DNA of 64,000 nucleotides from a virus (lineage: Duplodnaviria > Caudoviricetes): IMG/VR virus record IMGVR_UViG_3300020450_000008; one strand, 5' to 3'. Both the position numbers and the translations under genes were made by a program. The notes under the pieces were generated by a model. That model saw nothing but the letters and a program-made list of their open reading frames with translations, did no database searches and was not told the DNA's origin. Numbering within the stretch: position 1 is the first letter of the stretch; each line of letters begins with the position of its first letter. Of this stretch, positions 1 to 64,000 are shown in pieces.

Positions 1-2
1 AA

Positions 3-266
3 GTATTTCATGATAAAATACTCGAGAATAATCGATTCTTTCAACTAGCACCTTATGTTGATGGTGATATGAAAATTCCACAAGGGCTTGCAGGTAATTC
101 AGCTTATATAGTTAAACCTGAAGGTGCACACGATCTTATAAGATTAGTTGTTAAACATGGACTGTGGCCTAATGATGCTATAATGTGTCGTCAATTAATA
201 GACGTAGCGGTAACTAGAAAATTTTATACAAGAGTCCAAGGACTTCCATCAACTACTACAAAATGA
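3..266 (+). CDS. Glycosyltransferase family 25-like, C-terminal part (5'-truncated by window edge)
   Basis: Frame is open from base 3. GNSAYIVKPEGA...WPND resembles the GT25 AY-x-x-x-P-x-GA segment, also present in ORF 2005-2667. Confidence 0.6.
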   Translation, partial: VFHDKILENNRFFQLAPYVDGDMKIPQGLAGNSAYIVKPEGAHDLIRLVVKHGLWPNDAIMCRQLIDVAVTRKFYTRVQGLPSTTTK

Positions 267-877
267 TAGAAAAATATATTCCAAAATTTTTAAGTTGTTT
301 ATATCATGAAAGAATTAAAGATGTTATTCCTGGTCAGGAACTTATTGACATGTTTCATTCAAATCAAATCAATAGTATATATGAAATTTTAAAAGCGGCT
401 GATGCGTTAAAGATGCAAGGTATGCCTACAAAAACTCTATATATTGGATCTTGGATGGGATTTAAAACTAAACTCTTTTCAGAATATTTTCAACTTAGTA
501 TCACAGAACTTGAACTTGATGAGAGATGTAAAGCTGTAAGCGAAATATGGAATTCAGATAATAAAAATTATAATGGTCATATACAAGGAGATGCAAATCA
601 ATTAGATAAAGAGTTTTATAAAGATTTTAAAACAGTTATTAACCCAAGTTGTGAACATATGAATGATGAATGGTATTATAACCTTCCTGATGGAACTTTT
701 GTAATATTACAAAGTAATGATTTTGATATACCACAACATACAAATTTTATAAAAAATATTGAGGAAATGAAAAATAAGTATAAAATGCGTGATATATATT
801 CGTGTACACTGCAGTGTACTGTTTATCAGCGATTCACATTAGCTGGAATCAAAACGGCAGAGTCGATCCTGCCTTAA
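263..877 (+). CDS. Class I SAM-dependent methyltransferase-like protein
   Basis: LYIGSWMG glycine loop, acidic strand end (ELELDE) and VINPSCEHM motif shared with ORFs 49294 and 50562. Confidence 0.55.
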   Translation: MIEKYIPKFLSCLYHERIKDVIPGQELIDMFHSNQINSIYEILKAADALKMQGMPTKTLYIGSWMGFKTKLFSEYFQLSITELELDERCKAVSEIWNSDNKNYNGHIQGDANQLDKEFYKDFKTVINPSCEHMNDEWYYNLPDGTFVILQSNDFDIPQHTNFIKNIEEMKNKYKMRDIYSCTLQCTVYQRFTLAGIKTAESILP

Positions 878-904
878 CACCCTCGAAACCTAACGGAGAA
901 ATAA

Positions 905-1924
905 ATGAGAAATTTACTACTAGCAATACTTTCAGTATTGTTCCTAGCTACAGGAGCATTTGCTGGAGGAGATAAATTAAAAGTCGGATTCATATATGTT
1001 GGACCAGTCGGCGATCACGGTTGGACTTACATGCATGATCAAGGACGTCTATCAGTTGAAGAAGCTTTTGGAGATAAAGTGGAAACAACATATATTGAAA
1101 GCGTTCCTGAAGGAGCAGATGCTGAAAGAGCCATAACTCAATTAGCTTTATCTGGCCATGATATTATATTTGCAACGTCATTTGGATATATGGAACAAAT
1201 GTTAAATGTTGCAAAGAAGTTTCCAAACGTAAAGTTTGAACACGCAACTGGATATAAGACAGCACCTAATATGTCTGTGTATTCTTCTAAGTTCTATGAA
1301 GGTAGATATATCCAAGGAGTTATAGCAGGTATGATGAGTAAGAAAGGAAAAGCAGGTTATATTGCTTCATTTCCAATTCCAGAAGTTATTCGTGGAATTA
1401 ACTCATTCTATCTTGGAGCAACATCTATCAATCCTGATTTTGATCTAGATATTGTATGGGTCAATACCTGGTACGATCCTGCAAAAGAAGGAGATGCTGC
1501 AAGTGTGTTAATATCTCAAGGAGCTGACATTATAACACAACATACTGATTCGACTGCACCGTTACAAATAGCACAATCAAAAGGTATATTAGGATTTGGT
1601 CAAGCTTCTGATATGATTAAGTTTGCTCCCGATACTCAAATGACTGCTATTATCGATGACTGGGGTCCTTACTATGTTGCTAGAGTAAAGGCTGTTCTCG
1701 ATGGAACCTGGGAGTCTGCAGACACCTGGGGCGGAATGGATACTGGTATGGTTAAAATGGCGCCATATACTAATCTTCCTGAAAATATAAAACATGCCGC
1801 AGCTAAAATTGCTATCGAAATTAGAGATGGTAAATTTGATCCATTTGGTGGAAAGTTTTCTGTAGGCGAACTTCTTGGAATGAATCAATATCTTGAAGGT
1901 ATTGATGCTCAAGTACCAAATTAA
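905..1924 (+). CDS. BMP/PnrA-family ABC transporter periplasmic substrate-binding protein (purine nucleoside type)
   Basis: Sec signal peptide ending GAFA; KVGFIYVGPVGDHGWTYMHDQGR, ATSFGY, WVNTWYDPAKE and QHTDS motifs typical of BMP proteins; GGAG RBS. Confidence 0.9.
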   Translation: MRNLLLAILSVLFLATGAFAGGDKLKVGFIYVGPVGDHGWTYMHDQGRLSVEEAFGDKVETTYIESVPEGADAERAITQLALSGHDIIFATSFGYMEQMLNVAKKFPNVKFEHATGYKTAPNMSVYSSKFYEGRYIQGVIAGMMSKKGKAGYIASFPIPEVIRGINSFYLGATSINPDFDLDIVWVNTWYDPAKEGDAASVLISQGADIITQHTDSTAPLQIAQSKGILGFGQASDMIKFAPDTQMTAIIDDWGPYYVARVKAVLDGTWESADTWGGMDTGMVKMAPYTNLPENIKHAAAKIAIEIRDGKFDPFGGKFSVGELLGMNQYLEGIDAQVPN

Positions 1925-1927
1925 TGG

Positions 1928-1956
1928 TTTACATAGCACTTTAACTGTGATATAAT
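1928..1956 (+). promoter_or_regulatory. Sigma70-type promoter TTTACA-N17-TATAAT
   Basis: Exact hexamers at 1928-1933 and 1951-1956, upstream of the GT cluster. Confidence 0.75.
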
Positions 1957-1960
1957 TATA

Positions 1961-1988
1961 ATAGTGGCGGTTGAAAGATCGCCACTTA
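1961..1988 (+). terminator. GC-rich hairpin (AGTGGCGGT/ATCGCCACT); possible terminator or leader structure
   Basis: 9-bp stem with one G-U pair in an AT-rich intergenic region; weak U-tract. Confidence 0.4.
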
Positions 1989-2004
1989 CATAAGGAACTA
2001 TATA

Positions 2005-2667
2005 ATGATGAAAGCTTTTGTTTTAACAATCAAAGACATAGAGCAGTCTCAGCAAGCCGCTCATAGGTGTATAAAATCTGGAAAGACACATGGTATTGAT
2101 GTTCAAAAACATTACGGTTTTACACCAAAAGATAATCCCTTACAAATATTAGAAGAAAAAAGTTTACCACTAACTAGGTTTAAAGAAAAGTGGTCTAGAC
2201 TTGATAATGTTGTTGCTGCCTTTTTAGGCCACAGATCACTATGGGAAATATGCGCTGAAGGTAAAGATAATTTTTTGATACTTGAACATGACGCTGTATT
2301 TGATTCTTCTATAAATGCTCACTTATTATATACTCAAGATCATGATATTGTATCGGTGGGTGCGCCTTCCTATGGAAAGTTTAATACACCTATGCAACTG
2401 GGAATAGGACCTTTGGTTTCAAAGCCATACTTTCCTGGAGCTCATGCTTATATATTAACACCTAAAGGAGCAAAAGAAGCATTAAGAGTATCAATGACCG
2501 AAGCGGGTCCTACAGATGTTTTCTTTAATTTAAATAACTTTCCTAATCTAAAAGAATTTTACCCTTGGCCTGTAAGAGCAAATGATAATTTTACAACTAT
2601 ACAAAGACAAGAAGGCTGTTTGGCAAAACATAATTGGAAAGATGGGATAGCATATGAAATCGTTTAA
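2005..2667 (+). CDS. Glycosyltransferase family 25 (LPS biosynthesis type)
   Basis: FLGHRSLW, LILEHDAVF and GAHAYILTPKGA GT25 motifs. Confidence 0.8.
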   Translation: MMKAFVLTIKDIEQSQQAAHRCIKSGKTHGIDVQKHYGFTPKDNPLQILEEKSLPLTRFKEKWSRLDNVVAAFLGHRSLWEICAEGKDNFLILEHDAVFDSSINAHLLYTQDHDIVSVGAPSYGKFNTPMQLGIGPLVSKPYFPGAHAYILTPKGAKEALRVSMTEAGPTDVFFNLNNFPNLKEFYPWPVRANDNFTTIQRQEGCLAKHNWKDGIAYEIV

Positions 2668-3328
2668 ACATGCATTTTTAACAGGATGTGATGAAGCAAA
2701 TGAGTGGATGATTCCTTGGTTTGTAAGTAACTATATGGAACATAATGACGTACCACTTTTGTTTGCAGACTTTGGTGTGAGTAGCGAATTCTTAGATTAT
2801 GCTCATGAAACATTTAATGAAGTTTTAGATCTATCAGAAAAAACTGAAGAAAAAGGTTGGTTTAAAAAGCCAAGGGCTATGATAATGGCATCCAAAAAAT
2901 GTGACTACACTTGCTGGATAGATACTGATTTTCAAATAGTTGATGAAATACAAACAGTATTTAATTATGTAGAAGAAGGTAGATTAGCAATGGTGGAAGA
3001 TAAACCTTGGACAAAAAGAAGAAGTTTATCTATCCCTTGGTATAATTCAGGTATTGTTGCATTCAAAGATTGTCCACAAATATTAGAAAAATGGGCTGAA
3101 AGAGTAAGACAAAATCCAATTGTAGGTGATCAAGAGGTATTACATAGTATGATGGATAGTCCACTTACTCAAAGAATATATATTTCAGATGTTCCAAATG
3201 AATACAACTGGTTGCGATTACAATTAGAACATGACAACCAGGATAGTAAAAGAAAAAAAGCTATTCATTGGACAGGACAAAAAGGTAAAGAGAGAATTAA
3301 AAATATGGTAAGAAAATGGGAGAAGTAG
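2654..3328 (+). CDS. GT-A glycosyltransferase (GT8-like)
   Basis: WIDTDF DxD motif, YNSGIV, GDQEVL, YNW and terminal HWTG. Confidence 0.7.
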   Translation: MKSFKHAFLTGCDEANEWMIPWFVSNYMEHNDVPLLFADFGVSSEFLDYAHETFNEVLDLSEKTEEKGWFKKPRAMIMASKKCDYTCWIDTDFQIVDEIQTVFNYVEEGRLAMVEDKPWTKRRSLSIPWYNSGIVAFKDCPQILEKWAERVRQNPIVGDQEVLHSMMDSPLTQRIYISDVPNEYNWLRLQLEHDNQDSKRKKAIHWTGQKGKERIKNMVRKWEK

Positions 3329-3990
3329 CACACCTTATAGGAAATGGAAAAAGTTCTGGATTTTACAGTCCAGCACCAGGTTTGAAAATTACTTGTAATT
3401 TACCACCATTTGAAGTTCCAAACACTTATACAACTGTGATGGTTGATTTTAAAATGATGAATGCAATTCATAAAGGTTCAATACAGGTTCCTGGTGATTG
3501 GGTTCTTGGCGCAAGACCACATAAATGGATGGAAATGCGTAATGATTTTTATATTAAATATTCTAAGCAGATAAAAGAATTTTATTTAGTTCTACCAAAG
3601 TACGCGCCTAACTATACTGATTTTAACTGTGGTCACATGGCAACTCATTGGGTGGCAAATAAATTACAAAGAAAAGAGATTCATATGTATGGATTTGATT
3701 CTATATTTGAATTTGATACGACTAGTATGTCAGATACATTTATGGCATCTGTTAGAGATAATATGAATACTGAAAAATTAACAACAAATTGGCGGCCAAT
3801 ATGGCATGGTATATTTAATGAGTTTCCTAATACACAGTTTATACTATATCATGATATTGGTAAATCTCAGATTCCTCTACCACCGAACGTTGAAGTCCGG
3901 ACGTCTAATAAAGGAAAAACGGCTATTCGTAAAAAGAATGACCCTCCAAAACCTTTTAGTAGAGAAGAAATAGTCAATTCTTCTGTGTAA
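3316..3990 (+). CDS. Putative glycan-modifying enzyme (GNGxS...GFD, sialyltransferase/Maf/MptE-like motifs)
   Basis: HLIGNGKS, ITCN, NCGHMA and IHMYGFD motifs; located in the GT cluster. Confidence 0.45.
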   Translation: MGEVAHLIGNGKSSGFYSPAPGLKITCNLPPFEVPNTYTTVMVDFKMMNAIHKGSIQVPGDWVLGARPHKWMEMRNDFYIKYSKQIKEFYLVLPKYAPNYTDFNCGHMATHWVANKLQRKEIHMYGFDSIFEFDTTSMSDTFMASVRDNMNTEKLTTNWRPIWHGIFNEFPNTQFILYHDIGKSQIPLPPNVEVRTSNKGKTAIRKKNDPPKPFSREEIVNSSV

Positions 3991-4100
3991 CATTTATGTA
4001 ACAGCATAAATTATTTCACTTTTATTGAAAATAATCGTTTACATTTATTCTTTTTTATAGTATATTAGTTATATAAGGTAATTAATAAGGAAGATAAATG
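3986..4100 (+). promoter_or_regulatory. Early promoter cassette copy 1: TGTAAC-N5-TGTAAC site, A/T tract, TTTACA-N17-TATATT, TAAGGAAGATAAATG RBS
   Basis: Near-identical blocks at about 13514-13653 and 20564-20691. Confidence 0.8.
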
Positions 4101-4469
4101 ATTTCATCAGAAAGAAAATACAACAAATTCTCAAAGACTTTGTCACCTAAGCTAGCTTCATGGTTAGCTGACGATCACACTTACATTTCAGATACTAAGA
4201 GCAAGTTAGCAGCTCGTGCCAAGAGGCGTCAAGATGCTTTAGCTGATTGGGATCTTCATTTAGTTACTTTCAACAAGATGTTCATCGAATGGGCAGTTGA
4301 AAATTCTGTTAGTGATGAACTTGGTGAAAAGATCTCATTCGCAGTGAGTGACTCTCAGTTAGAACCAATCACTAAAGATTACAGAGTTGATTGGAGATTG
4401 AAGAAAGAATTTCCTGAAGTTGATTGGGAAGTTAAGACCAAAGAATATTTAGATGGAGGATTATATTAA
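4098..4469 (+). CDS. Hypothetical early protein
   Basis: ORF with strong RBS directly after an early promoter. Confidence 0.7.
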   Translation: MISSERKYNKFSKTLSPKLASWLADDHTYISDTKSKLAARAKRRQDALADWDLHLVTFNKMFIEWAVENSVSDELGEKISFAVSDSQLEPITKDYRVDWRLKKEFPEVDWEVKTKEYLDGGLY

Positions 4470-4651
4470 TGTTATATTATGATGTATTTAATGAAAAAGT
4501 TGGAACAATAAGTAGCTTTACTTCTCTCGAAGAAGCACAAAAGTCAGCTAAAAAATATGCAAAGCAAATGAATCATTACTTTGTTATATTCAAGAGATTC
4601 CCTAACGGTTCTCAAGGACTTGTTAAGTGGGTCTTCCCGAGGAAAAAATAA
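4469..4651 (+). CDS. Hypothetical protein
   Basis: TAATG-coupled to the upstream ORF; GGAGG RBS. Confidence 0.6.
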   Translation: MLYYDVFNEKVGTISSFTSLEEAQKSAKKYAKQMNHYFVIFKRFPNGSQGLVKWVFPRKK

Positions 4652-4860
4652 TGATTAGAGAATATCTTTCATATGTTGTTCTTGCAGTCTTTGCGTTTGG
4701 CTGGATGGATATAGGATTTGGTCCACAATGGACTTGGTGGTATTTAATTGCATATTTAGGCGGTGGAGTTTAATGGATAGAAACCCTACAGAATTTGAAG
4801 CGTTATTAGTTATAATGGTAAGTTCAGTTGTAATAACAGTCGTATTGAATGCAGTAGTCT

Positions 4861-5268
4861 ATGCTTTTATCGGTTAATAAAGTTCCAAAGAAACTTGGTT
4901 CAGATACTTTAAACAAAGTATTGGACTTTGCTGAAAAATATCTAAAGTTAAATCCAAAATTAGATATTCATATTGACTTTATAAAAACTAAAAAGTTTCT
5001 AGGTCAATATGAAGGCATTGATGAACATGGTGAAACACACTTTATAGATATAAATGAAACTCAAAGTCAAGAAGACATTATTAGATCTATATTTCATGAG
5101 TTAGTTCATGTAAGACAGACTGATGATGGAGATCTATCATTAGATGGAAATAGTTGGAAAGGCTTTTTGTATAGAACTAAAGAAATGGAAGTAGACTATG
5201 ATCATCTTCCATGGGAAAAAGAAGCGGCTGAATTAGAAGAAACAATGTGGAGAACTTGGAATGCCTGA
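4861..5268 (+). CDS. HExxH zinc metallopeptidase-like protein
   Basis: IFHELVHVRQ followed by LPWEKEA (third ligand), a common phage family. Confidence 0.7.
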   Translation: MLLSVNKVPKKLGSDTLNKVLDFAEKYLKLNPKLDIHIDFIKTKKFLGQYEGIDEHGETHFIDINETQSQEDIIRSIFHELVHVRQTDDGDLSLDGNSWKGFLYRTKEMEVDYDHLPWEKEAAELEETMWRTWNA

Positions 5269-5989
5269 AACATTTATGGAGTTTGATTCTTCCTGGCATA
5301 AAGAATATAAATCAGAAGAAGACTTTCAATGCTGGGATGCTTATCCAGAATACCGATGGTTGTTTAATAAGCTTGAAGTTTCTATGAAACTAGGATATGA
5401 TTGTGGGCCTGCAGGAGTTCCTATAACTAAAGCTGGTAACTATATTATACGACCAACATATAATTTATATGGTATGGGCATAGGTGCGCATAAGAAGTAT
5501 CTAGACCCTGATAAGCATGGTGACGATATGGTTCATCACAAACATATTCCTCCTGGATATTTTTGGTGTGAATGGATTACTGGAAAACATCATAGTATTG
5601 ATTTTATGAAACAAGACGACAAATGGGTTCCTTTTAGCGCAATGATAGGTCATCATTATGGAGAAGACAATCTTGTAAAATTTAAAGAATGGGAAGTCAT
5701 AGAACCGGAATTTGAGTTACCAGATTGGCTTCATTCTGTAGAAACTGAAAGATATTTAAATATTGAAAGCAAAGATGATAAGATCATAGAAGTACATCTA
5801 AGAAGTGGTAATGATCATATATGGAATCTTAATGTAGGTTCTAAAGTATATCCAGTATGGGAAGGTGATGATTATAAAGAACTTGAACACCTTGAATTTG
5901 TAGGAAATATGCATTCAGAATCATTTAAATATCAGGCTGATGGGCATTTATCTGATTTAAGATTAGGTTACTATATAGATTCTGTATAA
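5261..5989 (+). CDS. Conserved phage protein, possibly ATP-grasp-like
   Basis: IIRPTYNLYGMG, WCEWITG and KIIEVHLR resemble ATP-grasp elements. Confidence 0.45.
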   Translation: MPETFMEFDSSWHKEYKSEEDFQCWDAYPEYRWLFNKLEVSMKLGYDCGPAGVPITKAGNYIIRPTYNLYGMGIGAHKKYLDPDKHGDDMVHHKHIPPGYFWCEWITGKHHSIDFMKQDDKWVPFSAMIGHHYGEDNLVKFKEWEVIEPEFELPDWLHSVETERYLNIESKDDKIIEVHLRSGNDHIWNLNVGSKVYPVWEGDDYKELEHLEFVGNMHSESFKYQADGHLSDLRLGYYIDSV

Positions 5990-5992
5990 ATA
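5985..5992 (+). promoter_or_regulatory. T4-type late promoter TATAAATA
   Basis: Exact gp55 consensus 6 nt upstream of the ATG at 5998. Confidence 0.75.
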
Positions 5993-5997
5993 GACTT

Positions 5998-6519
5998 ATG
6001 TTAACATTTAAAACATATTTAAGAGAATCATATACTAATTGGAAACATGAAGAGCCAGTAAAGTATTCTAAGCATCTCGAAAAAACATTTGGTAAACCAG
6101 ATGAAATTACCGATAGTCAAACTATTTGGTATAATAAAGATGGTTTTAAAAGAATAGTCGTTAAAGACGAATATATTCTACACGCTTCACCTGCTCCACA
6201 TTATGACTTTGTATATTGTTACGTTGATTTACAAGTGCCAGAAGAAATGGCAACAGATCTTGCTAAATCAAGTGGCAGTATCATGATTGACTTCTTAAAA
6301 GGGGAAGTTGGAGCAAGATGCTCTTCTACTACAGCCAATGCAACTACAATAAACTATTGTTTAGATGTTGTATCAGGTAGAGTCAAGCCTTCAAAAGCTG
6401 AGTATGAAAAAAGAATACTTGGAATGAAGAAGATGTTTTCTACTGGCAAAAAGTATGAACTTGATTGGTGGCCTGACGAAACAAGTGACGCTGATCCTAA
6501 GAATCCATACTACAAATGA
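5998..6519 (+). CDS. Hypothetical late protein
   Basis: 173-aa ORF after a late promoter; N-terminal 'LTFKTYLRE' style typical of T4-like late small proteins. Confidence 0.7.
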   Translation: MLTFKTYLRESYTNWKHEEPVKYSKHLEKTFGKPDEITDSQTIWYNKDGFKRIVVKDEYILHASPAPHYDFVYCYVDLQVPEEMATDLAKSSGSIMIDFLKGEVGARCSSTTANATTINYCLDVVSGRVKPSKAEYEKRILGMKKMFSTGKKYELDWWPDETSDADPKNPYYK

Positions 6520-6836
6520 TTTTCAAATTCAAGCAGTTTATTGACCTAGAAGAAAACTCTAAGTGTCCTCCAGGATACAAATATGATCCTGAGTTAAAGA
6601 TGTGTATCGATAAAAATTACAAAAGATCAGTAATGTATAGACCATACTTTGGTAGATACTTAAGTACACAGCAGCCAAAACAAGAACAACCACCAAAGAA
6701 AAATGGTAATGGAAATGGAAATGGCAGTCCAAAAAATGGCAATGGCAATAATGGCAATGGAAATGGTGGGAACGGCAACGGGAACGGTGGTGGTAATGGC
6801 GGAGGAGCCGGCGGCGGAAATGGCGCAGGTGCTTAA
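6516..6836 (+). CDS. Hypothetical protein with CPPG..C motif and Gly/Asn-rich tail
   Basis: ATGA overlap with the upstream gene; low-complexity (NG)n C-terminus at about 6700-6833. Confidence 0.65.
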
Positions 6837-6841
6837 ATGAT

Positions 6842-7339
6842 ATGCATGAAGAACTTCCAGAAATAAGTCTCGCAGGAGCGAACAATAAAGGTTATATACT
6901 TTCAACCGTTGAAGATGTTATCAACTGGTCAAGAACAGGCAGTCTTTATTGGATGACATTCGGTCTAGCATGTTGTGCTGTTGAAATGATGCATGCTTCG
7001 ACTCCGAGATATGATCTTGAAAGATTTGGATCTATTCCAAGAGGTAGTCCTAGACAATCAGATCTCATGATTGTTGCTGGAACTCTTACAAATAAAATGG
7101 CACCAGCTTTAAGAAAAGTTTACGATCAAATGCCTGAGCCAAGATATGTAATATCAATGGGAAGTTGTGCAAATGGTGGTGGGTATTACCATTATTCTTA
7201 TTCTGTAGTAAGAGGCTGTGATAGAATAATTCCAGTGGATATATATGTTCCAGGTTGCCCACCAAGTGCAGAAGCTTTATTATATGGAATATTACAGCTA
7301 CAAAAAAAGATTAGAAGAACTGGAACCATAAAGCGATGA
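6842..7339 (+). CDS. nuoB: NADH-quinone oxidoreductase subunit B (N2 Fe-S cluster subunit)
   Basis: [36 protein letters not shown] and YVPGCPP: all four N2 Cys ligands present. Confidence 0.97.
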
Positions 7340-8571
7340 TAAATTATTTAGCATTTATAGCTGCTATCGCTATAGCAACAGTTGCAGCATATTATTCAAT
7401 TATTGGATTGATGACAATTTTTGCAGCTGCTGCAATACCTATTGCTGTGATGGGTGGTGTACTTGAAGCTGGAAAGCTTATAACTGCCTCATGGTTATAT
7501 AATAACCGAAAAATAATTCCTTTCTTTTTAAAATCATATCTTATAACTGCCGTTGTAGTTCTTATGTTTATTACAAGCATGGGAATCTTTGGATTCTTAT
7601 CAAAAGCACATATTGAACAAACAGCAGAATCAGAAGAGAATGTCGCTAAGATGGAACAGATCGATAAAAAGATTGTTCGTCTTACAGATACAATTATGGC
7701 ATCTGAACAAGCAATAATTAAGATTGAAACCAAAGATGAAAATAAGAATGAACAAATAAACTTTCAGATTCAAACTGAAGAAGAAAGAATCGTAAAAGTT
7801 AGAGATCAGTATCAAAAATTAGTTGATGAACAAGATAAGATAATTAATAGTGCATCTGACAATTTAGATTTACTGGAGCAATTTGTAAAGGATAAAGACA
7901 CTCGATCTTTGCAAGCCTTAGTAGGAACTAAAGTTGATGGTGTATATGGTCCAGGAACTGCGGCAAGAGTAAATGAATATAGAGAAAAAGAAGAATCTAA
8001 AGTAGATCAAATTATTGCTGATGCAAGAAAAAGGATAACTAATCTTAGAGAAAGAGAACTTACTGAAATCTCTAAGAGTAATGAACTTATTGATAGACTA
8101 CGAAATAATATTAATACAGATGAACTGGATGAAGTTGCTACTAACAGGATCAAAAATTTACAAAACACTATAATCGAATCAGAAGAATCAATAACTAATC
8201 TTAATGTTGAAAAGTTTAAGTTAGAAGCAGAAGAAAGAAAATTAGAGGCTGAAGTCGGTCCAATTAAATACATTGCTGAACTAGTATATAGTGGAGAAGC
8301 AGATAGAGATGTATTAGAAGATGCTGTACGATGGGTAATACTAATTATCATATTTGTATTTGATCCATTGGCCGTTTTATTATTGATTGCTGCCAATATT
8401 GGTTGGGAAAAAGAAAGAGAAGAAAAAATTAAAAAGATTGGAAGATCCGAAAACAGAGTTGCTAAAGACGGAAAACTAGTTGATGCAGTAAAAATAGATG
8501 AAGAAGAAAAAGTACCCCCACAGAAAAAGTTAACTGTAAAAGCTGGTACAGAATGGTTTACTGATAAATAG
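7336..8571 (+). CDS. Membrane-anchored coiled-coil protein with a peptidoglycan-binding-like motif
   Basis: About 3 N-terminal TM helices, a long coiled coil, [17 protein letters not shown] (PG_binding_1-like) and a C-terminal TM. Confidence 0.6.
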
Positions 8572-8594
8572 AACTAGGTAAAACGGAGTAACTC

Positions 8595-9398
8595 ATGATA
8601 TCAGAAATGTCATTCCAAGAAAGAGCAACATTGTTTGCAACACTATCATCTATAGCATATATGGATAAAAAAGGTGCTAAAAAGGCAGCAAAGAAAATAG
8701 GATTTACCACTGTTGAGTTTTACAATAGAGATGGAGCTCAAGCATATCGATTTATGAATTCAGAAGACTTGGTGATTGCATGTAGAGGAACACAACCTAC
8801 TGAATGGAATGATATAAAAGCTGATCTAAGAGCCATACCAGTTTATGCCGAAACTATAGGTTTGGTTCATAAAGGTTTTAAAAAAGAAGTTGACGATCTG
8901 TGGCCTATGGTGTTAGAAGATCTTGAGAGAAAAGTAAATCAAGACAAAAAAGTATGGTTTACAGGACATAGTTTAGGAGCCGCAATGACAACTATTATGG
9001 CTAGTCGTTGTCAAGATGTTCATCATAATGTTTGTGAAGTGTATACCTATGGATCGCCAAGAGTTGGCTGGGGAAGATATGTTAGAAGTTTAAAGGTTAC
9101 ACATCATAGGTTTGTAAATAACAATGATATAGTAACTCGAGTTCCTTTATGGATTATGGGTTATAGACATCATGGAAGAAGACATTACTTTAATAGAAAA
9201 GGACAACTTAGCTTCTCTGATATAAGAGATAGAATTTTAGGAATGTGGGACGGTTGGAAAAGAGGAAGAATTGATTCTATAGCAGATCATGACATAGGTC
9301 AATATATTGTCCATTGCGAAGATATACCAGCTCATAAAGAAATAAGACACAAAATGGGTGTATGGTCTAAGTTTAAAAAGCGGTCTACAAGAAAGTAA
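8595..9398 (+). CDS. Lipase class 3 (alpha/beta hydrolase)
   Basis: RGT, VHKGF, GHSLG nucleophile elbow, YGSPRVG, NDIVTRVP, ADH. Confidence 0.9.
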   Translation: MISEMSFQERATLFATLSSIAYMDKKGAKKAAKKIGFTTVEFYNRDGAQAYRFMNSEDLVIACRGTQPTEWNDIKADLRAIPVYAETIGLVHKGFKKEVDDLWPMVLEDLERKVNQDKKVWFTGHSLGAAMTTIMASRCQDVHHNVCEVYTYGSPRVGWGRYVRSLKVTHHRFVNNNDIVTRVPLWIMGYRHHGRRHYFNRKGQLSFSDIRDRILGMWDGWKRGRIDSIADHDIGQYIVHCEDIPAHKEIRHKMGVWSKFKKRSTRK

Positions 9399-9580
9399 TG
9401 AAAGAATTGGTTTTTATATTAATGGTTATGAATGGCGATCAACTTGAAGGTGAGATAGTTTATCCAAACATGGATAAATGTAAATGGTATGCTGAAAAAA
9501 TTAATAAACAACAAACAAGTTTAATTCTTAATTATTCAGCATGGTGCAAACCAGTAGTAAGAGATAAGGTGGAAGAATAA
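9398..9580 (+). CDS. Hypothetical small protein (two Cys)
   Basis: TAATG-coupled ORF. Confidence 0.55.
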   Translation: MKELVFILMVMNGDQLEGEIVYPNMDKCKWYAEKINKQQTSLILNYSAWCKPVVRDKVEE

Positions 9581-9681
9581 TGCCTTGGCCACAAAAGAAT
9601 AAACCGAGAACCGGAAGAAGAAAGATTGGATCGACAAAAAGAGCTAATAGAAGAAAAAATAGAAAACAAGGAAAAAAGTAG
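9580..9681 (+). CDS. 33-aa highly basic peptide (not in ORF track)
   Basis: MPWPQKNKPRTGRRKIGSTKRANRRKNRKQGKK; TAATG coupling with the upstream stop. Confidence 0.5.
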   Translation: MPWPQKNKPRTGRRKIGSTKRANRRKNRKQGKK

Positions 9682-9710
9682 TTTACAACCTGTGAAAAAT
9701 ATGGTATAAT
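9682..9710 (+). promoter_or_regulatory. Sigma70-type promoter TTTACA-N17-TATAAT
   Basis: Exact hexamers at 9682-9687 and 9705-9710. Confidence 0.75.
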
Positions 9711-9715
9711 AAATT

Positions 9716-10294
9716 ATGAATTACCGAGGAGAAGGAAGTATGTTAAGAAAATTTGACAACACGTGGTTCGCATGGAAATGGAGAATCGTAGGAGCTTTTG
9801 TTGGAATAATAATGGCGGCTCCTTTATATATTATGATGGCCAATGCTGCAACTGAATTGGCTCATGTATGGCATGTAGAACAGCAAAAAGTACTAGTAAA
9901 TCAGTATGTGAATGAAAGAAAATGTGAAATAAAAAAGATTCCAGTATATGGTGAACATTATCATCAACATGGACAAGGATCATCCGCAGGTGATCTATTA
10001 GGGGCTATGGTATTAGGTGGTATATTTGGTCATGCATTTTCTGGTAATAATGATGGTGCAGCTGCTGGAGCTGTATTAGGAGCATTGATACAAAATGATA
10101 AAGCGAATAATCAGCAGTCTGGAAGATTTATTGCAGGTTATGAAGATAGAGAAGTATGTAATTATGTTAACGTTCCAAGAAAAGTTGAAAAAAATAAATA
10201 TATTATTCATTGGAAACAGTATAATAAAAGAGGTCATTTCTATAGCGATAAAAAATACAGAGTTGGCGAAACAATTTATGTTAATGTTAATTAG
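9716..10294 (+). CDS. Glycine-zipper 2TM membrane protein
   Basis: GAMVLGGIFG...GAAAGAVLGA glycine zipper; true start possibly 9740 (GGAGAAGG RBS). Confidence 0.65.
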   Translation: MNYRGEGSMLRKFDNTWFAWKWRIVGAFVGIIMAAPLYIMMANAATELAHVWHVEQQKVLVNQYVNERKCEIKKIPVYGEHYHQHGQGSSAGDLLGAMVLGGIFGHAFSGNNDGAAAGAVLGALIQNDKANNQQSGRFIAGYEDREVCNYVNVPRKVEKNKYIIHWKQYNKRGHFYSDKKYRVGETIYVNVN

Positions 10295-10302
10295 GAGGGA
10301 TC

Positions 10303-10563
10303 ATGCAAATAGGAAACGTAACTAATCAATATATTAACACTTATAATAATACAGCACAAGTTCAGGTAGCCAATCAGCAGCAAGAAACAAGAGCGGCAGA
10401 AAAGCTATCAGAACAACAGTTGATGGAATACAATCAACAGATGTATAGAGAGCAACAAAGATGGCTCGCTTATATAATGATGATGCAGTTCTTTGCAAGA
10501 GAGAATATGTGGTCATTATTGAATCAAATGAGAATACAAAGGACACTTGATTTAACTGCTTAA
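10303..10563 (+). CDS. Hypothetical Gln-rich protein
   Basis: GGAGG RBS; 86-aa ORF. Confidence 0.6.
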   Translation: MQIGNVTNQYINTYNNTAQVQVANQQQETRAAEKLSEQQLMEYNQQMYREQQRWLAYIMMMQFFARENMWSLLNQMRIQRTLDLTA

Positions 10564-10701
10564 TTTGGAGGTTTTATATTATGAAAAGCATTAAAGAAAT
10601 GTGGGATAGATCCTACGGCGAAGGAACTAAGTTCGATTTAGATTATGGTAAGTTAGTAATTATAGGACTACTAATTTATGTTGCATTTTTTAAATAGGAA
10701 T

Positions 10702-10728
10702 GAAGGAGATACTGGCCAGGTCTCCTTC
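10702..10728 (+). promoter_or_regulatory. Intergenic stem-loop GAAGGAGA...TCTCCTTC with internal CTGGCCAG palindrome
   Basis: Perfect 8-bp stem just upstream of the next RBS (AGGAGA, ATG 10746). Confidence 0.5.
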
Positions 10729-10942
10729 GGCAAATAGGAGAGATTATGAGCTACACAGAGTACGGATATAGAGGAGTAGAAGAATTGAAAAAATTACATG
10801 ATGAAATAAGTTTATTGAAAAAACAAATTGCCGAAGAAACGAAAGAAAAGTACGGATTGATGAAGAGAATAACCGAACTTTTAGAAGAAATAGAAATACT
10901 AAAAGAAAGTAAATAACAACAAATATAAGAAAGTATGGAAAA

Positions 10943-11392
10943 ATGGGTATGGGCATGCACGGAAATAATCATCCTCAGGGAAAGAGGACAGTCATTCTTA
11001 TGGTCGTCTTATGTCTATTTCTACACTTTCTTCTTATTCCTATTTGGATGGGATTAGTATTTGCTAATGCGCATGAATCAAATTCTTTTTTAAAAGGACC
11101 TATGTACACTAAAGTTGTTACCTGTGATACATTTGACAATATAACACAAAAAATGGTACTAGTTAATCAGTTTCCTTTCCTTTGGGCTGATGGGAATAGT
11201 TTAAGACCAGATGGAAACCCGTTAGACTCTACATTCATAATAGCATATGATAATAAAGAAAAAAAATGGACTATATTGGAAACATTTACAGGACCAACTG
11301 GAGCACTTATAGCATGTATATTAGGTGAAGGCAATAAAAAAATTAATATTAATCCTGAAATATTATTACCAATACCAGGAACAGACTTATGA
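10943..11392 (+). CDS. Hypothetical exported/membrane protein
   Basis: N-terminal hydrophobic helix, two Cys. Confidence 0.6.
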   Translation: MGMGMHGNNHPQGKRTVILMVVLCLFLHFLLIPIWMGLVFANAHESNSFLKGPMYTKVVTCDTFDNITQKMVLVNQFPFLWADGNSLRPDGNPLDSTFIIAYDNKEKKWTILETFTGPTGALIACILGEGNKKININPEILLPIPGTDL

Positions 11393-11616
11393 TAGATTAT
11401 CCAGATGGATTTTCAAATGAATGGCGCGAATATACAATGAAAGATAAAGATTTTCCAGAAACTATTATATATACAGATAAGGAGCGAATAGCTTGTACGG
11501 GCGAAGCTAATGATCACCCTCGAGTATATTATACTGTTCCGGAAGTAGGTTTTGTAGTATGCGGGTATTGTGACATTAAATTTGCAAGGAAAAAGCCTGA
11601 TGAACTCAGTGGATAG
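11389..11616 (+). CDS. zf-CHCC zinc-finger protein (NDUFS6/NUMM-like)
   Basis: IACTGEANDHPRVY...VVCGYCDIKF: C-x8-HPxVY-x-CxYC pattern. Confidence 0.85.
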   Translation: MIDYPDGFSNEWREYTMKDKDFPETIIYTDKERIACTGEANDHPRVYYTVPEVGFVVCGYCDIKFARKKPDELSG

Positions 11617-11779
11617 ACACACTCACTCAGCTCTGTTAAGAGAGATAAGGAGTTCAAATGTCCCAGAAGAAGTTAAAAAATGGATGTACTACAGATTAAA
11701 AGAATTAGAAACCGGAAAACACGTTTCTCCAGACTTTCCAAAATATACAAACGGCGAATATAAAAATGGTAAAGATTAA
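11570..11779 (+). CDS. Hypothetical protein (true start probably near 11600)
   Basis: ORF in a coupled run of small genes. Confidence 0.45.
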   Translation: MTLNLQGKSLMNSVDRHTHSALLREIRSSNVPEEVKKWMYYRLKELETGKHVSPDFPKYTNGEYKNGKD

Positions 11780-11969
11780 AGCAGTCGAAGCTCCTCTTAT
11801 TATGGAAGATGGACCTATAATGCAAAATATTAGAAAAGGCCCTATCAAAGTTGCAAAATTCTTACAGGGGCCAAGTTGGAGGAAGGCTCAAGAAAGAAAC
11901 AAATTGATAAAGCTTAATTGGAAAGAAACAAAAGGTATTCCTGGTAACAAGGCAATTAAAAGAATATGA
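11766..11969 (+). CDS. Hypothetical basic protein
   Basis: Overlapping ORF in the same operon. Confidence 0.5.
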   Translation: MVKIKAVEAPLIMEDGPIMQNIRKGPIKVAKFLQGPSWRKAQERNKLIKLNWKETKGIPGNKAIKRI

Positions 11970-12172
11970 CTGGATTTGAAATATTTACAATTATATGTTT
12001 TATCGCTACTATAGTGATTGTGCCTGTTTATATGTGGTTACTATACAATATTAAAAACTCTTGGACATCTAATTCACATGATACTCAAGGTGGTAGTATG
12101 ACAATACTTGAAGGAGATGATCAGCCAAAAGTAACTTGGATGGATCCCTTAATTAAAAAAATCAAGAAGTAA
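11966..12172 (+). CDS. Hypothetical single-TM protein
   Basis: N-terminal hydrophobic helix; ATGA overlap. Confidence 0.55.
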   Translation: MTGFEIFTIICFIATIVIVPVYMWLLYNIKNSWTSNSHDTQGGSMTILEGDDQPKVTWMDPLIKKIKK

Positions 12173-12900
12173 TGACAACCTTTATATCCGCTCCGTTCGG
12201 AAACTATCTTAAATTTAAGAATGCTGTAAGTGTGACTGGTACTTGGACATATAAACCGAGACCAGGACTATTCAAACAAGTTGTAAAGACATTAAGATAT
12301 ACTAGAAATGGTTGGCGTAATAAAATAGGTTTAAGAAATCGTGGAATAGAGTATGGCATACAAAAAACTAACTTTAATGAAGTTTTAAGTATTGCTGCGA
12401 TAAGTGAACACGATTGGATAAATTTAGAATCAATAGTTCCACAAAGCCAAAGTGTTGAGTTAAATATTAGTTGTCCTAATCTTGATACTCATCAAGATAC
12501 TACAATGTTCAATGGATTTGATTTATGGCCAACTAAACATAGGAAATGGTGTATTGTTAAAGTTCCACCAACCGCATCATTTGCACTACTAGATAGTATA
12601 GTGAGACAAGGATTTACACAGATTCATGCCAGTAATACATTACCGACTGAAAAAGGTGGTTTAAGTGGAGCCATATTGCTACCACATACTCGAAGAATAA
12701 TTAAACACCTGAAAACTGAATATGGCCATGTAGAAGTTATTGCTGGTGGTGGAATCAAAGAAGCATGGCATGCTGAATTTTATAAAGATTTAGGTGCAGA
12801 TCATTTTAGTATCGGCACCGCTTGTTTTAATCCCTTTAAAGTATGGAGAACAGTGAATGAGATTAATGGAGACCCTTCGTTCGGAGTACATCAAACCTAG
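12172..12900 (+). CDS. pyrD: Dihydroorotate dehydrogenase-like FMN TIM barrel (family 1, short)
   Basis: ELNISCPN catalytic-Cys loop, IVKVPP, ASNT, GGLSG, IAGGGI, GADHFSIGT. Confidence 0.75.
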   Translation: MTTFISAPFGNYLKFKNAVSVTGTWTYKPRPGLFKQVVKTLRYTRNGWRNKIGLRNRGIEYGIQKTNFNEVLSIAAISEHDWINLESIVPQSQSVELNISCPNLDTHQDTTMFNGFDLWPTKHRKWCIVKVPPTASFALLDSIVRQGFTQIHASNTLPTEKGGLSGAILLPHTRRIIKHLKTEYGHVEVIAGGGIKEAWHAEFYKDLGADHFSIGTACFNPFKVWRTVNEINGDPSFGVHQT

Positions 12901-13001
12901 AAACTGGTTTGCAGATATAAATAAAAATGATAAGAAAGATCCAGAACCCGCTCGTTATTATGAATGGATGTTGTGGAAATTAAGACAAGAAAGAAAAAAA
13001 G

Positions 13002-13235
13002 ATGTATGTTCTTCCACAAGAAACGACTAAGATGAGACCACTTCAAGAGTGGACTGGTATTGTAGGTAAATGTGTTAATGGACATGTTCTTACACCAAGT
13101 CATCAGATCAGTTGCTTAGGTTGGGCCTTTTGTCCAGATTGTGCAGATATGGCAAAAGATGGATACTACGATATATATTTTGTACCAGACAAGGATTGGA
13201 ACCCAAGAGTAAAAGATTGGAATCCAGAAGAATAA
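13002..13235 (+). CDS. Hypothetical zinc-ribbon-like protein
   Basis: CVNGH...C...CPDC. Confidence 0.5.
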   Translation: MYVLPQETTKMRPLQEWTGIVGKCVNGHVLTPSHQISCLGWAFCPDCADMAKDGYYDIYFVPDKDWNPRVKDWNPEE

Positions 13236-13248
13236 TAGGAGAATAACG

Positions 13249-13512
13249 ATGGCGAATCAGATATTTGATTTCGGCTTTACTGCTGTAGATGAAGATGAGC
13301 TGGAAGCAGTTCAAACCGTAACTATTAAACAAAAAGATACAGAAAAGACAGCAAAAGAACTTCAGTCGAAGATTGATGATTTATATAATGCTATTACACC
13401 TCTTTTAAACAATCTAAAGAAGAATCCAGAGAAAGAATACATTCTATGGCCAGATCGTTTAAACAAAGTAGAACAGTTTGAGGATTATCTTACAGCGATA
13501 TATCAAAAATAA
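13249..13512 (+). CDS. Conserved hypothetical protein of marine T4-like phages
   Basis: FDFGFTAVDEDEL...NLKKNPEKEYILWPDR; GGAG RBS. Confidence 0.7.
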   Translation: MANQIFDFGFTAVDEDELEAVQTVTIKQKDTEKTAKELQSKIDDLYNAITPLLNNLKKNPEKEYILWPDRLNKVEQFEDYLTAIYQK

Positions 13513-13513
13513 C

Positions 13514-13653
13514 TGTTACATTTTTGTAACACATTTCCCTATTTTTAAATAAAAGTGAATTATTTTCAATAAAAGTGAAAATAAACGTTTACATTTGCGT
13601 TCTTTTATGTTAGATTAGTATCATAAGGAATAATTAATAAGGAAGAATAAATG
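13514..13653 (+). promoter_or_regulatory. Early promoter cassette copy 2: TGTTAC-N5-TGTAAC, TTTACA-N17-TAGATT, TAAGGAAG RBS
   Basis: -35 at 13588-13593 and -10 at 13611-13616; homologous to copies 1 and 3. Confidence 0.8.
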
Positions 13654-13917
13654 TATAACTTTTCAACAGGAAATGAATTCTCAGGTAAGAACGTGGGAAT
13701 ACTTTTAGAAGCTGGTTATGAACCAGGTCATGGTTTTGTAACTTTTAAACAAGCTGTTAAACTTCCAGGTCTATCTGGAAAGAAGTTAAAAGGCATCAAA
13801 AAAGCCGCTTCATTAGTTCGATTTGTAAAGCAAGTCGATAAGGTAACAGGTAAAGAGGAGAAAAAGCCTCGATACTATTCAGTCTTTGATATAAATGAAG
13901 TTTTGGAGAGAAAATAA
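13651..13917 (+). CDS. ArdC-like N-terminal (ssDNA-binding/antirestriction) domain protein
   Basis: YNFSTGNEFSGKNVGILL...GFVTFKQA...YYSVFDI matches the ArdC-N pattern (N-x-x-TG-x-x-Y-x-G-x-N, FxTFKQA, y-x-VFN). Confidence 0.6.
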   Translation: MYNFSTGNEFSGKNVGILLEAGYEPGHGFVTFKQAVKLPGLSGKKLKGIKKAASLVRFVKQVDKVTGKEEKKPRYYSVFDINEVLERK

Positions 13918-13919
13918 TT

Positions 13920-14108
13920 ATGAAAGATTTAGTGAATGACATAGTAACCTTAGACAGAGTTATAAGACTCTTAGGCAGAGGTGAATTTGAAATAGCTCAT
14001 CATGAAGTTAAAGACTTACTTGAAGCTAAAAAAGCAACTCTAGGTAACGTAAAATCAGAACCTAGTGCAATCGTTAAAAGAATGAGGGAATTAAATGCTA
14101 ACACTTAA
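13920..14108 (+). CDS. Hypothetical protein
   Basis: ORF in early cassette. Confidence 0.55.
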   Translation: MKDLVNDIVTLDRVIRLLGRGEFEIAHHEVKDLLEAKKATLGNVKSEPSAIVKRMRELNANT

Positions 14109-14490
14109 AGAAACAATGACATTTATGGCTGAATCGCCATATTCAGGTGACGCTCAAGGAAATCTATTTAAATCATCTTGGGCTGTCAATCCAGGCTTTG
14201 CAAAGCTTCAAGAAAAGCTTGATGAGTTGATACCTGGATCAGGTAAAGTTCCTCATAGTAAATCTAAGAACAAAGCTCTCGAAAAGTTTCGAGTTGCTTC
14301 AAATTTAGTTTACGATCTTTTTAATAACGGTCTTGGAAATAGAAGATCACAGTTCCAAGGTTTCTTTGGTTGGGCGCCTTACACACGAGGCGGAATGACT
14401 AACTCTCAGTTTGAAGAAGCTGAAAGAAAGCTTGAGCCAGTTATAAGTCGAATAATAATTGATGCAGCAAAAGAACAAGGAATAAGTTAA
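14095..14490 (+). CDS. Hypothetical protein
   Basis: 131-aa ORF; contains YDLFNNGLGN motif. Confidence 0.65.
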   Translation: MLTLKETMTFMAESPYSGDAQGNLFKSSWAVNPGFAKLQEKLDELIPGSGKVPHSKSKNKALEKFRVASNLVYDLFNNGLGNRRSQFQGFFGWAPYTRGGMTNSQFEEAERKLEPVISRIIIDAAKEQGIS

Positions 14491-14795
14491 TGAATTTTGC
14501 AAATGATGATGAAAGAAAAGCTTACTTAAGAAAGCTTATTAAAAGAAACTCAACTCTTGGAGAAGCAAGAAGAAAAGCTAAGATCGCCCGTAAAGTTGCT
14601 CTAAAAGAAAAAAATAGAGACAATGGTCTACCTGAATACGCTAAAGATAATAATTCTGCTAATATAAATTATTATACAGACCAAAGAAAGTACGCTAATC
14701 GTTATTATGGCGAGACTATGAGAGAAACTACTAAGCTTGATGACAAGTATAAGAGCGAGTTAGCCGAAGATCTTTTTGATACAGTTGAGGAGTAA
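14490..14795 (+). CDS. Hypothetical protein
   Basis: TAATG-coupled ORF. Confidence 0.6.
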   Translation: MNFANDDERKAYLRKLIKRNSTLGEARRKAKIARKVALKEKNRDNGLPEYAKDNNSANINYYTDQRKYANRYYGETMRETTKLDDKYKSELAEDLFDTVEE

Positions 14796-14797
14796 TT

Positions 14798-15037
14798 ATG
14801 AGTAGTGATCCAAGAGAACCTGCAAGAGAGCAGGCTGAAGAAGCCTATCACGGTTTTATAAATTTTACAAAGTACTTTGCATATATAGCTTTAGCTGGCG
14901 TTGTTTTTGTTAGCAGCTGTAACTTCGGTGTAGATGGTACTGGAAGTAAGAGTGATCCAAGTTACTATGAAGACTACAAAGAGCGAATGGAAGAAATGAA
15001 AGAAGAAATAAAGAAGAGAAAGTATGGTGAAACTTAG
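14798..15037 (+). CDS. aa3-type cytochrome c oxidase subunit IV-like membrane protein with C-terminal extension
   Basis: YHGFINFTKY + TM + N resembles the COX4_pro_2 pattern (F/Y-x-GFI...TM...N), recalled from the Paracoccus subunit; GAGG RBS. Confidence 0.5.
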   Translation: MSSDPREPAREQAEEAYHGFINFTKYFAYIALAGVVFVSSCNFGVDGTGSKSDPSYYEDYKERMEEMKEEIKKRKYGET

Positions 15038-15470
15038 AGAACTAGACATACTTGAAGCTGATATCTTAAAAGAAGATCCAGTTCGTCCACATATTTCAAA
15101 GGCTGATAGACTTTCTGATGGAAGACAAGTTTTTGTTTTAGAGGATAACGATAAGATAACAGCTGTTATTTGTGTTGCATATACTAACGCTATTCCAAAA
15201 GATGAATTTGAGCTCGCTGCTTACAATGCATTCGATGGAAGTTGTGCAATATTTTATACGGTATGGTCATATGAAAAAGGTGCAGGTCGTGAAATCATTC
15301 AAAAAGTTTCTGATCATTTGATGCGAAGAGGTTGGATTAAAAGATATGTAACTTTAAGTCCACTTACTGAAATGGCAGAAAAGTTTCATTTAAGAAACGG
15401 CGCTGAACTAATTTATAGAGGTAAGTACTGTCAAAACTTTGAATATTTTATGGAGTCAGAAAATGCCTAA
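15024..15470 (+). CDS. GNAT-like acetyltransferase fold protein
   Basis: FYTVWSYEKGAGR acetyl-CoA loop; TLSP; FHLRNGA. Confidence 0.6.
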   Translation: MVKLRELDILEADILKEDPVRPHISKADRLSDGRQVFVLEDNDKITAVICVAYTNAIPKDEFELAAYNAFDGSCAIFYTVWSYEKGAGREIIQKVSDHLMRRGWIKRYVTLSPLTEMAEKFHLRNGAELIYRGKYCQNFEYFMESENA

Positions 15471-15741
15471 GCCTTTAAATAAACTGCAACAACTCATGGT
15501 TATTACTATGGAAGAGTGTGGTGAACTTACACAAGAGTGTAGTAAGATTATAAGAAAATATAAAAAATTTAATCAGCTACCTGAAGAAGATATTGATAAG
15601 TTAAAAAAAGAAGCTGCTGATGTGTATGCTATGATTCAACTTATGATACATAACCAATTATTTGACTATGTTGAATTGGAGGTTAACGCAAAGAAGAAAC
15701 ATGAAAAACTAGCAAAATGGAGTACATTATTAAATGAGTGA
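15439..15741 (+). CDS. mazG: MazG-like NTP pyrophosphohydrolase (start probably 15463)
   Basis: MEECGELTQ...EAADV ExxE...ExxD metal motif. Confidence 0.75.
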   Translation: MNILWSQKMPKPLNKLQQLMVITMEECGELTQECSKIIRKYKKFNQLPEEDIDKLKKEAADVYAMIQLMIHNQLFDYVELEVNAKKKHEKLAKWSTLLNE

Positions 15742-15991
15742 TCAACCATACCACAATAAAGGATTTGGCGTAGCATTTCTATGGATAATCTTAGTTGTGT
15801 TTATATTACCAGTAGTCGCCATGATGACATTAGACGATACTTTTGAAAGGTTCTTACAGAAATATGGAGATCCCTTTACTACCGAGTGTTGGGAAAATTC
15901 TAAACATGAAAAGGTTTGTAAAGGTGAAGTCGAATGCAAGTTTGGCCGTAACTTTTGTATTGATGAAGTATACAGGTGGAGAGCTAAGTGA
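15734..15991 (+). CDS. Hypothetical membrane protein
   Basis: TM helix and three Cys. Confidence 0.6.
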   Translation: MSDQPYHNKGFGVAFLWIILVVFILPVVAMMTLDDTFERFLQKYGDPFTTECWENSKHEKVCKGEVECKFGRNFCIDEVYRWRAK

Positions 15992-16803
15992 GAATCATAG
16001 CTGGCCCATGCCAACATGAGTCATACGAACAATCATTAGAAATAGCCAAACATTGTAAGAAGTGGTGTGACCACTTTGGATTTGAATATTATTTTAAAGC
16101 TTCTTATGATAAGGCTAACAGAACATCAATGCATTCAGAAAGAGGCAGAGGATTGAAGAAAACTCTTTTTGATTTGTCTAAAATTAAAAAAGAAATTGGT
16201 GTCTCTATCTTGACTGATGTACACGATAGAGAACAACTTAGAACTATTAGAGCTTTCTTTGATCATGTTGTTGATGTTATACAAATACCCGCATTTCTTT
16301 CCAGACAAACAGATCTTATTGTTGATGCCTCTCTAAGTGGTAAAATAATAAATATTAAAAAGGGGCAGTTTATGGCTCCTTGGGATATTAAAGGGATCTT
16401 GAGTAAGACGAAAGGTGCAAAAGATGTTTGGATTACCGAGCGAGGGACTTCTTTCGGATATAATCGTCTTGTCGTCGACTTTGTCGGTATGGTATCTATT
16501 CTGCGCGATCTTGGGAACGCCTGTGTCTTCGACGCTACTCACTCAGTCCAGAGACCTGGAGGAGGTGGTGATAAGAGCGACGGCGATCGTGGGTACGTTC
16601 CTAGCCTTTTGCGGGCCGCAGCTGCTATTGGTGTTGAGTCGTTTTTCTTAGAGGTGCATCCAGATCCTGATAGTGCTCCAAGTGACGGGCCAAACATGGT
16701 TCCATTAGACGCTTTTTATGATATGCTTAATATGATAAACAGAACAAGTTGGAGGAACATTGCAGAAGAATACGGGAAAAGACATCCATTTCGGTCTCTT
16801 TGA
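15988..16803 (+). CDS. kdsA: 3-deoxy-D-manno-octulosonate 8-phosphate synthase
   Basis: IIAGPC, FKASYDKANRTS, QIPAFLSRQTDL, NIKKGQF, ERGTSFGY, FDATHSVQ, EVHPDPDSAPSDG; GTG start. Confidence 0.95.
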   Translation: MRIIAGPCQHESYEQSLEIAKHCKKWCDHFGFEYYFKASYDKANRTSMHSERGRGLKKTLFDLSKIKKEIGVSILTDVHDREQLRTIRAFFDHVVDVIQIPAFLSRQTDLIVDASLSGKIINIKKGQFMAPWDIKGILSKTKGAKDVWITERGTSFGYNRLVVDFVGMVSILRDLGNACVFDATHSVQRPGGGGDKSDGDRGYVPSLLRAAAAIGVESFFLEVHPDPDSAPSDGPNMVPLDAFYDMLNMINRTSWRNIAEEYGKRHPFRSL

Positions 16804-16954
16804 GAAAAAATGCAGGAAATGCGGTCATAAATCTCATTGTGATGCCGAATGTATGGAATGTTATAACGATATATGCACAGGGTGTAGTTGTGAAAAATGC
16901 GATCCTGATTGCATATTGGCTCTGGGGGGTGGAGTCGAACCACCACGTCATTAG
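16760..16954 (+). CDS. Cys-rich small protein (metallothionein-like spacing); 3' end antisense to the tRNA
   Basis: CRKCGHKSHCDAECMECYNDICTGCSCEKCDPDC; start uncertain. Confidence 0.45.
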   Translation: MQKNTGKDIHFGLFEKKCRKCGHKSHCDAECMECYNDICTGCSCEKCDPDCILALGGGVEPPRH

Positions 16955-17001
16955 ACAACGTATAAACAGTACGCCGCGTCTACCAATTCCGCCACCCCAG
17001 A
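16917..17001 (-). tRNA. trnN: Atypical tRNA, anticodon GUU (Asn), with long variable arm
   Basis: TCTGGGG TG GCGG AATTGGTAGA CGC G GCGTA CTGTTTA TACGT TGTCTAATGACGT GGTGG TTCGACT CCACC CCCCAGA G CCA: 7-bp acceptor stem, 5-bp anticodon and T stems, encoded CCA. Confidence 0.85.
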
Positions 17002-17006
17002 TTAAA

Positions 17007-17834
17007 TTATGCGGCTTTCGCTTGTCTCCACTCTTGAGCTTTTTCGACTGCTGCTATCATTCTTGTCATGCCGATTCCTCCGCCAACTCTTGGAAAGAAA
17101 TCCATAGCTAAGAAGTCTTTAAGCTCTTGTTCAACTCTATCTTTTCCAAATAACTTGTAAAGAAGTTCAGCGTACTTACCTTCACTGATTGTATGAAATG
17201 TATGAGACATTTGTTCTTTATCTGTACTTCTTTCGGCTGATCCAATTGTTTCCATACCGTTTAATATTACATCAATCTTTTTACTTGTCAGTTCATTGTC
17301 GTGTCTTGACATATTCCAAAATGGTGATGTAAATTCTGGAAAGTTTGTAATCATTCCCCAGCCAATCTCGTCTTCATGCTCATTTTCGATCTCTTCAACT
17401 TCAAACTGATCTTGCCACTCTTTGTATGTTCTAATATCAAGTTCTGGAAATCCAAGATATTCACATAGTTCAAGTTCCATTGCTTTGAGATCATCTACGT
17501 CTCCTGGAAACTCAAATTCAAACATTGGGAATATAGTCTCATGACGACCTTCTACTGGTCTTGGTTCTTGTCTGTAGGAAGTGGAGACACAAAAAAACCC
17601 GTTCTCTGACGGGTTAGTTAACAACTCATATTCGAGCCACATCTGGCCCGTTTGCGGTAACGGCCATATATTACCATTGTATTGATATGTAGCCACTGTT
17701 TCTGGATCTTCGCAAGCTGCCAGTATACTCAGTCTATTTTGAGTATGAACTTCATGAAAGCCTTTAGATAAAAAAAAGGACCTTAAAAGGTCCACTGTTT
17801 TTGTAAATTTTTGCGGTTTGATAAGCGATGTCAT
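17007..17834 (-). CDS. Class II (Asp/Asn/Lys-type) aminoacyl-tRNA synthetase catalytic-domain-only paralog (AsnRS2/archaeal asparagine synthetase-like)
   Basis: Motif 1 GFHEVHT, LPQTGQMWLE, motif 2 SYRQE..GRH..IFPMFEFE, DVILNGMETIGSAER and motif 3 GGGIGMTR. No N-terminal anticodon-binding OB fold. Start set at MTSLIK. Confidence 0.85.
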   Translation of the reverse strand: MTSLIKPQKFTKTVDLLRSFFLSKGFHEVHTQNRLSILAACEDPETVATYQYNGNIWPLPQTGQMWLEYELLTNPSENGFFCVSTSYRQEPRPVEGRHETIFPMFEFEFPGDVDDLKAMELELCEYLGFPELDIRTYKEWQDQFEVEEIENEHEDEIGWGMITNFPEFTSPFWNMSRHDNELTSKKIDVILNGMETIGSAERSTDKEQMSHTFHTISEGKYAELLYKLFGKDRVEQELKDFLAMDFFPRVGGGIGMTRMIAAVEKAQEWRQAKAA

Positions 17835-17896
17835 TTTTCTTTCTTTCTGTAAATGTTGCACAATTGTAGTATATATAAGATTTTTTTAAAAAAACG

Positions 17897-17925
17897 TTTA
17901 CAAATGAAAAAAAATATGATAGAAT
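17897..17925 (+). promoter_or_regulatory. Early promoter TTTACA-N17-TAGAAT with upstream A tract
   Basis: Same AAxCGTTTACA context as the three cassette promoters; divergent from the synthetase gene. Confidence 0.75.
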
Positions 17926-17932
17926 AGATATT

Positions 17933-18271
17933 ATGACAATGCATTTAGTGAGAGGTATGACGTCCCTCAGTACAAAAAGACGCAAAATGAAAAAGAAACC
18001 TGGTTGGAATAAAGCCTTATCAGAGCATGAAAAGTTCTTAAAAAAGATGGGTGTAGAGGATCGTCCCAAGTCAAACTTTAGATCCGATATTCCTGATTAT
18101 ACAACTCGTAAAACAGCTCCAACATCAAATAATATTGGCAATGGAATTAAAAAAAACATAAATACATATACTGGAGATCAGATAATTGGTATCAGTGCTA
18201 TGCATAAATCTAATTTGGTTCCAGTGTCGAATAAAAAGAATGCAATTGATATGGCAAAAATGAGGAGATAA
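17933..18271 (+). CDS. Conserved hypothetical protein of marine T4-like phages
   Basis: HEKFLKKMGV...YTG...MHKSNLVPV signature. Confidence 0.75.
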   Translation: MTMHLVRGMTSLSTKRRKMKKKPGWNKALSEHEKFLKKMGVEDRPKSNFRSDIPDYTTRKTAPTSNNIGNGIKKNINTYTGDQIIGISAMHKSNLVPVSNKKNAIDMAKMRR

Positions 18272-18540
18272 TGTTTACGATAGAATATGACCATGATGAG
18301 ACTGTCACGACTGTCTTGGATAATGATGGAAAGCATGAAGATCTTCAGTTGATTATAGGCGATAAATCCGTATATATAAGACAATATAATCCGGGAAAAA
18401 AGACTTATGATTTAATTGAAATATCACCTTTCATGTTTCAAGAACTTATGAAATCAATGGAATACCCAGAAGGTTCTTATTTAACTACCGGAAGATTTCT
18501 ACCAGACAGGACGACACCGAATGGAACGAAAATATATTGA
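18271..18540 (+). CDS. Conserved hypothetical protein
   Basis: FTIEYDHDET...VYIRQY...EGSY. Confidence 0.65.
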   Translation: MFTIEYDHDETVTTVLDNDGKHEDLQLIIGDKSVYIRQYNPGKKTYDLIEISPFMFQELMKSMEYPEGSYLTTGRFLPDRTTPNGTKIY

Positions 18541-19321
18541 CGTCTTAAACGACGGAAAATTAAATATGTGGATAGATATATCTACGTACTGCAATGCATC
18601 TTGTCCAGAATGCCATAGAACAGATATTGAAAATGGCGGCCTAGGAAAAGTCCAATGGCTTCCTCTTGTTCAATGGACTTTTGAAGAATTTAAAAAATCC
18701 TATCCGCCATCTTTTGTTAGTAAAACTAATAGATGGGAATTTTGTGGTACATGGGGAGATCCTGTAATGAATAAGGATTTATTGGATATATGCCAATACG
18801 TCTCTGATAATACTCCAGTTGATGGTGCTGTTGAAATCGATACAAATGGTAGTATAAGACCTTTAAGCTGGTGGGAAAAACTAGGAAAGATAGGCAAAAT
18901 AAAAGTTGATTTTGCTATTGAAGGTATTACTCAGGAAATGCATTCTTTATATAGAAGAAGAACCGATCTAGCAAAAATATTGGCTAATATGAAACGCTTT
19001 ACGGACGCTGGTGGTATTGCAACTGGATTCTGTGTTATACACAAACACAATCAAGATCACCTTCTTGAAATAGAAAATTTATGTAAAGCTTATGGCGCTG
19101 TATTTGTAGACTTTATAGAATCTAATAGATTTAATAAGTCTCCTTTATTTCATTTTTTTAACGAAGAAGATAAAATTGAAGTCCTAGAAAAACCTACTAA
19201 CTATCAATTTCCTGGAGAAGTTAATCATTATGGAAAAACAATACAACAAAAAAATAATACCACAGAGTGGCAGTTACTAGCCCGGCAGGTAGAAAATATC
19301 AAAGAAGAACCAGATATATGA
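18521..19321 (+). CDS. Radical SAM protein (core domain)
   Basis: CNASCPEC CxxxCxxC, GTWGDP, IDTNGS, FAIEG, HNQ. Confidence 0.85.
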   Translation: MERKYIDVLNDGKLNMWIDISTYCNASCPECHRTDIENGGLGKVQWLPLVQWTFEEFKKSYPPSFVSKTNRWEFCGTWGDPVMNKDLLDICQYVSDNTPVDGAVEIDTNGSIRPLSWWEKLGKIGKIKVDFAIEGITQEMHSLYRRRTDLAKILANMKRFTDAGGIATGFCVIHKHNQDHLLEIENLCKAYGAVFVDFIESNRFNKSPLFHFFNEEDKIEVLEKPTNYQFPGEVNHYGKTIQQKNNTTEWQLLARQVENIKEEPDI

Positions 19322-19334
19322 ATAAGGAGTAAAA

Positions 19335-19664
19335 ATGAGTATTGATATAAAGTGCGAGTGGTTGAGTCAAGATAAAATCTTAGTCAATCCAGATGGTCAA
19401 GTATTTCCTTGTTGTTACCTCGCAAATAAATATTATAGAATAGCTCAACAAAAATGGGATATGAAATTTGCATATCGCGAAGAACAAACTGATGATATAA
19501 TCTTCAATTACAAAGAAAATGAAAAAGATCTGAATATAAAAAATAAAACAATGGAAGAAGTTCTTTCTCATAATTGGTATACAAAAGATCTTCCTGAATC
19601 TTGGAAGACCAGAGAAACTGCTAACGATATATGTGTAAAATTTTGTGATCATGGAAATGAGTAG
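19335..19664 (+). CDS. Stand-alone SPASM/twitch Fe-S domain
   Basis: C-x7-VNPDGQVFPCC...ICVKFC; own AAGGAG RBS. Confidence 0.75.
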   Translation: MSIDIKCEWLSQDKILVNPDGQVFPCCYLANKYYRIAQQKWDMKFAYREEQTDDIIFNYKENEKDLNIKNKTMEEVLSHNWYTKDLPESWKTRETANDICVKFCDHGNE

Positions 19665-20526
19665 AATTATATTTTCTGTCTATATTGATCCCAATGAAAT
19701 ATACAATGGTGATCCTTTAGATTTTAAATCAGCGCAGTTATCAAAACACTTAAAGGCCTTAAAATACAAACAAGAAGAATACGCTAAAATATGCGATGCT
19801 GATTATAGGATATATGAGTTAGATGACGCCTATAGGTTATTTCTGGACAAGCTTGATGATCTCGAAGTATTTGAGACTCAATATCAATGTATTCAACATT
19901 ATAAACATTATCTTATGAATGAGTTATCAAATTCGTATGATGAAGTTCTTTACTTAGATTTAGATGTCTTTATTAATACTAAAGAGAATATATTTGAGAC
20001 CTTTAATCTTTCAAATGGTATTGGCATTTATGGATATTTAGATGATAAACCTGAAGATCAAAAAAATATAAAAGAAGGTTGGCTTTCATATATTCCAAAA
20101 CATACAAGTGTATCTGTTAAAACTGCTGCGATGATGTCTCTTTGTGCAAATTTAAAGTGTACATTTCCTAATTATGTTTTTAATACTGCAATAATGCTTG
20201 TAAATAAAAAATATTGTAATAAGATTAATTATATGAACGAACTAAAACATATAAAAGAAACAATAGATGATTTGAAAGAAAATGATGATTGGTGGGCAGA
20301 CTATATTAGAAATTATTTTTCAATCAATAATGAAACGGCACTATCATATCTGGTCCATAAGAATGGTGTTAAATGGCAATCAATAGGACCAGAATGGCAT
20401 TATCCTTATAATAGTAGGAATCAAGCATATGATATACCTGAAGATTCTAAATTTATTCATGTAATTAATAAAGATTTTGTCAAAGTATTTTCTAAATTTA
20501 ATTACTGGGAGTGGTGTTACATATGA
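19645..20526 (+). CDS. GT-A glycosyltransferase-like (paralog of 51993-52925)
   Basis: IIFSVYID, YKHYLM, EVLYLDLDV, FNT, NETALSYL, HVINKDF. Confidence 0.6.
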   Translation: MIMEMSRIIFSVYIDPNEIYNGDPLDFKSAQLSKHLKALKYKQEEYAKICDADYRIYELDDAYRLFLDKLDDLEVFETQYQCIQHYKHYLMNELSNSYDEVLYLDLDVFINTKENIFETFNLSNGIGIYGYLDDKPEDQKNIKEGWLSYIPKHTSVSVKTAAMMSLCANLKCTFPNYVFNTAIMLVNKKYCNKINYMNELKHIKETIDDLKENDDWWADYIRNYFSINNETALSYLVHKNGVKWQSIGPEWHYPYNSRNQAYDIPEDSKFIHVINKDFVKVFSKFNYWEWCYI

Positions 20527-20563
20527 TAGAAACTTTGGTAACCTTATGGTTGATAGAAATAAC

Positions 20564-20691
20564 TGTTACATTTTTGTCACACGTTAAATAAAAAAATAAA
20601 AAAAATCACTTTTATTGAAAATAATCGTTTACATTCTCTCTTTTTTATGGTAGATTAATAGTATAAGGTAAATAAAAAAGGAAGATAAATG
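20564..20691 (+). promoter_or_regulatory. Early promoter cassette copy 3: TGTTAC-N5-TGTCAC, TTTACA-N17-TAGATT, AAGGAAGATAAATG RBS
   Basis: -35 at 20628-20633 and -10 at 20651-20656. Confidence 0.8.
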
Positions 20692-20865
20692 AAAGATATT
20701 TTTGATTATAACAATGTAATAGGCATCCTGATTGGTATGTCTACTGCGCAAAAAGAAACTCTAGCTGAAAAGCTTGTAGACAGATTTCCTTCAACCACTT
20801 ATGATTTTGCATCTGAACTAATGATCAAGTTGCAGGACAAAGAAGCTGAAGAAGGAGTACTATAA
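20689..20865 (+). CDS. 58-aa hypothetical early protein (not in ORF track)
   Basis: MKDIFDYNNV...EGVL directly follows the cassette RBS; TAATG coupling downstream. Confidence 0.65.
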   Translation: MKDIFDYNNVIGILIGMSTAQKETLAEKLVDRFPSTTYDFASELMIKLQDKEAEEGVL

Positions 20866-21086
20866 TGATAGCTATGACAAATACAAAAGGTTTAACATAT
20901 GCAGCAATCATGCTGAAAGTTAAAGATCTTCAAGAGTTAATAACTACTTACAATGCAATTATGGCTGGTCAACTTAACATTGATGAAGATTTGATTAGCA
21001 ATAAAATATTAAAAATGGCTGATGAGTTAGGAATCGATCATGACGAACTTGCCGATCTTGCAACCGCAAACTTTGGAGTTCAGTAA
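20865..21086 (+). CDS. Hypothetical protein
   Basis: Coupled ORF. Confidence 0.55.
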   Translation: MIAMTNTKGLTYAAIMLKVKDLQELITTYNAIMAGQLNIDEDLISNKILKMADELGIDHDELADLATANFGVQ

Positions 21087-21286
21087 TGAAAGAGATGACA
21101 AACTTAGAATTCATGTTCAGAGAAGAACCAGCAAAACTAGCAGCTGAATTAATATCACTTCTTAATGAAAGAGATCAAGTTGATTTTGTTGAGAGACTTG
21201 TTGAAGGTGTTCCAAATAGAGCAAAGGAAATTGCTAAAATGATAAACATCGAAATACGTAATCAAACACCGATGTTTATGGATTAA
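21086..21286 (+). CDS. Hypothetical protein
   Basis: Coupled ORF. Confidence 0.55.
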   Translation: MKEMTNLEFMFREEPAKLAAELISLLNERDQVDFVERLVEGVPNRAKEIAKMINIEIRNQTPMFMD

Positions 21287-21579
21287 TGATGAGTGTATAT
21301 CCTAAAATAGAAGAAGTACATCCAAACAGATTGGTATCATATTACTGTATGTCAAACTATTTGTACTATGAAAAAGAAAAGAATGTTCTTACCGATGGCG
21401 ATTACGATGGTCTTTGTAAAAGAATACTAAAAGAATGGTCAAACATAGAACATCAACACAAAAACAAAATATCAAAAGAAGCTCTTGAAGCTGGTACTGG
21501 TTTCAGAATGCGTTATACAAATTTAATTATGGATGCAGCTAATCATTGGCTGAAGATGTGGGAGAAAGAAAATGGCTAA
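21286..21579 (+). CDS. Stand-alone NAD+-DNA ligase domain Ia-like protein
   Basis: NYLYYEKEKNVLTDGDYDGLCKRI resembles LigA Ia (Y-x-YY...isD-x-x-YD-x-L). Confidence 0.6.
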   Translation: MMSVYPKIEEVHPNRLVSYYCMSNYLYYEKEKNVLTDGDYDGLCKRILKEWSNIEHQHKNKISKEALEAGTGFRMRYTNLIMDAANHWLKMWEKENG

Positions 21580-22687
21580 GAGAAAAAAGAATAAAGTAAT
21601 TTCAAGACGTTCGAGTACTGGTATTACAGCAGCACCAACAAAATCATTTCATTGGTTTGCAGATTATCTTAGAATGGAAGTTGACAAGAAAGAAATAGGT
21701 CAAACTATCAAAGGATATTTTAAAGCTAATACAACAAAGGCTGAATATAAAATAATACAACAGGCTCCTGATTGGGCATTTAGTTCAAAAACATATTTTG
21801 CTGCTATGATCGCTTGGAAAGCATTAGGATATGAATATGATGCTGGTGGTAATGAAGCTGAAAACTATGAAAGAAATAAAGAAGAGTTTATCAGACTTGG
21901 AAATAAAAGAATTGAGGAAAAGAAAAATGAGTCAAAAGATAAAAAGCCAAAAAGATCAATTCAAGAAATTATTGCCGAAAAAACTAGCGACCTTATTTCT
22001 GAAGTGGAAGAAGTTCTTGACGGATATCACGAAAAAGGACATGAAGAGTCAATGAACTATTCCTTGTATAAGGAACTTAGTTTACGAGTTGCTCCAAACA
22101 ATATGGCCAAAGCCGTATTTGATTATTACACTCCAATCAAAGATGAAATAAAAGAATTGGTTGAAGATAAACCAGAAGATCTTGTTGAGGCATATTCATA
22201 TATGAATACTAGTCAGCGAAAAAAGTACCTCCAATTTCTTGAATATATAGTATCGGATGTTGAAAAATACATGGCGTCAAAGAAAGCTGTTAGAAAGGTA
22301 AAAATCGCAAAGCCGAAGAGTGCACTTAAACAGATTGCTAAAATACAGTATTTAAAAGAGTCAATGGAAGACAAACTTACTTCAATTAATCCTGCCGCGA
22401 TTGTTGGAGCACATAGACTCTACACATATAATATTAAATATAAAAAGCTAACAGAGTTGGTTAGTAATGGGAAAGGTTTTGAAATCAGTGGATCTACAAT
22501 TAAAAATCTTGATAACGATCTCAGTCGCTCTATTTCCTTACGTAAGCCTGTGGATGTATTACCTATGGTACTTAAAAAGACCCCGCCACAAATCAGGGCG
22601 GTATGGAATGAGCTCACCACTAAGACAGCGAGCGCTAATGGTCGAATAAACAAAGAAACAATCTTATTAAGGGCAATGGATAAATGA
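21572..22687 (+). CDS. Conserved T4-like hypothetical protein upstream of gp33
   Basis: C-terminal INP..IVGA..L..YN.KYKKL...SLRKP..NGRIN..TILL; syntenic position. Confidence 0.7.
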   Translation: MAKRKKNKVISRRSSTGITAAPTKSFHWFADYLRMEVDKKEIGQTIKGYFKANTTKAEYKIIQQAPDWAFSSKTYFAAMIAWKALGYEYDAGGNEAENYERNKEEFIRLGNKRIEEKKNESKDKKPKRSIQEIIAEKTSDLISEVEEVLDGYHEKGHEESMNYSLYKELSLRVAPNNMAKAVFDYYTPIKDEIKELVEDKPEDLVEAYSYMNTSQRKKYLQFLEYIVSDVEKYMASKKAVRKVKIAKPKSALKQIAKIQYLKESMEDKLTSINPAAIVGAHRLYTYNIKYKKLTELVSNGKGFEISGSTIKNLDNDLSRSISLRKPVDVLPMVLKKTPPQIRAVWNELTTKTASANGRINKETILLRAMDK

Positions 22688-22920
22688 GTACAAAAGAACC
22701 GGAATTCATGAATAGATCTAAGTTTACTAAACTTATAGAAGCTCAGGTCTTGGAAAGAAAACTTGGCTATATAGATGCTATAGTCGAAGTATGTGAGATA
22801 ACAAATATAGATCCAGAGGATGTGAAAAAATTTATCTCACCAGTAGTCAAAGAGAAGCTTGAAGCAGAGGCAATGAAATTAAACTATTTGCCAAAACAAA
22901 ATGAGCTTGTTTTTGAATAA
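22684..22920 (+). CDS. gp33: Late-promoter transcription coactivator
   Basis: FTKLIE...YIDAIVEVCE...KEKLEAEAMKLNYL; directly upstream of gp32. Confidence 0.85.
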   Translation: MSTKEPEFMNRSKFTKLIEAQVLERKLGYIDAIVEVCEITNIDPEDVKKFISPVVKEKLEAEAMKLNYLPKQNELVFE

Positions 22921-22925
22921 ATATA

Positions 22926-22954
22926 TGTACAAATAAGTGAAAATAGTATATAAT
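22926..22954 (+). promoter_or_regulatory. Promoter TGTACA-N17-TATAAT for gp32, followed by an unstructured AT-rich leader
   Basis: Hexamers at 22926-22931 and 22949-22954; leader has an imperfect TACAGYAAT duplication. Confidence 0.6.
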
Positions 22955-22995
22955 AATAATATAATACAGCAATATTACAGTAATAAGGAGAAAAT

Positions 22996-23931
22996 ATGTC
23001 TTTTGCTAATTTAAAAAGGAACAGAAGTTCCATCGATAATCTCGTCAAAGCTGCTGAAGCAGTAGGCGGAAATACTCAAAAACAAAACTTTGGTGACGAT
23101 CGAATGTGGAAACCAACTGTTGATAAATCCAACAATGGTTATGCCGTAATTCGTTTCCTCCCTGCCAACGAGGGTTCTGAACTTCCTTGGAATCGATATT
23201 GGGATCATGGTTTTAAAGGTCCAACAGGTAGATGGTATATTGAAAAGTCTTTAACATCTATTGGACAAAATGATCCAGTTGGAGAATTAAATTCTAGACT
23301 TTGGAATACGGGTCTGGAGTCTGATAAAGCAAAAGCTCGAACTCAAAAAAGAAGACTACATTATGTATCAAACATATTGGTAGTCAATGATCCTGGAAAC
23401 CCATCTAATGATGGTAAAGTCTTCATCTATCAATATGGTAAAAAAATATTTGATAAAATTATGGATGCAATGCAACCAGAGTTTGAAGATGAAGCTCCAC
23501 TTAATCCATTTGATTTTTGGGAAGGTGCTAACTTTAAACTTAAAATCAGAGATGTAGAAGGTTATCGTAATTATGATAAATCAGAGTTTGATAGACAAAC
23601 ACCTCTATCAGAAGATGATACCTATCTTGAAGAAGTGTATAATAAAATGCACAAGCTTGAAGAGTTTACCGATCCTAAATCATATAAAACATATGATGAG
23701 CTTAAAACAAAACTTGCCAGTGTTCTAGGTGAAGATGCTTTTGGTGGTGCTTCTACAATGAGAGATGAAGTAAAACTAGGTAATAGTTCTCCTCCTCCAT
23801 CAATGAAAACCGAAGAGGTTTTAGATGATGCGATTCCTGATTTTAATGAAACAGCAGAAGATACTTCATCTAAAAAGAAAGATGAAGATGACACAATGTC
23901 ATATTTTGCTAACCTAGTTAACGACGATTAA
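22996..23931 (+). CDS. gp32: Single-stranded DNA-binding protein
   Basis: DDRMWKP, AVIRFLP, HGFKGPTGRWYIE, YGKKIFDKI, PFDFWEGANFKLK, NYDKSEF, acidic tail. Confidence 0.97.
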   Translation: MSFANLKRNRSSIDNLVKAAEAVGGNTQKQNFGDDRMWKPTVDKSNNGYAVIRFLPANEGSELPWNRYWDHGFKGPTGRWYIEKSLTSIGQNDPVGELNSRLWNTGLESDKAKARTQKRRLHYVSNILVVNDPGNPSNDGKVFIYQYGKKIFDKIMDAMQPEFEDEAPLNPFDFWEGANFKLKIRDVEGYRNYDKSEFDRQTPLSEDDTYLEEVYNKMHKLEEFTDPKSYKTYDELKTKLASVLGEDAFGGASTMRDEVKLGNSSPPPSMKTEEVLDDAIPDFNETAEDTSSKKKDEDDTMSYFANLVNDD

Positions 23932-26264
23932 ATAGGTACAACCTTATCTAAACTATTATCAACCGTGGTTATTCCAGATGCGTTTACCACGGTTGTGTTA
24001 TTTACAGAGTTATCAGCACGAGCATCCATAACAGTTGTCGGCGCTGCAATAAAATCTCCACTGCCTTTATTACCAGCAAGCATAATGCTATTCTCCATTT
24101 CTTGTAAAAAAGGATTGTTAGGTGTAGATGGTAAAGTCATGTTTGCGGTTGGTGATAAATTATTTTGACCTTCTATCATTCTTCTCGGTACAATTGTACC
24201 CTGCCCTGTAATTGTCATATCACTCATGTTTGGTGTGACTGCTGTCATATCAGGAAAAAGATTGGTACGCAAAATAGCCTGTGATATAGTACTCTGATTG
24301 TAAAGATCTTTTGGAGTTAAATTCATTTTTTGACCGATATTCTCAATTACACTATAATTTCCATTATTCAATTGATAAGAAACATTTTTGTTTCTTAATT
24401 TAGTCACAACCTCATTCAACATATTATTGGTGGATTGTTCAGAAAAATCATTCTTATACTTAGGAGAATTACTTACATTATTGATTTCTGTCTGTATGGC
24501 ATTTGAAATAGCTTTTACTGCGTTTAGTTGATTTTTTTCTTTCTCATTTGGAGTAAACTGGTTATCAGCTTTCTCAACAGAATCAGTTCGTGGCGAGTTA
24601 TTAAAAGGAACATTAGGTAAACTACCATTGTTAGCAATTGGATTTGGTGAAGACTGATCTATTCTTTCTCCTTCTATTCTTGCTATTTGCCCAGAAATTA
24701 AATTTGCAGATCCAGAACTTATCTTTGGAATTGGTGCGGGCGAATCTCCTGTAATGGGTGACATCATTGTTCCACCAATTGATGGTTCAATTCGTTCGAT
24801 ATTTATTTCAGGAAGTTTAGATCTTTCATTAACATTAGATAAACCCTCAATTATATTTTTGACTTCTGGTGCTTGTTCTATATCGATCTTTCCACCGATA
24901 TCATCACCATTTACAACAATTACTTCAATTGGAGCTTTATTATCAATCTCCACTTTTGCCAATGATTGGCTTGCTAATCTTGCTGACGTTTCATCAAATA
25001 TCATCTTCTCTTGTTCTGATCTTTCTTTTTGTGCCCTTTCAGTAGATATTTTTTCCATGACCGCTCTTTGTCTTGCCTCACTTAAACTACCTTCTTGACT
25101 TCTGTCACCTGGAAAATTTGGACCTTGTAGTCCACTCATAGTACCATCAGCTAAAGGAGTGGCGCTACTTAAATAACTAAGAGGTGCTAAAAGAGAACCT
25201 GTACCAAATCTTAAAACATTACCTGCTACATTTTTTGCTGCGTTAAATACTCTGTTTCTTACACTTGAATTATTTGCTCTGTTGCTAGTCCTATTTGAGG
25301 TATTATTAGGATTAGGATTAGTGTTATTGTTGGTTCTTCCAAAACGTTCATTACCTGATCTAATTTGATTGTTTCTTACCGTTGGCCTGTTTCTGCCTGT
25401 AATTATATTTCTAGCTCCTCTAAATCCTCTACCCAATAAATTACCAAAAGGACGAAGAAGACGCCCAGCTATATTAAGCGAACCAAAAACAGCTACTGCA
25501 TTAAAAAGCAAATCCTTTAATCTATCCATTAAAGTTTTATTATCTTGTTGTGCAGAATCTTTTGAAGCATCACGACTTTCTTGATCATCTGTTACTGATA
25601 CAGGTGTTACAATTGGACTTCTTCTGTTATCTCTTCTTCTTTCTAAATTATCTAAATTTTGTCTTCTTTCTCTCTTTTGATCTTCCATATATGCATTTTT
25701 AAACGCGTTGAGCGTTGATAATATTTCTTTTTGTGTATTAAGCTGTTCTTGAGAAAGAGCTACTAAAGCCTTCATATCTTTACTCTCAAAGAGTCTTCCT
25801 ATAAGTTTAAAAGGAGTCTTTATAATTGCGCCAATACCTTTAGTTATACCACCTAGTATTCTTCCTGGTAGTTCAATTATACTTCTTAAAGCACCAGTAA
25901 ATCCATCTTTAAGATCTTTAATAAGACCTAATGGAAAAAGAAATGGCGCCGCTATTGTACCAGCAATTTTCCCAAGTACACTACCTGTTCTTTTAGCTAT
26001 ACCTTCGCCGCTACTACCGGTAGTTTTAATTCCATTAGTTTCAAGTCTTTTTAATACTTCAACCATTTCTTCAAGACGGTCATGAATAGTTAATAATATT
26101 TCATCAGAAGCTTCAATATTACTTGCAACCTTTTCAAGTTTTGTATCAACAGTTTCGTTATTAGAAGCTTCTTGAGCAGCAACACTAGGCAATAATAGTC
26201 CTCTATCAAGCCTTTGTCCTTGATTACCTCTTCTTAATTCATTTGAAGCGTCTTCTATTGCCAT
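23928..26264 (-). CDS. Putative baseplate hub/tail-length determinator (gp29-position protein)
   Basis: 778 aa, coiled-coil N-terminus, low-complexity middle, NNTTVV C-terminus; follows gp51/gp26. Confidence 0.55.
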   Translation of the reverse strand: MAIEDASNELRRGNQGQRLDRGLLLPSVAAQEASNNETVDTKLEKVASNIEASDEILLTIHDRLEEMVEVLKRLETNGIKTTGSSGEGIAKRTGSVLGKIAGTIAAPFLFPLGLIKDLKDGFTGALRSIIELPGRILGGITKGIGAIIKTPFKLIGRLFESKDMKALVALSQEQLNTQKEILSTLNAFKNAYMEDQKRERRQNLDNLERRRDNRRSPIVTPVSVTDDQESRDASKDSAQQDNKTLMDRLKDLLFNAVAVFGSLNIAGRLLRPFGNLLGRGFRGARNIITGRNRPTVRNNQIRSGNERFGRTNNNTNPNPNNTSNRTSNRANNSSVRNRVFNAAKNVAGNVLRFGTGSLLAPLSYLSSATPLADGTMSGLQGPNFPGDRSQEGSLSEARQRAVMEKISTERAQKERSEQEKMIFDETSARLASQSLAKVEIDNKAPIEVIVVNGDDIGGKIDIEQAPEVKNIIEGLSNVNERSKLPEINIERIEPSIGGTMMSPITGDSPAPIPKISSGSANLISGQIARIEGERIDQSSPNPIANNGSLPNVPFNNSPRTDSVEKADNQFTPNEKEKNQLNAVKAISNAIQTEINNVSNSPKYKNDFSEQSTNNMLNEVVTKLRNKNVSYQLNNGNYSVIENIGQKMNLTPKDLYNQSTISQAILRTNLFPDMTAVTPNMSDMTITGQGTIVPRRMIEGQNNLSPTANMTLPSTPNNPFLQEMENSIMLAGNKGSGDFIAAPTTVMDARADNSVNNTTVVNASGITTVDNSLDKVVPI
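23960..23995. terminator. 10-bp inverted repeat CAACCGTGGT/ACCACGGTTG at the convergence of gp32 and the hub operon
   Basis: Perfect stem, 16-nt loop, lying inside the 3' end of the minus-strand ORF. Confidence 0.4.
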
Positions 26265-26452
26265 TATCTTCTACCTTGTTTTTGTCTTATCTTATCGTTT
26301 TCTTCTTTAATATATTGTACTAACATCGAAACGTAAACTTCTCTTTCCCATGGCATCATATTTTCAAGTTCTGTTAAAGAATATTTATGGTGTTGCATTA
26401 GTGCGAAATTGGTCTTATAATGATTCAATAAAGAGTCATTAGAAGACCACAC
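26264..26452 (-). CDS. gp51: Baseplate hub assembly catalyst
   Basis: YKTNFALMQHHKYSLTELENMMPWEREVY. Confidence 0.85.
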   Translation of the reverse strand: MWSSNDSLLNHYKTNFALMQHHKYSLTELENMMPWEREVYVSMLVQYIKEENDKIRQKQGRR

Positions 26453-27159
26453 TAAAAAAAATCAGAAATATTCCTCACTTTCACCACGTTTTCTTCTCCA
26501 CATTGAGTACATTTAAATGCATGATCAATCTCAACACTTGGCATCTTTTCTACATACTCTCTTAATTTACCAAATTGATCATTAGTCATTGATTCTATAA
26601 AACTCATAAGTTGTTCTCTTGGTTCATCTTTCACAGATATTTTCTCGCTTTCAGTGTTTATATAAACTATACAATCAGCAATCAATTCTATAATCGTTTC
26701 AACTTCTGAGCTTTGATTAATTATTTTGTTGTTTTGTATCATTTTTTGATACTTAGGCCACTCCATCTCAACAGATATAGTATCGCTTAATTCGATTATA
26801 TTTGTATCGACTTCAGGTTTATTTACTTCAATATTGTCTATATTGATAGCTGCAGGATTCTTATGCTCACACTTCTTACAAGATATTTGTAAGTTAACAA
26901 CTTCACCAACAGATTTTGCTCTTATCTTTGTGAACATGTATTCAACATCATATAACTTTAAATTTTGTATATCAATGCTTTCAGTACATGCTTTGATAGT
27001 GTCAGCTACAGCATTCAATGACGCGGTTTGATCATTTGATTCAAATGCCATCATTAACACTTTTTCTTCTTTTACAAGATATGGTCTGAACTTTACTTCC
27101 TGTCCTGTGGAAGGAATTGTCATTTCATACTTTGGTTTATCATTGAGTCTTGGTATCAT
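26452..27159 (-). CDS. gp26: Baseplate hub subunit
   Basis: PKYEMTIPSTGQEVKFRPYLVKEEK, DVEYMF..IRAKSVGE, two CxxC. Confidence 0.9.
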   Translation of the reverse strand: MIPRLNDKPKYEMTIPSTGQEVKFRPYLVKEEKVLMMAFESNDQTASLNAVADTIKACTESIDIQNLKLYDVEYMFTKIRAKSVGEVVNLQISCKKCEHKNPAAINIDNIEVNKPEVDTNIIELSDTISVEMEWPKYQKMIQNNKIINQSSEVETIIELIADCIVYINTESEKISVKDEPREQLMSFIESMTNDQFGKLREYVEKMPSVEIDHAFKCTQCGEENVVKVRNISDFF

Positions 27160-27170
27160 TATCTACTCCA

Positions 27171-27704
27171 CTAAATTTTTATTTCTTCCCAATCTGTATA
27201 TGATAATTGAACGTTATATTGCGCAAATGTGTCATTCGCCTGATCAGCCATTTCAATAGGATTCAATGTTGTTGGGAATGCTTCTTTGATTTTACACTTA
27301 TAGTTTACATTTCCTTGTTGATCAAGTTGGTTTATTATAACGTCTCTTTCATAATCTTCTTTATAACTAATTTTATGTCTGTTATAGTTTATTGCTGATG
27401 CTGCCCATGTTTCAAAATATCTTTTTGCTGCAAAGTTGTTTGTAAGTAAAAATGTTATTGATATATCATCAACTGCATATCCGTCTATCATTTTTTCAAA
27501 TTTTATTCCTATTTCACGAGGTGAAGTGGTTATTTGTTTTCCAGGTAAGTTTACTGTTTGACAGAATACATTCAGTGATTGTTTAAAATCAATATCAAAA
27601 TCACCACCATTTATATTCATAGGTAATTCCACCATGAATTTATTAGGTTTAGCTATTCCACCTGCATCATTTACTCTGGATCTAAATTCACTTATGCTTA
27701 ACAT
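27171..27704 (-). CDS. gp54: Baseplate tail-tube initiator (gp19-like fold)
   Basis: GIAKPNKFMV, CQTVNLPG, EAFPT..NPIEM, VQLSYTDW. Confidence 0.75.
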   Translation of the reverse strand: MLSISEFRSRVNDAGGIAKPNKFMVELPMNINGGDFDIDFKQSLNVFCQTVNLPGKQITTSPREIGIKFEKMIDGYAVDDISITFLLTNNFAAKRYFETWAASAINYNRHKISYKEDYERDVIINQLDQQGNVNYKCKIKEAFPTTLNPIEMADQANDTFAQYNVQLSYTDWEEIKI

Positions 27705-28255
27705 TAGTTAACTCTCTTTCTTGAATCTCTATACACCTGAGCAGCAGTTGCTTTTCTAAAATCTGCTGTCGGCAAAAATGTAGCAATTTCCCACTCTGGT
27801 CTTTCAACTAATGCAAACTGACTTCGTACATGATTATTCAAATATCTGTGTATGGTTGGTTCTATATATTTTCGAGCTATAGACATATTGCCACCTAATA
27901 ATCCATCTAATAATTTTGCTCTTAAAACAGGTGGTAAGTAATGCAGGTTCATACCCATAAATCCACCTGGACGACCGCCTGTAATAATTACTAAAGGAAA
28001 TGCGTCGTAGTATGGAAGTGTCAATCTGTATTTTGGATCATATTGAAACATATACATTTGACCTAATGGACCATCAACATCTGTTTCAGCTTTTACAGAA
28101 GTTTTTATTTCTGGTTCATCGAATATATTTGACCTACTAATCTTTCCAAGGGCAGCAGCTTTCTTTCGAAACCACTCAATTGATTGTTTCGTTCTTGGAG
28201 TTACACCAGCTCTAAAAGCCTCGATCTCTAGTTTCTGAAATATATTTACAGCCAT
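27704..28255 (-). CDS. gp2: DNA end protector protein
   Basis: GQMYMFQYDPK...LPYYDAFPLV...GMNLHYLPP...WEIATFLP. Confidence 0.9.
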   Translation of the reverse strand: MAVNIFQKLEIEAFRAGVTPRTKQSIEWFRKKAAALGKISRSNIFDEPEIKTSVKAETDVDGPLGQMYMFQYDPKYRLTLPYYDAFPLVIITGGRPGGFMGMNLHYLPPVLRAKLLDGLLGGNMSIARKYIEPTIHRYLNNHVRSQFALVERPEWEIATFLPTADFRKATAAQVYRDSRKRVN

Positions 28256-28260
28256 GCGAC

Positions 28261-28268
28261 TATTTATA
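28261..28268 (-). promoter_or_regulatory. Late promoter TATAAATA for gp2
   Basis: TATTTATA on the + strand, 5 nt before the gp2 ATG. Confidence 0.75.
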
Positions 28269-28749
28269 TCCTTTTAAGTGGTTTTAACTTCTTCATTTTC
28301 TTCCACTTAGGTAATATGCCCATTTCATGTAATGTGTCTTCTGTCCATATTTGAAACTCCCAGCCACGATCCTTTGCCATTTCATTGGCCGCTTTCCACT
28401 TATTCATATTTTTAACGTAAGTCATTCCTTCATTGACGTATCTTCTTGTTTTATTACCAGCAGGTATTTTTGGTGGTTGAGTTTCTTTCTTTGGTTTTAT
28501 TTCTACTAATACTGTTTTACCATCTTTAAAATTTATTTTTAGGTCAATAAAGTACTTATGATACTTTTTATCGATATCATAGTAATATGGAACTACAGTC
28601 TCTTCACTTGACCATGATTTTATCTTTGGGTTCTTATCACACCATGCAAAACATTTAGCCTCCCACATTGATCTATAAATAATATTATCAAGGTCGCCTT
28701 TGTATTTACTTGGGTTCGAAACTCTATATTTCCCTTGGTATAACTTCAT
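28264..28749 (-). CDS. gp4: Head completion nuclease (TnsA-like fold)
   Basis: YQGKY..NPSKYKGD...YRSMWE...WSSEE...YFID...VEIKP...NKWKAA; start set at MKLYQ. Confidence 0.92.
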   Translation of the reverse strand: MKLYQGKYRVSNPSKYKGDLDNIIYRSMWEAKCFAWCDKNPKIKSWSSEETVVPYYYDIDKKYHKYFIDLKINFKDGKTVLVEIKPKKETQPPKIPAGNKTRRYVNEGMTYVKNMNKWKAANEMAKDRGWEFQIWTEDTLHEMGILPKWKKMKKLKPLKRI

Positions 28750-28758
28750 TAAAATCCA

Positions 28759-28792
28759 TATAAATAACAATTAATAGTTTTAAGTATTTATA
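28759..28792. promoter_or_regulatory. Face-to-face (overlapping-transcript) late promoters: TATAAATA + at 28759-28766 for gp48; TATAAATA - at 28785-28792 for gp4
   Basis: Two exact consensus copies on opposite strands between divergent genes. Confidence 0.75.
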
Positions 28793-28801
28793 GGATAAAC
28801 A

Positions 28802-29881
28802 ATGGTACTCTCATATCCAGGCGATCGATCACTTGAAAGGCAACGCACTAGGCTGAAATATCCACTTTCTCAAAATGTCAACGAATACGGAGGAAGAATC
28901 GAGTTTTCAACTTTTGACGTAAAGCCACCTGATATAGGTGATTTAGGATCTCAAGTATATAAAGCAACTGGAGTTAAAGCTGTTGTTGATACTACAACTA
29001 AGGTTAGTGGAGCCATAAGAGAAGGATTTGGTCGTCCAGGTGGAATAGGGTCCAGTCTGGCTTTTACGGCTTTTGGGCTTTTAGAACGTTTTAAGGATGC
29101 AAATAAAACTGAACCTGATCTAGGTGTAAATAATGTTGGTGATGCAATCAACTCAGCTGCCAGATTTAAAACAAAGAACATAAGAACTGGAGAAAGTTGT
29201 AGCTTATACATGCCACAATCTATAGTTGTTGATGATACATTTGAATATGAAAATATAAATTTTAGAACATTTGGTTCTGTTCTTGCAGCTTCAGTCGCTG
29301 CGGGTCAAGGTGCAGTGGCTGGTTTAAAAGAAGCAACCGCAGATGGACTATACTCAATATATCAGGCATTTCGTGGAAATGCCATGAATGAAGATATTAA
29401 TAGAGCTGCTGTGGCAAGAATAGGCAATTTATTACCAGGAGTTGCTGGAGCAGCGATACGAGAAGGATTACAAACAACCCCTAATCCAAACATAAGAGCT
29501 TTATTTAGAAGTGTTGGTCTTAGACAGTTTAAATTTACATTTAAGATGAAACCAAAAACGCGGGAAGAAGCTCAAGAAATAACAAAAATAATACAGTTTT
29601 TTAGAAAGGCCGCTTATCCAGAGGCTATAGCTGCCAGTAATATAAAAATTGCGTATAAGTTTCCTCAAAAGTTTAAAATTAAGCTTGTATATGAAGATGA
29701 AGAAAGAAGAAAAGAAGTTGGAGTTAAACTAAAATTTTGTTATCTTAGAAATGTACAAACTAATTTCAATCCAAATGCAATGGCCTTTATGGAAGATGGA
29801 GAGTTTCAAGAAATTGATTTAGATCTCAATTTTACAGAAGAACAAACATTAGACAGAGATGATGTTATGGAGGGTTATTGA
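28802..29881 (+). CDS. gp48: Baseplate tail-tube cap
   Basis: LYMP, NPNIRALFRSVGLRQFKFTFKMKP, IIQFFR, YPQ/KF, FTEEQTL. Confidence 0.85.
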   Translation: MVLSYPGDRSLERQRTRLKYPLSQNVNEYGGRIEFSTFDVKPPDIGDLGSQVYKATGVKAVVDTTTKVSGAIREGFGRPGGIGSSLAFTAFGLLERFKDANKTEPDLGVNNVGDAINSAARFKTKNIRTGESCSLYMPQSIVVDDTFEYENINFRTFGSVLAASVAAGQGAVAGLKEATADGLYSIYQAFRGNAMNEDINRAAVARIGNLLPGVAGAAIREGLQTTPNPNIRALFRSVGLRQFKFTFKMKPKTREEAQEITKIIQFFRKAAYPEAIAASNIKIAYKFPQKFKIKLVYEDEERRKEVGVKLKFCYLRNVQTNFNPNAMAFMEDGEFQEIDLDLNFTEEQTLDRDDVMEGY

Positions 29882-30600
29882 TGTATTTTAGAAATTTTGA
29901 AGTAGTACCATATTTTTTTGGAAATGAAAAAACAGTTAGTGTTGTTCAAAATCTTTCAACTTATGTTAATTTGATCGATCAAATAAAAGATCAAACTTCT
30001 TTATATGAAAACTATTTCATATTAGATGGAGAAAGGCCTGATGTACTTTCATATAAACTTTATGGTACAAGCGAATACTACTGGACATTTTATATTTTAA
30101 ACGATACCATAAGAAGACAGGGCTGGCCTCTTTCGTATTTTGAATTAACTGAACTTGTGAAGAAGCGATACCCAAACAGAACTTTAGTTATAAGAGAACA
30201 TTTAGGAACAAAATTTCAAGTGGGTGAAACAGTAACTGGATCTACATCTGGAGCTACTGGAAAAATACTTAGAAGAAATTTAGATTTAGGCCAGATTGTT
30301 GTAGAACCAACTAATACTAATACATTCCAAGCTGAAGTAATTACCAATACTATTAATGGTGTAACAAATAGTTCTACTGTTACCTCAACATCATTAGAAT
30401 ATCTATCAGCACATCACTATGAAACAACTGCAGGCGAGAGAGTTGATATAGATCCACTTATAGGACCAGGTGGTGCTTCACTTAACGAGATAACATACTT
30501 AAACAGATATGAAACTGAAAATGAAAATCTTAAAAAGATAAAAATTTTTAATAGAGGAAATATAAGTCAAGTAGTAACTCAGTTCCAATCACAACTGTGA
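29878..30600 (+). CDS. gp53: Baseplate wedge subunit
   Basis: YF..F, DGERPDVLSYKLYG..EYYWTF..LND, WPLS, YE...NE..KKIK. Confidence 0.9.
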   Translation: MMYFRNFEVVPYFFGNEKTVSVVQNLSTYVNLIDQIKDQTSLYENYFILDGERPDVLSYKLYGTSEYYWTFYILNDTIRRQGWPLSYFELTELVKKRYPNRTLVIREHLGTKFQVGETVTGSTSGATGKILRRNLDLGQIVVEPTNTNTFQAEVITNTINGVTNSSTVTSTSLEYLSAHHYETTAGERVDIDPLIGPGGASLNEITYLNRYETENENLKKIKIFNRGNISQVVTQFQSQL

Positions 30601-30601
30601 G

Positions 30602-32029
30602 TTGAATATGTCGAATGGAAGATCAAAAAAAGATTATTTCTCAACACCTTTTAGTTATTACTTTAGTAATATAAAAGTAACAGCCGATAGATTTGCAGGA
30701 AACGAATATAATTTAGAAAGAATTGTTTCTGAATTTAGTATTTATGAGCATGTTGATAAACCATTTTTAACAGCTGAAATGGTATTAGTTGATGCTGATC
30801 CTAATATTAATTTACTTAACGAAATTCATTTTATGGGAACTGAAACTGTTTCTGTTGAGATTCTTACGCAAGAAGATTCAGGATTCAAATTAAAGAAAGA
30901 CTTTATAGTTACAGAGGTAACACAATCTATAAAAAGCAATGATGCAAATGAAATTGTTTTAATTAAATTAATAGAAGATGTTGGCTACCTATCTTCTTTG
31001 ATGCGAGTTTCAAGATCATATACAGGTAAAAAGATTGACATAATAGAGCAATTAGTGAAACTAACTGGGAGGGGATTAGCAAAACAGAAAAAAGATACTT
31101 TTAATTTAACAGAAGATAAGCTCACAAGAGTTTTAGTTCCTAACATGACTCCACTTGAAGCTGCAAACTGGCTAAAAGATAGTTTACATACTGATGAGGG
31201 TATGCCTTTCTTTTTATATTCAACGATATCTGAAAATGACTTATATTTAACTGAATTGAATAAAATGCTAACACAGGATACGATGTTTAGAGAAAAGTTT
31301 GTTTACTCACAAGCATATGACCACCAATCATTTTTAAATATGCACAGTGTTACAAATCGTGACAAACCTATGGGTTATGCGGATGCTGCTTTTACTATCA
31401 TGAACTACGAGGTTTCAAACACTGATGATACTCTTACTCTTGCTAGAAAAGGATATACAACAGCCGAATATAATTTTGTTGACACTACATTAGGTCAAAA
31501 TACTAAAATCGATTATAGAATGAGTGACACTTATAGACAGCTTATGAATAAAGGTATATTACATGGAACTACTCAGTTTCCTACATACGATTTTAAAGCT
31601 GAATTTGCTGATAAAAGAATTGAAGATTATACAACAAGAGAAATCACGCACTTCTCAACTTCAAGGCAATATAATGATTATACTGAAGTTGAAGGTTATC
31701 ATGAAGGAAGGCAAAAAAACAGACATGAACAAAAAATAATATCCAAAAGTTTAAGATGGTGGTTGTTAAAACAAAGTATAGATATTACAGTTCCTGGAAC
31801 TAATTTTTTTAGAGCAAATCAAAATGCATCAATAGGTAATAAGATACATCTTTCCTTTGTTGGTAACATGCCAGCAGATTATACAACTGATGATAATAAT
31901 TTACTTGATAGAAAAAAATCAGGAGAGTATTTGATATATGCAGCCCGTCATCAGTTTTCTGGAAATTTTTATACAGTTAATTTAACTTGTGCCAAATTAG
32001 GAAATGAAACATTTGGAGTTCTTGCATGA
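30602..32029 (+). CDS. Putative baseplate hub protein (gp27-like)
   Basis: Between gp53 and gp5; SIYE...PFLTA, SRSYTG, PG...IG..I, SGEYLI...H pattern. Confidence 0.55.
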   Translation: MNMSNGRSKKDYFSTPFSYYFSNIKVTADRFAGNEYNLERIVSEFSIYEHVDKPFLTAEMVLVDADPNINLLNEIHFMGTETVSVEILTQEDSGFKLKKDFIVTEVTQSIKSNDANEIVLIKLIEDVGYLSSLMRVSRSYTGKKIDIIEQLVKLTGRGLAKQKKDTFNLTEDKLTRVLVPNMTPLEAANWLKDSLHTDEGMPFFLYSTISENDLYLTELNKMLTQDTMFREKFVYSQAYDHQSFLNMHSVTNRDKPMGYADAAFTIMNYEVSNTDDTLTLARKGYTTAEYNFVDTTLGQNTKIDYRMSDTYRQLMNKGILHGTTQFPTYDFKAEFADKRIEDYTTREITHFSTSRQYNDYTEVEGYHEGRQKNRHEQKIISKSLRWWLLKQSIDITVPGTNFFRANQNASIGNKIHLSFVGNMPADYTTDDNNLLDRKKSGEYLIYAARHQFSGNFYTVNLTCAKLGNETFGVLA

Positions 32030-32940
32030 AATCACTATATTCAGAATATGCCCCTAATGATATATGTTGGTTTGTTGGAAAAGTCATCAGTAATACAGAT
32101 CCTTTAAGACTTGGTCGGGTACAAGTAAGAGTTTTTGGAGTTCATAGTCATGATTTGGCAGAACTTCCTACTTCAGATCTTCCTTGGGCAAATGTTATGA
32201 AAAGTGATGGTGGCACATCAGGTCTTGGATCTTTCATTCCCATGCAACCAGGTGCTTTTGTTTTTGGAGTATTTTTAGATGGTCAACATAAACAAATACC
32301 TTTTGTTTTAGGAACAACAGAAACTGTTCAAGGCGTTTCAGGAATACAAAGAGATGATCCAAAATACGAAAATCTTGCGATGGAAATAAAGAGAAAGATA
32401 GAGTCAAAAAGTCAGGCGTCAGATCCTGTAATATCAAACACTCCTACAGATGGAAAGACGTTAGATAATATTAATTCAACATTAGATGGTGGAGATAACG
32501 CTGAAAAAATATTTAATTTCTTTACTTCAAATGGTTTTATACCTGAACAAGCTGTAGGATTCTTAGGAAACTTTTTTGCTGAGTCGAGATACGATCCAGG
32601 AGCACTAAATCCTAATGATGTTGGAAAACCAGCTTTTGGTCTTGCTCAATGGAGAGCAGATAGGCTCGATGGATTGAAAGAGTTTTCATCAGCAAGAAGT
32701 TTAGATTTTAAGAGTTTGCCTGCTCAATTAGAATGGACCGTTTATGAATTAAAAAACAAAGAAAGAAGAGCTGGAGGAAAGATAGCAGATGCAACAACAG
32801 TTTTTGGTGCTACACTTGCAGTGTGTAGATTTTATGAAAGACCATCATACAGAATTGTAGATGGTAAATACACATCGCCATCTCTTGATTTAAGAATATC
32901 AAAAGCAAAAGAAGAGTTTGAAAGGTTGGCAGTGGCATGA
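32026..32940 (+). CDS. gp5: gp5 N-terminal OB-fold fused to a phage tail lysozyme (Phage_lysozyme2-like) domain
   Basis: WFVGKV....DPLRLGRVQVRVFGVH...LPWA, GAFVFGVFLDG..QIPFVLG; then QAVGFLGNFFAES, FGLAQW...R, FYERP. Confidence 0.8.
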   Translation: MKSLYSEYAPNDICWFVGKVISNTDPLRLGRVQVRVFGVHSHDLAELPTSDLPWANVMKSDGGTSGLGSFIPMQPGAFVFGVFLDGQHKQIPFVLGTTETVQGVSGIQRDDPKYENLAMEIKRKIESKSQASDPVISNTPTDGKTLDNINSTLDGGDNAEKIFNFFTSNGFIPEQAVGFLGNFFAESRYDPGALNPNDVGKPAFGLAQWRADRLDGLKEFSSARSLDFKSLPAQLEWTVYELKNKERRAGGKIADATTVFGATLAVCRFYERPSYRIVDGKYTSPSLDLRISKAKEEFERLAVA

Positions 32941-34490
32941 GTAATTTTAACAAAGTACCTCTAAATAAAGTAAACACCACTCTCAAAAGAATTCCAATCA
33001 TAGGAGAGTTTAGTAAGAATGTTGGTCAAATAGATCAAGACGCGCTAAAATATTCAGCAACTCAAGGAACAATATTAGGATCTGAAATCAATGAAGTAAT
33101 TGGAGGTGTAAAAGCTCTTACACAATCAGATATATATCCTGATAAAGCTAATGGTGTTTCAAATCCAGCAATTGGTTTAGTTGAAGACTTAAGTATTTAC
33201 AAAGGTAATACTCAAAACGTTGAAGAAGTAGAAGCCGCCGAACTTGAGCCACTCAATAAATTATTTTCAAGTGAGTTTGCAAAAGCAGGTTGGATGGAAG
33301 CAAAAATTATTTTAGGTACACCTCAGGCAATTAAAAATAATTTCTTTGCACTAAGAAATGAAGATCCAACACCTGATTATTTAGAGCAGTTTAGTCCAAG
33401 TAATTTAAAAGCCTTTGTTGCCGAAGGAACTGGAGCGATGTCGCCCACTCAAGACTATAAGAATCAGATAAGTGGAGCGACTTCTGGAATTAAATTATCA
33501 ACTGCTAATATATCTAAAGCAACAAATGATATACTAGGAAATAAAAATGCTGGTGTAACTCAAAGAGCAACACTATCAACTCAAAATTATCTTGAAGAAT
33601 TTTTAAAAAATGTTTCGAAAGACAGCTTAACTGAACAAGAAGTAGATAAATCTGTTGATTTAATACTCGATGGTAAGAATAGTGAAGTGATTGATATTAT
33701 AAGCAATGCAGCTAAAAGAAAGGGTGTAACTTTAGATATATCAGAAGTTGAGAATCAAGTAACTAATGTTAATTCATCAATGTTTAATTCAGTATCTGTA
33801 TTACCAAAAGGCGCAAAATCGCCTACAAGGCAGACAAAAAATCTCGCGACATTAGGAAATGATTGGTCTGGATCAGGCACTTCACAATCATATACCTTTG
33901 AAAGAGTTCATAGCGTTGAAGAACTTGCAGCAGAATTTAAATCTATAACAAGAGAAATAACTGAAACAATTGTTCATTGGACTGCGCATTTTAATGATCA
34001 AGGTCATATTGGTGCTAGAGATATTCATAAGATAGGAGTTAATAGAGGTTTCAATGGATGTAGTTATCATTATGTAATTAAAAGAAATGGTGATATAGAA
34101 AGAGGAAGACCTGTTAATATTAGAGGAGCTCATGCAAAAGCTGCAGGTCATAATAAATTCAGTATAGGAGTGGCATTTGTTGCTGGATATAACTGTCCAT
34201 CTGGTACAAGAAGTCCTAATAGATTTATAAGTGCTGATTCAATCACACCAGCGCAGTTTAAAGCTTTAGAACAATATTTAAAAGCTTTCTTTATGGTATT
34301 TCCAGGCGGGCAAGTATTTGGTCATATGGATTTTGATCCAAATAAACCAGATCCAGGTTTTGATCTCAATGGTTATATTCAAGCAAAATTCAATAGATCA
34401 AATGTCATAAATCCAAATCAAGGTCCAGCAAGTCCTACACAAATAGCGAGCATTCTTGCTGAAACCACACAAGGAGAAAATATAGGATGA
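32937..34490 (+). CDS. Virion protein with C-terminal N-acetylmuramoyl-L-alanine amidase (T7-lysozyme/Amidase_2 type)
   Basis: IVHWTA, SYHYVIKRNGDIERGRP, GAHA, SIGVAFVAG, FGH, KPDPGFD. Confidence 0.8.
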   Translation: MSNFNKVPLNKVNTTLKRIPIIGEFSKNVGQIDQDALKYSATQGTILGSEINEVIGGVKALTQSDIYPDKANGVSNPAIGLVEDLSIYKGNTQNVEEVEAAELEPLNKLFSSEFAKAGWMEAKIILGTPQAIKNNFFALRNEDPTPDYLEQFSPSNLKAFVAEGTGAMSPTQDYKNQISGATSGIKLSTANISKATNDILGNKNAGVTQRATLSTQNYLEEFLKNVSKDSLTEQEVDKSVDLILDGKNSEVIDIISNAAKRKGVTLDISEVENQVTNVNSSMFNSVSVLPKGAKSPTRQTKNLATLGNDWSGSGTSQSYTFERVHSVEELAAEFKSITREITETIVHWTAHFNDQGHIGARDIHKIGVNRGFNGCSYHYVIKRNGDIERGRPVNIRGAHAKAAGHNKFSIGVAFVAGYNCPSGTRSPNRFISADSITPAQFKALEQYLKAFFMVFPGGQVFGHMDFDPNKPDPGFDLNGYIQAKFNRSNVINPNQGPASPTQIASILAETTQGENIG

Positions 34491-36508
34491 CCGAGGTAAA
34501 TAACGATCTCGAAGATCGTATAAAGAAACAAGGCGAGGCTAATGTTTTAGGAGAAGGTAAGGGTCAAGATGCTTTTTCTGATCCTAGTGGATTATATCCA
34601 AAAACAGATTATCATGGTCAACCATCTTTAAATAAAGTTGCAAGAGGAGAAGGTGTTAACGAACTCGATGCAAGAAATGGTATACCTAATGTCAATACAA
34701 GTGCTAGTCAAAGAGTAACTACACAATATCCTATGGCTTCAACAAATGAGTCTGTATCTGGCCATATTATTGAAATAAATGATACTCCAGGTGGAGAAAG
34801 AATATTAATAAAACATAACACAGGTGCTGGCGTTGATATAAGACCAGACGGTACTATTGTGGTAAATGCCAAAAGTAATAGAGTTGAAATAGTTGATGGT
34901 GATATGCGAATGGCAGTTGAAGGTGATGGCAACATTTCATATTATGGAAACTTAAACATGAATGTATCTGGAGATTACAATCTAACTGTAGGCGGCGATT
35001 ATAACGTAAATGTTAATGGAAACTTTATTTTAAACGTAATACAATCCTTTAAAACTAAGGTTGTAGGAATAATGTCTGAGGTGGTGCAAAAATCGAAAGA
35101 CGTAAGGATATTAGGTCAAGCAACATATACACAATTAGGAAATGTACATAATATAATAAAAGGTAAGATGCAACAGCTAGTTCAAGGCAAGGCCGATTTT
35201 AATTATGGGGATGCTATGTTAACATCAGCTGAAAAAGAAATCAGCATGACCACACCAAAAATGAACTTGGGCGCTACAAACATGTCAGTTGTTGGAGCAT
35301 CAGGAACTTTTGGTGGAGAAAATATTATTTCATATGCTAAAAATATGTATTTAGGAAATACTTTGCACGCTAAAACAACGACAACTAATGCTTCATATGC
35401 AACTACATTTCATGGTTCTTTAAATGGAACAGCAAAAGATGCAGTTAAATCCTCTGTTTCTGGTGGTATTGGCGTAGTTCAAATTCCACCTGTCAATATT
35501 GATAATACGCAAAATGATGATACAGATACTCATAAAGCAACTGCGGGAGATATGTCAAATCTTTTAAACAAAACAGAGATGGGTGTCAAAGATGTTGAGA
35601 TAGATTCAAAAGATGAGATTAAAAACTTTTATGATAAGACTGTAACTAGTGGTGGAATTACCGATAGAAGTTTAAATACAAGAGAAATAAGATCAAAGTT
35701 AAAAGATACCAATAATAAAACTAATATTGAATTTATTGCAGACAGAATGGGCAGTGGATTGCTATCAGGTAGTTCAACAAATGCTGTTCCAGGAAAGATT
35801 GGAAGGGTTAGAGGAAAACAAACAACAGCAAGAATAGGACAAGATATTATCGGATCTGAAGGTATATCACTGCTTAAAAATAAGTATAAACCTTCTGATG
35901 CATCTGCAAAACCACGATCATATACTTTTCCAGTTGAAGCGCAATTTAATCCTGAAAATCAGTCTTTCATAACTGTTAACACACCATTAGCAAAAGGAGT
36001 TACGATATCAAAATTTACTGGTGGTGTAGGATCAAAAGTAAATTTAAACCATATAACAAATGCTGATGATAGAAAACAACTTGCCAGAAACTTATATGTT
36101 CAAGCTCAGGTAATAAAAAGTTTTTATTCAATAGGAGCATTAAAAAAATACAATATAGTGGTTGCAGAAGGAATATATGTAAAAGGTCCTGGAGAAACTA
36201 CTAGTGCTTTTAATAAGTTAGCTGAAACAGGACAGGCTGTAGCTTATGAAGTATATTCAACAGATGGAACTATTGCTTTAGATAAACTTTTTGATTTTGC
36301 TGAAATATTAAAAGATACTTTTAATTATGATAAGTTAGAATTAAGTTATGACACTTATGATCCAAGCGGTAGTTTACATGGACAATTATTAGTTGAGATT
36401 CCAAAAATGCCGTCTTCATTTAATGCATCATTTTCTATGAATATTGGTACATCATTTAATGGTGATGTCCAAAGTAATTCTGATTTGATGGAAATATTAG
36501 AAGAGTGA
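34487..36508 (+). CDS. gp5 C-terminal needle-like protein with degenerate peptidase M15-like tail
   Basis: ESVSGHIIEINDTPGGERI...H..G, then beta-helix repeats (V-x-GD/N-x-x-x-x-V); C-terminal VAEGIY/TGQAV/YDKLELSY. Confidence 0.7.
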   Translation: MTEVNNDLEDRIKKQGEANVLGEGKGQDAFSDPSGLYPKTDYHGQPSLNKVARGEGVNELDARNGIPNVNTSASQRVTTQYPMASTNESVSGHIIEINDTPGGERILIKHNTGAGVDIRPDGTIVVNAKSNRVEIVDGDMRMAVEGDGNISYYGNLNMNVSGDYNLTVGGDYNVNVNGNFILNVIQSFKTKVVGIMSEVVQKSKDVRILGQATYTQLGNVHNIIKGKMQQLVQGKADFNYGDAMLTSAEKEISMTTPKMNLGATNMSVVGASGTFGGENIISYAKNMYLGNTLHAKTTTTNASYATTFHGSLNGTAKDAVKSSVSGGIGVVQIPPVNIDNTQNDDTDTHKATAGDMSNLLNKTEMGVKDVEIDSKDEIKNFYDKTVTSGGITDRSLNTREIRSKLKDTNNKTNIEFIADRMGSGLLSGSSTNAVPGKIGRVRGKQTTARIGQDIIGSEGISLLKNKYKPSDASAKPRSYTFPVEAQFNPENQSFITVNTPLAKGVTISKFTGGVGSKVNLNHITNADDRKQLARNLYVQAQVIKSFYSIGALKKYNIVVAEGIYVKGPGETTSAFNKLAETGQAVAYEVYSTDGTIALDKLFDFAEILKDTFNYDKLELSYDTYDPSGSLHGQLLVEIPKMPSSFNASFSMNIGTSFNGDVQSNSDLMEILEE

Positions 36509-36516
36509 TATAAATA
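36509..36516 (+). promoter_or_regulatory. Late promoter TATAAATA
   Basis: Exact consensus before gp25. Confidence 0.75.
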
Positions 36517-36533
36517 GACCAAAGGATATTTAA

Positions 36534-36992
36534 ATGGTAACAAGCGCAGTTTCTAAAGAAGATGGTAATCAAAGTTCATCTATTATTGGTTCATCAATAA
36601 GGAAGAACTCTGATATTGATTTGCTGTTCACTCCAAAAAGAAGCACTGTATCTGGAGAAACAGGAGATATTTTTAAAAAAATAGACGCTGCAGCTGTAAA
36701 ACAGTCTGTAAAAAATATTATAATGACAAATCACTTTGAAAAACCGTTTAGTCCTCTGTTTGGCGGAAATGTTTCCGCGCAGCTCTTTGAACTTGCTGAC
36801 AATGATCTGGCAGAAGATCTTAAAGATGATATTGAGGAAGCTATTAATAATTATGAACCTAGAGCAAAAGTTCAAAAAGTTGAGGTTAATTATCAGCCTA
36901 ATCTAAATTCTGTTTCTGTAAGAATAGAATTTCAAGTTGTTAATTTAAATCAAACAGAAGTTATAGAAACAACAATAGCAAGGTTAAGATAA
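36534..36992 (+). CDS. gp25: Baseplate wedge subunit
   Basis: SDIDLLF, AVKQSVKNII.T...EKPF.P.FG, I.NYEPRA. Confidence 0.92.
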   Translation: MVTSAVSKEDGNQSSSIIGSSIRKNSDIDLLFTPKRSTVSGETGDIFKKIDAAAVKQSVKNIIMTNHFEKPFSPLFGGNVSAQLFELADNDLAEDLKDDIEEAINNYEPRAKVQKVEVNYQPNLNSVSVRIEFQVVNLNQTEVIETTIARLR

Positions 36993-38836
36993 TGGCAACA
37001 AATATTTCATCAACAGCTTTAGATTTTATTAATATAAAAGAAAAGCTTAAAACTTATTTAGCAGCAAAAAGTGAATTTGCTGATTATGATTTTGAGGGAT
37101 CTGGTTTGTCGAATATTTTAGATGTTTTAGCGTATAATACACATTTTAATGGTATAGTTGCAAACATGGCTTTAAATGAAGCTTTTATACATACAGCTCA
37201 ATTAAGATCTTCTCTAGTTTCTCATGCTGAATCATTAGGTTTCAATATAAGATCTAAAACTTCAGCTCAAGCAAAATTTACAGCAACTTTAAATTTAAAC
37301 GGAGTTGCCGGTAGAGCTGCTTCGTATACTTTGCCAATAAATTCAGTCATAAGTGGATTTAATGAAGAAGGAACTTTTTCTTTTTTGACTCAAGAAGTTT
37401 ATACCGCGACAGATGATGGTGCTGGATTATATACGTTCAAAGATGCTGATGGAGTTGCTACAGTTACAGCTTTTGAAGGAAGCACTCAAACCAAAACATT
37501 TTTTGTAGGACAAAAAACTGATAGGCAAATATTTGTTATATCAGATGAGAATATTGATACTACAACTGCAGTAGTAAAAGTATTTCCAGATACTACATCA
37601 ACAGCTTTTGTAGAATTTACACCTTTAGAAAAAGCAATAAAAGTAGATTCTAATTCTACTTATTACACTTTAAGAGAAACACCTAATGGTGGATATGAAT
37701 TAAACTTTGGAGATGGAGTTACATTTGGAAAGGCTCCAGAAGCAGGAAGTAAGATAGTGGTAACTTACTTAAGATCAAATGGCCCTTTAGCAAATGATTG
37801 TAAACAATTCACAACTTCAATCGTATATCAAATCAATGCTGCTAATTATTCACTTAATATTGTTCCTACAACAACATCTGTAGGTGGCGGAGAAAAACAA
37901 TCCATAGAATCAATAAGACAATTAGCACCTTCGGCTTTTGCAACACAACAAAGACTTGTTACTTCTGAAGATTATAGAGCTACAATTGCTGCTAATTTTC
38001 CAACAGTATCAGACGTTTCAGTCTGGGGAGGTGAAGATAATATTCCAGTTGATTACGGAAAAGCATATATAAGTCTGACATTCAATGATGGATTAACTGA
38101 AGCATCAAAGACAATAATAAGAAATCAAATTAAAGAAAATTTTTCTGACAATCTTTCAGTTATGTCAATAACTCCTGAGTTTGTTGATCCAGCTGTGTGC
38201 AGAATAGAGATGATTGTATCATTTGCCTTTAATCCAGATTTGACAGGTTCGACAAGTACTGCATTGGAAGACAGAGCCCGTCAAGGTGTAAGAGATTATT
38301 TTACAACAATTAGTGGCTTTGGCAAAACATTTAGAAGATCAAACGTTCTTACTGATATAGACGAGTTAAGTGCTGCAGTGCTAAATTCCTCAATGATAAT
38401 AAAGTTACAGATGAGACTAGAACCCGTGTTAAATGCTGCAGGAAGTTATTCAATAGTTTATCCTGTTAAATTAGCTATACCAGATGATGTTAATCATATA
38501 GTTGAATCATCACTTTTTGAACATAGTGAAGCTGATGGAATTTGTAAAATTGTGAATCAATTAGGAACTAATGTTTTACAAATCGTAAATGTTTCAGATA
38601 ATAATGCAGTTGTAGTTGGTAATATAGGATCATACAGTAGTTCTTCAGGCGAAATAAAATTAGATAATTTTACGCCTACCACTATTCTTAGTGGAGATAA
38701 TTTTATTAAATTTTCTGCAACACCCGCAGATCAAACAACAGTCAAGGCTTTGAGAAACTTTACTTTTGAAATAGATGAAGATAAGTTTACAGTCGGAGCT
38801 ATAATAGATAGGGAAGATGTAAGAGTAACGCTATAA
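36992..38836 (+). CDS. gp6: Baseplate wedge subunit
   Basis: LDFINIK, DYDFEGSGLSNILDVLAYNTH, FGDG..G, QRLVT.EDY, WGGEDN.P..YGK. Confidence 0.93.
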   Translation: MATNISSTALDFINIKEKLKTYLAAKSEFADYDFEGSGLSNILDVLAYNTHFNGIVANMALNEAFIHTAQLRSSLVSHAESLGFNIRSKTSAQAKFTATLNLNGVAGRAASYTLPINSVISGFNEEGTFSFLTQEVYTATDDGAGLYTFKDADGVATVTAFEGSTQTKTFFVGQKTDRQIFVISDENIDTTTAVVKVFPDTTSTAFVEFTPLEKAIKVDSNSTYYTLRETPNGGYELNFGDGVTFGKAPEAGSKIVVTYLRSNGPLANDCKQFTTSIVYQINAANYSLNIVPTTTSVGGGEKQSIESIRQLAPSAFATQQRLVTSEDYRATIAANFPTVSDVSVWGGEDNIPVDYGKAYISLTFNDGLTEASKTIIRNQIKENFSDNLSVMSITPEFVDPAVCRIEMIVSFAFNPDLTGSTSTALEDRARQGVRDYFTTISGFGKTFRRSNVLTDIDELSAAVLNSSMIIKLQMRLEPVLNAAGSYSIVYPVKLAIPDDVNHIVESSLFEHSEADGICKIVNQLGTNVLQIVNVSDNNAVVVGNIGSYSSSSGEIKLDNFTPTTILSGDNFIKFSATPADQTTVKALRNFTFEIDEDKFTVGAIIDREDVRVTL

Positions 38837-39918
38837 TGGCTCAACAAACTTTAACAGATTATGATCGCTTAGAAATAAGCTTTAAAAGGAATCTTGTAAG
38901 AGAAGTTCTTCCTGAATATTTTGCAGGTGAATATCCTAATATAATAACTTTTTTAGAAGGTTATTATGATTTCTTAGACAGTGCAGATAACTTTGGTGAT
39001 ATGATAAATGATTTATACACCATAAGAGATATTGAAGCTTCCTCACTTTTACATTTAGATAATATGTTTAAAGAATATGCTTTAGGAATGTCTCAAGATT
39101 TCTTTAAAAAACCTAGAGAAATATTAAGAAACTTTGCAAGATTCTTTAGAGTAAAAGGATCCAAGTATTCAGCTGAAGGTTTCTTTAGAGGATTTTTTGG
39201 TGAAGATATTGAAGTATCATATCCTAAAACAGATATATTTACTTTAAATGATTCTTCGCATGAGATAGGATCTCATAGTGTTAGTGTATTACAAGATGGA
39301 GAAGCATTTCAAATTTTATCAATTATGATAAAATCACCCTTGTCATTTAATAGATGGGGTGAGTTATATAAAAAGTTTGTACATCCAGTAGGATTCTTTT
39401 TATCGAATGAAGTATTGATAACAGCACAGAATGTAAGTACATTTAGTGCTCTTGGCGCGATATTTGATTCAACTAAAGGTGCTGATCTTCCATTACTTGT
39501 ATTTGATGAAATAACTGGTGTAATTGCCAATCCTTTTGCTGATACAACTATTATGGAGTTAATGGGTGCAACATCATACATACTGGACGGTGCAGGACGT
39601 GAAGTTAATTTTCCAACTACCAATGGAACATATACTGCACTTAGAACTCCAGCCTTTGGTTTAAATGATTCAACGATAAGTTATACTTCACATGATCCAG
39701 GAAGTAATACCGTATTTAATGTAAGATTGGATCCAGATGAGACGATAAGAAAATATAAAGACTTTTCAGTGGATAGTTTAGATACAACGTATGCATCTTT
39801 ATTTGAAATAGGAAAGGCAAGTAGTCCAAAATTTGATAGAGATTCTATTGATGGTGCTACAATTAGAATGTCAAATACAATTGAAAGATTTGACGAAGCT
39901 ACCTATGATTCTCACTGA
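38836..39918 (+). CDS. Baseplate wedge protein (short gp7-like)
   Basis: LPEYF..EYP....FLE.YY, FFRVKG...FFR.FFGE, YKKFVHPVGF; between gp6 and gp8. Confidence 0.6.
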   Translation: MAQQTLTDYDRLEISFKRNLVREVLPEYFAGEYPNIITFLEGYYDFLDSADNFGDMINDLYTIRDIEASSLLHLDNMFKEYALGMSQDFFKKPREILRNFARFFRVKGSKYSAEGFFRGFFGEDIEVSYPKTDIFTLNDSSHEIGSHSVSVLQDGEAFQILSIMIKSPLSFNRWGELYKKFVHPVGFFLSNEVLITAQNVSTFSALGAIFDSTKGADLPLLVFDEITGVIANPFADTTIMELMGATSYILDGAGREVNFPTTNGTYTALRTPAFGLNDSTISYTSHDPGSNTVFNVRLDPDETIRKYKDFSVDSLDTTYASLFEIGKASSPKFDRDSIDGATIRMSNTIERFDEATYDSH

Positions 39919-39925
39919 AAAAAGA

Positions 39926-39933
39926 TATAAATA
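39926..39933 (+). promoter_or_regulatory. Late promoter TATAAATA
   Basis: Exact consensus before gp8. Confidence 0.75.
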
Positions 39934-39958
39934 AACAAAAAAGAAATGGGAAAACGAT

Positions 39959-41302
39959 ATGGCCGCTATATTAACTGACAGATTAAAATTAAAAATAGTC
40001 GATGATATAGTTAAGATATTTGAGGATACTACAAATCCTGCTTACATCGGGTTTGCAAGATCTGAGCAATGGGATAGTACTGATACTGCACCTGCACCTC
40101 TTGCAAGCTTAAATGATGAAAGAAATTTTAATTATAGTCTACAATCAATAAAAAGAATTTCAGCCGTATCGACTGTTGTACCTCGAGTCAATTGGACTAA
40201 TGGAACAATATATCATCAATGGGACGATAAAACAGTAGGATATGGTACTAATTCATTCTATGTATTAACTGAAAATTTTAGTGTGTATATATGTTTAAGA
40301 TCTGGAAGGAATGCTGCAGGTCAATTAGTTCCTTCTACAGTTCAACCTACAGGATCTAATAACGATCCTTTTGTAACAGCCGATGGATATGTTTGGAAAT
40401 TTTTGTATACAATCAGTGAGATTGAAGCAAGAAGGTTTATGACTGCTGGATTCATGCCAACTAAAGTTGTAACTTCTACAGATTCAAACGCTACAGGAAT
40501 AGAATTAAAACAAGAAGAAATACAAAATACTGCTGATCCCAGAAGAATAACATCAGTAGTAGTAGAAAATGGTGGTACTGGCTACACATCAGCTCCTAAT
40601 ATTTTTATAAGAGGTGATGGTGACAGTAACTTTTCTTTAACTGCAACTATCAATGGTGGAGTAGTTACTAAAATAGAATTTGATGCTGATTCATCTACGT
40701 TAAAATACGCGGCTGGTTATACAAAAGCTACGGTTGACATAATTGGCGGCGGTGGATCCGGAGCAAAAGCTCGTGCAATTATAGGACCTGCTGAAGGATT
40801 TGGTAAGAATTCTAAATTAGATCTTAAAACTAGCGCATTAGTACTTCACTCTAAAGTTGAAGGAGCTGATAGTGATTTTATTTTAGGCAATGATTTCAGA
40901 CAAATTGGTATTTTGAGTCATGCTAAAAAGATTGGAAGTGATTCTACTTTTACTGCTCTTACTGGTTTAGTTTTAAATCACATGACCTTATCGGCGACAA
41001 GTCAAGTATTTTCAGCTGATAAGAAAATAGTAGGTGCGACTTCAGGTGCTAAAGCCTTTATAGATAAAGTAGATTCCAATTTAATTTTCTTTCATCAAAC
41101 TTCAGAAACTGGATTTAATTCTTTTTCAGCTGGTGAAACACTTACAGAAAGCAATGGAACAGGTAATGGTGTTATTGGTACTCCACTTATCAAAGGTGAA
41201 GTAGAACCACATTCGCATCAGTTGCTATATCTAAATAATAGAGGCGCGATTGAAAGATCTGCAACTCAGTCTGAAGACATAAAAATTATTATACAATTAT
41301 AA
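39959..41302 (+). CDS. gp8: Baseplate wedge subunit
   Basis: VPRVNWTNGT.Y, FYV......VYICL, DGYVWKFLY, NDFRQIG, RSATQSEDIKIIIQL. Confidence 0.9.
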   Translation: MAAILTDRLKLKIVDDIVKIFEDTTNPAYIGFARSEQWDSTDTAPAPLASLNDERNFNYSLQSIKRISAVSTVVPRVNWTNGTIYHQWDDKTVGYGTNSFYVLTENFSVYICLRSGRNAAGQLVPSTVQPTGSNNDPFVTADGYVWKFLYTISEIEARRFMTAGFMPTKVVTSTDSNATGIELKQEEIQNTADPRRITSVVVENGGTGYTSAPNIFIRGDGDSNFSLTATINGGVVTKIEFDADSSTLKYAAGYTKATVDIIGGGGSGAKARAIIGPAEGFGKNSKLDLKTSALVLHSKVEGADSDFILGNDFRQIGILSHAKKIGSDSTFTALTGLVLNHMTLSATSQVFSADKKIVGATSGAKAFIDKVDSNLIFFHQTSETGFNSFSAGETLTESNGTGNGVIGTPLIKGEVEPHSHQLLYLNNRGAIERSATQSEDIKIIIQL

Positions 41303-41312
41303 AGGTTAGTTC

Positions 41313-44300
41313 ATGCCTATTACATTTACAGAAAACATTTTTAACTCGCGCTACAAAGATGATTATGCGGATAGTGACGGATTTCATAAAATACTATTCA
41401 ATCCAAGAAGAGCGTTGCAGGCAAGAGAACTTACGCAACTTCAAACAATAATACAAAAAGAGGTTGAAAGATTTGGTCGTAACCTTTTTAAAGATGGTGC
41501 CGCTGTAAATTCTGGTGGACTTATAATAAATGATAATTATGAGTTTGTAAAAATAACAGACGCTAATTTTCCAGCAAATATTATTGGTGAAACGTTTACT
41601 GGACAAACATCAAATGTTCAAATAAGAGTTTTAGAAACCGTTGCAAGTTCAGGTTCTGATCCTAACACATTATATGTTAGATATACCAATAGTTCTTCAG
41701 GAACATCTGGTACAACCCCGATAAGATTAACACCAGGTGAGCAAATTGATGCTGATAATTTAAGTGTGAATATGACAGTTCAAACTGTTAACACTGCAGC
41801 AAATCCGGCGGTAGGAGCTGGAGTTAGAGTAAGTACTGGATCTGGAGATTTTTTTGTACAAGGAATTTTTGTAAATGCTCCTGCTCAATCAATAATTATT
41901 TCAAAATATAGCAGAGATAAAAGCATAGTAATAGGATTTAAAGTTGTACAAGATATTGTAACTGTAGATGATGATGTATCATTGTTTGATAATCAAGGTT
42001 CGGTTCCAAATCAAACCTCACCCGGAGCTGATAGACACAGAATTAGATTAATACTTACAACTAAAGATGATATAACTGCAACCGATACATTTGTATCTAT
42101 TGGAAAGATAGAAAATTCAAAAATTATAGATGTTGCAATAGGACAAAATCAGTATGGAAAAATAAATGATATAATTGCTCAAAGAACAAAAGAAGAATCT
42201 GGTAATTATATTTTAAGACCATTTACTGTTTCTTATGATTCAGCATCCTCATCAAACCTTAAGTTAACAATAAGTGAAGGGACGGCTTATGTTAATGGTT
42301 ATAGAGTTAATAATCCAACACCTACATTCATTGACGTACCAAGATCAACAAGCACAACAACATTTAACAATGAACCTATATCTTCAGAATATGGTAACTT
42401 TGTAATTGCAACTGAAATAAAAGGTGCAGCTGATATTACACAATTTTCTACTCAAACAATTGCGACAGATGCAAGTAATTTATCTGGAACGGCAATTGGA
42501 TCATGTAGAATTAGATCTGTAGAAGCTTTAAGCGATGGAACATTTAAAATTTATCTGTTCGATATACAGATGACTGGTAATAATAAATTTAGAACAGCAA
42601 GAGTTATAGGAACTTCAGCCACTAACGTCTCAACATTAAAACTTGGATTAGTCAATAACACCCTTGTTGCTGAACTTTTTGAAGCTGATAAAGAAGGATT
42701 ATTCTTTTCACTTCCAAGAACAAGACCTTCAGGTATTGCCGATATATCTTTTGTTGCACAAAGAAAATTTTCTGGAACAACAGATGGCTCAGGAAACTTA
42801 GGTATCTCTGTTACAGCACCGGGTGAAACGTTTGTTAATACAAGTGATTGGTTAGTATATAGAAACGATACTGGTGCTAAAATTACGCCATCATCAATAA
42901 CTGGTAATGCTACTACATCCTCCACAATAGCTACAGGTGTTAATTCTACGGCGGTATCGGTTTTAGTTTATGTTCAAAAAGCTCAAGCCGCACCTAAGAC
43001 TAAAGCTTTAGCAAATCATACGAAGACTGGAGCTTTAGCCGCTGATAGTGATGGATTAGGAAATGGAATTACTGCTTTAACTCTTGATGCAACAGATATT
43101 GTAGGCATAACATCTATTAAAGCTGATAGCGCAGGCGGTATAGATGTTTCACACATGTTTGATCTAGACAATGGTCAGAGAGATGGTTACTATGGACAAG
43201 GAAGAGTAATACTCAAAAGCAATTTTACGAGTCCAGGAACTGTTGTTGCGACTGTACAGCATTTTACTCATACAACAACTGGTGATTTCTTTTCAGCAAA
43301 TTCTTACAGCACTATTCCATATAAAACAATTCCATCATTTACTTCAAAGACAGGTAAGACTTTTAATTTAAGAGATGTTTTAGATTTTAGATCAGTCAAA
43401 GATGTAAGTGGTGCATTTACTGGATCAGGCGCAAGAGTTATAGAACTTCCAAAGAATACAGATGTAATAACAGCTGATAATTCGTATTATATGCCAAGAA
43501 ATGATAAAATAGTAATATCTGAAACTGGTGATCTTAAAGTAATACAAGGTGCATCAGCAATAGTTCCAAAATTTCCAGATACTCCAGCAAACACTATGGA
43601 ACTTTACAGAGTTAAAATGGGAGCTAACACTTTAGATGCGACTGATGTTGCATATGATCAAGTTAGCAAACAAGGCTATACGATGAAGGATATTGGAAAG
43701 ATTGAAAAAAGAGTTGAAAAATTAGAAGAACTTCATAGCTTAAGTTTATTAGAAATAGATACAAATAAATTATCAATTGTTGATTCTGCTGGAAATGAAA
43801 GAATAAAAGCCGGATTTGTTGTAGATAATTTTATTGATCATTTTCATTCTGATATTTCCAATACAGAATATAGAGCTTCAGTAGATCCAAAAGATCACAC
43901 ATTACATCCTGGCTTTTTTGAAAACAATATTGGTTTAGTATTTGATTCAACTGACGTTGATACATCAGGCGTTACAAGAAAAGGTGATAATCTATATGTC
44001 TCTTTTACAGATTCATCATACATTTCTCAAGATCAAGCATCAATAACTTTAGATGTAAATTCATTTGATACATTTCAATTTAATGGTAATATAACACTTT
44101 CTCCATCTTCTGATGAATGGAAGGAAGAAGGTGTTGGCACTAAGGCAATATCAGGTGGTACAAAGCTTTCAAATGATCAAAATGAATTATGGAATAGTTG
44201 GGAATGGAATTGGATAGGAACCGATGCTAATGGACTTGATGTAACAGAAGATGGTACTTCAGAAATAGATACAAGATCATTTAGCGAAAGAACAGGAGCT

Positions 44301-46400
44301 TTCTTAACGAGAGGACTAGAAAATGTAGAAAAAACTATTATTAACAGAGTTGTTCCTTCAGAAACCATAAGAAAGTCTGTAGATGAAAGAATTGTTGATG
44401 TCGCAATAGTTCCATTTATGCGATCAAGGTTAATAAAATTTGATGCTATTGGACTAAGACCAAATACAAGAGTATTTCCATATTTTGATAATGTTGATGT
44501 TTCAGCATTTTGCAGAGAAGAAGCATTTACATTTCATGCACAAGATTCTGATGGTAGTGAATTTGGAAATACCCAAGAGTATGCAACAGCACATCCATCA
44601 GGAAGTACAAATCTTGTAACTGATGGTGAGGGAAGAGTATCTGGATCATTTTTTATACCAAACACTCCATCAATAAGTTTTAGATCTGGCGCAAGAGAAT
44701 TTAAACTTCTTGATATAACCACATCTGATGAAACAAATGCATCAACAAAAGCCGCAGCATTGTTCAATTCAAGTGGAGCAATAGAAAAAAATAGAACTGG
44801 AGTTGTTACGACTAGGCATATAGCTGTTAGTGGAACAGATAAAAATGTACTTTCTGATAAAGTGATTGGTTCTACTGATACTAGAGGACGTATTGATCCT
44901 TTAGCTCAATCATTTTTTGTTAACAATGAAACTGGAGTTTTTGTTTCATCAATAGAACTTTATTTTAAATCAAAAGATGCTGATCTTCCAGTATGGATTC
45001 AATTAGTCCCTGTAGTAAATGGTTCACCATCAAGAGAAGTTATAGTTCCAGGATCAACAAAATATCTTTCATCAACTGCTGTTAATATATCAGATGATGC
45101 CACAACATCAACCACTTTTGAATTCGATGAGCCTATCTTTCTTGATTCATTTACAGAATATGTTATCGTTGTTCAGTCAGATAGTAAGACTTATAAACTA
45201 TGGGCGGCTCAAACAGGAGATTTAAATTTAGGTTCTACTGTTAAAAGAATATGCAAGCAAACAGAGGTTGGTGCATTATTTTTACCACAAAATTCTTACA
45301 AATGGGAACCTGTTTATAATAAAGATTTAAAATTTAAAATTAATAGATGTAAGTTTAACACAGGCGGATCTAACATCGCTATTTTAAATAATGCTGATGT
45401 TCCTCTTAAGCTTTTAGGAAACAATCCAATATCAACTGGATTAGATTCAAACACGATAACTGTTCTTCATCCAGATCATGGTCATGAAGTCGGTGATGTT
45501 GTAACAATAGCTGGTGGAGGTACTATAGGAGGATTAGCAGCTGATGGTGATAAAACAATAACACAAATAGATGGAACTGGTTACACATACGCAGGTTCTG
45601 GAACTGCAAATGCCACAACTTCAGGAGGTGGACTTGATGTTACTGCAACTCAAAATCTAGAATATGATTTAATCAATCCATATATTGAGACTCTTACACC
45701 GCAAAATACATCTGTTTCTGCGCAGATAAAACAAACAACTGCTAAATCATATGCAGGATCTGAAACTGCGTATGTAAAAGATACAAGTTATTTAGACGTA
45801 GTTATCAAACAAAGTAATTATTTAGAGGCACCAAAAAAAGTTACTCATAGAGTAAAAGGAGCTAAATCAGCTCAAGTAAAACTATCATTATCAACCTCAA
45901 ATAATTTTGTATCGCCAATTGTGGACTTACAAAGATCTTCTTTAATATTAATAGGTAATAGAATTGATAAACAAAGTCAATATGCCGCAGGAGCTGGTTT
46001 TAATATACCAATTGATTACGTCGATGAAACAGATAAAAATTCAGGTAGTCATCTATCTAAACACATTACTAAACCAATATCATTACTTACAGATGCTGTA
46101 GGATTGAAAGTATTATTAAGTGCAAATAGACCTTCCGTTGCTGATTTTGATTTATATTACAAGACAATATCAGAGGATCAAATACTTTCAACAATAAAAT
46201 GGAACTTAGCCACAAAAGAAGCTCTAGTACCAAGTGATGAAAATAGATCAGTATTTAGAGAGTATAGATATTTAATAGGAGGCGATGGTGGAACGTTAGT
46301 ACCATTTACAACTTTCCAATTAAAAATTGTATTTAAGTCAACTAATTCAAGTAAAGTTCCTATAATAAAAGACTTAAGAGCAATTGCGTTAGGAGTATAA
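41313..46400 (+). CDS. Large virion structural protein (VrlC/DUF4815-like)
   Basis: YKDDY......HKILF.P..ALQARELTQLQT, APGADR, RT.EESG.Y, DPLAQSF..., GVFVSSIELYF. Confidence 0.8.
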   Translation: MPITFTENIFNSRYKDDYADSDGFHKILFNPRRALQARELTQLQTIIQKEVERFGRNLFKDGAAVNSGGLIINDNYEFVKITDANFPANIIGETFTGQTSNVQIRVLETVASSGSDPNTLYVRYTNSSSGTSGTTPIRLTPGEQIDADNLSVNMTVQTVNTAANPAVGAGVRVSTGSGDFFVQGIFVNAPAQSIIISKYSRDKSIVIGFKVVQDIVTVDDDVSLFDNQGSVPNQTSPGADRHRIRLILTTKDDITATDTFVSIGKIENSKIIDVAIGQNQYGKINDIIAQRTKEESGNYILRPFTVSYDSASSSNLKLTISEGTAYVNGYRVNNPTPTFIDVPRSTSTTTFNNEPISSEYGNFVIATEIKGAADITQFSTQTIATDASNLSGTAIGSCRIRSVEALSDGTFKIYLFDIQMTGNNKFRTARVIGTSATNVSTLKLGLVNNTLVAELFEADKEGLFFSLPRTRPSGIADISFVAQRKFSGTTDGSGNLGISVTAPGETFVNTSDWLVYRNDTGAKITPSSITGNATTSSTIATGVNSTAVSVLVYVQKAQAAPKTKALANHTKTGALAADSDGLGNGITALTLDATDIVGITSIKADSAGGIDVSHMFDLDNGQRDGYYGQGRVILKSNFTSPGTVVATVQHFTHTTTGDFFSANSYSTIPYKTIPSFTSKTGKTFNLRDVLDFRSVKDVSGAFTGSGARVIELPKNTDVITADNSYYMPRNDKIVISETGDLKVIQGASAIVPKFPDTPANTMELYRVKMGANTLDATDVAYDQVSKQGYTMKDIGKIEKRVEKLEELHSLSLLEIDTNKLSIVDSAGNERIKAGFVVDNFIDHFHSDISNTEYRASVDPKDHTLHPGFFENNIGLVFDSTDVDTSGVTRKGDNLYVSFTDSSYISQDQASITLDVNSFDTFQFNGNITLSPSSDEWKEEGVGTKAISGGTKLSNDQNELWNSWEWNWIGTDANGLDVTEDGTSEIDTRSFSERTGAFLTRGLENVEKTIINRVVPSETIRKSVDERIVDVAIVPFMRSRLIKFDAIGLRPNTRVFPYFDNVDVSAFCREEAFTFHAQDSDGSEFGNTQEYATAHPSGSTNLVTDGEGRVSGSFFIPNTPSISFRSGAREFKLLDITTSDETNASTKAAALFNSSGAIEKNRTGVVTTRHIAVSGTDKNVLSDKVIGSTDTRGRIDPLAQSFFVNNETGVFVSSIELYFKSKDADLPVWIQLVPVVNGSPSREVIVPGSTKYLSSTAVNISDDATTSTTFEFDEPIFLDSFTEYVIVVQSDSKTYKLWAAQTGDLNLGSTVKRICKQTEVGALFLPQNSYKWEPVYNKDLKFKINRCKFNTGGSNIAILNNADVPLKLLGNNPISTGLDSNTITVLHPDHGHEVGDVVTIAGGGTIGGLAADGDKTITQIDGTGYTYAGSGTANATTSGGGLDVTATQNLEYDLINPYIETLTPQNTSVSAQIKQTTAKSYAGSETAYVKDTSYLDVVIKQSNYLEAPKKVTHRVKGAKSAQVKLSLSTSNNFVSPIVDLQRSSLILIGNRIDKQSQYAAGAGFNIPIDYVDETDKNSGSHLSKHITKPISLLTDAVGLKVLLSANRPSVADFDLYYKTISEDQILSTIKWNLATKEALVPSDENRSVFREYRYLIGGDGGTLVPFTTFQLKIVFKSTNSSKVPIIKDLRAIALGV

Positions 46401-46401
46401 A

Positions 46402-46617
46402 ATGAAACTAGTTAAAGTTGATAACAATTCAAATTTAGTAAAAGACGAAGAAACTGGTGCAGTTTTAAATAATAATGTTGAAGACGTAGAAAAGGCAAAA
46501 GAAATAAAAGAAAAAAGAATTGAAAAAGAAGAAGAACTTGTTCAATTAAAAAATGATGTAAGCGAGTTAAAAGATATGATGAAACAACTATTAGAAAAGA
46601 TGAATAACGATGGCTAG
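46402..46617 (+). CDS. Small conserved coiled-coil protein
   Basis: LVKDEETGAVLN...LKNDVSELKDMMKQLL. Confidence 0.7.
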   Translation: MKLVKVDNNSNLVKDEETGAVLNNNVEDVEKAKEIKEKRIEKEEELVQLKNDVSELKDMMKQLLEKMNNDG

Positions 46618-47095
46618 AAAAACTTTTGTAGATTTAAGCGACACACTAAACGCTTTTAGAGTTAAGGCAAACCTAATCTCGTTCAATGTTGGAGATTTGG
46701 ATAGTCTTGCGGCATCACTACCTGATTCAGATTTAGTTCAAGCTATTAATCATTTAAACGGAGCTATTAGTGGAAATGACTCAGATATTGCGGCTCTACA
46801 AACATTTATTGGATTTGGTGGTGGAGGAGGAACAAGCCTTCTTCAACAAATATTAAATAATGATTCTGATATTGCTTCTTTACAAGTTGCAGATTCAGAT
46901 CTTTTAAATTTACAATCACAGATAACTAGCAATGATTCTGATATTGTTAATTTACAATCACAGATAACTGGTAATGATTCTGATATTGCTGCGATTAATA
47001 ATACTGGTTTAATAAGAACAGCAAGCTTAGCTATATTGAGATCTGATGGAAATGTAGTTAAAAGGATTTTTGGTTATACTGATTCAGGAGTATAA
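46610..47095 (+). CDS. Short fibritin/whisker-like coiled-coil protein
   Basis: DT.NAFRVK.N start; repeated (I/T)xxNDSDIxxLQ heptad pairs. Confidence 0.6.
   Translation: MARKTFVDLSDTLNAFRVKANLISFNVGDLDSLAASLPDSDLVQAINHLNGAISGNDSDIAALQTFIGFGGGGGTSLLQQILNNDSDIASLQVADSDLLNLQSQITSNDSDIVNLQSQITGNDSDIAAINNTGLIRTASLAILRSDGNVVKRIFGYTDSGV
46907..46990 (+). repeat. 42-bp tandem repeat, two copies (14 aa = two heptads)
   Basis: AATTTACAATCACAGATAACTAGCAATGATTCTGATATTGTT / ...ACTGGTAATGATTCTGATATTGCT. Confidence 0.85.
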
Positions 47096-47097
47096 CA

Positions 47098-48114
47098 ATG
47101 GCTTTTCGAAGACCTCTTAAAATTGAGAATGACAATCTTAAAGAAATGTCAGACGATGATATTCATAAATTACGTTTAAGAGCAATTGTTAATCATGGAA
47201 GAAAAAATTCAGTAAAAGTAAGTTACGTTTCAAATGGTGGTAACCTTGGAATTCTTCGTGATACAAGAAGAGTATCTACTAATGTTGTAGATCTTCAGAC
47301 AGCAGATTCTAATACTGCATCATCAACTACTCTTATCGAAACAAATTTCAGACACATGGATCTTCAGTATGATTCTCATTTCATGATGAGAATGGCTGAT
47401 AGTAATCTTATGAAATATCCTGTATTTTTTGACAGCGCGCTTGATGGTCAGCCTGAAGGCATAAGAGCAATGACCGAAACTGATTTTTATGATACCATAA
47501 TAAAGCCTGCAATAGATATAATTACAACTGGTAACATAAGTGACTCAACACAAGGGATCTACTATTTAAAAACGACAAACACTCCTACTTCAACTTTGAT
47601 AAATTCAAGTCCTATATTTACCGATACTACAGCAGATGTAACAAAATTCAATACCAAAGACAGTGCGGGTGAGTTTGTAGAACCATTAGACCAGCCAAGA
47701 ATTGAGCAAAATTATTACTTACATAAAGTTCAGTCAGACTCTGCTATATCACCTGGTGATAGACTTGCAAGACCTCTTCTTATTGGTGATATAAGTAATC
47801 ATGGTACAATTCAAGAAATGGATAGTAATTCTATTGATGATATGTTATGGCGAGGAATAAGATATGTTTCTCGAGATGTGAATGGTCATAAAATACGATA
47901 TCATATTGATTCAAGTTATTCTTCAGCGCCTGGAGGTAATAGAGTAGGAACTCTTGCTGTTGATAAATTTTATGACGCAGAAAAATTTATACAAAGACCA
48001 GTTGATTCAGCTGGCAATTCATATGGTGGATATGTTCCTTTTAGTGATACTGCAGATTCGACAAACTCACTTAGAATAAAAAGGGATTACGCTCTTAAAA
48101 TAACAAAAGAATAA
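47098..48114 (+). CDS. Hypothetical virion protein, Asp-Ser rich
   Basis: MAFRRPLK...LKEMS start; in late operon; 11 DS dipeptides. Confidence 0.65.
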   Translation: MAFRRPLKIENDNLKEMSDDDIHKLRLRAIVNHGRKNSVKVSYVSNGGNLGILRDTRRVSTNVVDLQTADSNTASSTTLIETNFRHMDLQYDSHFMMRMADSNLMKYPVFFDSALDGQPEGIRAMTETDFYDTIIKPAIDIITTGNISDSTQGIYYLKTTNTPTSTLINSSPIFTDTTADVTKFNTKDSAGEFVEPLDQPRIEQNYYLHKVQSDSAISPGDRLARPLLIGDISNHGTIQEMDSNSIDDMLWRGIRYVSRDVNGHKIRYHIDSSYSSAPGGNRVGTLAVDKFYDAEKFIQRPVDSAGNSYGGYVPFSDTADSTNSLRIKRDYALKITKE

Positions 48115-48129
48115 AATGGGATTTATATT

Positions 48130-48555
48130 ATGGCATTATTCTCAAAAGGTTTCGTAACCGCAAACTTTGTTGACCCCTCAAAATCAGTAATACAAGTAAT
48201 TTATAAAGAAGGCGATGAATTCGTTAATCACTATGTAGATAACGCATGGGGTCATCCGGAGTTTGAAGCTTTACTAAAATTAATTGACCTTGAAGAAATA
48301 GAAAAGAAATGGGACGAAGGTATGAGATCTCAAGAAGAAACTCAAACCAAAGAAAAAAGCCCACTTGAGACATCAGAAGGTGTAATCAATTTTATAACAG
48401 AAAATAATACTAATATAAAATATGTTTTTCCTTTTAAAGTTCAAGCATTAAAAATAGCAACGACAAAAGAAGATAAAAAGAATATTCAAAGTGCAAAAAC
48501 AATATTTGAAGTTATCTCAATATTAGCAGATCATGAAAGGTCTGTAAATGGCTAA
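48130..48555 (+). CDS. Hypothetical protein
   Basis: 141-aa ORF. Confidence 0.6.
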   Translation: MALFSKGFVTANFVDPSKSVIQVIYKEGDEFVNHYVDNAWGHPEFEALLKLIDLEEIEKKWDEGMRSQEETQTKEKSPLETSEGVINFITENNTNIKYVFPFKVQALKIATTKEDKKNIQSAKTIFEVISILADHERSVNG

Positions 48556-49306
48556 CTATATTGTTTACCTTCAATGGGGTGAAAGATACACACAACAACA
48601 CATTGATAGATTATTTGATCAAGTAAATAAAAATTGCTCAGTTCCTTTTGAATTTATGACAATGAGACAATGTCATGTCGGTGATGATTTTAATCATTTA
48701 CAATACATACAAAATCAAACTTATAGAGGTGATGGTGATCCAGAGTCTTCTATAACAGAGGAAACACAATCTATACTAAGAGAAGATGCTGGTGGGATGT
48801 GTCATTTTAGAAAATTTTTAATGTTTAGATATGATTGGGATTATTTTGAAGATGATGATACTATTTTATACTTGGATTTAGATTCAATAATACTAAAAGA
48901 TCTAGCATATTTTTTCGAACTCAAAAATGATAAACCTTGGATAGCTCGAAGTTATGATATGGATGAGAATGGTATGTGGCAAAGATTATACAGATACAGA
49001 AGCTGTCCATATTATAATAGTTCTGTTCTGGTTTGGAAGCCAGGACAAAATAGAAAGATTATTAATGAATTTAAAAGATCAGATATTGTATACAAAAATT
49101 TTTATCAGTATGGAATGATAGATAATTGGCTACATCATAGATTTGGACCTTGGGCCTACAATGATAAAAACCGTAATTGGTTTAATACATATCCTCCTGA
49201 TATTGTTAATACTAATGACAATAAAGTACTTACAGATGACACTATAATTAGATCCCTTGCGGGTATGACACAAAAAGAAAAGGATGAAATATTATGCTTG
49301 TCATAA
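48548..49306 (+). CDS. GT-A glycosyltransferase-like
   Basis: LQWGERY, ILYLDLDSII, YNSSVLVW. Confidence 0.7.
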   Translation: MANYIVYLQWGERYTQQHIDRLFDQVNKNCSVPFEFMTMRQCHVGDDFNHLQYIQNQTYRGDGDPESSITEETQSILREDAGGMCHFRKFLMFRYDWDYFEDDDTILYLDLDSIILKDLAYFFELKNDKPWIARSYDMDENGMWQRLYRYRSCPYYNSSVLVWKPGQNRKIINEFKRSDIVYKNFYQYGMIDNWLHHRFGPWAYNDKNRNWFNTYPPDIVNTNDNKVLTDDTIIRSLAGMTQKEKDEILCLS

Positions 49307-49920
49307 AAGAAGAAGATGCTGGTTTATTTGAATCATTAAAAAACGCTTTTTTTAGATTAGACGGTAAGTATCAATTTTTAAGAGAAGAATTTTTAAAAAG
49401 TTTATCGCCAAGAATCATGCAAAGAACTATCTGGTGTTATGATGAGCTAGAAAAGTTGCGTATGGAATTTAAGAAGATTGGCGTATTGAACAGTGGTTAT
49501 CAGCATTTCCAAGGGATGTTTTGGAAACAACTTAAAGCCGAACATGTTTTTCTTTATAACCTGGATGAAAATGTAAAACATATTAATTGGGCTACTTTAG
49601 ATTATTTAAAAAAAGATAATATTCAATTAAACCAAAGAACTTTAGACATAACTATTGATAAACAATTCATAGATAATCCAGATTTGCTAGTAAACCTATC
49701 TTGTGAAAATACTTTTGACATGGCTGGATCTTGGGAAAAAGATTCATTCAATTCGCAGCCTATATATGCATTCAGTGGTACAAGACTTTATGAAAGAGGT
49801 CACATTAATTTTTGTGATAATTTAAAAGAATTTAAAAACACTCTTCCAAAATTTGATGAGATACTATATGAAGCTGAAAGAGAAGACTGTTTTTTTGTTA
49901 TAGGAAAATTTAATGAATAG
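49294..49920 (+). CDS. Methyltransferase-like protein
   Basis: IGVLNSG, YNLDE, LLVNLSCENT, RGHINFC. Confidence 0.5.
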   Translation: MLVIKEEDAGLFESLKNAFFRLDGKYQFLREEFLKSLSPRIMQRTIWCYDELEKLRMEFKKIGVLNSGYQHFQGMFWKQLKAEHVFLYNLDENVKHINWATLDYLKKDNIQLNQRTLDITIDKQFIDNPDLLVNLSCENTFDMAGSWEKDSFNSQPIYAFSGTRLYERGHINFCDNLKEFKNTLPKFDEILYEAEREDCFFVIGKFNE

Positions 49921-50572
49921 AATAATTTGTGCTAAGTGGGGTGATTATCAAGATAATACTATAACACAGTTATTTAATAATGTAAAGGAAAAAAGTTCAG
50001 TTCCTTTTACTTTTGAGTGTTTTACTGAATTTAGCGATGAATTTGATAAGTACCAGTATCAAAGAGATCACTGTCATCATTGGGATCAAGGTGGTCTTCC
50101 ACATGCTAATAAACTTCAGCTATTTAAATTAGATGAAAAGTTTGATAAAGAAGACAAAATACTTTATCTTGATCTTGACGTAACGATTACTGATGATATA
50201 GGTTACTTTTTTGAATTACCAAATGATAAGCCTTATATAATTTACAATCACTGGTGGTATGAACAGAATGATGATTGGAAAAGACAGTATAATATTGCGC
50301 ATTGTCCTTTATATAATAGTTCTGTAATGCTTTGGAAACCAGGACAAAATAAACCCATATATAGCTTTGTAAAAGAAAATACTGATAAAATATTTTTTAC
50401 GTATAGAGGAATAGATACCTTTATGTTTCATACATTTGGTCCATACTGTACAAAACCCAGAGCCAATCACTTTAATTATTTTAATGACGGCATAATTACA
50501 TCAGAAAGACTTCATGGTGAGGCAACGGGGATCGTTCATTCTTACGAAGGAATAGAAAAGAATGGAATATAA
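49913..50572 (+). CDS. GT-A glycosyltransferase-like (paralog of 48548)
   Basis: CAKWG, NKLQLF, ILYLDLDV, YNSSVMLWKPGQN. Confidence 0.7.
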   Translation: MNRIICAKWGDYQDNTITQLFNNVKEKSSVPFTFECFTEFSDEFDKYQYQRDHCHHWDQGGLPHANKLQLFKLDEKFDKEDKILYLDLDVTITDDIGYFFELPNDKPYIIYNHWWYEQNDDWKRQYNIAHCPLYNSSVMLWKPGQNKPIYSFVKENTDKIFFTYRGIDTFMFHTFGPYCTKPRANHFNYFNDGIITSERLHGEATGIVHSYEGIEKNGI

Positions 50573-51140
50573 ATTTGCTGAAAGACTAGAAAGAGTTTTA
50601 AATAAAACTATTTGGTCATACCCTTTTGCCATTGAGCATGTACGTGATCAATTAGGAACTACAGAATTTAAGATTCAAAGATGGTGGGCTGATAAAATTG
50701 ACCTTAACGAAAAACGTGTCAATATATTAAACTCTGGCATTGGTTTTTATTCAGTTCCTTTTGCAGAAGAAAAAGGAGCAATTGAAATAAACACATACGA
50801 TATGGATCCTATGACTAGAGAAATAATTACTGGTAGTAATCATAATATTTGTAACACGATATTTGATATAGATGATATTAGTGAAGCAGAAGTTTGGATC
50901 AATACGAGTTGCGAACATACCTATCCTATGTATGATATAATTCCAAAAGGAACAACATGTGTAATGAGTTCTAATAATTTAAGAAAAAGAGGACATATTA
51001 ATCCCGCTTCTAGCCTTGATGAATTTAAAGAACAATTATATATTTCTGAATTGATAGAAATGGACATTTTAACTTTTGATTTTGAAGATGATGAAGGCAA
51101 AAGAAGTTATGACCAATACTTAGTGATAGGAGTAAAGTGA
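50562..51140 (+). CDS. Methyltransferase-like protein
   Basis: ILNSGIG, TYDMDP, WINTSCEH, SNN, GHINPA. Confidence 0.55.
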   Translation: MEYKFAERLERVLNKTIWSYPFAIEHVRDQLGTTEFKIQRWWADKIDLNEKRVNILNSGIGFYSVPFAEEKGAIEINTYDMDPMTREIITGSNHNICNTIFDIDDISEAEVWINTSCEHTYPMYDIIPKGTTCVMSSNNLRKRGHINPASSLDEFKEQLYISELIEMDILTFDFEDDEGKRSYDQYLVIGVK

Positions 51141-52003
51141 AAGAAGTAAATGGGCATGAACTTATTCCATGGGGTAAACCATGGTTTATTGAATCCTTAC
51201 TTGATTATAGAGGCAATATAACTTTTTTTGATCAAGAAAAAATACCTACTAAAAAAGAAATCATTGATATATTAACTGTGGTTCACGAAAGAATGCCTCA
51301 CAATAATATGAAATGGCATTACAAATTAAAAGTTTTAGGACCTGATGATGAGGAAATAAAAAGAAAACTTACAATAGGTTCGGTATGTCTTGAAAATGGA
51401 AGAGGTGCTGTAAAAAAATTTGATACACCAGAAAAATGGAAACCAATAGAAGAAGCTTATGATAAATGGAGAGCATACCAATTAGATGAAACAAGATGGA
51501 AGCAAAATAAGCACCATGTATGTGAAGATGGAACAATCATACCTTTTCCACACCAAGGATCCGATAATCCAGATATTAAAGGATTTAACGAGCAACTAAG
51601 AGCACCATGGGTAATATTATATCAAAAGGGAAAAAATAATTTATATCCAAGTATAAAGAAAAAAACACTTAAGTTATATGAACGGGGTGGTTGGGATAGT
51701 AAAGTAAAATCAGGAGAAATAGATATGAACATGGCGGCTATACAAATGGGACAGCACAGTACATTGACCTCATTGTTAGCATTAGAAGCTGGATTTGATG
51801 TATCTTATTGTAAATGTTTATTTCAGCCAGGACTAAAACAACTACAAATAGATGAAACAGATTTTGCACTTTCAATAGGTTATCCTACTTTACCTAGAAG
51901 ATCTCACTCACTGAGCTCTATACTACCTCCTTGTGAGGGTTATAAATATTCCGGAAGGCTTGGTAGATACCGACCAAAAATAAATGAAATAATTGAATGG
52001 TAA
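51137..52003 (+). CDS. Nitroreductase-fold protein
   Basis: R...F...IP....I..IL...MP, APWVIL, LALEAGFDVSYC, ALSIGY. Confidence 0.5.
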   Translation: MKEVNGHELIPWGKPWFIESLLDYRGNITFFDQEKIPTKKEIIDILTVVHERMPHNNMKWHYKLKVLGPDDEEIKRKLTIGSVCLENGRGAVKKFDTPEKWKPIEEAYDKWRAYQLDETRWKQNKHHVCEDGTIIPFPHQGSDNPDIKGFNEQLRAPWVILYQKGKNNLYPSIKKKTLKLYERGGWDSKVKSGEIDMNMAAIQMGQHSTLTSLLALEAGFDVSYCKCLFQPGLKQLQIDETDFALSIGYPTLPRRSHSLSSILPPCEGYKYSGRLGRYRPKINEIIEW

Positions 52004-52925
52004 AACTATGAAGAAGCGAATAATATTTTCAATGTATATTGATATTCCCGAAGACAAACTTGATGAAACAGGATATTCAAGAAGTGCTGCTGGTAATAGA
52101 CATCGAACTCCAAGAGCGGCGGAAACCAAAGACAAACTTAAAGCATTTAAAAATCATTTAATGTGGACACAAAAGGCTTATGCTGATCAGTGTGATGCTG
52201 ATTATATGCTTTTTGTTACTGATAAAATGTGGTTGGATTACTATATTAAATGTAGACAATATCATGATAAAATACCAATGTATCATATACTTAATTATTA
52301 TAAGCATCATTTGATGTATGTTTTAGCCGATGAATATGATGAAGTTTTTTATTGTGATATTGATATAATTCCTGTTACTAAAGAAAACATATTTGAAGTA
52401 CATGATATGTCTTACTTTTGGTCAAAAAATAATAATGAATTGGCTGAATATGGAAAAAATTGTGATCTTACAGAATATTTAAGTTGCGATAGAAATCCAG
52501 CAACTAAATATTGGAATGCATACGCATTACTTTTACAAGAAGGTTATGAACCTGAATGCGATGTAATTAATACTGGAACTATGATAGGTGGTAAACAAGT
52601 TATAAAAGAAGTCAACTGGCCAAATGAGCTTCCAGTTCTAATTGAAAAATTAAAATATTTACAAGAAGATAAAACCACTATGTTTCCAGATGCCTTACAT
52701 AGTAGATTTGCTTTTGATAATGAAACAATGTTTAGCTATCTTATTAAAGCAAAGGGTTTTAAATATGCATCTCTTACCGATGCATGGCATGGAAGATTGC
52801 CTGACAATGGAATAAATCCTGATCATAAAATTATTCATGCGATTAATAAGAAATTTGAATTTATTTGGCCAGATGCATATTCTGAATATGATGGTCGAAG
52901 CTTTGATGAAACCAGGCCATATTAA
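51993..52925 (+). CDS. GT-A glycosyltransferase-like (paralog of 19645)
   Basis: IIFSMYID, YKHHLM, EVFYCDID, INTG, NETMFSYL, HAINKKF. Confidence 0.6.
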   Translation: MNGKTMKKRIIFSMYIDIPEDKLDETGYSRSAAGNRHRTPRAAETKDKLKAFKNHLMWTQKAYADQCDADYMLFVTDKMWLDYYIKCRQYHDKIPMYHILNYYKHHLMYVLADEYDEVFYCDIDIIPVTKENIFEVHDMSYFWSKNNNELAEYGKNCDLTEYLSCDRNPATKYWNAYALLLQEGYEPECDVINTGTMIGGKQVIKEVNWPNELPVLIEKLKYLQEDKTTMFPDALHSRFAFDNETMFSYLIKAKGFKYASLTDAWHGRLPDNGINPDHKIIHAINKKFEFIWPDAYSEYDGRSFDETRPY

Positions 52926-53593
52926 TGAAAGTATTTTGTTTAAGAATCGGGAACAAGTATGGACCCGAATATGAAAGATATATTGAAAAAAAGTTAGAAG
53001 ATTATGATTTAACTTGGGTTAGAGAGCCTCTTGATAAACGTGTCGCTTTACAATGGAATAAAATGTTTTTGATGGGTCTTGATATTGATGAGCCCATATG
53101 TGTAATTGACATTGATTTAATATTTCTCAATGACTATAAAAAGTTATTTGATTATCCAATACGCAGAGGTCAGTTTTTAACAATAAGAGCTTGGTGGGAT
53201 TCGTATCAAGATTTTAAAATCAATGGTGGTTTTTTTAAATATTACCCAAAAGACTGTAAATTTATGTTAGATAAGTTTATTAGCAATATTGAATATTGGC
53301 AAAGGATTTATATTACTAAAGGATTAACAACAGGTCCTGTGAATGGAGAACAATTTTTTGTAGAACAACATGCTGTTGAAGAACTCGACATACTTACATT
53401 TGATGATAGATGGGTAACCAACTGGAGTAATACTCCTGATTGGAATAATCAAGTTCATACTAAATATAAACAATATTATAATGAAACTTTAATTAGCGAT
53501 GATAAATTTAATGACCATATTAAATTAATACACTTTACAACTTCCAGAAACAAACCACATGAATGTGAACTGTTTAGCCACTTGTACACTTGA
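52925..53593 (+). CDS. GT-A glycosyltransferase-like
   Basis: IGNKYG..Y, WNKM, VIDID, INGG, GEQ.F, IKLIHF. Confidence 0.65.
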   Translation: MKVFCLRIGNKYGPEYERYIEKKLEDYDLTWVREPLDKRVALQWNKMFLMGLDIDEPICVIDIDLIFLNDYKKLFDYPIRRGQFLTIRAWWDSYQDFKINGGFFKYYPKDCKFMLDKFISNIEYWQRIYITKGLTTGPVNGEQFFVEQHAVEELDILTFDDRWVTNWSNTPDWNNQVHTKYKQYYNETLISDDKFNDHIKLIHFTTSRNKPHECELFSHLYT

Positions 53594-53598
53594 ATCTG

Positions 53599-53668
53599 TA
53601 TAAATATAGTTAAATCTTGAGGTTTAGAAACCTCTTGAGAAGACTCATACAGCTAGGAGTAAAAATAA
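53599..53668 (+). promoter_or_regulatory. Late promoter TATAAATA plus structured leader (GAGGTT-TAGA-AACCTC hairpin)
   Basis: Consensus at 53599-53606; hairpin at 53619-53634. Confidence 0.7.
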
Positions 53669-53875
53669 ATGGCACAACAGATTATAAACATTGGTGCAAT
53701 TGCCAATGATGGAACAGGTGATGATCTTAGAACTGCTGGTAACAAGATCAATCAAAACTTCACTGAACTATATTTAAAAGATTCTGATGGCATTATTGAC
53801 AAAGCCGAACTGCAAGCAGCAATGAATGCTTCAGATAGTTTTGGCTCCTTTAAGTCCGCAATACTTGCACTTTAA
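53669..53875 (+). CDS. Small protein with gp9/gp10-type baseplate N-terminal motif
   Basis: INIGAIANDGTGDDLRTAGNKINQNFTELY. Confidence 0.75.
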   Translation: MAQQIINIGAIANDGTGDDLRTAGNKINQNFTELYLKDSDGIIDKAELQAAMNASDSFGSFKSAILAL

Positions 53876-53884
53876 GGAGATGAT

Positions 53885-54274
53885 ATGGCACAATATGAAG
53901 ATTTAATAGTAGACCAAGGCAGTGATGTAGAGATAAAACTCGAACTATTCAATCCTGATGGTTCTAGAAAAATCCTCAACAAATATAATCAAGCAACAAA
54001 TACTCTTATTCCACTTTTTTCTGCAAATGGCAAGATAAAAAAATCTTTCAATTCAAAAGATTCTGATACAACTTCTTTTGGAACGACAACAATATCTCCG
54101 ACTAATGAAGAAAATTGCGTATTTTTGAGTCTCTCAAATACAACAACTGACGCTATGAAAGCAGGTAGATACGTTTATGATGTTGAAATATCTGCAACTG
54201 ATAGTTTCGGAGTAACGACTATAGAAAGAATTTTGGAAGGAAAACTAACGGTTTCACCTTCTGTAACGAAGTAG
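53885..54274 (+). CDS. BppU-N-like baseplate/fibre accessory protein
   Basis: LIVDQGSD, LSLSNTTT..MKAGRYVYDVEI...RILEGKLTVSPSVT. Confidence 0.65.
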   Translation: MAQYEDLIVDQGSDVEIKLELFNPDGSRKILNKYNQATNTLIPLFSANGKIKKSFNSKDSDTTSFGTTTISPTNEENCVFLSLSNTTTDAMKAGRYVYDVEISATDSFGVTTIERILEGKLTVSPSVTK

Positions 54275-54283
54275 GAAACGCTT

Positions 54284-54571
54284 ATGGCGGAAATTAAAGT
54301 AGTCTCTGGAAAGACAATTATCAAAAAGATAACTGTTGGTGTTCCAGTAAGAGCTGTTAAAGCCTTTGATGTTAAAACAACGGTAGGTCAATTGACCGAT
54401 GTTGTTGTAGCTGGTGGCAAATACAGAGATGGCTACCTTTTAGTTTTTGATAGTAGTAGAGCACAGTGGACAGCTAAAGGCGTTTTAAATAGACAAAGAA
54501 TAGATGGTGGAGATACCTTTGCAATGGATTCTTTACCTCCATCACCAGATCAATATTTTCCGTTAAGTTAG
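54284..54571 (+). CDS. Hypothetical virion protein
   Basis: GQLTDV...DGYLLVFDSSRAQW fibre-like motif. Confidence 0.55.
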   Translation: MAEIKVVSGKTIIKKITVGVPVRAVKAFDVKTTVGQLTDVVVAGGKYRDGYLLVFDSSRAQWTAKGVLNRQRIDGGDTFAMDSLPPSPDQYFPLS

Positions 54572-54579
54572 GAATGTAA

Positions 54580-57500
54580 ATGCCGTCATTAATTCAGATA
54601 AAAAGATCAGCCACCGAGCTCAAACCCGATAAGTTAAGGGTTGGTGAACTTGCCTACTCATATGCTGATAGTTCATTAAAACTATTCATAGGTGTTGGAA
54701 ATGCTGATTCATTTCAAATGGCAGACAGCATTCAGGTTATTGGTGGTAGATTTTACACAAATTTATTAGATGTTGATAGTGCTGGTGTATCTGATCCTGG
54801 TAAATATTTACTATTAGGAGATTCAAGAAATACAGACTTTTTAAAACTTGATTCGGCTAGTATCAATGTATTAAGAACTATAGACAATTTAGTAGTTCCT
54901 GTTGGAACTGATTCTCAAAGACCTTCACCCTTTGCCGTAGGTCAAATAAGATTTAATGTTTCAACTACTCAATTTGAAGGTTATGATGGAAATGCTTGGG
55001 GATCTTTAGGTGGAATAAAAGATATTGACCAAGATACCTTTATAAGTGCAGAAACAAGTCCAAATGCCGACAATGATGATTTAAGATTTTTTACTGCTGG
55101 TACTGGTCGATTAGAAATTGATCAATCAGGAGAGATTGTTGCTGCTGCTGGGTATAGTCCTGATAGTACTCAATCTCTTACAACAAAAGTATATGTTGAT
55201 AACGTTAAAGCAGGTAATCCTTTAGATGGAGATTGGTCAGATGGCGCATACAGATTTTTTAAAGATAGTGACAGAGTTACAGACGTTTTAGATGGTTTGA
55301 ACGAAGCTCTTAACAATGTGAGAAATAATACTTTTGTAAGAGCTTTATCATTTGTTGCTAATCCATTGCAAGGTGGTGCAGGATTTACAACTACGCTTAC
55401 TATTACTAATGATGGTAATCCAAATAGATTTGATATAGACTGGGGTGATGGAAGTGTAGATTCTGGAGTTGCAACTACTACGCCAACACATGTATATACT
55501 GATCCACTTTCAAGTCCAGCTTCAATTGCTATAAGAGCATACAATACAAATGCAAGTGGTGTTGGAAATGAAGCACATAAAACAAATGAAAACTATGTTA
55601 CAATATTTACGGCCGATCCAGTTTCTGATTATGAATTATTCAGAGCACCAACTGGTGGTGTTGCGTTAACTGGCAATGACCTGTATGTTATTGAAGGTCA
55701 ACCACTTTACCTAGACAATGAAACAACATTTACACAAGTTGCTAACAAAGCTGGATTAGCCTTTGTTACATACAATATTGACTGGGGTGATGGTACTGCT
55801 GCTCAAACTATTGCAAGTGATTCAGATGCTGGAGGTGTGATTGGTACGCGATTATCTCATACATGGGGAGCTGGAACAAACACAGGAACTGGTAGAGATA
55901 ATGTTATTTTAACTCTTGCATCTCATACAACTGCTGATCCAGCAACTATTCCAAATACAAATACAAAACAATTAAAAGTTTATGATCCCAATATATCAGC
56001 TCCAAATGGACTAAACACTAAAACTATTTCATTTGTTGGTAATACAGGAATTGATCCTAGACTTCCTGCAGGATTTACTAATAGAATAGGTGGTGGGGCT
56101 ATAACAACTGTAGGTTCTGCAGTTAATAGAACAACCTCTACATCAGGTACTGTCGACACTAGTATTATTTCAAGTTTTGCATTTTCAGCAAACTCCGGAG
56201 TTTTATCAGCCCAAGTTAATAATGTTGCTAATGGTCAGGTAACAATGGACACAACAAGTAAAAATGGATCATACACAAGTTTAAATGTTACAGATCATAG
56301 TGATTATAATCTTCTAAACGCTGGTGGTACAACAATTCCATTTGCTTCAACAATATATCACCCAGGACTTTATTTTGGATTTAAAGCGAGAATTCAAAAA
56401 ACTGCATCAGCAATAAACACTGGTTTAAATAGTTTTGCACTAAATCATACAACAACTGGTTCAACAAATATAGTAGAGTTTGTAAAAGATGATTTAACAG
56501 CTACACCAACAACAAGTGCTGGAACATTAACACAAAATGTAGCTGGTACTTTTAGATATGTAAGTGGAATTCCTTACTATAACACTGGATCTCCAAGTTT
56601 AACATTAAGTGGCGTGCAAATTTCAAACTGGATAGGAAAGGCTTATCGTGGCACTGCACAACCTGTACAAATTCGAAGTGGAACAAATTATGAAAATACT
56701 TCACAATCAGCAATAGTATCAAATCTAAATTATACTTATGCGCAAGTTGATGGATCAACGACATATTTGACTGGAGGAATACCACAAGAAGATACAGGAA
56801 ATGGTGTGGCGTATTCAATTGGTAATTTAACGATTCCAATAACTTCAAATAGTGTACGAACAGTCGAAGATCTTAGAATTAGAACTTTAAACGTGAATGG
56901 AACAGGTTCATACACAAACATAACAGCAACAAAAGTTCAAGTACATACAGCGTCTCAGTCTGGAGTAAATGAAATTAATACTTCTGTAAATGTTGGTGGA
57001 ACATATTCAGATGGTGGAGTTAGAGTATTTGACTTTAACGGAGCAACTATAAATACTCCTAGTTATAGTGGTTCAACTAATTTTTATACAAATAGTCCAT
57101 ATACTGAAGCTACTGATCCAGGAGTTGTAGGAACAAAAGAAGCAACAGTAAGACTAGGAATACTAAAACATGATGTAACTAATTATAGCTCTGGATTTCT
57201 TCCAGTAGGACCAAATAGATCTGGCGATACTGGAAATCAATATTTTACTATGGCATTTCGTAGAACTGCAGTTGCGAACATTGGAATAAACATAACAAGT
57301 GCTACTGGTGTTGTAGGAGTATTTTTAGCCGCACCAGGAACATCAATTGATAACACGAGCACTTTAAACGGTTGGCTTGATTGTTCGGTACAATTTGCAG
57401 GATCTGGAGTTCCAGGAGCAAATATTGGACAAGGTGGAAATGGAAGTAATGGAAGTGCAAGTACTGGAGGTGATAGAATACAGTCAGGAGTTGGATTAAG

Positions 57501-57618
57501 TGGAACATATACGCAAACACTTGGTACTGAAAACTTGACAAATGCGACAGGTAATGTTTGTTTGATAAGAATAGTTTTAAGTTCGGGGCAGTCAGTAACT
57601 GCTTTGAGTATTACATAA
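54580..57618 (+). CDS. Tail fibre/receptor-binding-type protein with PKD-like domains
   Basis: IQIKRS...GELAYS, RP....GQIRFN..TTQFEGYDG, two IDWGDG PKD motifs. Confidence 0.7.
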   Translation: MPSLIQIKRSATELKPDKLRVGELAYSYADSSLKLFIGVGNADSFQMADSIQVIGGRFYTNLLDVDSAGVSDPGKYLLLGDSRNTDFLKLDSASINVLRTIDNLVVPVGTDSQRPSPFAVGQIRFNVSTTQFEGYDGNAWGSLGGIKDIDQDTFISAETSPNADNDDLRFFTAGTGRLEIDQSGEIVAAAGYSPDSTQSLTTKVYVDNVKAGNPLDGDWSDGAYRFFKDSDRVTDVLDGLNEALNNVRNNTFVRALSFVANPLQGGAGFTTTLTITNDGNPNRFDIDWGDGSVDSGVATTTPTHVYTDPLSSPASIAIRAYNTNASGVGNEAHKTNENYVTIFTADPVSDYELFRAPTGGVALTGNDLYVIEGQPLYLDNETTFTQVANKAGLAFVTYNIDWGDGTAAQTIASDSDAGGVIGTRLSHTWGAGTNTGTGRDNVILTLASHTTADPATIPNTNTKQLKVYDPNISAPNGLNTKTISFVGNTGIDPRLPAGFTNRIGGGAITTVGSAVNRTTSTSGTVDTSIISSFAFSANSGVLSAQVNNVANGQVTMDTTSKNGSYTSLNVTDHSDYNLLNAGGTTIPFASTIYHPGLYFGFKARIQKTASAINTGLNSFALNHTTTGSTNIVEFVKDDLTATPTTSAGTLTQNVAGTFRYVSGIPYYNTGSPSLTLSGVQISNWIGKAYRGTAQPVQIRSGTNYENTSQSAIVSNLNYTYAQVDGSTTYLTGGIPQEDTGNGVAYSIGNLTIPITSNSVRTVEDLRIRTLNVNGTGSYTNITATKVQVHTASQSGVNEINTSVNVGGTYSDGGVRVFDFNGATINTPSYSGSTNFYTNSPYTEATDPGVVGTKEATVRLGILKHDVTNYSSGFLPVGPNRSGDTGNQYFTMAFRRTAVANIGINITSATGVVGVFLAAPGTSIDNTSTLNGWLDCSVQFAGSGVPGANIGQGGNGSNGSASTGGDRIQSGVGLSGTYTQTLGTENLTNATGNVCLIRIVLSSGQSVTALSIT

Positions 57619-57627
57619 GGATAAGAA

Positions 57628-60600
57628 ATGGCAATTTCTACTGATCAAAAGTTAGACTTTTTATGGAAGAAACTCGGTTATGGTAAAACTAAAACCGATA
57701 TTAATTCTATTAAAGCAGCCACAAACGAAGCGATTCCAAGTCCGCTTCTCCTTACTGGTACCGACTTATGGACTGATGCTTATCAAATACCTGGAACAAA
57801 ACCATCTGCTGATACCACTGTAATAGGTCTATATCAGGACGCAGCTGGAGGTGCAAGTAGTGTAGAATGTATCGCTGATGGTACAGCATCGGCTAATCGA
57901 ACTTGGAAAACAAATCTTACTAATTGGATCCCACCTCAGTTTGGCTCAACTTATGGAATTAAAGTTTATTTAGATAACGCTAGTCAAGCTAATCCACAAA
58001 GTACAGGTACAGAATTATTTGCCGCTGGTTCTGGAAATAATGATGAATGGTTTTTTGATTATGCATCTGGTGTTCTTAATTTTATTGGAACAAATCTTCC
58101 AAGCGGTATAGCAGGAAAAAAGATATATATCGTTGGTGCTCGATATATAGGTAAGCTTGGAAATAGATTTACAGCTCTTTATGTTGATTCAGCGGAAATA
58201 AATCATCTTATAGTTGATTCATCAGAAGTTACTTTAACTAATATTATAGAAGCATATATCGATTCTGCGGATATAATGCATGCAATCATAGATTCTGCCG
58301 ATATAACACTTGGTAAGATAGGAACAGCAACATTAACGAACATGACTGCAGATTCTGCTCATGTTAAAACTTTAAGTGCTGATACAATTTACACACCACA
58401 ACTTGATGTTAACATAGTTGTTGCTAATCAGTTACAAGGACCTGCAGAATTAATTATTGATCCTGCAGCTACGGGTGATAATACTGGAAATGTTAAGATA
58501 CTTGGTGGACTTCAAGTTGAAGGGACTACAACCACCGTTAACTCAACAACAGTAAGTTTAAACGATAAGAATTTAGTATTAGCAGACTCTGCTCCAAATC
58601 CTGCCGCTGCTGATGGAGGCGGTATAACTGTAGGTGGTGCAAATGCAACTCTTGAATATAAAGTACTAGGTGATAAATGGGAAGTTAATAAACCATTTCA
58701 TGCTCCTGAATTACATGCTGATTCTGGAGAAATAGTTTCACTTACAGCGACTTCAGGTACAATAGGATCTGTAACTATTGATAGCGCTACTATAAGTCAA
58801 ATTAGTGGTGATTCTGCTCATATTAAATTTATTAAATCAGACTCAGCAGATATAATATTTGGAAAATTTGACTCAGCTAAAATTGATTTTGCAGAAGTAG
58901 ATTTTATTGATGCAAGTTATGGTAATGTTGATTCAGTTGATATTGGTACAGCTAGAATTAATAGTTTACAATTAGCTGGTCAAATACCAAATAGGTTTAT
59001 GGTAAGTGACAGTCTTGGAAACATGACTACTGTGACGGATGCTCAGTTTGGTCCATCTCTTGTCAATCTGTATCAAGGTGCTTTTCAAGTTCAATCTAAT
59101 GGTAATGTTGGAATAGGTAATCAACTAACAGTTGGTGGTGTTACAGTTGAAAGAACTGGAATGACTATTCCACATTTAACAACTGATAAAGTTGTAATAA
59201 CATCATTATCTGATCAACATATTCCTTTTGTTTCAAATAATGATTCTTTAGCACAAAGTGTTAACTTTCAATTTGGTTCAAAATCATCGCAATATGCTCC
59301 AGGAACTTTTGATGGTTTATTAATAGGTTGGAATCCTCTTCAAGACTCTGGTACTTATCGATTTAATGTTGATCAGACTTCAGGTAAAGTAACATCATAT
59401 GGTGGTGCAAAACTTGGTAGACACAACAGAATGGCAGTTGGCCAGTACATTCAGAATTTTCCACAAGGTGATCCTAATTCGTTTAATAGAGATTTCTTTG
59501 GATTAGAAATTTCAAATGATTCTGGTAACTTAATATCAACTGCTTACAAAAATATATTTAAATCACCCATGCCAACTGAAATTACTGGAACGGGACCTGA
59601 TAGCGCGTATGTTTTTGAAATTAGATCTTTTCCAGATCCAGGTTATGAGGACAGTACTCTTTTTGCTGTACGAAGAGATGGATCTATTGCCATCAGAGGA
59701 AATCTTTTAAAAGGCGACAATATAACTGGCTTTTCTGCTGGTGGGATATTTAATCAAAATGAATCAAGTAGAGATGCATTTTATTTTAATGATCCAGCTG
59801 AATATGGACCAACAGGTAGCAAAAGTATAAATCATTATACTTTTGGAAGAGTTGGTCTAGGAACTAAAACTCCACTATATTCTTTTAGCACTGAAGGCAA
59901 CTTTGCATCTAGAGGCGAAATAGACTCTAATAAACTAGAACATTTATTATATAGACCAAAATATTATGGTTATACTGATGATAGTTCTAGAGCTAGATTA
60001 GCATTCATTCCAAGTAAGGCAATGACACGTGGTGGATTCTTTAAGGATAGTAGTTTTAATTCAAATGTAATGGGAATGTTCTCAACAGCGTTTGGTGCTG
60101 AAACAATAGCAACAGGCGTAGGTACATTTGCCGCTGGTTGGGCATCAAAGGCTTTAGGTGATCATGCAATTGCAATAGGCCACAATAATACAACTGGAAA
60201 TACTGGAAACAAAGCTGGAGTTGCAATTGGTGTATTCAACCAGTTTGATTCAAGTTTTGGTCAGGCAGATCATTCAATTGCTATTGGTTTAGAAAATAGA
60301 GTTCGTGGTGATTTTGCTACTGCAATAGGAGAAAGAAATACAGTTGCAGGAAATAATGCTGGTATATTTGGATCTAAAAACTCTATTGGACTTTATGCAG
60401 ATGGAACTTCAGGCACCGTTAATGGAGCAAATTCATACGCCATTGGTAATAATAATGAAATTGGAAAAGCTGTAAGTGCATTACAGTTTGGTACTAATAA
60501 TATTACATCGACTGGTGCATCAACTTCTATTGCTATTGGTTTTAATCATAAAGTAAGAAATCAGCAAGCAATAGCAATAGGTACAAATAATATTATTAAT

Positions 60601-63600
60601 CCTAGAGGCGGTGTTGCAATAGGTCAAAGTATTGAGCTGGATTCAACTGCTGAGTATAGTTTTGCAGTAGGATTGGATGCTGGAGGTACCACAAGAAGAA
60701 CAATTGCTCCTAATATTATGTCAATTAGAGGTGGTAACCTAAATATCGGTGGTGATTCTGATCACTTTACATCTCAGGCTTATAATGCTGAAGGAAACCT
60801 CTATGTAGCTGGAACACTTATAGTTGAAGGCGAAATTCAGCAGGTTGTTGGCGCTGGATTTAGTTCAGCTTCTCCATGGACAGATGGAGGACAATATGTT
60901 ACTTCACAACTACCAGATGGTAGACAGTACGCGGTAGAAAAAGCTGCAGCTCATCAAGATTTTGATATATTAGGTCCTGATGGATTTATTATTGAAGGTA
61001 CTCAAAGAGCTATAACAAGAATAGATCCTAATTTAGCAGGTAGAGTTTTAGATGATGGAGAAGTCAGACATTCTCCTGCTACAGGTGGAGATTCAAACTA
61101 TCCATTTGATAGTGCATTTTTTAATCCTGTATCTACTCACAGAAGTATAATGAGTTATGTTCCAAAGGCTCAAGTATTGAGAATTGGAAACTTTACAAAT
61201 AATGATTATCTCACCAATGCAAAAATTGGTTACGCATCTACAGCAATTGGTCAAGATAACAGAGTTGCTGGTCTATACAGCATGGCATTTGGTAAAGATA
61301 ATGATCTTAGAAGACTTGACTCATCTCAATACTTGGGACAAGATGGTAGCTACTTTAGAGTTTTTGGTGATGAGAATATTGGAGAAAGCAATGCGCACCA
61401 CAATATAATAATTGGTAGTTCCAATAGAATAAAAGGAACAACTAATAACGCTTTTATTATTGGTAGAAATAACGAAGTATCACTTGCTGACAGCACTATG
61501 ATAATCTTAAGACAGGGTACTCATGTTGGTGACAGTTCACTTAATGGTACAAGAGTATTAATAGGAAAAGACGAAAGACTTATAGGTAATCCAGCTGCTG
61601 GCGGGGGAAGAACTGATAGCGCGTTTGCTCTTGACGTAAGAGGTGATATACATCTTGATAGTCCTGGGACAATATACTTTGGAAGCAGAAATATCAGACA
61701 ATATCTTGGATTTGGTGAGGAAGAGACAAAGACCACTACACCTACAACAAATCCACAAAATACTACATCCACTGGATTTATATCTAGAATCCAATCAATA
61801 AGCCAAAAACTTAAAATTACTACAACATCCAATCATGGCTTCACTCAAGGTGGTAACCTTGCTATTAATCTCTTAGGTGTTCCATCTTCTGGAACTAACT
61901 ATATTTCAAATATAAGTCCACCTAATTATTATTTTCCAGTTATTCTTGACGCTACTTCATTTAATTTAAGACATGATTCTCCAACTGGTCCTTTCTTAGA
62001 CTATGATAACGCTGGTGCTGAAAATAGCATTACCAGATATACAACAGCAACACTAGTTGGTGATGATGCTCAAATTGATTATACTGGGACGCAACTAAGA
62101 GAATTGTATTGGGAACCGGCAGCTATTTTACCTGCTGATCTAGATGTAGCAGGTGACTTAAGAGTTGCTGGTACAGGTCCAGGTGGTACACTTGGATTGG
62201 TTGCAGATTCGGCTGGAGTAAAATTTACTGCTAATGCTTTATCTCCTTCTACTGCAACGTATGAATATGAGATGCGTATTGATGGTTTAAAACTTAATGG
62301 TGTTGGTGTAGATAGTCACGTTGTTTTAAGATCAGGTGGATTATTCAATAGTGAAGTTCAAAACATCATTGATTCAGCATATGTACAATTAAGAGCAAGT
62401 AATGATGAGTTTTGGGTAAATGCGGCTAACTCTCTTTATTATGACCCAGCAACTACTGTAAAACCTGTACAAATAGGTCTTAATGATAATGATACCACAG
62501 CCTCAGAAAAATCTAAATATTCTTTACATATTAAGCCAAGAACAACTACTGGTGCCATTAACATAAAAACAAATGGTGCTGGTATACAGTCAAATCAAAG
62601 CCCCATTGATATAGATGGAAGCCCATGGCCGACCAAAGCTTACCTAACACAAAGTGGTTTGATAGATGCCACTTATGTTAATAGTGTTGTCAGTGTAAGC
62701 GCTTCAACAATACAAAACTTTATTGATAATAGCTATGTTAAGAGTATTGCAGATAGTGCTTATATTATTAGTATTGCTTCTGAAATAGCTAATGATAGTT
62801 CTACATGGCAAAGAAATGGTGATACATTATTCTTTGGAACCTATCCAAATGTTGCTAATGTTAATGTTGGAATTGGTATTGAAGATCCTAGAGCAAAATT
62901 TGAAGTTGATGGATCGGTAAGATTTGGAACTAGAACAGGATTTCCAAATTATATAAGTCCTAACATAGCAGTAGACTCCGCTAGATTTGGTGGAAAGTTA
63001 GTAGTAAAAGGTGAAACCGTAACACAAGATCAGGCTTTCGAATTTCATTTTGACTCATCTCATTTACTAGTTGATCAAGGTGGAGCAAACAACAAGACAT
63101 TCTCAGGTGATGCGCCTGGAGCTTCTACAGATGTTACAAGATTAATACTTAACAATCCTTTAGACTCTGGCTATTTTGAAGTTAATCTTGGTGGTGTTAC
63201 TGATGGAAGAGATGGATTTCTTAGAGTATTTAAACAAAATCAAGATCCTGGTGGAAGCATTGATGATTCAAGCACTGAATTACGTCAAGGTCATTATGTA
63301 GATCTCGCGACAAAATACAGAGGCGATTGGTACTTTAAGCCAATAAGTGCAACAGAAGTAAGTACACAATACATTTTAGTTAGAGAAGGTGCTTTTGCTA
63401 CTTCAAATCTTGTAGAAAATCCTCCAGGTACTGGTGCTAGATTTGGAGTTCTAGATCATAGTCTTGTTGTAAAAGACAGATTTGCGCCAACATCTATAAC
63501 ATTCTCTGGTAATGATATGGATGATAGTGCATTGATTTATAATACCACACACAGTACAATATCTCTACACGATAGTACGCTTCAAACTTTTGAAGGTGCA

Positions 63601-64000
63601 AATTCAATACATAGAAATCCATTAAGTGGTACAGACAGTTTTAGCGGGTCATTAAGATACTTAAATCTTGATAACTATAACTTTAATTTTATTAATGGAA
63701 ATTCTTTTTCAGTACAGATAAATGATTCACATAGTCTAGGTGATATATGGCAGATACAAGATAGATCACCTAAGCAAACAACATCTATGGATGTTAGTGG
63801 GCCTGTTATATTTAGAAGAGGAACCGAAGATAATGCCAACGGTGCAGTTGTTATTGAAGATTCAGCTGTAATAGGAAAACTTAGAGTAGATGGTAATTCA
63901 CACTTTAGAGGTGATTCAAGTAGATTTGATGGAAATCTTCAAGTTAGAGAATTAAGAATCGATTCAGACTTTCTAGATAACTCTGGAAATACTATTAGTA
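57628..64000 (+). CDS. Very large tail fibre/adhesin (>2,100 aa, runs off the window; absent from ORF track)
   Basis: ATG at 57628 after TAAGGA (MAISTDQKLDFLWKK...). Translated segments are open and the last bases are in frame (DSDFLDNSGNTIS). Has VEGTTTTVNSTT fibre motif, GNVGIG repeats and YadA-like AIAIG repeats at about 60080-60700. Confidence 0.85.
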   Translation, partial: MAISTDQKLDFLWKKLGYGKTKTDINSIKAATNEAIPSPLLLTGTDLWTDAYQIPGTKPSADTTVIGLYQDAAGGASSVECIADGTASANRTWKTNLTNWIPPQFGSTYGIKVYLDNASQANPQSTGTELFAAGSGNNDEWFFDYASGVLNFIGTNLPSGIAGKKIYIVGARYIGKLGNRFTALYVDSAEINHLIVDSSEVTLTNIIEAYIDSADIMHAIIDSADITLGKIGTATLTNMTADSAHVKTLSADTIYTPQLDVNIVVANQLQGPAELIIDPAATGDNTGNVKILGGLQVEGTTTTVNSTTVSLNDKNLVLADSAPNPAAADGGGITVGGANATLEYKVLGDKWEVNKPFHAPELHADSGEIVSLTATSGTIGSVTIDSATISQISGDSAHIKFIKSDSADIIFGKFDSAKIDFAEVDFIDASYGNVDSVDIGTARINSLQLAGQIPNRFMVSDSLGNMTTVTDAQFGPSLVNLYQGAFQVQSNGNVGIGNQLTVGGVTVERTGMTIPHLTTDKVVITSLSDQHIPFVSNNDSLAQSVNFQFGSKSSQYAPGTFDGLLIGWNPLQDSGTYRFNVDQTSGKVTSYGGAKLGRHNRMAVGQYIQNFPQGDPNSFNRDFFGLEISNDSGNLISTAYKNIFKSPMPTEITGTGPDSAYVFEIRSFPDPGYEDSTLFAVRRDGSIAIRGNLLKGDNITGFSAGGIFNQNESSRDAFYFNDPAEYGPTGSKSINHYTFGRVGLGTKTPLYSFSTEGNFASRGEIDSNKLEHLLYRPKYYGYTDDSSRARLAFIPSKAMTRGGFFKDSSFNSNVMGMFSTAFGAETIATGVGTFAAGWASKALGDHAIAIGHNNTTGNTGNKAGVAIGVFNQFDSSFGQADHSIAIGLENRVRGDFATAIGERNTVAGNNAGIFGSKNSIGLYADGTSGTVNGANSYAIGNNNEIGKAVSALQFGTNNITSTGASTSIAIGFNHKVRNQQAIAIGTNNIINPRGGVAIGQSIELDSTAEYSFAVGLDAGGTTRRTIAPNIMSIRGGNLNIGGDSDHFTSQAYNAEGNLYVAGTLIVEGEIQQVVGAGFSSASPWTDGGQYVTSQLPDGRQYAVEKAAAHQDFDILGPDGFIIEGTQRAITRIDPNLAGRVLDDGEVRHSPATGGDSNYPFDSAFFNPVSTHRSIMSYVPKAQVLRIGNFTNNDYLTNAKIGYASTAIGQDNRVAGLYSMAFGKDNDLRRLDSSQYLGQDGSYFRVFGDENIGESNAHHNIIIGSSNRIKGTTNNAFIIGRNNEVSLADSTMIILRQGTHVGDSSLNGTRVLIGKDERLIGNPAAGGGRTDSAFALDVRGDIHLDSPGTIYFGSRNIRQYLGFGEEETKTTTPTTNPQNTTSTGFISRIQSISQKLKITTTSNHGFTQGGNLAINLLGVPSSGTNYISNISPPNYYFPVILDATSFNLRHDSPTGPFLDYDNAGAENSITRYTTATLVGDDAQIDYTGTQLRELYWEPAAILPADLDVAGDLRVAGTGPGGTLGLVADSAGVKFTANALSPSTATYEYEMRIDGLKLNGVGVDSHVVLRSGGLFNSEVQNIIDSAYVQLRASNDEFWVNAANSLYYDPATTVKPVQIGLNDNDTTASEKSKYSLHIKPRTTTGAINIKTNGAGIQSNQSPIDIDGSPWPTKAYLTQSGLIDATYVNSVVSVSASTIQNFIDNSYVKSIADSAYIISIASEIANDSSTWQRNGDTLFFGTYPNVANVNVGIGIEDPRAKFEVDGSVRFGTRTGFPNYISPNIAVDSARFGGKLVVKGETVTQDQAFEFHFDSSHLLVDQGGANNKTFSGDAPGASTDVTRLILNNPLDSGYFEVNLGGVTDGRDGFLRVFKQNQDPGGSIDDSSTELRQGHYVDLATKYRGDWYFKPISATEVSTQYILVREGAFATSNLVENPPGTGARFGVLDHSLVVKDRFAPTSITFSGNDMDDSALIYNTTHSTISLHDSTLQTFEGANSIHRNPLSGTDSFSGSLRYLNLDNYNFNFINGNSFSVQINDSHSLGDIWQIQDRSPKQTTSMDVSGPVIFRRGTEDNANGAVVIEDSAVIGKLRVDGNSHFRGDSSRFDGNLQVRELRIDSDFLDNSGNTIS

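Follow-up and report, generated by a model that had tools for sequence, protein, structure and literature searches.

The window analysed here, a stretch of 64,000 nt of viral DNA (IMG/VR record IMGVR_UViG_3300020450_000008), comes from a T4-like myovirus. Genes for the baseplate hub, the wedge, the tail tube and the tail-tube cap, along with related genes, are found at 28.8-46 kb, the GC content is about 33-34% and almost every gene is encoded on one strand. Among the phage genes lies a copy of nuoB (Table 1), which is located outside any nuo operon, not between nuoA and nuoC, and has phage genes as neighbours. An earlier note on this DNA, made from the letters alone, had described a solitary nuoB among phage genes, and this description holds. 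The note had further stated that the window contains no other core nuo gene. This was confirmed for NuoA, NuoC-J and NuoK-N, for which no homologue was detected in the 64-kb window by tblastn with NuoA and NuoC-N of the nearest cellular operon as queries (best E value 0.6), with the caveat that a gene for an NDUFS6-type zf-CHCC zinc finger is present 4 kb downstream of nuoB.

Table 1. Position and properties of nuoB and of other features in the 64,000-nt window
Feature	Position	Strand	Properties
Sigma-70-like promoter, candidate	4038..4066	+	TTTACA-17-TATATT, 10/12 consensus matches; heads the run 4098-9580
Upstream neighbour of nuoB	6516..6836	+	106 aa, Gly/Asn-rich repeat tail; stop codon 5 nt before the nuoB start
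nuoB, solitary	6842..7339	+	ORF of 165 aa; N2 ligands C44, C45, C109, C139
Downstream neighbour of nuoB	7336..8571	+	411 aa, membrane/coiled-coil protein; ATG overlaps the nuoB stop (ATGA)
Class 3 lipase/esterase	8595..9398	+	PF01764, 75 bits; phrog_21992; last large gene in the run
zf-CHCC zinc finger	11389..11616	+	75 aa; PF10276, 42 bits (cut-off 27); C36-H43-C58-C61
DHO_dh-like TIM-barrel gene	12172-12900		242 aa, 47 bits; kept in relatives L105 and L107
Single-pass membrane protein, aa3 oxidase subunit IV-like (tentative)	14798..15037	+	79 aa; PF07835, 16 bits, below the cut-off of 22

NuoB (Nqo6/PSST) is a core subunit of complex I and, at the quinone site, holds the [4Fe-4S] cluster N2, with which the electron wire ends. 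By its sequence, the ORF at 6842-7339 is a genuine complex-I-type NuoB: profile searches gave 101 bits for Pfam PF01058 (cut-off 27), 268 bits for the NCBIfam model NF005012 'NuoB' (cut-off 116) and 245 bits for TIGR01957 (cut-off 143). All strong NCBIfam matches are NuoB models, and the sole hydrogenase-type match, FrhG, reached 22.7 bits versus a cut-off of 245. Likewise, all of the best solved relatives are complex I chains. The nearest of these is NuoB from the Paracoccus denitrificans complex I (PDB 8qby_B, 311 bits), with residues 14-165 of the phage protein aligning with residues 24-175 of the Paracoccus chain. The tandem cysteines C44-C45 as well as C109 and C139 are invariant when aligned with cellular NuoB proteins and align to the ligands in 8qby_B; 118 columns are invariant in the alignment of phage and cellular proteins, among them the PGCPP motif. 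The protein had been put forward as a full-length NuoB with all N2 ligands. All four ligands are indeed present, and full length applies to the conserved core and not to the N-terminus, which is 12-19 residues shorter than that of the nearest cellular relatives (177-184 aa). The missing segment is poorly conserved and, in the operon of the donor clade described below, partly overlaps nuoA. Within the core, about eight substitutions distinguish the phage protein from those of the donor clade; they are conservative and lie inside the range of natural cellular variation. In our best reading, the phage NuoB is predicted to be a complete and catalytically competent copy.

The two sides of nuoB differ in how well they are kept among related phages. 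The upstream ORF with the Gly/Asn repeat has a length of 99-107 aa among relatives; L105-L109 have a cytidylyltransferase-like gene in its place, and L089 has an ORF of 67 aa. The upstream flank is the variable side of the nuoB insertion. At 1,560 nt upstream of nuoB, two long and independent contigs of 179 and 216 kb both come to an end, suggesting a hypervariable, assembly-breaking stretch at that place. The gene content at 4.6-6.8 kb also differs between close relatives, at about 4650-5300 and at 6516-6836. On the downstream side, the lipase gene is kept in all relatives, and the pair formed by the 411-aa gene and the lipase gene occurs with and without nuoB. In the relatives L122 and L123, a homologue of the 411-aa protein (73% identity) is followed by the lipase and nuoB is absent; it was not found anywhere on the 33- and 36-kb IMG/VR contigs of these two related phages. 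Because close relatives with the same flanking genes carry no nuoB, the gene is, on the sequences compared, an accessory gene of this phage lineage. The downstream protein, which measures 411-438 aa, has membrane segments at its N- and C-terminus, an extended coiled coil and a stretch weakly resembling peptidoglycan-binding sequences. It was considered as a dedicated partner of NuoB, an idea that we rejected, as relatives keep the 411-aa gene without nuoB. Two host-like genes were noted elsewhere in the window, coding for a Bmp/PnrA-type substrate-binding protein (905-1924, 175 bits) and a KdsA-like protein of the DAHP_synth_1 type (15988-16803, 169 bits).

The nuoB gene is part of a tightly packed, co-directional run of small non-structural genes, which spans positions 4098-9580. 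The motif of the candidate promoter at the head of this run is kept at the equivalent site in the relatives L099, L089 and L105, a second sigma-70-like promoter match is present at 9682-9710, and the structural genes begin 21 kb downstream. The earlier view that nuoB sits in an apparent late operon could not be upheld, given its place in a non-structural run behind a conserved sigma-70-like promoter and at a distance of 21 kb from the structural genes. A T4-type late motif, TATAAATA, does occur at 5985-5992, 857 nt upstream of nuoB and 13 nt before the next ATG. We rejected it as a sign of late nuoB expression: it is seen in window-type relatives only and is not conserved across relatives, and the number of such motifs in the whole window equals the chance expectation. 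From the arrangement of the genes and promoters, it seems more likely that the nuoB unit is expressed early and driven by the host polymerase. Among contigs from four marine RNA-type libraries, exact phage matches were confined to the genes flanking nuoB or to libraries whose RNA status was guessed. Over nuoB itself, contigs from these libraries are mostly cross-matches of 90-95% from cellular nuoB genes, owing to the conserved core. As cross-mapping from cellular nuoB dominates, these contigs speak neither for nor against expression of the phage nuoB.

The association of nuoB with the phage is reproduced in many assemblies. A protein identical to the NuoB of the window (P0122) is encoded on 57 contigs in Tara, ENA, JGI and NCBI data, and the same phage neighbours were found next to nuoB in all 24 of the P0122 contigs that were read, which derive from independent assemblies. 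The longest P0122 contigs with the same gene order, the Tara contigs TARA_SAMEA2622452 scaffold_8 and ERZ841196 NODE_10, measure 178,622 and 215,635 bp, and NuoB variants with 94-99% identity occupy the same site in related phages. The GC3 value of the phage nuoB is 0.194, compared with a phage mean of 0.190 +/- 0.036 (38 large window genes) and with 0.37 for nuoB of the donor clade; the codon composition of the gene is thus ameliorated to that of the phage and not to that of the donor. A chimeric assembly, which the earlier note had raised as an objection, is effectively excluded, as far as sequence data allow, by the constant phage context on at least 24 contigs and by the phage-like GC3. 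Public viral collections also hold nuoB genes of another kind. The IMG/VR loci L001-L003 have a GC content of 61-67% and carry nuoA-B-C-D, and the NuoB matches labelled as phage in GenBank, with identities not exceeding 57%, come from bacterial contigs or from short fragments that lack annotation (MT837756 and similar). L001-L003, MT837756 and similar entries probably represent cellular contamination of viral collections, and the GenBank matches, being such fragments or bacterial contigs, were rejected as phage nuoB genes. PHROGs contains no family for NuoB or for the zf-CHCC protein. A census of nuoB in IMG/VR by alignment query, limited to two patterns, returned three cellular-type contigs and nothing more.

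The nearest cellular proteins (177-184 aa) share 92-94% identity with the phage NuoB over the shared part and about 90% over the full alignment. At the nucleotide level, the identity between the phage nuoB and the genes of this donor clade is 75-79%, and dS is above 1.5 or saturated. One cellular relative, P0080, comes from an assembly of about 2.1 Mb, in which a 214-kb contig bears its gene within a complete nuoA-K operon; the single-cell genome GCA_902537215.1 also belongs to the donor clade. Both of the maximum-likelihood trees that were calculated unite the phage copies in a single clade (SH-aLRT support 99 and 95), which is nested in a clade with the 177-184-aa cellular proteins (support 99 and 98, respectively). 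This joint clade is separate from Pelagibacteraceae (77-83% NuoB identity), Rhodobacterales and the other sampled alphaproteobacteria; in a search with NuoD of the donor clade, the nearest named relatives were Rhodobacterales, with 76-78% identity, and the ESM Atlas placed the clade no more precisely than in Pseudomonadota. Between phage copies, dN/dS is 0-0.10, with dS values of up to 0.6, and the phage nuoB is, judged from these ratios, kept under strong purifying selection. Saturated dS to the donor, a single phage clade and low dN/dS together point to one old capture that was retained by selection, and the sequence data indicate that nuoB of the window clade was acquired from a low-GC, uncultured marine alphaproteobacterium. 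The donor clade is probably also the host lineage of the phage. Of the outcomes that the earlier note had envisaged for a phylogeny, a phage clade or a recent host capture, the trees recovered the former, beside one cellular clade (SH-aLRT 95-99), and the dN/dS ratios it had suggested calculating revealed purifying selection. A one-off capture under relaxed selection is effectively excluded by the single phage clade, the saturated dS, dN/dS values of 0-0.10 and the presence of nuoB in a second phage lineage.

This second lineage is represented by the IMG/VR loci L004-L007, which carry a solitary nuoB coding for 168 aa, have a GC content of 36-38% and are estimated to comprise 12-13% of a genome. 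Their other genes code for a tail protein (PHROG match, 216 bits), a phage helicase, an RNA ligase, a primase, DnaB, Dam and a split Pol III alpha subunit. Here, nuoB directly precedes a gene for cytochrome b (414 aa, 3/3 Pfam domains), which is followed by a gene for a 398-aa DHODH. SufBD is inserted between nuoB and these genes in one contig; in L007 (IMG/VR 3300020463_002732), nuoB is followed within the segment 7950-12566 by SufBD, full-length cytochrome b and the 398-aa DHODH, and in a relative within this lineage, genes for SufE, a 7Fe-type ferredoxin and ribosomal protein S21 and two radical SAM genes are found around nuoB. L007, L005 and L160 were noted as putative large phages with a cluster of respiratory and Fe-S genes. 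In literature searches aimed at other subjects, no description of a cytochrome b gene in a phage came up. The NuoB of the second lineage is about 93% identical to abundant cellular proteins of 174-176 aa, which are encoded in a nuoA-F operon, and in the tree it is nested in that cellular clade (support 96-97), far from the clade of the window. As it nests in a different cellular clade, the tree indicates that this second, putative phage lineage obtained its nuoB in a separate capture event, with another host clade as the source. In a third context, nuoB belongs to the window clade (97% amino acid and 87% nucleotide identity) and is found in other T4-like surroundings on 41-46 contigs. In the ENA contigs L169-L172, nuoB (57-569) overlaps by 4 nt with a gene for a 106-aa DUF59/FeS_assembly_P protein (566-886 of L169). 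A further solitary nuoB, on L173-L175 (GC content 56-58%), codes for a 169-aa protein with 85% identity, has a GC3 of 0.79 and is surrounded by wide intergenic spacers; in one of these contigs, an ATP-citrate-lyase-like gene is located nearby on the opposite strand.

Two further genes in the window might be connected to respiration. The first codes for the zf-CHCC protein, whose domain (PF10276) is that of the complex I accessory subunit NDUFS6/NUMM, and ORF 11389-11616 is, from its sequence, possibly a second complex-I-linked gene. It is about 31% identical to the zf-CHCC protein of the donor clade, where one such gene is present per genome. In the second phage lineage, a zf-CHCC gene is situated 12.6 kb from nuoB, so that zf-CHCC and nuoB occur together in two phage lineages. 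The zf-CHCC gene was also found in one nuoB-less relative and on 28 other marine viral contigs; in none of these (0/28) was nuoB detected in the flanking sequence retrieved, which extended to at most 6 kb. The presence of zf-CHCC in a nuoB-less relative and in 28 flanks without nuoB means that the two genes are not strictly coupled. No member of the zf-CHCC family was found in PHROGs or among GenBank phages. The second gene, ORF 14798-15037, has PF07835 as its sole Pfam match, and its product is 41-43% identical to membrane ORFs of 70-95 aa from the donor clade; these ORFs reach 20.4-20.6 bits with PF07835. A homologue of this 79-aa ORF adjoins zf-CHCC in four viral contigs (L130-L133).

Taking these data together, we propose, with a probability of roughly 0.6, that the phage nuoB is an auxiliary metabolic gene, whose product may functionally replace or supplement the host NuoB. 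During infection, nuoB would be transcribed together with the small non-structural genes from the host-type promoter. Once supplied with its [4Fe-4S] cluster N2, the phage NuoB would become part of the host complex I, instead of or beside the host NuoB. In this way, NADH:quinone oxidoreductase activity could be maintained as host gene expression fails, sustaining NAD+ regeneration, quinone reduction and the proton-motive force. Incorporation into the host complex I and a benefit to the phage are what we infer from several lines of evidence. The near-identity to the donor protein covers the whole core, including the surfaces that contact other subunits, which implies that the phage NuoB must fit and work in the host complex I, and the same conclusion is suggested by the purifying selection, by the independent capture in the second lineage and by the recurrent linkage to Fe-S assembly genes. 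To our knowledge, NuoB is not described as a fast-turnover subunit of bacterial complex I. One might nevertheless speculate, by analogy with D1 in photosystem II, that NuoB was chosen as a quinone-site subunit that is prone to damage or limiting. Cytochrome b and DHODH, which accompany nuoB in the second lineage, are also quinone-reactive, which recalls the choice of D1 by cyanophages.

The earlier note had suggested that the phage protein might replace or tune the host subunit, in analogy to psbA, or act as a dominant modulator. A psbA-like replacement fits the sequence conservation, the selection and the Fe-S linkage, whereas the undiverged catalytic core speaks against a dominant modulator. 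Still, the phage NuoB could enter complex I or an assembly intermediate and alter its behaviour, for example by a changed N2 potential or changed quinone kinetics, by escaping a host control mechanism or protease that acts on the N-terminal extension, or by a dominant-negative block of assembly that redirects NADH or reducing power. Such a function could account for the N-terminus being shorter in both lineages (165-170 versus 177-184 aa and 168 versus 174-176 aa), for the few substitutions fixed between the phage and donor clades and for the zf-CHCC (NDUFS6-like) gene in the phage, as this family is tied to late complex I assembly. However, the trimmed segment is the poorly conserved one that overlaps nuoA in the donor operon, and the substitutions are conservative and leave the cluster ligands and all motifs conserved in cellular NuoB proteins intact. 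In addition, the low dN/dS matches what a functional subunit should show, and the Fe-S assembly genes found alongside fit the production of a holo-protein. We therefore regard a modulatory role as unlikely, and as less likely than replacement.

Less likely still is a stand-alone role, in which NuoB would serve as a [4Fe-4S] electron carrier outside complex I for phage redox enzymes such as the DHODH-like or radical SAM proteins. The gene is solitary in every phage context and often near redox genes: the window has a DHO_dh-like gene, and the second lineage has genes for DHODH, a ferredoxin and radical SAM enzymes. Against this, the near-identity to cellular NuoB extends over surfaces that are used only for contacts between complex I subunits, so that selection for fit has to be assumed, and the protein scores as a complex-I-type NuoB, with just 22.7 bits for a hydrogenase small subunit. 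Nor do we know of an isolated NuoB that is stable or functional, and we consider this role improbable. That nuoB is a passenger or an artefact, be it a chimera, cellular contamination or a neutral recent pickup, has a negligible probability: contaminating cellular nuoB genes do exist in public viral collections, but re-assembly from many samples in a constant phage context, the phage-like GC3, the monophyletic phage clade with saturated dS to the donor and low dN/dS, and the second independent capture all argue against it.

Replacement or supplementation of the host NuoB being the preferred reading, a broader idea can be put forward, which we hold tentatively and consider somewhat less probable than its opposite. 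Phages of abundant non-photosynthetic marine alphaproteobacteria might carry a dispersed 'respiratory repair kit' for damage-prone, quinone-reactive parts of the respiratory chain, which was assembled independently by different lineages. Its contents would be NuoB, the bc1 cytochrome b and the quinone-linked DHODH, joined by the NDUFS6-type zinc finger and the oxidase subunit IV-like protein, as well as by SufBD, SufE and DUF59 proteins.

Single genes for complex I-type subunits have precedents among cyanophages. Alperovitch-Lavy and colleagues reportedly described NDH-1 subunit genes of cyanophages in 2011. Cyanophages such as P-TIM40, P-TIM68 and S-SCSM2R carry single NDH-1 subunit genes, namely ndhI, ndhD and ndhP (PMC10452541, PMC12801897). 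As in these cases, the phage studied here is a marine T4-like phage with a lone complex-I-type subunit gene, whose product has intact Fe-S ligands and can be read as support for electron transport. In contrast, the cyanophage genes code for equivalents of NuoI, NuoM and NdhP in the photosynthetic NDH-1, whereas the gene in the window is of the NuoB/NdhK type, belongs to respiratory complex I and stems from a non-photosynthetic alphaproteobacterial source. The likeness to psbA and psbD, the cyanophage genes for D1 and D2, is that purifying selection acts on a phage copy of a core subunit from the quinone site of a membrane complex for energy conversion in the host, and that this copy hardly differs from the host protein. 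However, D1 has a rapid turnover and the expression and incorporation of phage D1 have been demonstrated, whereas the phage NuoB is known here from its sequence; the complex and the host group differ as well. Compared with cellular NuoB (PDB 8QBY chain B), the phage protein has a core that aligns end to end (311 bits) and the same N2 ligands and motifs, but its gene stands alone without a nuo operon, codes for a shorter N-terminus and has the codon composition of a phage.

Respiratory genes have also been noted in marine viromes. Reads annotated as 'NADH dehydrogenase I subunit' were abundant in viral fractions from the Indian Ocean, and phages of heterotrophs were suggested as a possible source (Williamson et al., 2012, PMC3474794), and electron-transport genes were reported in viromes by Hurwitz et al. 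(2013, PMC4053976). These reports (PMC3474794, PMC4053976) rest on counts of reads or short contigs, without subunit identity, genome context, phylogeny or selection tests, whereas nuoB is here anchored on T4-like contigs of up to 215 kb and its origin is traced. A survey of pelagimyophages (PMC7029224) does not mention such a gene, and a phage nuoB is described nowhere in the literature that we searched.

Auxiliary genes that sustain the energy conversion of the host are known from cyanophages, where they act in photosynthesis, but are barely documented at the level of genes and genomes for phages of the heterotrophs that dominate respiration in the ocean. To this known kind of phage gene, the present work adds a convergent case from phages of non-photosynthetic hosts, which is anchored in genomes and traced by phylogeny. 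The phage nuoB can serve as a marker that links an abundant group of uncultured T4-like phages to one uncultured alphaproteobacterial clade, and the end-to-end similarity to the Paracoccus NuoB (311 bits) makes the phage protein testable in an existing genetic system. Given that an intact and conserved nuoB was captured independently a second time, phages of non-photosynthetic bacteria probably support the respiration of their hosts, by analogy with the way in which cyanophages sustain photosynthesis. Two captures, a nearly unchanged NuoB and the links to Fe-S assembly, cytochrome b and DHODH indicate that, in these hosts, respiratory electron flow is a limiting factor for phage production. 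If the idea of a repair kit is true, it would be the respiratory counterpart of the psbA/psbD/ndh/PTOX strategy of cyanophages.

Follow-up and report, generated by a model that had tools for sequence, protein, structure and literature searches.

A class IIb synthetase core encoded next to an atypical tRNA(GUU) in a marine phage: a possible minimal asparaginyl-tRNA synthetase with a dependent tRNA

Synthetase paralogs without an anticodon-binding domain (ABD) have acquired a variety of roles. GluQRS (YadB) acts on Q34 of tRNA-Asp, EpmA acts on EF-P, and others are amino acid:carrier-protein ligases. Within class IIb, the known ABD-less paralogs make free asparagine (AsnA and AS-AR) or modify EF-P (EpmA), and we know of none that charges a tRNA. 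Class IIb cores can reportedly charge minihelices in a G73-dependent manner, as is said of yeast AspRS. The identity set of Escherichia coli AsnRS consists of G34, U35, U36, and G73. The pair U1-A72 is a determinant for the bacterial amidotransferase GatCAB, and bacterial tRNA-Gln shares the U1-A72/G73 end. In Streptococcus pneumoniae, AsnRS requires t6A37, which is read via the hinge region of the enzyme (preprint 10.1101/2025.10.13.681863).

The gene and its protein product

The locus analyzed here lies in a window of 64 kb (the whole stretch of DNA, 64,000 nucleotides), whose source is a marine T4-like phage. A preliminary description had reported an Asn/Asp-type class II core of 275 aa without an ABD, whose stop codon precedes an atypical tRNA(GUU) by 5 nt, the two forming an isolated minus-strand unit. 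Translation and Pfam agreed on the core, and stop codon and tRNA start (position 17001) were found on the same strand as described. All other open reading frames of at least 150 aa between positions 263 and 23931 are on the plus strand, as expected for an isolated unit. The features are as follows.

16917-17001, minus strand: tRNA(GUU), 85 nt, with U1-A72, G73, and encoded CCA (ARAGORN, Rfam, parser, and covariation)
16965-16967, minus strand: anticodon GUU, tRNA positions 34-36 (invariant in 38 of 38 distinct homologs)
17002-17006, minus strand: spacer of 5 nt between the stop codon and tRNA position 1 (sequence)
17007-17009, minus strand: stop codon of the synthetase-core gene
17007-17834, minus strand: class IIb aminoacyl-tRNA synthetase (aaRS) catalytic-core gene, 275 aa (translation, Pfam, PHROG, AF2, and structural matches)
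17863-17890, minus strand: promoter-like site upstream of the gene, TTTAAA-16 nt-TACAAT (consensus match only)

An alternative GTG start at 17861 would give a protein of 284 aa instead of 275 aa. No terminator-like site was found between the gene and the tRNA, and together with the short spacer this makes co-transcription likely. The metatranscriptome data consisted of contigs, which indicate presence in RNA libraries. A single contig, from a close relative, spanned the gene-tRNA junction (16917-17069), where DNA carry-over is possible.

The Pfam domain tRNA-synt_2 (PF00152, class II D/K/N core) spans residues 11-271 of the protein with an E value of 1.9e-14, and the Pfam scan revealed neither a second domain nor an OB-fold. 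The protein begins at the helix preceding motif 1, so that the N-terminal anticodon-binding domain and the hinge are absent, including the element that reads t6A37 in the S. pneumoniae enzyme. It belongs to PHROG 29758 (E 6e-144), a group of unknown function, and the AF2 model had a pLDDT of 96.5. Scores were below the cutoffs of the models for canonical AsnRS (TIGR00457, 13.9 bits, cutoff 342.6), archaeal AS-AR (NF005055, 20.1 bits, cutoff 389), and EpmA (TIGR00462, 13.1 bits, cutoff 286.9), and the AsnA models PF03590 and TIGR00669 gave no match. The top NCBIfam match, a weak one, was aspartate--tRNA(Asn) ligase; archaeal-type asparagine synthetase A was also matched weakly.

In the structure search with the 275-aa protein, the 10 best PDB matches and the 30 best Swiss-Prot AFDB matches were without exception AsnRS, with the structural alignment starting at approximately residue 131 of AsnRS. 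The best solved match of the family profile was the eukaryote-type AsnRS of B. malayi and human (7e-15). The pocket equivalences were taken from HMM alignments, because a MAFFT alignment that included the E. coli enzymes placed the QSxQ region of AsnRS incorrectly. In these alignments the family motif QTGQMWLE is paired with QSSQLYLE of AsnRS, where AspRS has QSPQLYKQ, and thus Leu67 stands for the Asp-binding Lys of AspRS. Likewise, F-E106-F-E is aligned with V-E-A-E of AsnRS, the AspRS equivalent being I-D-S-E. The arginines of motifs 2 and 3, the metal ligands D188 and E195, R202, and the aaRS-type α-amino ligands E42, T62, and Q64 are at least 90% conserved in the family; R88, R258, D188, E195, R202, L67, and E106 are conserved and were matched to AsnRS residues. 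The pocket motif is QTGQ..LE, and the SPE..K type of EpmA was not encountered. Motif 1 has Gln32 in place of its proline, and the canonical C-terminal class IIb strand with its "FPR" end is missing. Both in its nearest folds and in its pocket signature, the enzyme is AsnRS-like.

These data bear on the possibility that the core acts on tRNA(GUU) as a non-discriminating AspRS, with host GatCAB converting the attached Asp to Asn. The weak top NCBIfam match, the invariant U1-A72 pair of the tRNA (see below), and the occurrence of GatA/GatB in nearly all family-positive cellular genomes are consistent with such a route. However, Leu67 and Glu106, residues of the AsnRS type, occupy the positions of the AspRS-specific Lys and Asp, and AsnRS structures outranked AspRS structures in the fold searches. 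The enlarged Leu-type D-loop of the tRNA would probably also act as an anti-determinant for GatCAB, and we consider Asp charging highly improbable.

An Asn-type tRNA with a Leu-like body

ARAGORN called tRNA-Asn(GTT) at 16917-17001 (minus strand), and the Rfam tRNA model scored 46.1 bits for this segment against a gathering score of 29. The tRNA is atypical, as had been claimed: it has a 13-nt extra arm, U37, and a D-arm of the tRNA-Leu type. Over 38 distinct homologs, U1-A72, G73, and GUU were invariant, and CCA was encoded nearly always. Covariation analysis of the same set found 99.7% of cells paired and compensatory changes in 17 of 23 pairs. Every stem co-varies, and all five anticodon-stem pairs vary while GUU is fixed. 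Position 37 is usually U; all four bases occur there, with A37 in 1 of the 38, and position 33 is C or A in seven tRNA loci. The extra arm varies in length between 6 and 38 nt and is an ordinary short loop in three lineages, which makes recognition through a long variable arm, one of the routes envisaged in the preliminary description, unlikely.

A covariance model built from the GUU tRNAs scored phage tRNA-Leu genes at 60-70 bits versus 47-52 bits for canonical tRNA-Asn, and BLAST matches to the window tRNA carry a tRNA-Leu annotation. The canonical tRNA-Asn from L229, L222, and the genome G002 is unlike the cassette tRNA. With bacterial tRNA-Asn, the window tRNA has in common the anticodon GUU, G73, and U1-A72, but it lacks the type I body (short variable loop and Asn-type D-arm) and A37. 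The type II body and the Leu-type D-arm are shared with bacterial tRNA-Leu, which, however, has A73 and a Leu anticodon, where the cassette tRNAs invariably have G73 and GUU. The tRNA(GUU) is real, and it is a chimera of Asn-type identity elements and a Leu-like body.

A fixed anticodon next to unusually free positions 33 and 37 is unexpected in a tRNA that serves decoding alone and would fit an enzyme that activates Asn, or a related acid, for a target other than A76 of a tRNA. The target could be an anticodon-loop base of tRNA(GUU), as for GluQRS, or a protein or small molecule, as for EpmA, with the phage tRNA as target or carrier; EpmA-like transfer had already been put forward in the preliminary description. 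Such roles are frequent among ABD-less paralogs of synthetases, and the family is accessory in cells already provided with an Asn-tRNA route. Against this stand the low score with the EpmA model and the cellular gene neighborhoods, where no conserved partner was found at 69 loci (the commonest neighbors were Dus and DnaX, at 13 loci each). Moreover, the invariance of both U1-A72 and G73, like the near-constant encoded CCA, indicates use of the acceptor end, and because GluQRS is a class I enzyme, a class II precedent for base aminoacylation is lacking. Transfer to a non-canonical target is therefore rather improbable, and its EpmA-like form is unsupported.

Occurrence of the enzyme and the tRNA in phages and cells

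The gene-tRNA layout of the window is also present in P-SSM2, P-SSM5, and P-SSM7. Among IMG/VR loci, the tRNA was located just downstream of the gene in 64 of 80, and one additional locus was cut by a contig end; for non-redundant phage-type enzymes, the tRNA was found within approximately 200 nt downstream in 62 of 79. When contigs were retrieved by the tRNA pattern alone, the enzyme was directly upstream in 103 of 120, or 103 of approximately 111 matches with sufficient upstream DNA, and the atypical tRNA was rarely found apart from the enzyme. The pairing is far beyond chance, and the physical coupling proposed earlier held as a conserved unit from the enzyme side and from the tRNA side. 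The genomic context varies: the cassette lies between gp23 and gp3 in P-SSM7 and among hypothetical genes in P-SSM2, and copies that are 96-97% identical still differ in their downstream flanks. A megablast search with 14 kb against phage records gave no match. The huge phages LR756501 and LR756508 encode enzymes 46-50% identical with no adjacent tRNA, and in LR756508 a canonical tRNA-Asn lies far from the enzyme gene. Other phages likewise have the enzyme alone and a canonical tRNA-Asn elsewhere in the genome.

The enzyme family is not confined to phages. Approximately 400 cellular species, mostly CPR bacteria but also Rickettsiales and predatory Bacteroidota, encode copies that are 56-63% identical, and an adjacent tRNA is absent from all of them. 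The earlier term "phage-encoded" thus applies to the cassettes but is too narrow for the enzyme, and homologs without a neighboring tRNA, which the preliminary description had named as evidence against its proposal, are the rule in cells but not in phages. Phage-linked and cellular enzymes had no differentially fixed residue, so the protein bears no sign of adaptation to the odd tRNA. More than 8000 close matches to the family were found in ocean metagenomes. Its members are currently annotated as "tRNA ligase," "class II domain protein," or even "transposase."

To place the enzyme among the Asn-tRNA routes of its cellular carriers, family-positive genomes were inspected for AsnRS and GatCAB. 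The gene asnS was absent from five of five genomes, two of them labelled complete genome or chromosome. At a strict threshold, AsnRS was found in 7 of 50 genomes, plus the Aureispira group, where asnS is split and was missed at the E 1e-90 threshold. Of 50 genomes checked for GatB, 47 had it. AsnRS was found in two of the other three; in the remaining one, the possibly incomplete Saccharibacteria MAG G214, neither was found. At least 35 cellular genomes, complete CPR chromosomes included, combine the family with GatCAB and have no AsnRS. Within CPR, AsnRS was found in approximately 4 of 40 family-positive genomes against a baseline of only 22 of 201, so that an anticorrelation between the family and AsnRS is uninformative there. 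A role of the family as the sole AsnRS of cellular genomes was unsupported, as all genomes checked but G214 have a conventional Asn-tRNA route. An apparent lack of tRNA-Asn in the CPR genome G002 proved false: a canonical tRNA-Asn is present but split by a 314-nt group I intron, and ARAGORN misread it as Thr(GGU). A loose ARAGORN run (ps80) on this genome gave noise only.

The distribution also bears on the option of free Asn synthesis plus a decoding tRNA, raised in the preliminary description. The protein would then be a third, independently derived ABD-less asparagine synthetase and the tRNA a decoding tRNA-Asn charged by host AsnRS, linked only because both raise the Asn-tRNA supply of an AT-rich, Asn-rich phage. 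Both of the previously described ABD-less cores of the Asn/Asp type are reportedly Asn synthetases, and in cells the enzyme works without a special tRNA. AS-AR structures were detectable (3rex at rank 50 among the PDB structural matches; 3p8t with the family profile at 4.6e-7), as was the weak NCBIfam match to the archaeal-type synthetase. The cassette tRNA bears AsnRS identity elements, so host AsnRS might charge it. However, the score with the AS-AR model was far below its cutoff, AsnA was not matched, and the family profile was closer to true AsnRS (58 bits) than to AS-AR 3p8t (32 bits). The α-amino-binding residues of aaRS are retained. In the genomes with GatCAB and without AsnRS, free Asn cannot enter translation, which disfavors a plain asparagine-synthetase role, and Aureispira is already equipped with AsnB, in some cases together with AsnA. 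The near-absence of the atypical tRNA away from the enzyme and the avoidance of A37 would also be left unexplained. The option is weakened by these data and seems unlikely.

A proposed charging reaction and its known counterparts

The reading that we favor, tentatively and with a little less than even confidence, is that of a minimal AsnRS, blind to the anticodon, which would charge acceptor ends of the Asn type, together with a t6A-independent tRNA that depends on it. Gene and tRNA would form a mobile, co-transcribed cassette. The enzyme would bind ATP and asparagine in its AsnRS-type pocket, form Asn-AMP, and load Asn onto the tRNA 3' end. Lacking both the anticodon-binding domain and the hinge, it would recognize the tRNA only by the Asn-type acceptor end (U1-A72, G73, and CCA). 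The adjacent tRNA would be a decoder of AAY codons remoulded from a tRNA-Leu-like body. As A37 is usually missing, it cannot carry t6A37. Its body, too, differs from that of tRNA-Asn. The host Asn-tRNA machinery probably accepts this tRNA poorly, as tRNA-targeting nucleases possibly do, and charging would rely on the cassette enzyme. Asn as the substrate, tRNA charging, and the dependence of the tRNA on the enzyme are the parts of this scheme that we infer.

Besides the fold and pocket, the linkage, and the rarity of A37 beside an enzyme that lacks the hinge, two further findings speak for the minimal AsnRS. The tRNA retains the exact known AsnRS identity set plus U1-A72, and the association is asymmetric, the enzyme occurring without the atypical tRNA but the atypical tRNA rarely without the enzyme. 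Direct asparaginylation had been one of the proposals of the preliminary description; judged from the sequences, its acceptor-end route appears favored by the AsnRS-like pocket, the invariant U1-A72/G73/GUU, and the encoded CCA. On the other hand, an enzyme reading only U1-A72/G73 could also act on bacterial tRNA-Gln, the pocket signature would equally suit an AsnRS-derived Asn synthetase, and the linkage could descend from a single cassette and not reflect dependence. The altered motif 1, the missing "FPR" strand, the lack of residues specific to phage-linked enzymes, and the conventional Asn-tRNA routes of the cellular carriers likewise weigh against it.

In a wider form, which is possible but rather more doubtful than not, the cassette would be a quasi-orthogonal phage-borne pair, consisting of a portable core-only AsnRS and a Leu-bodied tRNA-Asn without t6A37 that is charged well only by this enzyme. 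Decoding of AAY would then be independent of host AsnRS/GatCAB, of t6A, and perhaps of defenses that target tRNA-Asn, and the enzyme by itself would have spread as a salvage AsnRS to CPR, Rickettsiales, and predatory Bacteroidota.

Should the core be sufficient to charge tRNA, a natural class IIb synthetase would for the first time be seen to work without an anticodon-binding domain. The "minimalist synthetase plus acceptor-stem code" that has been postulated for early translation would then have an extant representative, and genetic-code engineering would gain a small ready-made synthetase/tRNA pair (275 aa and 85 nt). A virus would carry both halves of the charging reaction, and the odd body of the tRNA and its lack of A37 would have a specific explanation. 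As the enzyme has spread to hundreds of genomes of CPR, Rickettsiales, and Bacteroidota, one may also ask which role an additional Asn-activating core has beside an existing Asn-tRNA supply.

Compared with canonical AsnRS (PDB 1x54, 2xgt, and 8h53), the phage enzyme has the same core fold (TM approximately 0.75 by query), the arginines of motifs 2 and 3, the metal ligands, and the pocket with Leu for Lys and Glu for Asp. It differs by the absence of the OB-fold anticodon-binding domain, the hinge, the "FPR" strand, and the motif 1 Pro, and identity is approximately 20%. AS-AR ("AsnRS2," 3p8t/3rex) and AsnA are stand-alone class IIb cores of approximately 290-330 aa without an anticodon-binding domain, as is the phage enzyme, but their sequence relation to it is weak, and the phage family is tightly linked to a tRNA. 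They are also expected beside AsnRS, whereas the phage enzyme family occurs mostly in genomes without AsnRS. EpmA/PoxA/GenX, the LysRS-derived EF-P lysyltransferase, is likewise an ABD-less class IIb core and has left ordinary tRNA charging; its pocket is of the LysRS type. The phage family has no EpmB or EF-P neighbor and is linked to a tRNA instead.

For the tRNA, a counterpart is found in phage tRNAs with altered anticodon loops, which escape host anticodon nucleases (van den Berg et al. 2023, PMC10264068). These keep the anticodon while the loop departs from the host norm, as the cassette tRNA does at positions 33 and 37. Unlike them, the cassette tRNA has a body wholly of another class and travels with a synthetase-like gene. 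A dedicated enzyme and an unusual tRNA as a cassette are also the principle of PylRS-tRNAPyl, SepRS, and engineered orthogonal pairs, in which the anticodon is ignored. Unlike these pairs, the phage cassette keeps the sense anticodon GUU and probably uses a standard amino acid, and its orthogonality is one that we infer.

The cassette and its linkage in phages

The preliminary description of an Asn/Asp-type synthetase core and an adjoining atypical tRNA(GUU) as an isolated minus-strand unit was confirmed and strengthened. All long ORFs from 263 to 23931 lie on the plus strand, except the enzyme gene. An alternative GTG start at 17861 would lengthen the enzyme by 9 residues, and no terminator is present in the window between enzyme gene and tRNA.

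Features of the cassette and its surroundings
17007-17834, minus: enzyme gene (ORF, 275 aa)
17001-16917, minus: tRNA, anticodon GUU, 85 nt, beginning 5 nt past the enzyme stop codon
17890-17863, upstream of the enzyme gene: promoter-like site (sequence match)
15988-16803, plus: DAHP/KDO-8-P synthase family gene
18521-19321, plus: radical-SAM gene
19645-20526, plus: 293-aa ORF without Pfam match
16760-16954, plus: Cys-rich ORF, 64 aa, many CxxC motifs, no Pfam match

Neighbors of the cassette are the KDO-8-P/DAHP-synthase-family gene, the radical-SAM gene and gp32; the surrounding auxiliary genes are of sugar or envelope type. The Cys-rich ORF shares its first 43 nt with the tail of the KDO-8-P-synthase-like gene, and it has 38 nt in common with the 3' portion of the tRNA gene, which runs on the opposite strand. 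The flank carrying it is also kept in two fetched loci, L007 and L009. Because the nearest relatives of its gp32 are from Pelagibacter phage HTVC008M, Methylophilales phage Melnitz and phage C48C1 (54-60% identity, versus 51% to cyanomyoviruses), the window is classed as a marine T4-like myovirus. The stretch is represented in marine metagenomes of 8 studies. The tRNA and portions of the gene also turn up in RNA libraries, on contigs from close relatives (90-95% alike), and one such contig bridges the gene-tRNA junction (16917-17069); DNA carry-over is possible in both cases, and the contigs are a weak sign of expression.

Among named phages, the protein was found by tblastn only in the Prochlorococcus phages P-SSM2, P-SSM5 and P-SSM7 (71-73% identity), and three huge-phage records matched at 46-50%. 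All three Prochlorococcus phages carry an 85-88-nt tRNA(GUU) 6-9 nt past the gene stop; the cassette lies between gp23 and gp3 in P-SSM7 and among hypothetical genes in P-SSM2 and P-SSM5. The copies are annotated "tRNA ligase" and the GenBank records also hold "tRNA-Asn." In the P-SSM2 record (L001, NC_006883.2), RefSeq places tRNA-Asn PSSM2_199 at 164094-164179, inside CDS PSSM2_205, and ARAGORN places the tRNA immediately behind the "tRNA ligase" gene, at locus positions 3813-3900; the PSSM2_199 coordinates look stale. Sullivan et al. 2005 did not discuss the "tRNA ligase," and Sullivan et al. 2010 merely listed it, as T4-GC 194, with other host-like genes of sporadic occurrence (PMC3037559). 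No functional study of the family was found in the literature, and its UniProt/AFDB names are generic or wrong, e.g. "Transposase."

Adjacency across related phages held from both sides. Using our own parser, the tRNA was found just downstream in 64 of the 80 IMG/VR loci fetched by protein, with 1 more cut by the contig end; 62 of 79 non-redundant phage-type proteins are tRNA-linked. In the reverse direction, a DNA pattern (Leu-type D-arm plus GUU anticodon loop) retrieved 120 viral contigs, of which 103 had the enzyme gene directly upstream on the same strand, 9 had no upstream sequence, and 6-8 had room yet no enzyme. Copies 96-97% identical to that of the window have two different downstream flanks, so the cassette moves, and the two genes make up a unit that is both conserved and mobile.

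Enzyme-only phage contigs with a canonical tRNA-Asn elsewhere occur (L229, beside tRNA-Asp; LR756508, beside tRNA-Leu), whereas the atypical tRNA stands apart from the enzyme in only ~7% of testable cases. This imbalance points to a tRNA that relies on the enzyme rather than an enzyme that relies on the tRNA, although shared descent of the cassette could explain part of it. Related type-II-like tRNA(GUU) genes with no enzyme nearby were seen in L275, L331, L340, L295, L281 and L315; that of L295 has A37 and is located in a tRNA cluster, and those of L281 and L315 have A1-U72.

The atypical tRNA

Alignment of 38 distinct tRNAs fitted a cloverleaf, with 99.7% paired cells and with 17 of its 23 pairs backed by compensatory changes. 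The covariation score was 0.68 compared with 0.20 for shuffles and ~0.1 for slid controls. Invariant in all 38 are U1-A72, G73, U8, G9, G18, G19 and G34-U35-U36, and CCA is encoded in the tRNA genes except in P-SSM2/5/7. A GUU anticodon fixed while the stems co-vary argues for decoding of AAY codons or for reading by an anticodon-binding protein, and the fixed acceptor end with CCA nearly always encoded argues for aminoacylation. A covariance model of these tRNAs scored phage tRNA-Leu genes at 60-70 bits versus 47-52 bits for canonical tRNA-Asn genes, and BLAST neighbors carry tRNA-Leu annotation. The tRNA is therefore a chimera, in which a Leu-type body is joined to an acceptor end and an anticodon of Asn type.

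The extra arm ranges from 6 nt, by way of 13-17 nt, up to hairpins of 28-38 nt. An ordinary 6-nt variable loop is present in L064, L066 and L077. The 28-38-nt hairpins (L013, L016, L018-L031, L034, L038, L041, L048 and L049) mostly end in a GCAA (GNRA-type) tetraloop, and the L071 tRNA has a different 33-nt insertion.

Position 33 is mostly U (C in 3 loci, A in 4), and position 37 is mostly U, with few C, G or A (A37 in 1 of 38). According to a recent preprint, AsnRS from S. pneumoniae needs t6A37 of tRNA-Asn, a need relieved by a mutation in the hinge that joins the anticodon-binding domain to the catalytic domain (10.1101/2025.10.13.681863). At least some canonical AsnRSs may therefore use a tRNA(GUU) without A37 poorly as a substrate; the phage enzyme, having neither hinge nor anticodon domain, cannot have this requirement. 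One proposal for the altered anticodon loops of phage tRNAs is escape from host anticodon nucleases (PMC10264068), which could explain positions 33 and 37.

Cellular homologs and routes to Asn-tRNA

Marine metagenomes gave >8000 close-relative matches, the best 120 at 63-91% identity and most of these at 70-79%. The family comprises 441 clusters (50% identity, E ≤1e-10) and just 664 at E ≤1e-3, so it stands clearly apart from canonical synthetases. When one genome was scanned for each prokaryotic species, 400 loci came up. The first few (65-72% identity), some with the tRNA, look like phage contigs binned into marine MAGs. The remainder (56-63%) belong to Patescibacteria/CPR, Aureispira/Saprospiraceae, Weeksellaceae and Rickettsiales/Midichloriaceae, and some CPR carriers are records with "complete genome" or "chromosome" in the title (such as CP174359.1, OY970350.1 and OZ246403.1). 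The pair had been described as phage-encoded, which is too narrow for the enzyme, since it is also cellular. No adjacent tRNA(GUU) was found at the cellular loci, which are flanked by unremarkable housekeeping genes; no conserved partner gene was found at 69 of them (Dus and DnaX at 13 each). The gene is rare in CPR (2 of 201 sampled genomes).

In a maximum-likelihood tree, tRNA-linked phage sequences are deep and paraphyletic, with all cellular sequences nested among them as a single clade; the root branch to E. coli AsnRS is very long, making the rooting unreliable. Some 105 of 275 residues are ≥90% conserved and identical between phage-linked and cellular enzymes. No fixed difference separates the two groups at any position, so the same biochemical activity should be expected in both.

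Five family-positive genomes (2 labelled complete genome or chromosome) had no AsnRS above cutoff (0/5), and GatA and GatB were present. Among 50 further family-positive genomes, AsnRS was found at a strict threshold in 7 and GatB in 42 of the 45 searched. The Aureispira group also has AsnRS, split by an insertion, together with AsnB; AsnA is present or absent and GatB mostly absent. The canonical AsnRSs of Aureispira/Saprospiraceae (L217-L219; 511-517 aa) match the asnS model in two pieces, pointing to an insertion within their catalytic domain. In the genomes surveyed, the family is never shown as the sole route to Asn-tRNA.

At least 35 family-positive genomes have the transamidation route and no AsnRS, and translation there would therefore have no use for free Asn. 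Nothing else weighs as heavily against a plain Asn-synthetase role. We consider an asparagine synthetase accompanied by a decoding tRNA unlikely.

The complete CPR genome G002 (CP174359.1) initially seemed to be devoid of tRNA-Asn. This was refuted; ARAGORN and the Rfam model missed or misnamed its intron-bearing tRNAs.

Intron-bearing tRNAs of G002
616552-616938, minus: only tRNA-Asn(GUU), canonical (U1-A72, G73, A37), split in the anticodon loop by a 314-nt group I-like intron
319807-320076, minus: second tRNA, probably Thr(GGU), 194-nt intron

The enzyme and its active site

Pfam recognized a single domain in the 275-aa enzyme, tRNA-synt_2 (class II Asp/Lys/Asn core; residues 11-271, E 1.9e-14), and no second one. 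NCBIfam models of synthetases, AsnA and EpmA all scored far under their cutoffs (best, ND-AspRS, 27.6 bits versus 353), and PHROG 29758, of unknown function, matched at 6e-144. An AF2 model built with 51 diverse homologs reached pLDDT 96.5. Its best Foldseek matches among solved structures were AsnRSs (1x54, 9sh8, 2xgt and 8h53), with AspRS and LysRS close behind and archaeal AsnA (3rex) at rank 50. The top 30 Swiss-Prot AFDB matches were all AsnRS, aligned from about residue 131, catalytic domain only. Against the PDB, the family profile matched B. malayi and human AsnRS at 7e-15 to 5e-13, archaeal AspRS at 1e-13, the archaeal asparagine synthetase AS-AR at 5e-7 and EpmA at 2e-5. Non-canonical aminoacyl transfer, as by EpmA, is held to be quite improbable.

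The pocket was compared using profile-to-PDB alignments and E. coli sequences, and it departs from AspRS at two diagnostic points.

Pocket segments
QSxQ segment: family QTGQMW-L67-E; AsnRS QSSQLY-L-E; AspRS QSPQLY-K-Q
Motif 2 strand: family F-E106-F-E; AsnRS V-E-A-E; AspRS I-D-S-E

In AspRS structures from E. coli and yeast, the Lys and Asp at these positions hold the aspartate beta-carboxylate; both are substituted in the family (L67, E106), as in AsnRS. Charging with Asp followed by conversion through GatCAB is given very little credence. ATP, metal and alpha-amino ligands are ≥90% conserved (R88, E90, R97-H98, F102, D188, E195, R202, R258, E42, T62 and Q64).

The likeliest mechanism, tentatively preferred at somewhat less than even confidence, is that the enzyme would act as a minimal AsnRS blind to the anticodon, and that a remoulded tRNA-Asn would rely on it.

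In some relatives at 30-40% identity (P0166, P0229 and P0252), both the arginine of motif 2 and the GGGIG..R of motif 3 have been lost, and these are possibly inactive pseudo-enzymes. Rank 9 of the AFDB cluster matches, A0A832ZXA5, goes by the name GatB; it is 931 aa long, has a class IIb synthetase core at 632-910 and may be a GatB-synthetase fusion.

Compared with canonical class IIb enzymes, the window enzyme is missing the C-terminal strand ending "FPR," and in place of their motif 1 Pro it has Gln32.

Follow-up and report, generated by a model that had tools for sequence, protein, structure and literature searches.

An ocean-phage tRNA(GUU) with a leucine-type core and a uridine at position 37, encoded beside a protein resembling the catalytic core of asparaginyl-tRNA synthetase

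The 64-kb stretch of phage DNA analysed in this work (the window) carries on its minus strand a protein gene followed, 5 nt past the stop codon, by a tRNA gene. The protein gene (17007-17834; ATG at 17834, with an in-frame GTG upstream at 17861) encodes a 275-amino-acid protein resembling the class IIb catalytic core of AsnRS (the enzyme), as judged by Pfam tRNA-synt_2 (54.5 bits), a family profile and AlphaFold2. The tRNA gene (16917-17001, 85 nt including an encoded CCA) was the sole tRNA called in the window by ARAGORN, one of the two programs proposed for this check by a first-pass annotation, and was called as tRNA-Asn(gtt). In a local run the Rfam tRNA model (RF00005) scored it at 46.1 bits (gathering score 29, E 5.9e-9), and the 7-bp acceptor stem, the D arm, the 5-bp anticodon stem with its 7-nt loop and the UUCRA T loop were all found. 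The element was not detected when the whole window was run through Rfam with fast filters at gathering thresholds; because the local run detects it, this miss is a filter artefact. The covariance model of the tRNA family described below gave 97.9 bits.

Direct reading of the gene gives an acceptor stem UCUGGGG/CCCCAGA, and hence U1-A72, followed by G73 and the encoded CCA. After U8 and G9 comes the D arm, GCG-GAAUUGGUAGA-CGC. The anticodon stem GCGUA/UACGU carries the loop C32-U33-G34-U35-U36-U37-A38 (CUGUUUA), in which the anticodon occupies 16965-16967 and U37 position 16964, both on the minus strand; with a U there, neither a purine nor t6A is possible at this site. The variable region of 13 nt contains the hairpin GUC-UAAU-GAC (16947-16956, minus strand), then G and U48, and the T arm (GGUGG-UUCGACU-CCACC) is normal. 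This reading agrees with the first-pass description of a chimera, in which an Asn acceptor end and anticodon are set on a Leu-type class II core with U37. The minimum-energy fold of the single sequence is not a cloverleaf (z -1.9); covariation was preferred as evidence of structure.

The core of the molecule is that of tRNA-Leu. From U8 to C25 it equals a canonical phage tRNA-Leu(UAA) in 18 of 19 bases, and its closest BLAST matches in phage records are genes annotated as tRNA-Leu. With bacterial and phage tRNA-Leu, which are class II, it shares the Leu-type D arm, A15-U48, the long variable arm formed by a hairpin followed by G-U, and the T arm. It differs from them in having G73 instead of A73, another acceptor stem and an Asn anticodon, G73 and GUU being invariant in the family, and in a variable arm that some relatives lack and that reaches about 40 nt in others. 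With bacterial tRNA-Asn the window tRNA has in common GUU, U1-A72, G73, the CCA end and C32/A38. GUU and G73, which are unchanged across the family, form the identity set of bacterial AsnRS, and together with U1-A72 that of bacterial AsnRS and GatCAB. Canonical tRNA-Asn, however, has a 76-nt class I body with a short variable loop of 4-5 nt and A37, the t6A site, whereas the window tRNA has the Leu-type D arm, U37 and, in its variable region of 13 nt, a hairpin. A canonical phage tRNA-Asn was found in a related contig (L086:1501-1576), with the loop CUGUUAA and a 76-nt class I body. The window tRNA also departs from tRNA-Ser, which combines G1-C72, G2-C71 and a Ser anticodon with a long variable arm; the corresponding elements here are U1-A72, C2-G71 and GUU.

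Scanning IMG/VR with the enzyme protein brought up 163 relatives, and 80 loci from among them were used. Scanning with a tRNA pattern yielded 80 loci as well, 66 with true family tRNAs and 14 being chance matches that had no tRNA fold. A covariance model of the family was built on 23 tRNAs and run downstream of the enzyme in 84 sources. Altogether 48 distinct relatives were obtained from marine T4-like phages, including the Prochlorococcus phages P-SSM2, P-SSM5 and P-SSM7, in whose GenBank records a 'tRNA ligase' gene is followed at once by an 85-88-nt 'tRNA-Asn'. The family is restricted to phages living in the ocean.

In the 23-sequence alignment 99.3% of the cells are paired, and double-sided changes occur in 18 of the 24 pairs; none of 500 shuffles equalled the real value, and sliding the partner columns reduced pairing to 43-55%. 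Every helix is backed by covariation, that of the variable arm (helix 4) included. All 48 distinct sequences have GUU, U1-A72, G73, U8, G9, A14, A15, G18G19, U48 and the T loop unchanged. By contrast with this fixed set, the five pairs of the anticodon stem vary freely with compensatory changes, so that GCGUA/UACGU, listed by the first-pass annotation among the Asn features, has lost that standing. The variable region extends from 7 nt without a hairpin up to about 40 nt, and some family tRNAs (L063, L064 and L078) have no variable arm; an arm that ranges this widely is no fixed identity element. The window tRNA thus belongs to a strongly selected RNA family.

Position 37 is U in 42, C in 3, A in 2 and G in 1 of the 48 sequences, a pyrimidine in 45, and position 33 is U in 43, C in 3 and A in 2, U33 being replaced in 5. 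An identical CUGUUUA loop, carried by stems that differ and compensate, recurs in dozens of metagenomic phages as well as in P-SSM2, P-SSM5 and P-SSM7. The oddity of the U37 and the minimum-energy fold might raise the suspicion of a pseudo-tRNA in decay or of a misread base at 37, either of which would have undone the first-pass interpretation. Both were rejected, because the same loop is present, with compensatory changes in the stems, in isolates and in hundreds of metagenomic phages, and because contigs from RNA runs that cover this base list no variant at it. The RNA contigs of three studies agree with this, and we regard the probability of either artefact as negligible.

Few features of decoding tRNAs are as constant as purine 37 and U33. 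As a control, the other tRNAs found by ARAGORN in the fetched contigs were inspected, and all 93 of 93 have A or G at position 37 together with U33; the window tRNA has U33 and fails at position 37. Taking the invariant set and the pyrimidine 37 together with these 93 purine-37 controls, the constraint on the family is unlike that on the decoding tRNAs of the same phages. The family tRNA is the only tRNA found in contigs G009 (146 kb) and G012 (99 kb), and reportedly, according to its genome paper, also in P-SSM2, which argues against simple codon supplementation. No canonical tRNA-Asn was found in five tRNA-carrying contigs or in the P-SSM7 locus (L003), and one, with A37, was present among five enzyme-only contigs; one of five against none of five is too few to count.

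According to the first-pass annotation, the tRNA might insert a residue other than Asn at AAY codons, Ser or Leu being supplied by host SerRS or LeuRS acting on the class II body. Such mischarging would fit the Leu-type D arm, the pair A15-U48 and the long variable arm, and also the facts that G73 is the discriminator of tRNA-Ser too and that LeuRS and SerRS disregard the anticodon. However, bacterial LeuRS needs A73, which was never found in the family, and the acceptor start U1-A72, C2-G71, U3-A70 is unlike the tRNA-Ser pattern, U1-A72 being part of the invariant Asn-type set. Moreover, L063, L064 and L078 dispense with the variable arm, an invariant GUU would be purposeless if it did not serve Asn codons, and replacement of Asn throughout the proteome would also harm the phage. 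The proposal thus found no support, and we consider it very improbable.

The tRNA is tied to the enzyme gene throughout the family. With the covariance model it was found directly 3' of the enzyme in 69 of 84 enzyme loci. Conversely, the enzyme lies 6-146 nt upstream on the same strand in all 60 family tRNAs with readable upstream DNA; in the remaining six of the 66 the contig end was too near for the upstream gene to be judged. The spacer is 5-30 nt in most loci, and the genes flanking the enzyme-tRNA cassette vary among phages. No tRNA accompanies the enzyme in some 15% of the marine loci or in any of the non-marine relatives, six MAG contigs included, and in five large contigs with the enzyme and no adjacent tRNA no copy of the family tRNA was found elsewhere. 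A maximum-likelihood tree built from 72 enzymes has no tRNA in its non-marine outgroups and requires at least 6-7 gains or losses of it inside the marine clade. The tRNA was thus never seen without the enzyme, whereas the enzyme does without the tRNA.

A consensus scan located a candidate sigma-70-like promoter, TTTAAA-16-TACAAT, at 17863-17890 on the minus strand, and no promoter-like site between the enzyme gene and the tRNA; the two genes therefore probably share one promoter. Given this and the short spacer, their permanent linkage could be operon heritage. Contigs covering the tRNA at 90-95% identity were found in three metatranscriptome runs from two studies and in one further run whose RNA origin was only guessed, and three RNA-library contigs bridge the tRNA into the 3' end of the enzyme gene. 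The two differences seen in the tRNA of the RNA-run contigs, a U-to-C change in the variable loop and a change of G27-U43 to G-C, both occur in locus L004. These contigs are assemblies, and they show presence in RNA libraries, not RNA ends, strand, processing or charging.

The constant position of the tRNA right behind the enzyme gene, in the window 5 nt past the stop codon, together with the bridging RNA contigs and an enzyme that can manage without the tRNA, would also suit a cis-acting RNA, whose tRNA shape would process or stabilise the 3' end of the enzyme mRNA or act as a regulator bound by the AsnRS-derived protein. A structural signal, however, has no need of invariant GUU, G73, U1-A72 and an encoded CCA amid freely changing stems, and we judge this explanation improbable.

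The enzyme consists of a catalytic domain only. The Pfam tRNA-synt_2 match covers residues 18-280 of a 284-amino-acid reading, and the N-terminal OB-fold anticodon-binding domain is absent from the window enzyme. Searching the PDB with the family profile returned AsnRS (3e-14), archaeal-type AspRS (6e-13), archaeal AsnA (6e-7) and EpmA (4.5e-6). The AlphaFold2 model (pLDDT 96.4) fitted AsnRS and AspRS equally well as its best folds, both at about 1e-16 and roughly 20% identity. Since the fold search does not separate AsnRS from AspRS, only two motif positions speak for the amino-acid specificity assigned to the enzyme. It has intact motifs 2 and 3, as in a class IIb core, and the pocket residues are of the Asn type: QTGQMWLE of the enzyme aligns to QSSQLYLE of Brugia AsnRS, and the Lys and Asp by which human AspRS binds Asp are aligned to L and E. 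These two positions are sites that distinguish AsnRS from AspRS in class IIb synthetases, and at both the enzyme is AsnRS-like. The fusions with pyr genes and the pyr neighbours described below argue for a function other than the charging of tRNA-Asn, or for one in addition to it.

Most full-length members of the enzyme family have about 260-300 amino acids, and the family falls into no fewer than 8000 clusters when grouped at 90% identity, or 664 when grouped at 50%. In prokaryotes, searched with one genome per species, it was found only in six contigs of MAGs, and it is thus essentially confined to phages. The active-site motifs are essentially alike in tRNA-linked, tRNA-less and pyr-fused enzymes, which suggests that the enzyme performs the same chemistry everywhere, and probably a chemistry that does not need the tRNA.

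Class II cores without an anticodon-binding domain are also found in archaeal asparagine synthetase A (AS-AR, PDB 3P8T) and EpmA, the profile E values of which were given above; both are, like GluQRS/YadB and HisZ, truncated synthetase paralogues that act off the ribosome. AS-AR, a stand-alone core that produces free Asn with no tRNA involved, has the same architecture as the phage enzyme and a comparable fold (3rex, TM 0.71), its profile value of 6e-7 standing against 3e-14 for AsnRS. In contrast to AS-AR, GluQRS/YadB, HisZ and EpmA, the phage enzyme scores better with true AsnRS and is linked or fused to PyrB, PyrD, PyrE and PyrF; none of the four is known to have a dedicated tRNA gene of its own.

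The links to pyrimidine synthesis are of several kinds. In protein P0124, which is 58% identical to the window enzyme and occurs in seven contigs, the AsnRS-like core is fused with PyrD (661 amino acids; L249:6793-8778), and the gene adjoins a PyrE/F-like gene. In P0152 the core is fused with PyrF (588 amino acids; L253:544-2310), with a phosphoribosyltransferase and PyrD beside it, and in L213 the gene order is PyrD, enzyme, PyrE/F. The marine contig L039, an enzyme-only locus nested among tRNA-linked loci on the tree, has a short aspartate carbamoyltransferase gene (PyrB, 659-1465) between a tRNA-Thr (570-645) and the AsnRS-like enzyme (1528-2370); tRNA(GUU) is absent. A gene resembling dihydroorotate dehydrogenase (DHO_dh) directly precedes the enzyme and the tRNA, in that order, in at least eight other loci: L131, L035, L037, L038, L126, L128, L132 and L170. 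The window has a short gene of this kind (242 amino acids; 12172-12900, plus strand), which passes the Pfam DHO_dh cut-off of 27 with 47 bits and is separated from the cassette by about 4.1 kb, and its product is 56.5% identical to that of the L131 copy, which lies directly upstream of the cassette. Other copies of the enzyme adjoin RpiB or ribonucleotide reductase. A protein of 125-130 amino acids with a weak phosphoribosyltransferase motif (ILIVDDVYTTGRS) is encoded beside the cassette or within a few kb on either side of it in 14 loci (L040:2353-2730, L131:2621-3001, L009:1017-1409 and 11 more); it could be a PyrE- or PyrR-like partner.

No dihydroorotase gene was seen in these clusters of pyr genes and enzyme. 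A Chitinophagales MAG with PyrD-enzyme-PyrE/F has neither PyrB nor PyrC, which, coming from a single and perhaps incomplete MAG, is a hint only. The fusions with PyrD and PyrF and the missing dihydroorotase suggest an undescribed pyrimidine enzyme derived from a synthetase, and it is a plausible inference from the gene contexts that it provides an ATP-dependent route to dihydroorotate in place of PyrC and perhaps also of PyrB. Taking into account the pyr fusions, the pyr neighbours and the occurrence without tRNA, the enzyme may belong to the pyrimidine pathway and not be a tRNA charger.

The explanation that we favour, tentatively and at somewhat less than even probability, is that the tRNA decodes poorly and serves the enzyme as its private tRNA, either charged by it or feeding it. 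The analysis shows the structure of the tRNA, its conservation, its enzyme linkage and its presence in RNA libraries; that the enzyme binds and charges it and that it decodes with low efficiency is what we infer. The tRNA seems to be transcribed together with the enzyme gene, behind which it closes the transcript, and then to be freed by tRNA processing. Lacking an anticodon reader, the enzyme could recognise only the Asn-type acceptor end of the tRNA, which would dock in the AsnRS-like active site, and the docked tRNA would either be loaded with Asn or hand tRNA-bound Asn or Asp to the enzyme. The amino-acid types agree, an AsnRS-derived core being joined to a tRNA with an Asn anticodon and Asn acceptor features. 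The absence of A37, and so of t6A, and the relaxed U33 point to a poor or specialised decoder, which would not routinely supplement the pool of tRNA-Asn.

One point against this private pair is the anticodon, because an enzyme without an anticodon domain leaves the invariant GUU unexplained; unreadable by the enzyme, GUU must be there either to pair with codons or to be recognised by the AsnRS or AspRS of the host. The pyrimidine context, the independence of the enzyme from the tRNA and the short spacer with an apparently shared promoter likewise speak against a functional link. Charging by an unusual route, an idea of the first-pass annotation, stays alive through the AsnRS-derived enzyme that lacks an anticodon domain and whose gene, part of the same transcription unit, ends 5 nt before the tRNA, but in its simple form, as an orthogonal synthetase/tRNA pair, it is weakened by the ties of the enzyme to pyrimidine genes.

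A different and rather less likely explanation, to be taken seriously nonetheless, is that of an ordinary translational tRNA-Asn charged by the host, through AsnRS or through ND-AspRS and then GatCAB, with a loop and body that evade a nuclease or another defence and with an unrelated enzyme of the pyrimidine pathway as its neighbour. The invariant GUU, G73 and U1-A72 match the identity set of AsnRS and GatCAB. The neighbouring enzyme has its links to pyr genes and does without the tRNA, and with so short a spacer and apparently only one promoter the two genes are unlikely to become separated. The distribution of canonical tRNA-Asn, missing from the tRNA-carrying contigs and L003 and present in one enzyme-only contig, points the same way. 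Against host charging, pyrimidine 37 and a variable U33 are missing from the 93 other tRNAs and are expected to weaken the decoding of codons starting with A, the Leu-type core and the variable arm of 0-40 nt are left unexplained, and the position of an Asn-type tRNA beside an AsnRS-derived enzyme would be a coincidence. No Asn-specific nuclease is known, which tells against evasion. Changes in the anticodon loops of phage tRNAs have been proposed to serve the evasion of host nucleases (PMC10264068), and escape from anticodon nucleases or from t6A-dependent targeting, raised also by the first-pass annotation, is possible.

A further proposal, to which we attach a low probability, is that the tRNA is a dedicated, non-ribosomal carrier of an amino acid into a tRNA-dependent synthesis of pyrimidines (dihydroorotate). 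Host ND-AspRS would read GUU and G73, host GatCAB would read U1-A72, and Asn would be built on the tRNA, while U37 and the class II body would hold it off the ribosome. With ATP, the enzyme would turn the tRNA-bound Asn or Asp into dihydroorotate for the PyrD-like enzyme of the phage, bypassing PyrB and PyrC of the host. Such a carrier would cover the invariant positions, the non-decoder loop, the dependence of the tRNA on the enzyme and the links to pyr genes. A recent precedent for a phage enzyme that uses aminoacyl-tRNA off the ribosome is Mom of phage Mu (PMC13219725). In an alphaproteobacterial order, AsnRS was absent from 41 of 41 genomes; the order is connected to the family only through the binning of a MAG phage contig that itself does not have the tRNA, and we base no conclusion on this absence.

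Dedicated or anomalous tRNAs exist elsewhere: the non-proteinogenic tRNA-Gly of Staphylococcus serves cell-wall synthesis, the tRNA-ProA of Streptomyces has its own ProRS, and allo-tRNAs form a further group. The idea in common with the phage tRNA is that of an isoacceptor set apart from translation or paired with a dedicated synthetase gene, whereas the amino acid, the organism and the structural tricks differ. None of these tRNAs is known to combine a class II body with an Asn anticodon and pyrimidine 37.

The gene itself is already annotated as tRNA-Asn in the GenBank records of the three cyanophages, and the enzyme was listed under T4-GC 194 as 'tRNA ligase' in a gene table of 2010 (PMC3037559). 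Beyond that row, searches of the literature turned up no work on the pair, nor any description of its class II body, its pyrimidine 37, its linkage or its pyrimidine context. The family is a very abundant one of ocean phages, in which the purine-37 rule is broken in 94% and U33 is relaxed in a tenth of the sequences under strong selection. If the enzyme charges the tRNA, the two would form a natural, minimal, anticodon-blind synthetase/tRNA pair, of interest to genetic-code engineers. If it is a pyrimidine-pathway enzyme, a synthetase-derived replacement of dihydroorotase, and perhaps of aspartate carbamoyltransferase, would be widespread in marine viruses, and the tRNA may tie translation or tRNA-bound amino acids to the nucleotide supply during infection. 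Either outcome would be new to biology, and in viruses that are among the most numerous of the sea.

Some further observations concern the surroundings of the cassette. In the window it is an isolated minus-strand unit, flanked by plus-strand genes for a protein of the KdsA/DAHP-synthase family (15988-16803) and a radical SAM protein (18521-19321), with a divergent promoter-like site at 17897-17925. A candidate 64-codon reading frame for a cysteine-rich protein with many CxxC pairs is located at 16760-16954 on the plus strand, its last 38 nt being antisense to the 3' half of the tRNA. Permuted tmRNA-like genes were called by ARAGORN within about 1 kb of the enzyme in several contigs of marine phages (L017, L060 and L069 near 1043-1429, minus strand; L224; L070:2395-2712, plus strand), with the tags ANDNRAPAMALAA and ADENLALAA.

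Follow-up and report, generated by a model that had tools for sequence, protein, structure and literature searches.

Why do the outer virion proteins of an uncultured, marine, T4-like phage carry so many Asp-Ser (DS) dipeptides, and could the serine of this dipeptide be the acceptor for sugars added by the phage's own enzymes? The question is raised by a stretch of 64,000 nucleotides (IMG/VR record IMGVR_UViG_3300020450_000008; here called the window), in which genes for DS-rich proteins lie on both sides of an island of glycosyltransferase (GT) and methyltransferase genes. A first-pass annotation had placed a DS concentration across positions 38836-64000 and suggested that baseplate, whisker and fibres may be glycosylated at DS sites. 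In this study, we observed that DS is a selected unit at the protein level and is confined to a subset of the outer virion proteins. It is best explained as a positively selected, lineage-specific two-residue mark on outward-facing parts of the particle, namely the fibres, the whisker, the peripheral baseplate and the product of ORF 47098.

Six distal proteins are DS-rich, and their architectures (coiled coil, globular, baseplate wedge and beta-rich fibre) are unrelated. All genes described here as part of the structural module lie on the plus strand. The gp7-like baseplate wedge subunit (38836..39918, 360 aa; Pfam Baseplate_wedge PF23786, E 3.7e-13) has 7 DS where 2.8 are expected, and the wedge subunit gp8 (39959..41302, 447 aa; Pfam Phage-Gp8) has 7 against 2.5. 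The fibritin-like whisker (46610..47095, 161 aa; weak Pfam Fibritin_C match, E 7e-4) has 8 against 2.1, five of which are found in repeated (N)-DS-D-(I/L)-x-x-(L/I) units that open coiled-coil segments. ORF 47098 (47098..48114) encodes a globular protein of unknown fold with 11 DS in 338 aa (3.3 expected). The fibre protein 54580 (54580..57618, 1012 aa) also has 11 DS (6.0 expected), seven of them in its first 115 aa (positions 30-111), and 7 to 9 of the 11 are conserved at 64-65% identity. The strongest case is the giant fibre (57628..63999, more than 2124 aa, 3'-open), which was absent from the DS counts of the first-pass annotation and has 48 DS against 14.3 expected (Poisson P 2e-12). It comprises an N-terminal anchor domain shared with phiCbK gp074, two 10-residue DS-A-x-I arrays (aa 187-245 and 385-435) and a YadA-like head at about aa 820-990 (Pfam YadA_head; PDB sequence matches to CbpF and YadA). 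DS spacings of 10, 14 and 20 recur, and 23 of 32 aligned DS (72%) are conserved at 43% identity, compared with a dipeptide background of 23%. The concentration is thus carried by these six proteins and not by the whole range first proposed for it, as the 1695-aa DUF4815/VrlC-like giant structural protein (41313..46400; Pfam DUF4815, E 4e-60) lies within that range and has 11 DS against 12.0 expected. This protein, whose homologues have a mean observed/expected ratio (O/E) of 1.1, is an internal negative control for the enrichment.

Together, the six proteins contain 92 DS, whereas their individual compositions predict 31.1 (O/E 2.96, z 10.9). DS ranks top among all 400 dipeptides in these proteins, the runner-up reaching z 3.7, while ES, DT, DA and DD are depleted and NS and NT are depleted or neutral. 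Asp is followed by Ser in 28% of cases, compared with 4.4% (43/968) in the rest of the window. The other 59 window ORFs are DS-depleted (43 against 63.0 expected; O/E 0.68, P 0.005); the block of inner tail and baseplate genes has an O/E of 0.48, gp32 (22996-23931) has no DS in 311 aa and gp6 (36992-38836) has one in 614 aa. The DS counts of the first-pass annotation, which covered ORF 47098, the whisker, the gp7-like protein, gp8, the start of ORF 54580, gp32 and gp6, were reproduced exactly, and our recount of Asp followed by Ser in ORF 47098 gave the same 11 of 34. Its claim of a protein-level constraint also held: in ORF 47098, AGY codons encode four of the 11 serines in DS, and the pooled Ser codons within DS (TCA 30, AGT 26, TCT 25, AGC 6) mirror overall Ser codon use, which argues that the constraint acts on the protein. 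The residues flanking DS are hydrophobic at -2/-3, +4 and +6.

In related phages, the serine after Asp is shown to be a lineage-specific addition, because the homologues in T4, HTVC008M and C48C1 show no or mild DS enrichment (O/E up to 1.75; 1.9 on 3 sites for T4 gp8) and the phiCbK anchor homologue has DA, DG or DP at the DS positions of the giant fibre. Other proteins of T4, HTVC008M, C48C1 and Mosig have DS O/E values of 0.83-0.99. Asp and Ser are conserved jointly: at 137 aligned DS sites, D was kept in 104, S in 103 and both in 98, and replacements by DT or ES were rare. Across 17 loci, the DS density of gp8 follows that of the fibres (Spearman 0.72, P 0.001), with a pooled gp8 count of 58 against 21.0 expected in fibre-rich loci and of 21 against 16.4 in fibre-poor loci. 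The positions themselves turn over between lineages, only 0 to 4 gp8 DS being common to homologues at 35-47% identity.

A sharper switch was seen in the family of ORF 47098, in which 6 of 34 homologues have 9-16 DS and the other 28 have 0-3. The DS-rich homologues group in a single long-branched clade (support 97/92), in which Asp content is doubled. Its members have only 2-5 DS positions in common at 32-39% identity, and therefore many independent gains of DS are likely. The clade consists of exactly the loci that bear the GT and methyltransferase genes 48548, 49294, 49913 and 50562 (the GT-MT-GT-MT sub-island); since this coincidence belongs to one clade, it represents one evolutionary event. 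Mapping of DS sites on predicted structures, as suggested in the first-pass annotation, was done for ORF 47098 as the one DS-rich protein modelled for DS placement (AF2, pLDDT 84; no clear PDB match). In the model, all 11 DS are placed in loops, at helix N-caps or at strand ends, several of them in low-pLDDT loops; however, four are at helix N-caps and three at strand ends, as would be expected of a structural role.

The GT/methyltransferase island is real and lies inside the late structural module. It starts 15 nt past ORF 47098, its genes overlap one another by 1-13 nt, and a gene of unknown function is followed by GT-A, methyltransferase, GT-A, methyltransferase, a second unknown and two further GT-A genes. 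The first ORF (48130..48555, 141 aa) gave no family match in profile searches, and its homologues adjoin ORF 47098 homologues in related loci. The next (48548..49306) is a predicted GT-A glycosyltransferase with a GT8/GT24-like retaining fold, a DLD motif, a weak Pfam GT8 match and an Atlas lead. Its AF2 model (pLDDT 83) shows the GT-A fold and matches the UGGT catalytic domain, PBCV-1 A64R, glycogenin, GlyE and LgtC (Foldseek, probability 1.0). The GT-A glycosyltransferase 49913 (49913..50572) is its paralogue (34% identity, BLASTP E 3e-35), with an invariant DxD in the family alignment and a weak PHROG glycosyltransferase match. The methyltransferase-like proteins 49294 (49294..49920) and 50562 (50562..51140) are likewise paralogues (BLASTP E 1e-9), and the latter, of the class I SAM-dependent type, has an Atlas score of 0.97 to viral methyltransferase clusters, taken as a lead. 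ORF 51137 (51137..52003, 288 aa) has a homologue in locus L006 and no match in Pfam, PHROG or NCBIfam. The GT8-like glycosyltransferase 51993 (51993..52925; DID motif) matches viral clusters with PF01501 in 11-23% of their members (Atlas score 0.98); it is the most conserved island gene (27 related loci) and has a paralogue at 19645-20526. The last gene (52925..53593) is GT-A-like on sequence grounds, with a DID motif and BLAST clustering with the 49913 family. The four GT-like genes previously placed inside the structural module are thus each backed to some extent, by fold (48548), homology (49913, 52925) or an Atlas lead (51993). Of the nine proposed for the whole window, some support was also found for 2005 (Pfam GT25) and 19645 (paralogue of 51993), and the rest are putative.

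Related loci were sampled with the tail-fibre assembly chaperone-like protein (53885..54274; PHROG 3304 'L-shaped tail fiber protein assembly', E 4e-9) as anchor. In a sample not selected by GT content, an island-type GT-A lay within 10 kb in 17 loci, of which 11 had DS-rich fibres, compared with 15 of the 54 loci that had no such gene in this range (Fisher P 0.009, kinship ignored). Equal enrichment in phages without GTs, which the first-pass annotation had named as speaking against its reading, was therefore seen in part: loci without a nearby island-type GT-A can be DS-rich, yet loci with one are so more often. For five DS-rich-fibre contigs without a nearby GT-A, no homologue was found in the available fragments, which are 9-53% complete. 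Orthologues of 51993 also occur in DS-poor lineages that are interleaved with DS-rich ones, so that the tree needs at least three changes. Mosig, a Pelagibacter phage in culture, carries a 51993-like gene within a large island of sugar genes, yet its fibre DS O/E is 0.2-1.4.

The first-pass annotation drew an analogy with Bacteroidetes, whose general O-glycosylation reportedly uses the sequon D-(S/T)-(A/I/L/V/M/T) (Fletcher 2009; Coyne 2013). In both cases the Ser follows Asp, often with Ala in the third position (DS followed by Ala, 25 against 7.2). However, the analogy fails. Thr is not used in place of Ser (DT, 18 where 29.7 are expected), I, L, V and M are depleted at the third position (7 against 19.5), leaving Ala as the only enriched residue, and the third-position set as a whole shows no enrichment (43/92 against 38%, P 0.11). 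Moreover, the Bacteroidetes system is periplasmic and transfers glycans en bloc, whereas phage virions are assembled in the cytoplasm. There is also no sign of a Bacteroidota host: the best 80 bacterial matches listed for a Bmp-like host-derived gene are mostly Alphaproteobacteria and include no Bacteroidota, and the nearest cultured relatives infect Pelagibacter or cyanobacteria. Modification of these proteins by such a host system is extremely improbable, and the sequon is effectively refuted by the motif statistics as an explanation of DS. Periplasmic and cytoplasmic routes of protein glycosylation are reviewed in PMC12645811.

It is tempting to propose that the DS serine is a candidate acceptor for O-glycosylation by the phage's own enzymes, the single reading that we consider most likely, although it falls short of an even chance. 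Potentially, DS serines would be glycosylated stepwise in the cytoplasm, late in infection, by GT-A glycosyltransferases that are encoded among the genes of their substrates, and the paired methyltransferases would cap the added sugars. This presupposes that the island and the structural genes are co-expressed late, that the GTs have protein and not host lipopolysaccharide as their acceptor, and that the DS serine is modified at all. In its favour we counted the rank of DS as top dipeptide, codon-neutral and found in distal proteins of an otherwise depleted window, its lineage-specific Ser that is lost or kept together with Asp, the co-variation of gp8, a non-fibre protein, with the fibres, and the gain of DS in loops of the ORF 47098 clade that matches the carriers of the sub-island. 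Also counted were the protein or protein-glycan enzymes among the top structural matches of 48548 (PBCV-1 A64R, UGGT, glycogenin, GlyE), the compactness of the island, which directly follows structural genes, and the higher share of DS-rich loci among those bearing GTs. Against it stand the 15 DS-rich loci without an island-type GT-A within 10 kb, the 51993 orthologues in DS-poor lineages, the unenriched fibres of Mosig and DUF4815/VrlC-like protein, and the single clade behind the sub-island coincidence. Such GT8 genes are, moreover, read as host O-chain modifiers in published work (PMC7029224). What stood of the earlier suggestion of glycosylated baseplate, whisker and fibres is the island, the selected DS and the ORF 47098 link; the sequon analogy and a match of GTs and DS across relatives did not.

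We hold just as tentatively that DS is unmodified and that the GTs act on the host envelope. DS would then be a motif that the lineage prefers for turns and helix N-caps in trimeric fibrous proteins, at beta-solenoid corners and, in alpha/beta coiled coils, in beta-layer or stammer units. The conservation of DS in the giant fibre, its exact 10-residue arrays and recurrent spacings, and the coiled-coil starts of the whisker, where N-DS-D-I-x-x-L-Q units stand in the place of N-x-S/T in T4 fibritin, are as expected of a structural cap or turn. The hydrophobic flanks fit strand-turn-strand, the N-caps and strand ends of ORF 47098 agree with them, and DS-rich fibres without nearby GTs, as well as GTs without DS, are accommodated. 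Hartmann et al. (2016, eLife, PMC4786415) show that beta-layers occur widely in phage fibres, that nonad repeats form fibres, and that a helix following a beta-layer is nearly always capped by D, N, T or S. Such short phased repeats (nonads, decads) fit the DS arrays and whisker repeats, whereas the canonical motifs are MATKDD and KADKAD. However, a purely structural role does not account for the choice of DS over the equally good caps DT, NS, NT and ES, the joint loss of D and S, the DS in gp7-like protein and in non-fibrous gp8, which tracks the fibres across lineages, the one clade of a globular protein that acquired DS at mostly different loop positions, or the depletion in other proteins of the same phage. 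As the sites lie at turns and helix caps, DS could be structural and acceptor at once, a combination known from autotransporter adhesins, whose beta-helix repeats are glycosylated. It is unlikely that DS patches instead bind divalent cations or structure water in seawater without covalent change, so as to stiffen fibres or link them, for instance when stored in a retracted state, to the whisker and the baseplate periphery. The enrichment falls on proteins that bear fibres or are in contact with them (whisker, gp7-like, gp8 and the fibres themselves), the whiskers of T4 hold its fibres in the retracted state, carboxylate and hydroxyl are kept as a unit, enrichment is set at lineage level, and no enzyme is needed, in keeping with the loose GT link. 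However, a Pfam search found no known Ca-binding motif in any DS-rich protein, DD and DxD are depleted, opposite to classic Ca sites, and the switching of ORF 47098 is not accounted for. Similarly improbable is another covalent modification (phosphorylation, hydroxylation, a radical-SAM-made cross-link or methyl esterification) by other enzymes of these clusters. Relatives do carry other enzyme sets beside DS-rich fibres: in L039 and L043, which have a DS-rich giant fibre, three to four radical-SAM genes lie directly upstream of the chaperone, homologues of the window radical-SAM gene 18521 are found in several such clusters (DS-rich in 5 of the 6 loci with a homologue that could be evaluated), and the window island has its two methyltransferase-like genes. 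Asp/Arg hydroxylase-like genes lie at the same place in L006 and Mosig, though neither is DS-rich in its countable proteins. No single one of these families occurs throughout the DS-rich loci, shared descent confounds the association, and we know of no modification of a D-S site by enzymes of these kinds.

The window island matches the host recognition cluster (HRC) of pelagimyophages and cyanomyophages, a variable island in the structural region that starts after the VrlC gene and holds tail fibres, many GT8-type glycosyltransferases and radical-SAM cassettes, the GTs being read there as blocking co-infection (Zaragoza-Solas et al. 2020, mSystems, PMC7029224). New relative to the accessible part of that paper, which mentions no sequence motif of virion proteins, are the DS bias, its co-variation between proteins and the ORF 47098 switch. 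The window has the VrlC-like DUF4815 protein, whisker, ORF 47098, GT/methyltransferase island, chaperone and fibres, and its relatives are marine and of Kyanoviridae type; the window stops short of the gp14 end of the cluster.

To our knowledge, virion O-glycosylation in tailed phages is established only for mycobacteriophages. It is carried out there by phage-encoded GTs (Freeman et al. 2023, Cell Host Microbe, as described in PMC12619734 and PMC12801897). In both systems GT genes adjoin structural genes; glycans are found on the virion proteins there and are proposed for them here. The mycobacteriophage glycans are on C-terminal extensions of capsid and tail-tube subunits and not on fibres or baseplate (PMC12619734), and the citing papers, as far as accessible, describe no dipeptide sequon spread along the proteins. 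The hosts in that system are Actinobacteria.

A virus-encoded GT-A that builds the glycan of a major capsid protein is the chlorovirus enzyme PBCV-1 A64R (PDB 2P6W, 2P72, 2P73). Among the structural matches of 48548 it ranks second (E 5e-7, TM 0.63 by target), at an rmsd of 5.8 A and 12% identity; however, the glycan that it extends is N-linked, and the virus is one of a eukaryote. Because the same fold matches both the lipopolysaccharide enzyme LgtC and glycogenin, the acceptor of 48548 cannot be read from its fold. The autotransporter adhesins AIDA-I, TibA and Ag43 are O-heptosylated in the cytoplasm by AAH/TibC, and staphylococcal Ser-Asp repeats are O-GlcNAcylated by SdgA/SdgB. The enzymes differ, being of BAHT or GT-B fold GT4 type there and GT-A, GT8-like in the window, and no homology was found between them. 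The likeness is that adhesins with fibrous or beta-helical repeats are glycosylated step by step in the cytoplasm, on Ser residues at their turns, and the staphylococcal repeats show that Ser flanked by Asp can serve as acceptor. In these systems enzyme and substrate are encoded by linked genes, as they are in flagellin glycosylation (PMC12645811).

In a lineage of marine phages, the Asp-Ser dipeptide (DS) is under selection as a unit on certain outer proteins of the virion. Six proteins of the window (gp7-like, gp8, the whisker, ORF 47098, the fibre 54580 and the giant fibre 57628; ORFs are named by start position) together hold 92 DS versus 31.1 expected from each protein's own composition. 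DS is the most over-represented of all dipeptides in this pooled set (z 10.9, second-ranked z 3.7), ES, DT, DA and DD are under-represented, and Ser follows 28% of Asp in the six proteins versus 4.4% elsewhere in the window. Every DS count of the first-pass annotation was exact on recount, and the giant fibre, which it had missed, is the strongest case (48 DS versus 14.3 expected, P 2e-12); the excess is stronger and more widespread than was stated there. The other 59 ORFs of the window are DS-depleted (observed/expected, O/E, 0.68, P 0.005), inner tail and baseplate proteins reach an O/E of 0.48, and long stretches of T4, HTVC008M, C48C1 and Mosig range from 0.83 to 0.99. The assignment of the motif to distal virion proteins holds for the six enriched ones, but the DUF4815/VrlC-like protein (41313-46400), which lies inside the range named for it, has 11 DS versus 12.0 expected and therefore the label is too broad. 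Ser codons within DS match overall Ser use (35% AGY), thus the signal lies on the protein, as had been proposed, and not on the DNA; a DNA-level cause, in which GAT or GAC followed by TCN would produce GANTC sites, was ruled out on the same grounds.

The source is an uncultured marine T4-like myovirus with a GC content of ~33%. Its gp6 is best matched by Phage C48C1 (Kyanoviridae, 39% identity), followed by cyanomyophages and the Pelagibacter phage HTVC008M. No near relative was detected by megablast against phages, and a near copy of 16.8-59.7 kb is present in an IMG/VR contig (L005, L012; gene identity 82-100%). Starting at 36.9 kb, the genes run in the order gp6, the gp7-like wedge, gp8, the 1695-aa DUF4815/VrlC-like protein, a fibritin-like whisker and ORF 47098. 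Eight small, closely packed genes come next, then a fibre-chaperone-like gene, the fibre of 1012 aa and the giant fibre, inside which the window ends. In more than 30 loci of marine myoviruses, ORF 47098 keeps its place beside the whisker.

The DS excess is not simply how T4-like fibres look. T4 gp7, gp8, gp9-12, wac and gp34-37 and the homologues from HTVC008M and C48C1 have O/E values of 0.5-1.9, of which only that of a 1568-aa C48C1 protein (1.75) is individually significant, and Mosig fibres have values of 0.2-1.4. In a sample of 106 related loci (27 collected via the glycosyltransferase (GT) 51993, 80 via the fibre chaperone), DS-rich fibres with O/E 2-4 and P down to 1e-12 were widespread in one part of the marine group and absent in another, and DS richness is a property of the lineage that is not peculiar to the window phage. 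Five homologue pairs offered 137 aligned DS sites, of which 104 retained D, 103 retained S and 98 retained both, and DT, ES or NS seldom replaces DS. DS density of gp8, a non-fibrous wedge protein, co-varies with that of the fibres (Spearman 0.72, 17 loci, P 0.001, not corrected for relatedness); pooled gp8 DS amount to 58 versus 21.0 expected in fibre-rich loci and 21 versus 16.4 in fibre-poor loci. The gp8 positions mostly differ from lineage to lineage, and three or four independent rich lineages are perhaps involved.

The family of ORF 47098 is divided more sharply, since 6 of 34 homologues carry 9-16 DS and 28 carry 0-3. The six rich members group in a single clade (support 97/92) and sit on long branches; their Asp content is doubled, and nearly all added Asp lies within DS. 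At 32-39% identity they have only 2-5 DS positions in common, thus most sites were gained separately. Poor-clade homologues are DS-depleted (16 versus 54), and this was not read as avoidance of DS because most of their Asp belong to the conserved motifs DTR, DTF, TDT and DQP, which fix the following residue. In an AlphaFold model of ORF 47098 (pLDDT 84, pTM 0.81) all 11 DS are predicted in loops, at helix N-caps or at strand ends, several of them in low-confidence loops. The fold had no Foldseek match in the PDB at E 1e-3 or better, and the only VIA-align hits, to the C-terminal beta-prism of MACPF proteins (Z 7.0 and 6.6), lie within the noise range of the tool and were not taken as an assignment. 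One related locus, L009, harbors two copies of ORF 47098, one DS-rich and one not.

The small genes that follow (48130-53593) form an island that begins 15 nt past ORF 47098. Its genes overlap each other by 1-13 nt, and T4-type late-promoter words precede gp8 and the chaperone and are absent within the island; together these features make late co-expression of island and structural genes a reasonable inference. Most island ORFs remained without a name in Pfam, PHROGs and NCBIfam, even at E 10. Four GT-A-like genes with overlapping reading frames lie between ORF 47098 and the chaperone, and paralogue pairs are formed by 48548 and 49913, by 49294 and 50562, and by 51993 and 19645. The predicted structure of 48548 (AlphaFold, pLDDT 83, pTM 0.87) had 121 PDB matches at E 1e-3 or better, and the best 50 of the 121 are all GT-A-fold glycosyltransferases. 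Among the matches with probability 1.0 are the UGGT catalytic domain, glycogenin, GlyE, LARGE1, LgtC and A64R, the capsid-glycan enzyme of PBCV-1. D110 and D112 of the DxD motif are invariant in the family alignment A4, and with its Rossmann-like fold the modelled protein is identified as a GT-A glycosyltransferase (GT8/GT24-like). Atlas provided leads to a GT8-type enzyme for 51993, to a nucleotide-sugar transferase for 48548 and to a class I methyltransferase (MT) for 50562. A protein-isoaspartate methyltransferase was dropped as identity of 50562, as the Atlas score of 0.87 is under the lead threshold of the tool. ORF 52925 groups with the 49913 family and likewise carries a DxD motif.

It had been proposed that the phage may glycosylate DS sites on baseplate, whisker and fibres by means of its own GTs, and that DS would follow the GT genes across relatives. 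The association is positive but imperfect: it exists for fibres and the rich ORF 47098 clade conforms to it, but exceptions occur both ways. The sub-island GT-MT-GT-MT (48548, 49294, 49913, 50562) is present in exactly the six loci with a DS-rich ORF 47098; as these are one clade, this match counts as one event. In a sample not selected for GTs, 17 loci had an island-type GT-A within 10 kb and 54 had none; fibres were DS-rich in 11 of the former and 15 of the latter (P 0.009, uncorrected for phylogeny). Gene-family association with fibre DS status reached P ~3e-5 for GT and MT families, but the structural ORF 47098 family scored equally (~3e-5), and therefore the association mainly reflects kinship and clade membership. 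The link between fibre DS and GTs is loose, and fibre DS does not cleanly track GTs. L084 and L088 have a DS-rich giant fibre directly after VrlC without any island, and in L039 and L043 the DS-rich giant fibres adjoin radical-SAM clusters. Searches of DS-rich contigs that have no local GT with 51993 and with 48548/49913 profiles gave nothing convincing in records that are 9-53% complete. Conversely, Mosig has a 51993-like gene in a large sugar-biosynthesis island and no DS excess. A separate paralogue group of 51993 in DS-poor loci was ruled out, as their orthologues interleave with those of DS-rich loci in the tree.

The analogy with Bacteroidetes-type glycosylation, which the first-pass annotation had drawn, does not hold. 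The Ser/Thr acceptor of that sequon did not hold up, since in the six proteins DS is enriched but DT is depleted (18 versus 29.7). Its third residue (A/I/L/V/M/T) is present after 43 of 92 DS versus 38% in the background (P 0.11); of the residues at this position only Ala is enriched (25 versus 7.2), which would suit the sequon, but I, L, V and M together are depleted (7 versus 19.5). T4-like virion proteins assemble in the cytoplasm, whereas Bacteroidetes O-glycosylation is periplasmic. A Bacteroidota host with periplasmic export is also made improbable by the phage's Bmp-like gene, whose nearest homologues, among the matches listed, are alphaproteobacterial, and by cultured relatives, which infect Pelagibacter or cyanobacteria. 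This route is thus barely credible. Stepwise cytoplasmic glycosylation, for example in flagellin systems, is the relevant model (PMC12645811). On such a model it is conceivable, though short of probable, that the DS serines are O-glycosylated by the GT-A and methyltransferase genes of the phage.

A purely structural explanation, in which DS is a cap or turn motif, is to be taken just as seriously and just as tentatively. It would account for the conservation of DS in the giant fibre (at 43% identity, 23 of 32 aligned DS are kept, versus a 23% dipeptide background), for two arrays there with an exact 10-residue period and for the whisker, in which each coiled-coil segment opens with DS. Where short stretches are inserted into trimeric coiled coils, beta-layers arise; these are common in phage fibres, and the residue capping the helix after a beta-layer is nearly always D, N, T or S (Hartmann et al., PMC4786415). 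Judged by their sequence, the 10-residue arrays and the whisker repeats may fit such short phased repeats with a D/N/T/S cap. However, a structural role leaves the co-variation of gp8 and the switch in ORF 47098 unexplained. One role does not preclude the other: in AIDA-I and TibA, glycosylated serines are located at turns of beta-helix repeats. Improbable alternatives are that DS serves cation binding or docking and, with similarly little likelihood, that it is the site of another modification.

The first ~180 aa of the giant fibre (57628-58170; L200:6001-6699) are homologous to small proteins (E 1e-18 to 1e-26) of phiCbK-like Caulobacter, Brevundimonas, Agrobacterium and Sinorhizobium phages, and look like a fibre-anchor domain common to phages of Alphaproteobacteria. 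This N-terminal anchor reads I-DS-A-D-I-T in the window phage and DA-V-D-I-T in phiCbK, whose anchor is without any DS; from this alignment Asp looks like an old structural residue and Ser like an addition of the lineage. Fibre residues 1-700 matched no sequence in the PDB, and the YadA-head repeat (~aa 820-990) was ruled out as a source of DS, as DH, DF or NS precede its A-I-A-I-G and DS are few.

In pelagimyophages, a variable island after VrlC was described as a host recognition cluster that combines fibres with GT8 enzymes and radical-SAM cassettes and runs as far as the neck gene gp14; the cluster GTs are read there as modifying the host O-chain (Zaragoza-Solas et al., PMC7029224). The window matches this cluster: DUF4815/VrlC-like protein, whisker, ORF 47098, island and fibres follow in order, and the fibres 54580 and 57628 are joined with the GT8-type genes 48548 (GT-A fold) and 51993 (GT8 lead). 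The post-VrlC gene order is the same in 27 related loci, with variable content. Phage GT genes adjoin structural genes, a likeness to mycobacteriophage virion glycosylation. To our knowledge, no test lies behind the assignment of fibre-cluster GTs to host-surface remodelling. As DS is threefold enriched on outer virion proteins alone, is conserved as a pair and was repeatedly gained in one protein family, it suggests a concrete hypothesis, namely that in marine T4-like phages related to pelagimyophages the GT8-like enzymes of the cluster put methylated sugars on DS serines of fibres, whiskers and the baseplate rim. We consider this general form rather unlikely. In that case, the virion, and not host lipopolysaccharide, would be the target of the cluster GTs, and new GT-MT pairs might extend the sugar coat to new proteins, for example ORF 47098 in the window clade. 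If true, this would be the first phage virion glycosylated in a sequon-directed manner. Pelagimyophage-like and cyanomyophage-like viruses belong to the commonest large marine phages, and sugars on these serines would change the view of their host range, decoy avoidance, particle stickiness and recognition by grazers or immune systems, and would provide a sequence rule for glycosylated virion proteins in metagenomes. If the serines are without sugars, DS is a useful marker of fibre architecture, and the host-envelope reading of the GTs stays unchallenged by the motif.

Other enzymes occupy comparable positions in relatives. In L039:621-9840 and L043:589-5843 (IMG/VR 3300029263_000817 and 3300025886_000014), the chaperone is directly preceded by three to four radical-SAM genes, of which one encodes a B12-binding domain, and the DS-rich giant fibre there has ~3200 aa. 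Homologues of the window radical-SAM gene 18521-19321 occur in the fibre clusters of L020, L024, L027, L044, L048, L055, L078 and L083; the radical-SAM cluster may be a fibre-modifying or sugar-modifying cassette. The cultured Pelagibacter phage Mosig EXVC030M (L199) has a ~20-kb enzyme island at 54-73 kb between fibre and VrlC/baseplate genes. It is annotated with two Asp/Arg hydroxylases, a TauD-like dioxygenase, three MoaA-like radical-SAM proteins, a sugar aminotransferase, a carbamoyltransferase, methyltransferases, nitroreductases and an epimerase; the 51993-like GT was placed there by tblastn. In L006:13242-15684 (TARA scaffold_828), a FA-desaturase, two Asp/Arg-hydroxylase-like genes and a methyltransferase replace the GT island of the window, which shows that the enzyme content of the cluster is freely exchanged.

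Several genes elsewhere in the window are also worth recording. The gene at 905-1924 encodes a Bmp/PnrA-like ABC-transporter substrate-binding protein (Pfam E 3e-51) and is apparently host-derived; among the matches listed, its nearest bacterial homologues are from marine Alphaproteobacteria (56-66% identity), and a 75% match comes from a 29.6-kb contig in a Verrucomicrobiales bin, a contig that may itself be phage. A 165-aa ORF at 6842-7339 matches the NADH-ubiquinone oxidoreductase 20-kDa subunit family (NuoB-like, Oxidored_q6, E 4e-29), an unusual gene for a phage, and the product of 8595-9398, in the early or auxiliary region, has a class 3 lipase domain (Lipase_3, E 6e-21). A KdsA/DAHP-synthase-I family gene (15988-16803, E 1e-49) adjoins a truncated class II aminoacyl-tRNA-synthetase-like ORF of 284 aa on the opposite strand (17007-17861, minus; tRNA-synt_2 E 1e-14), followed by the radical-SAM gene and the 51993 paralogue at 19645, and these genes may form a second sugar-related cluster.
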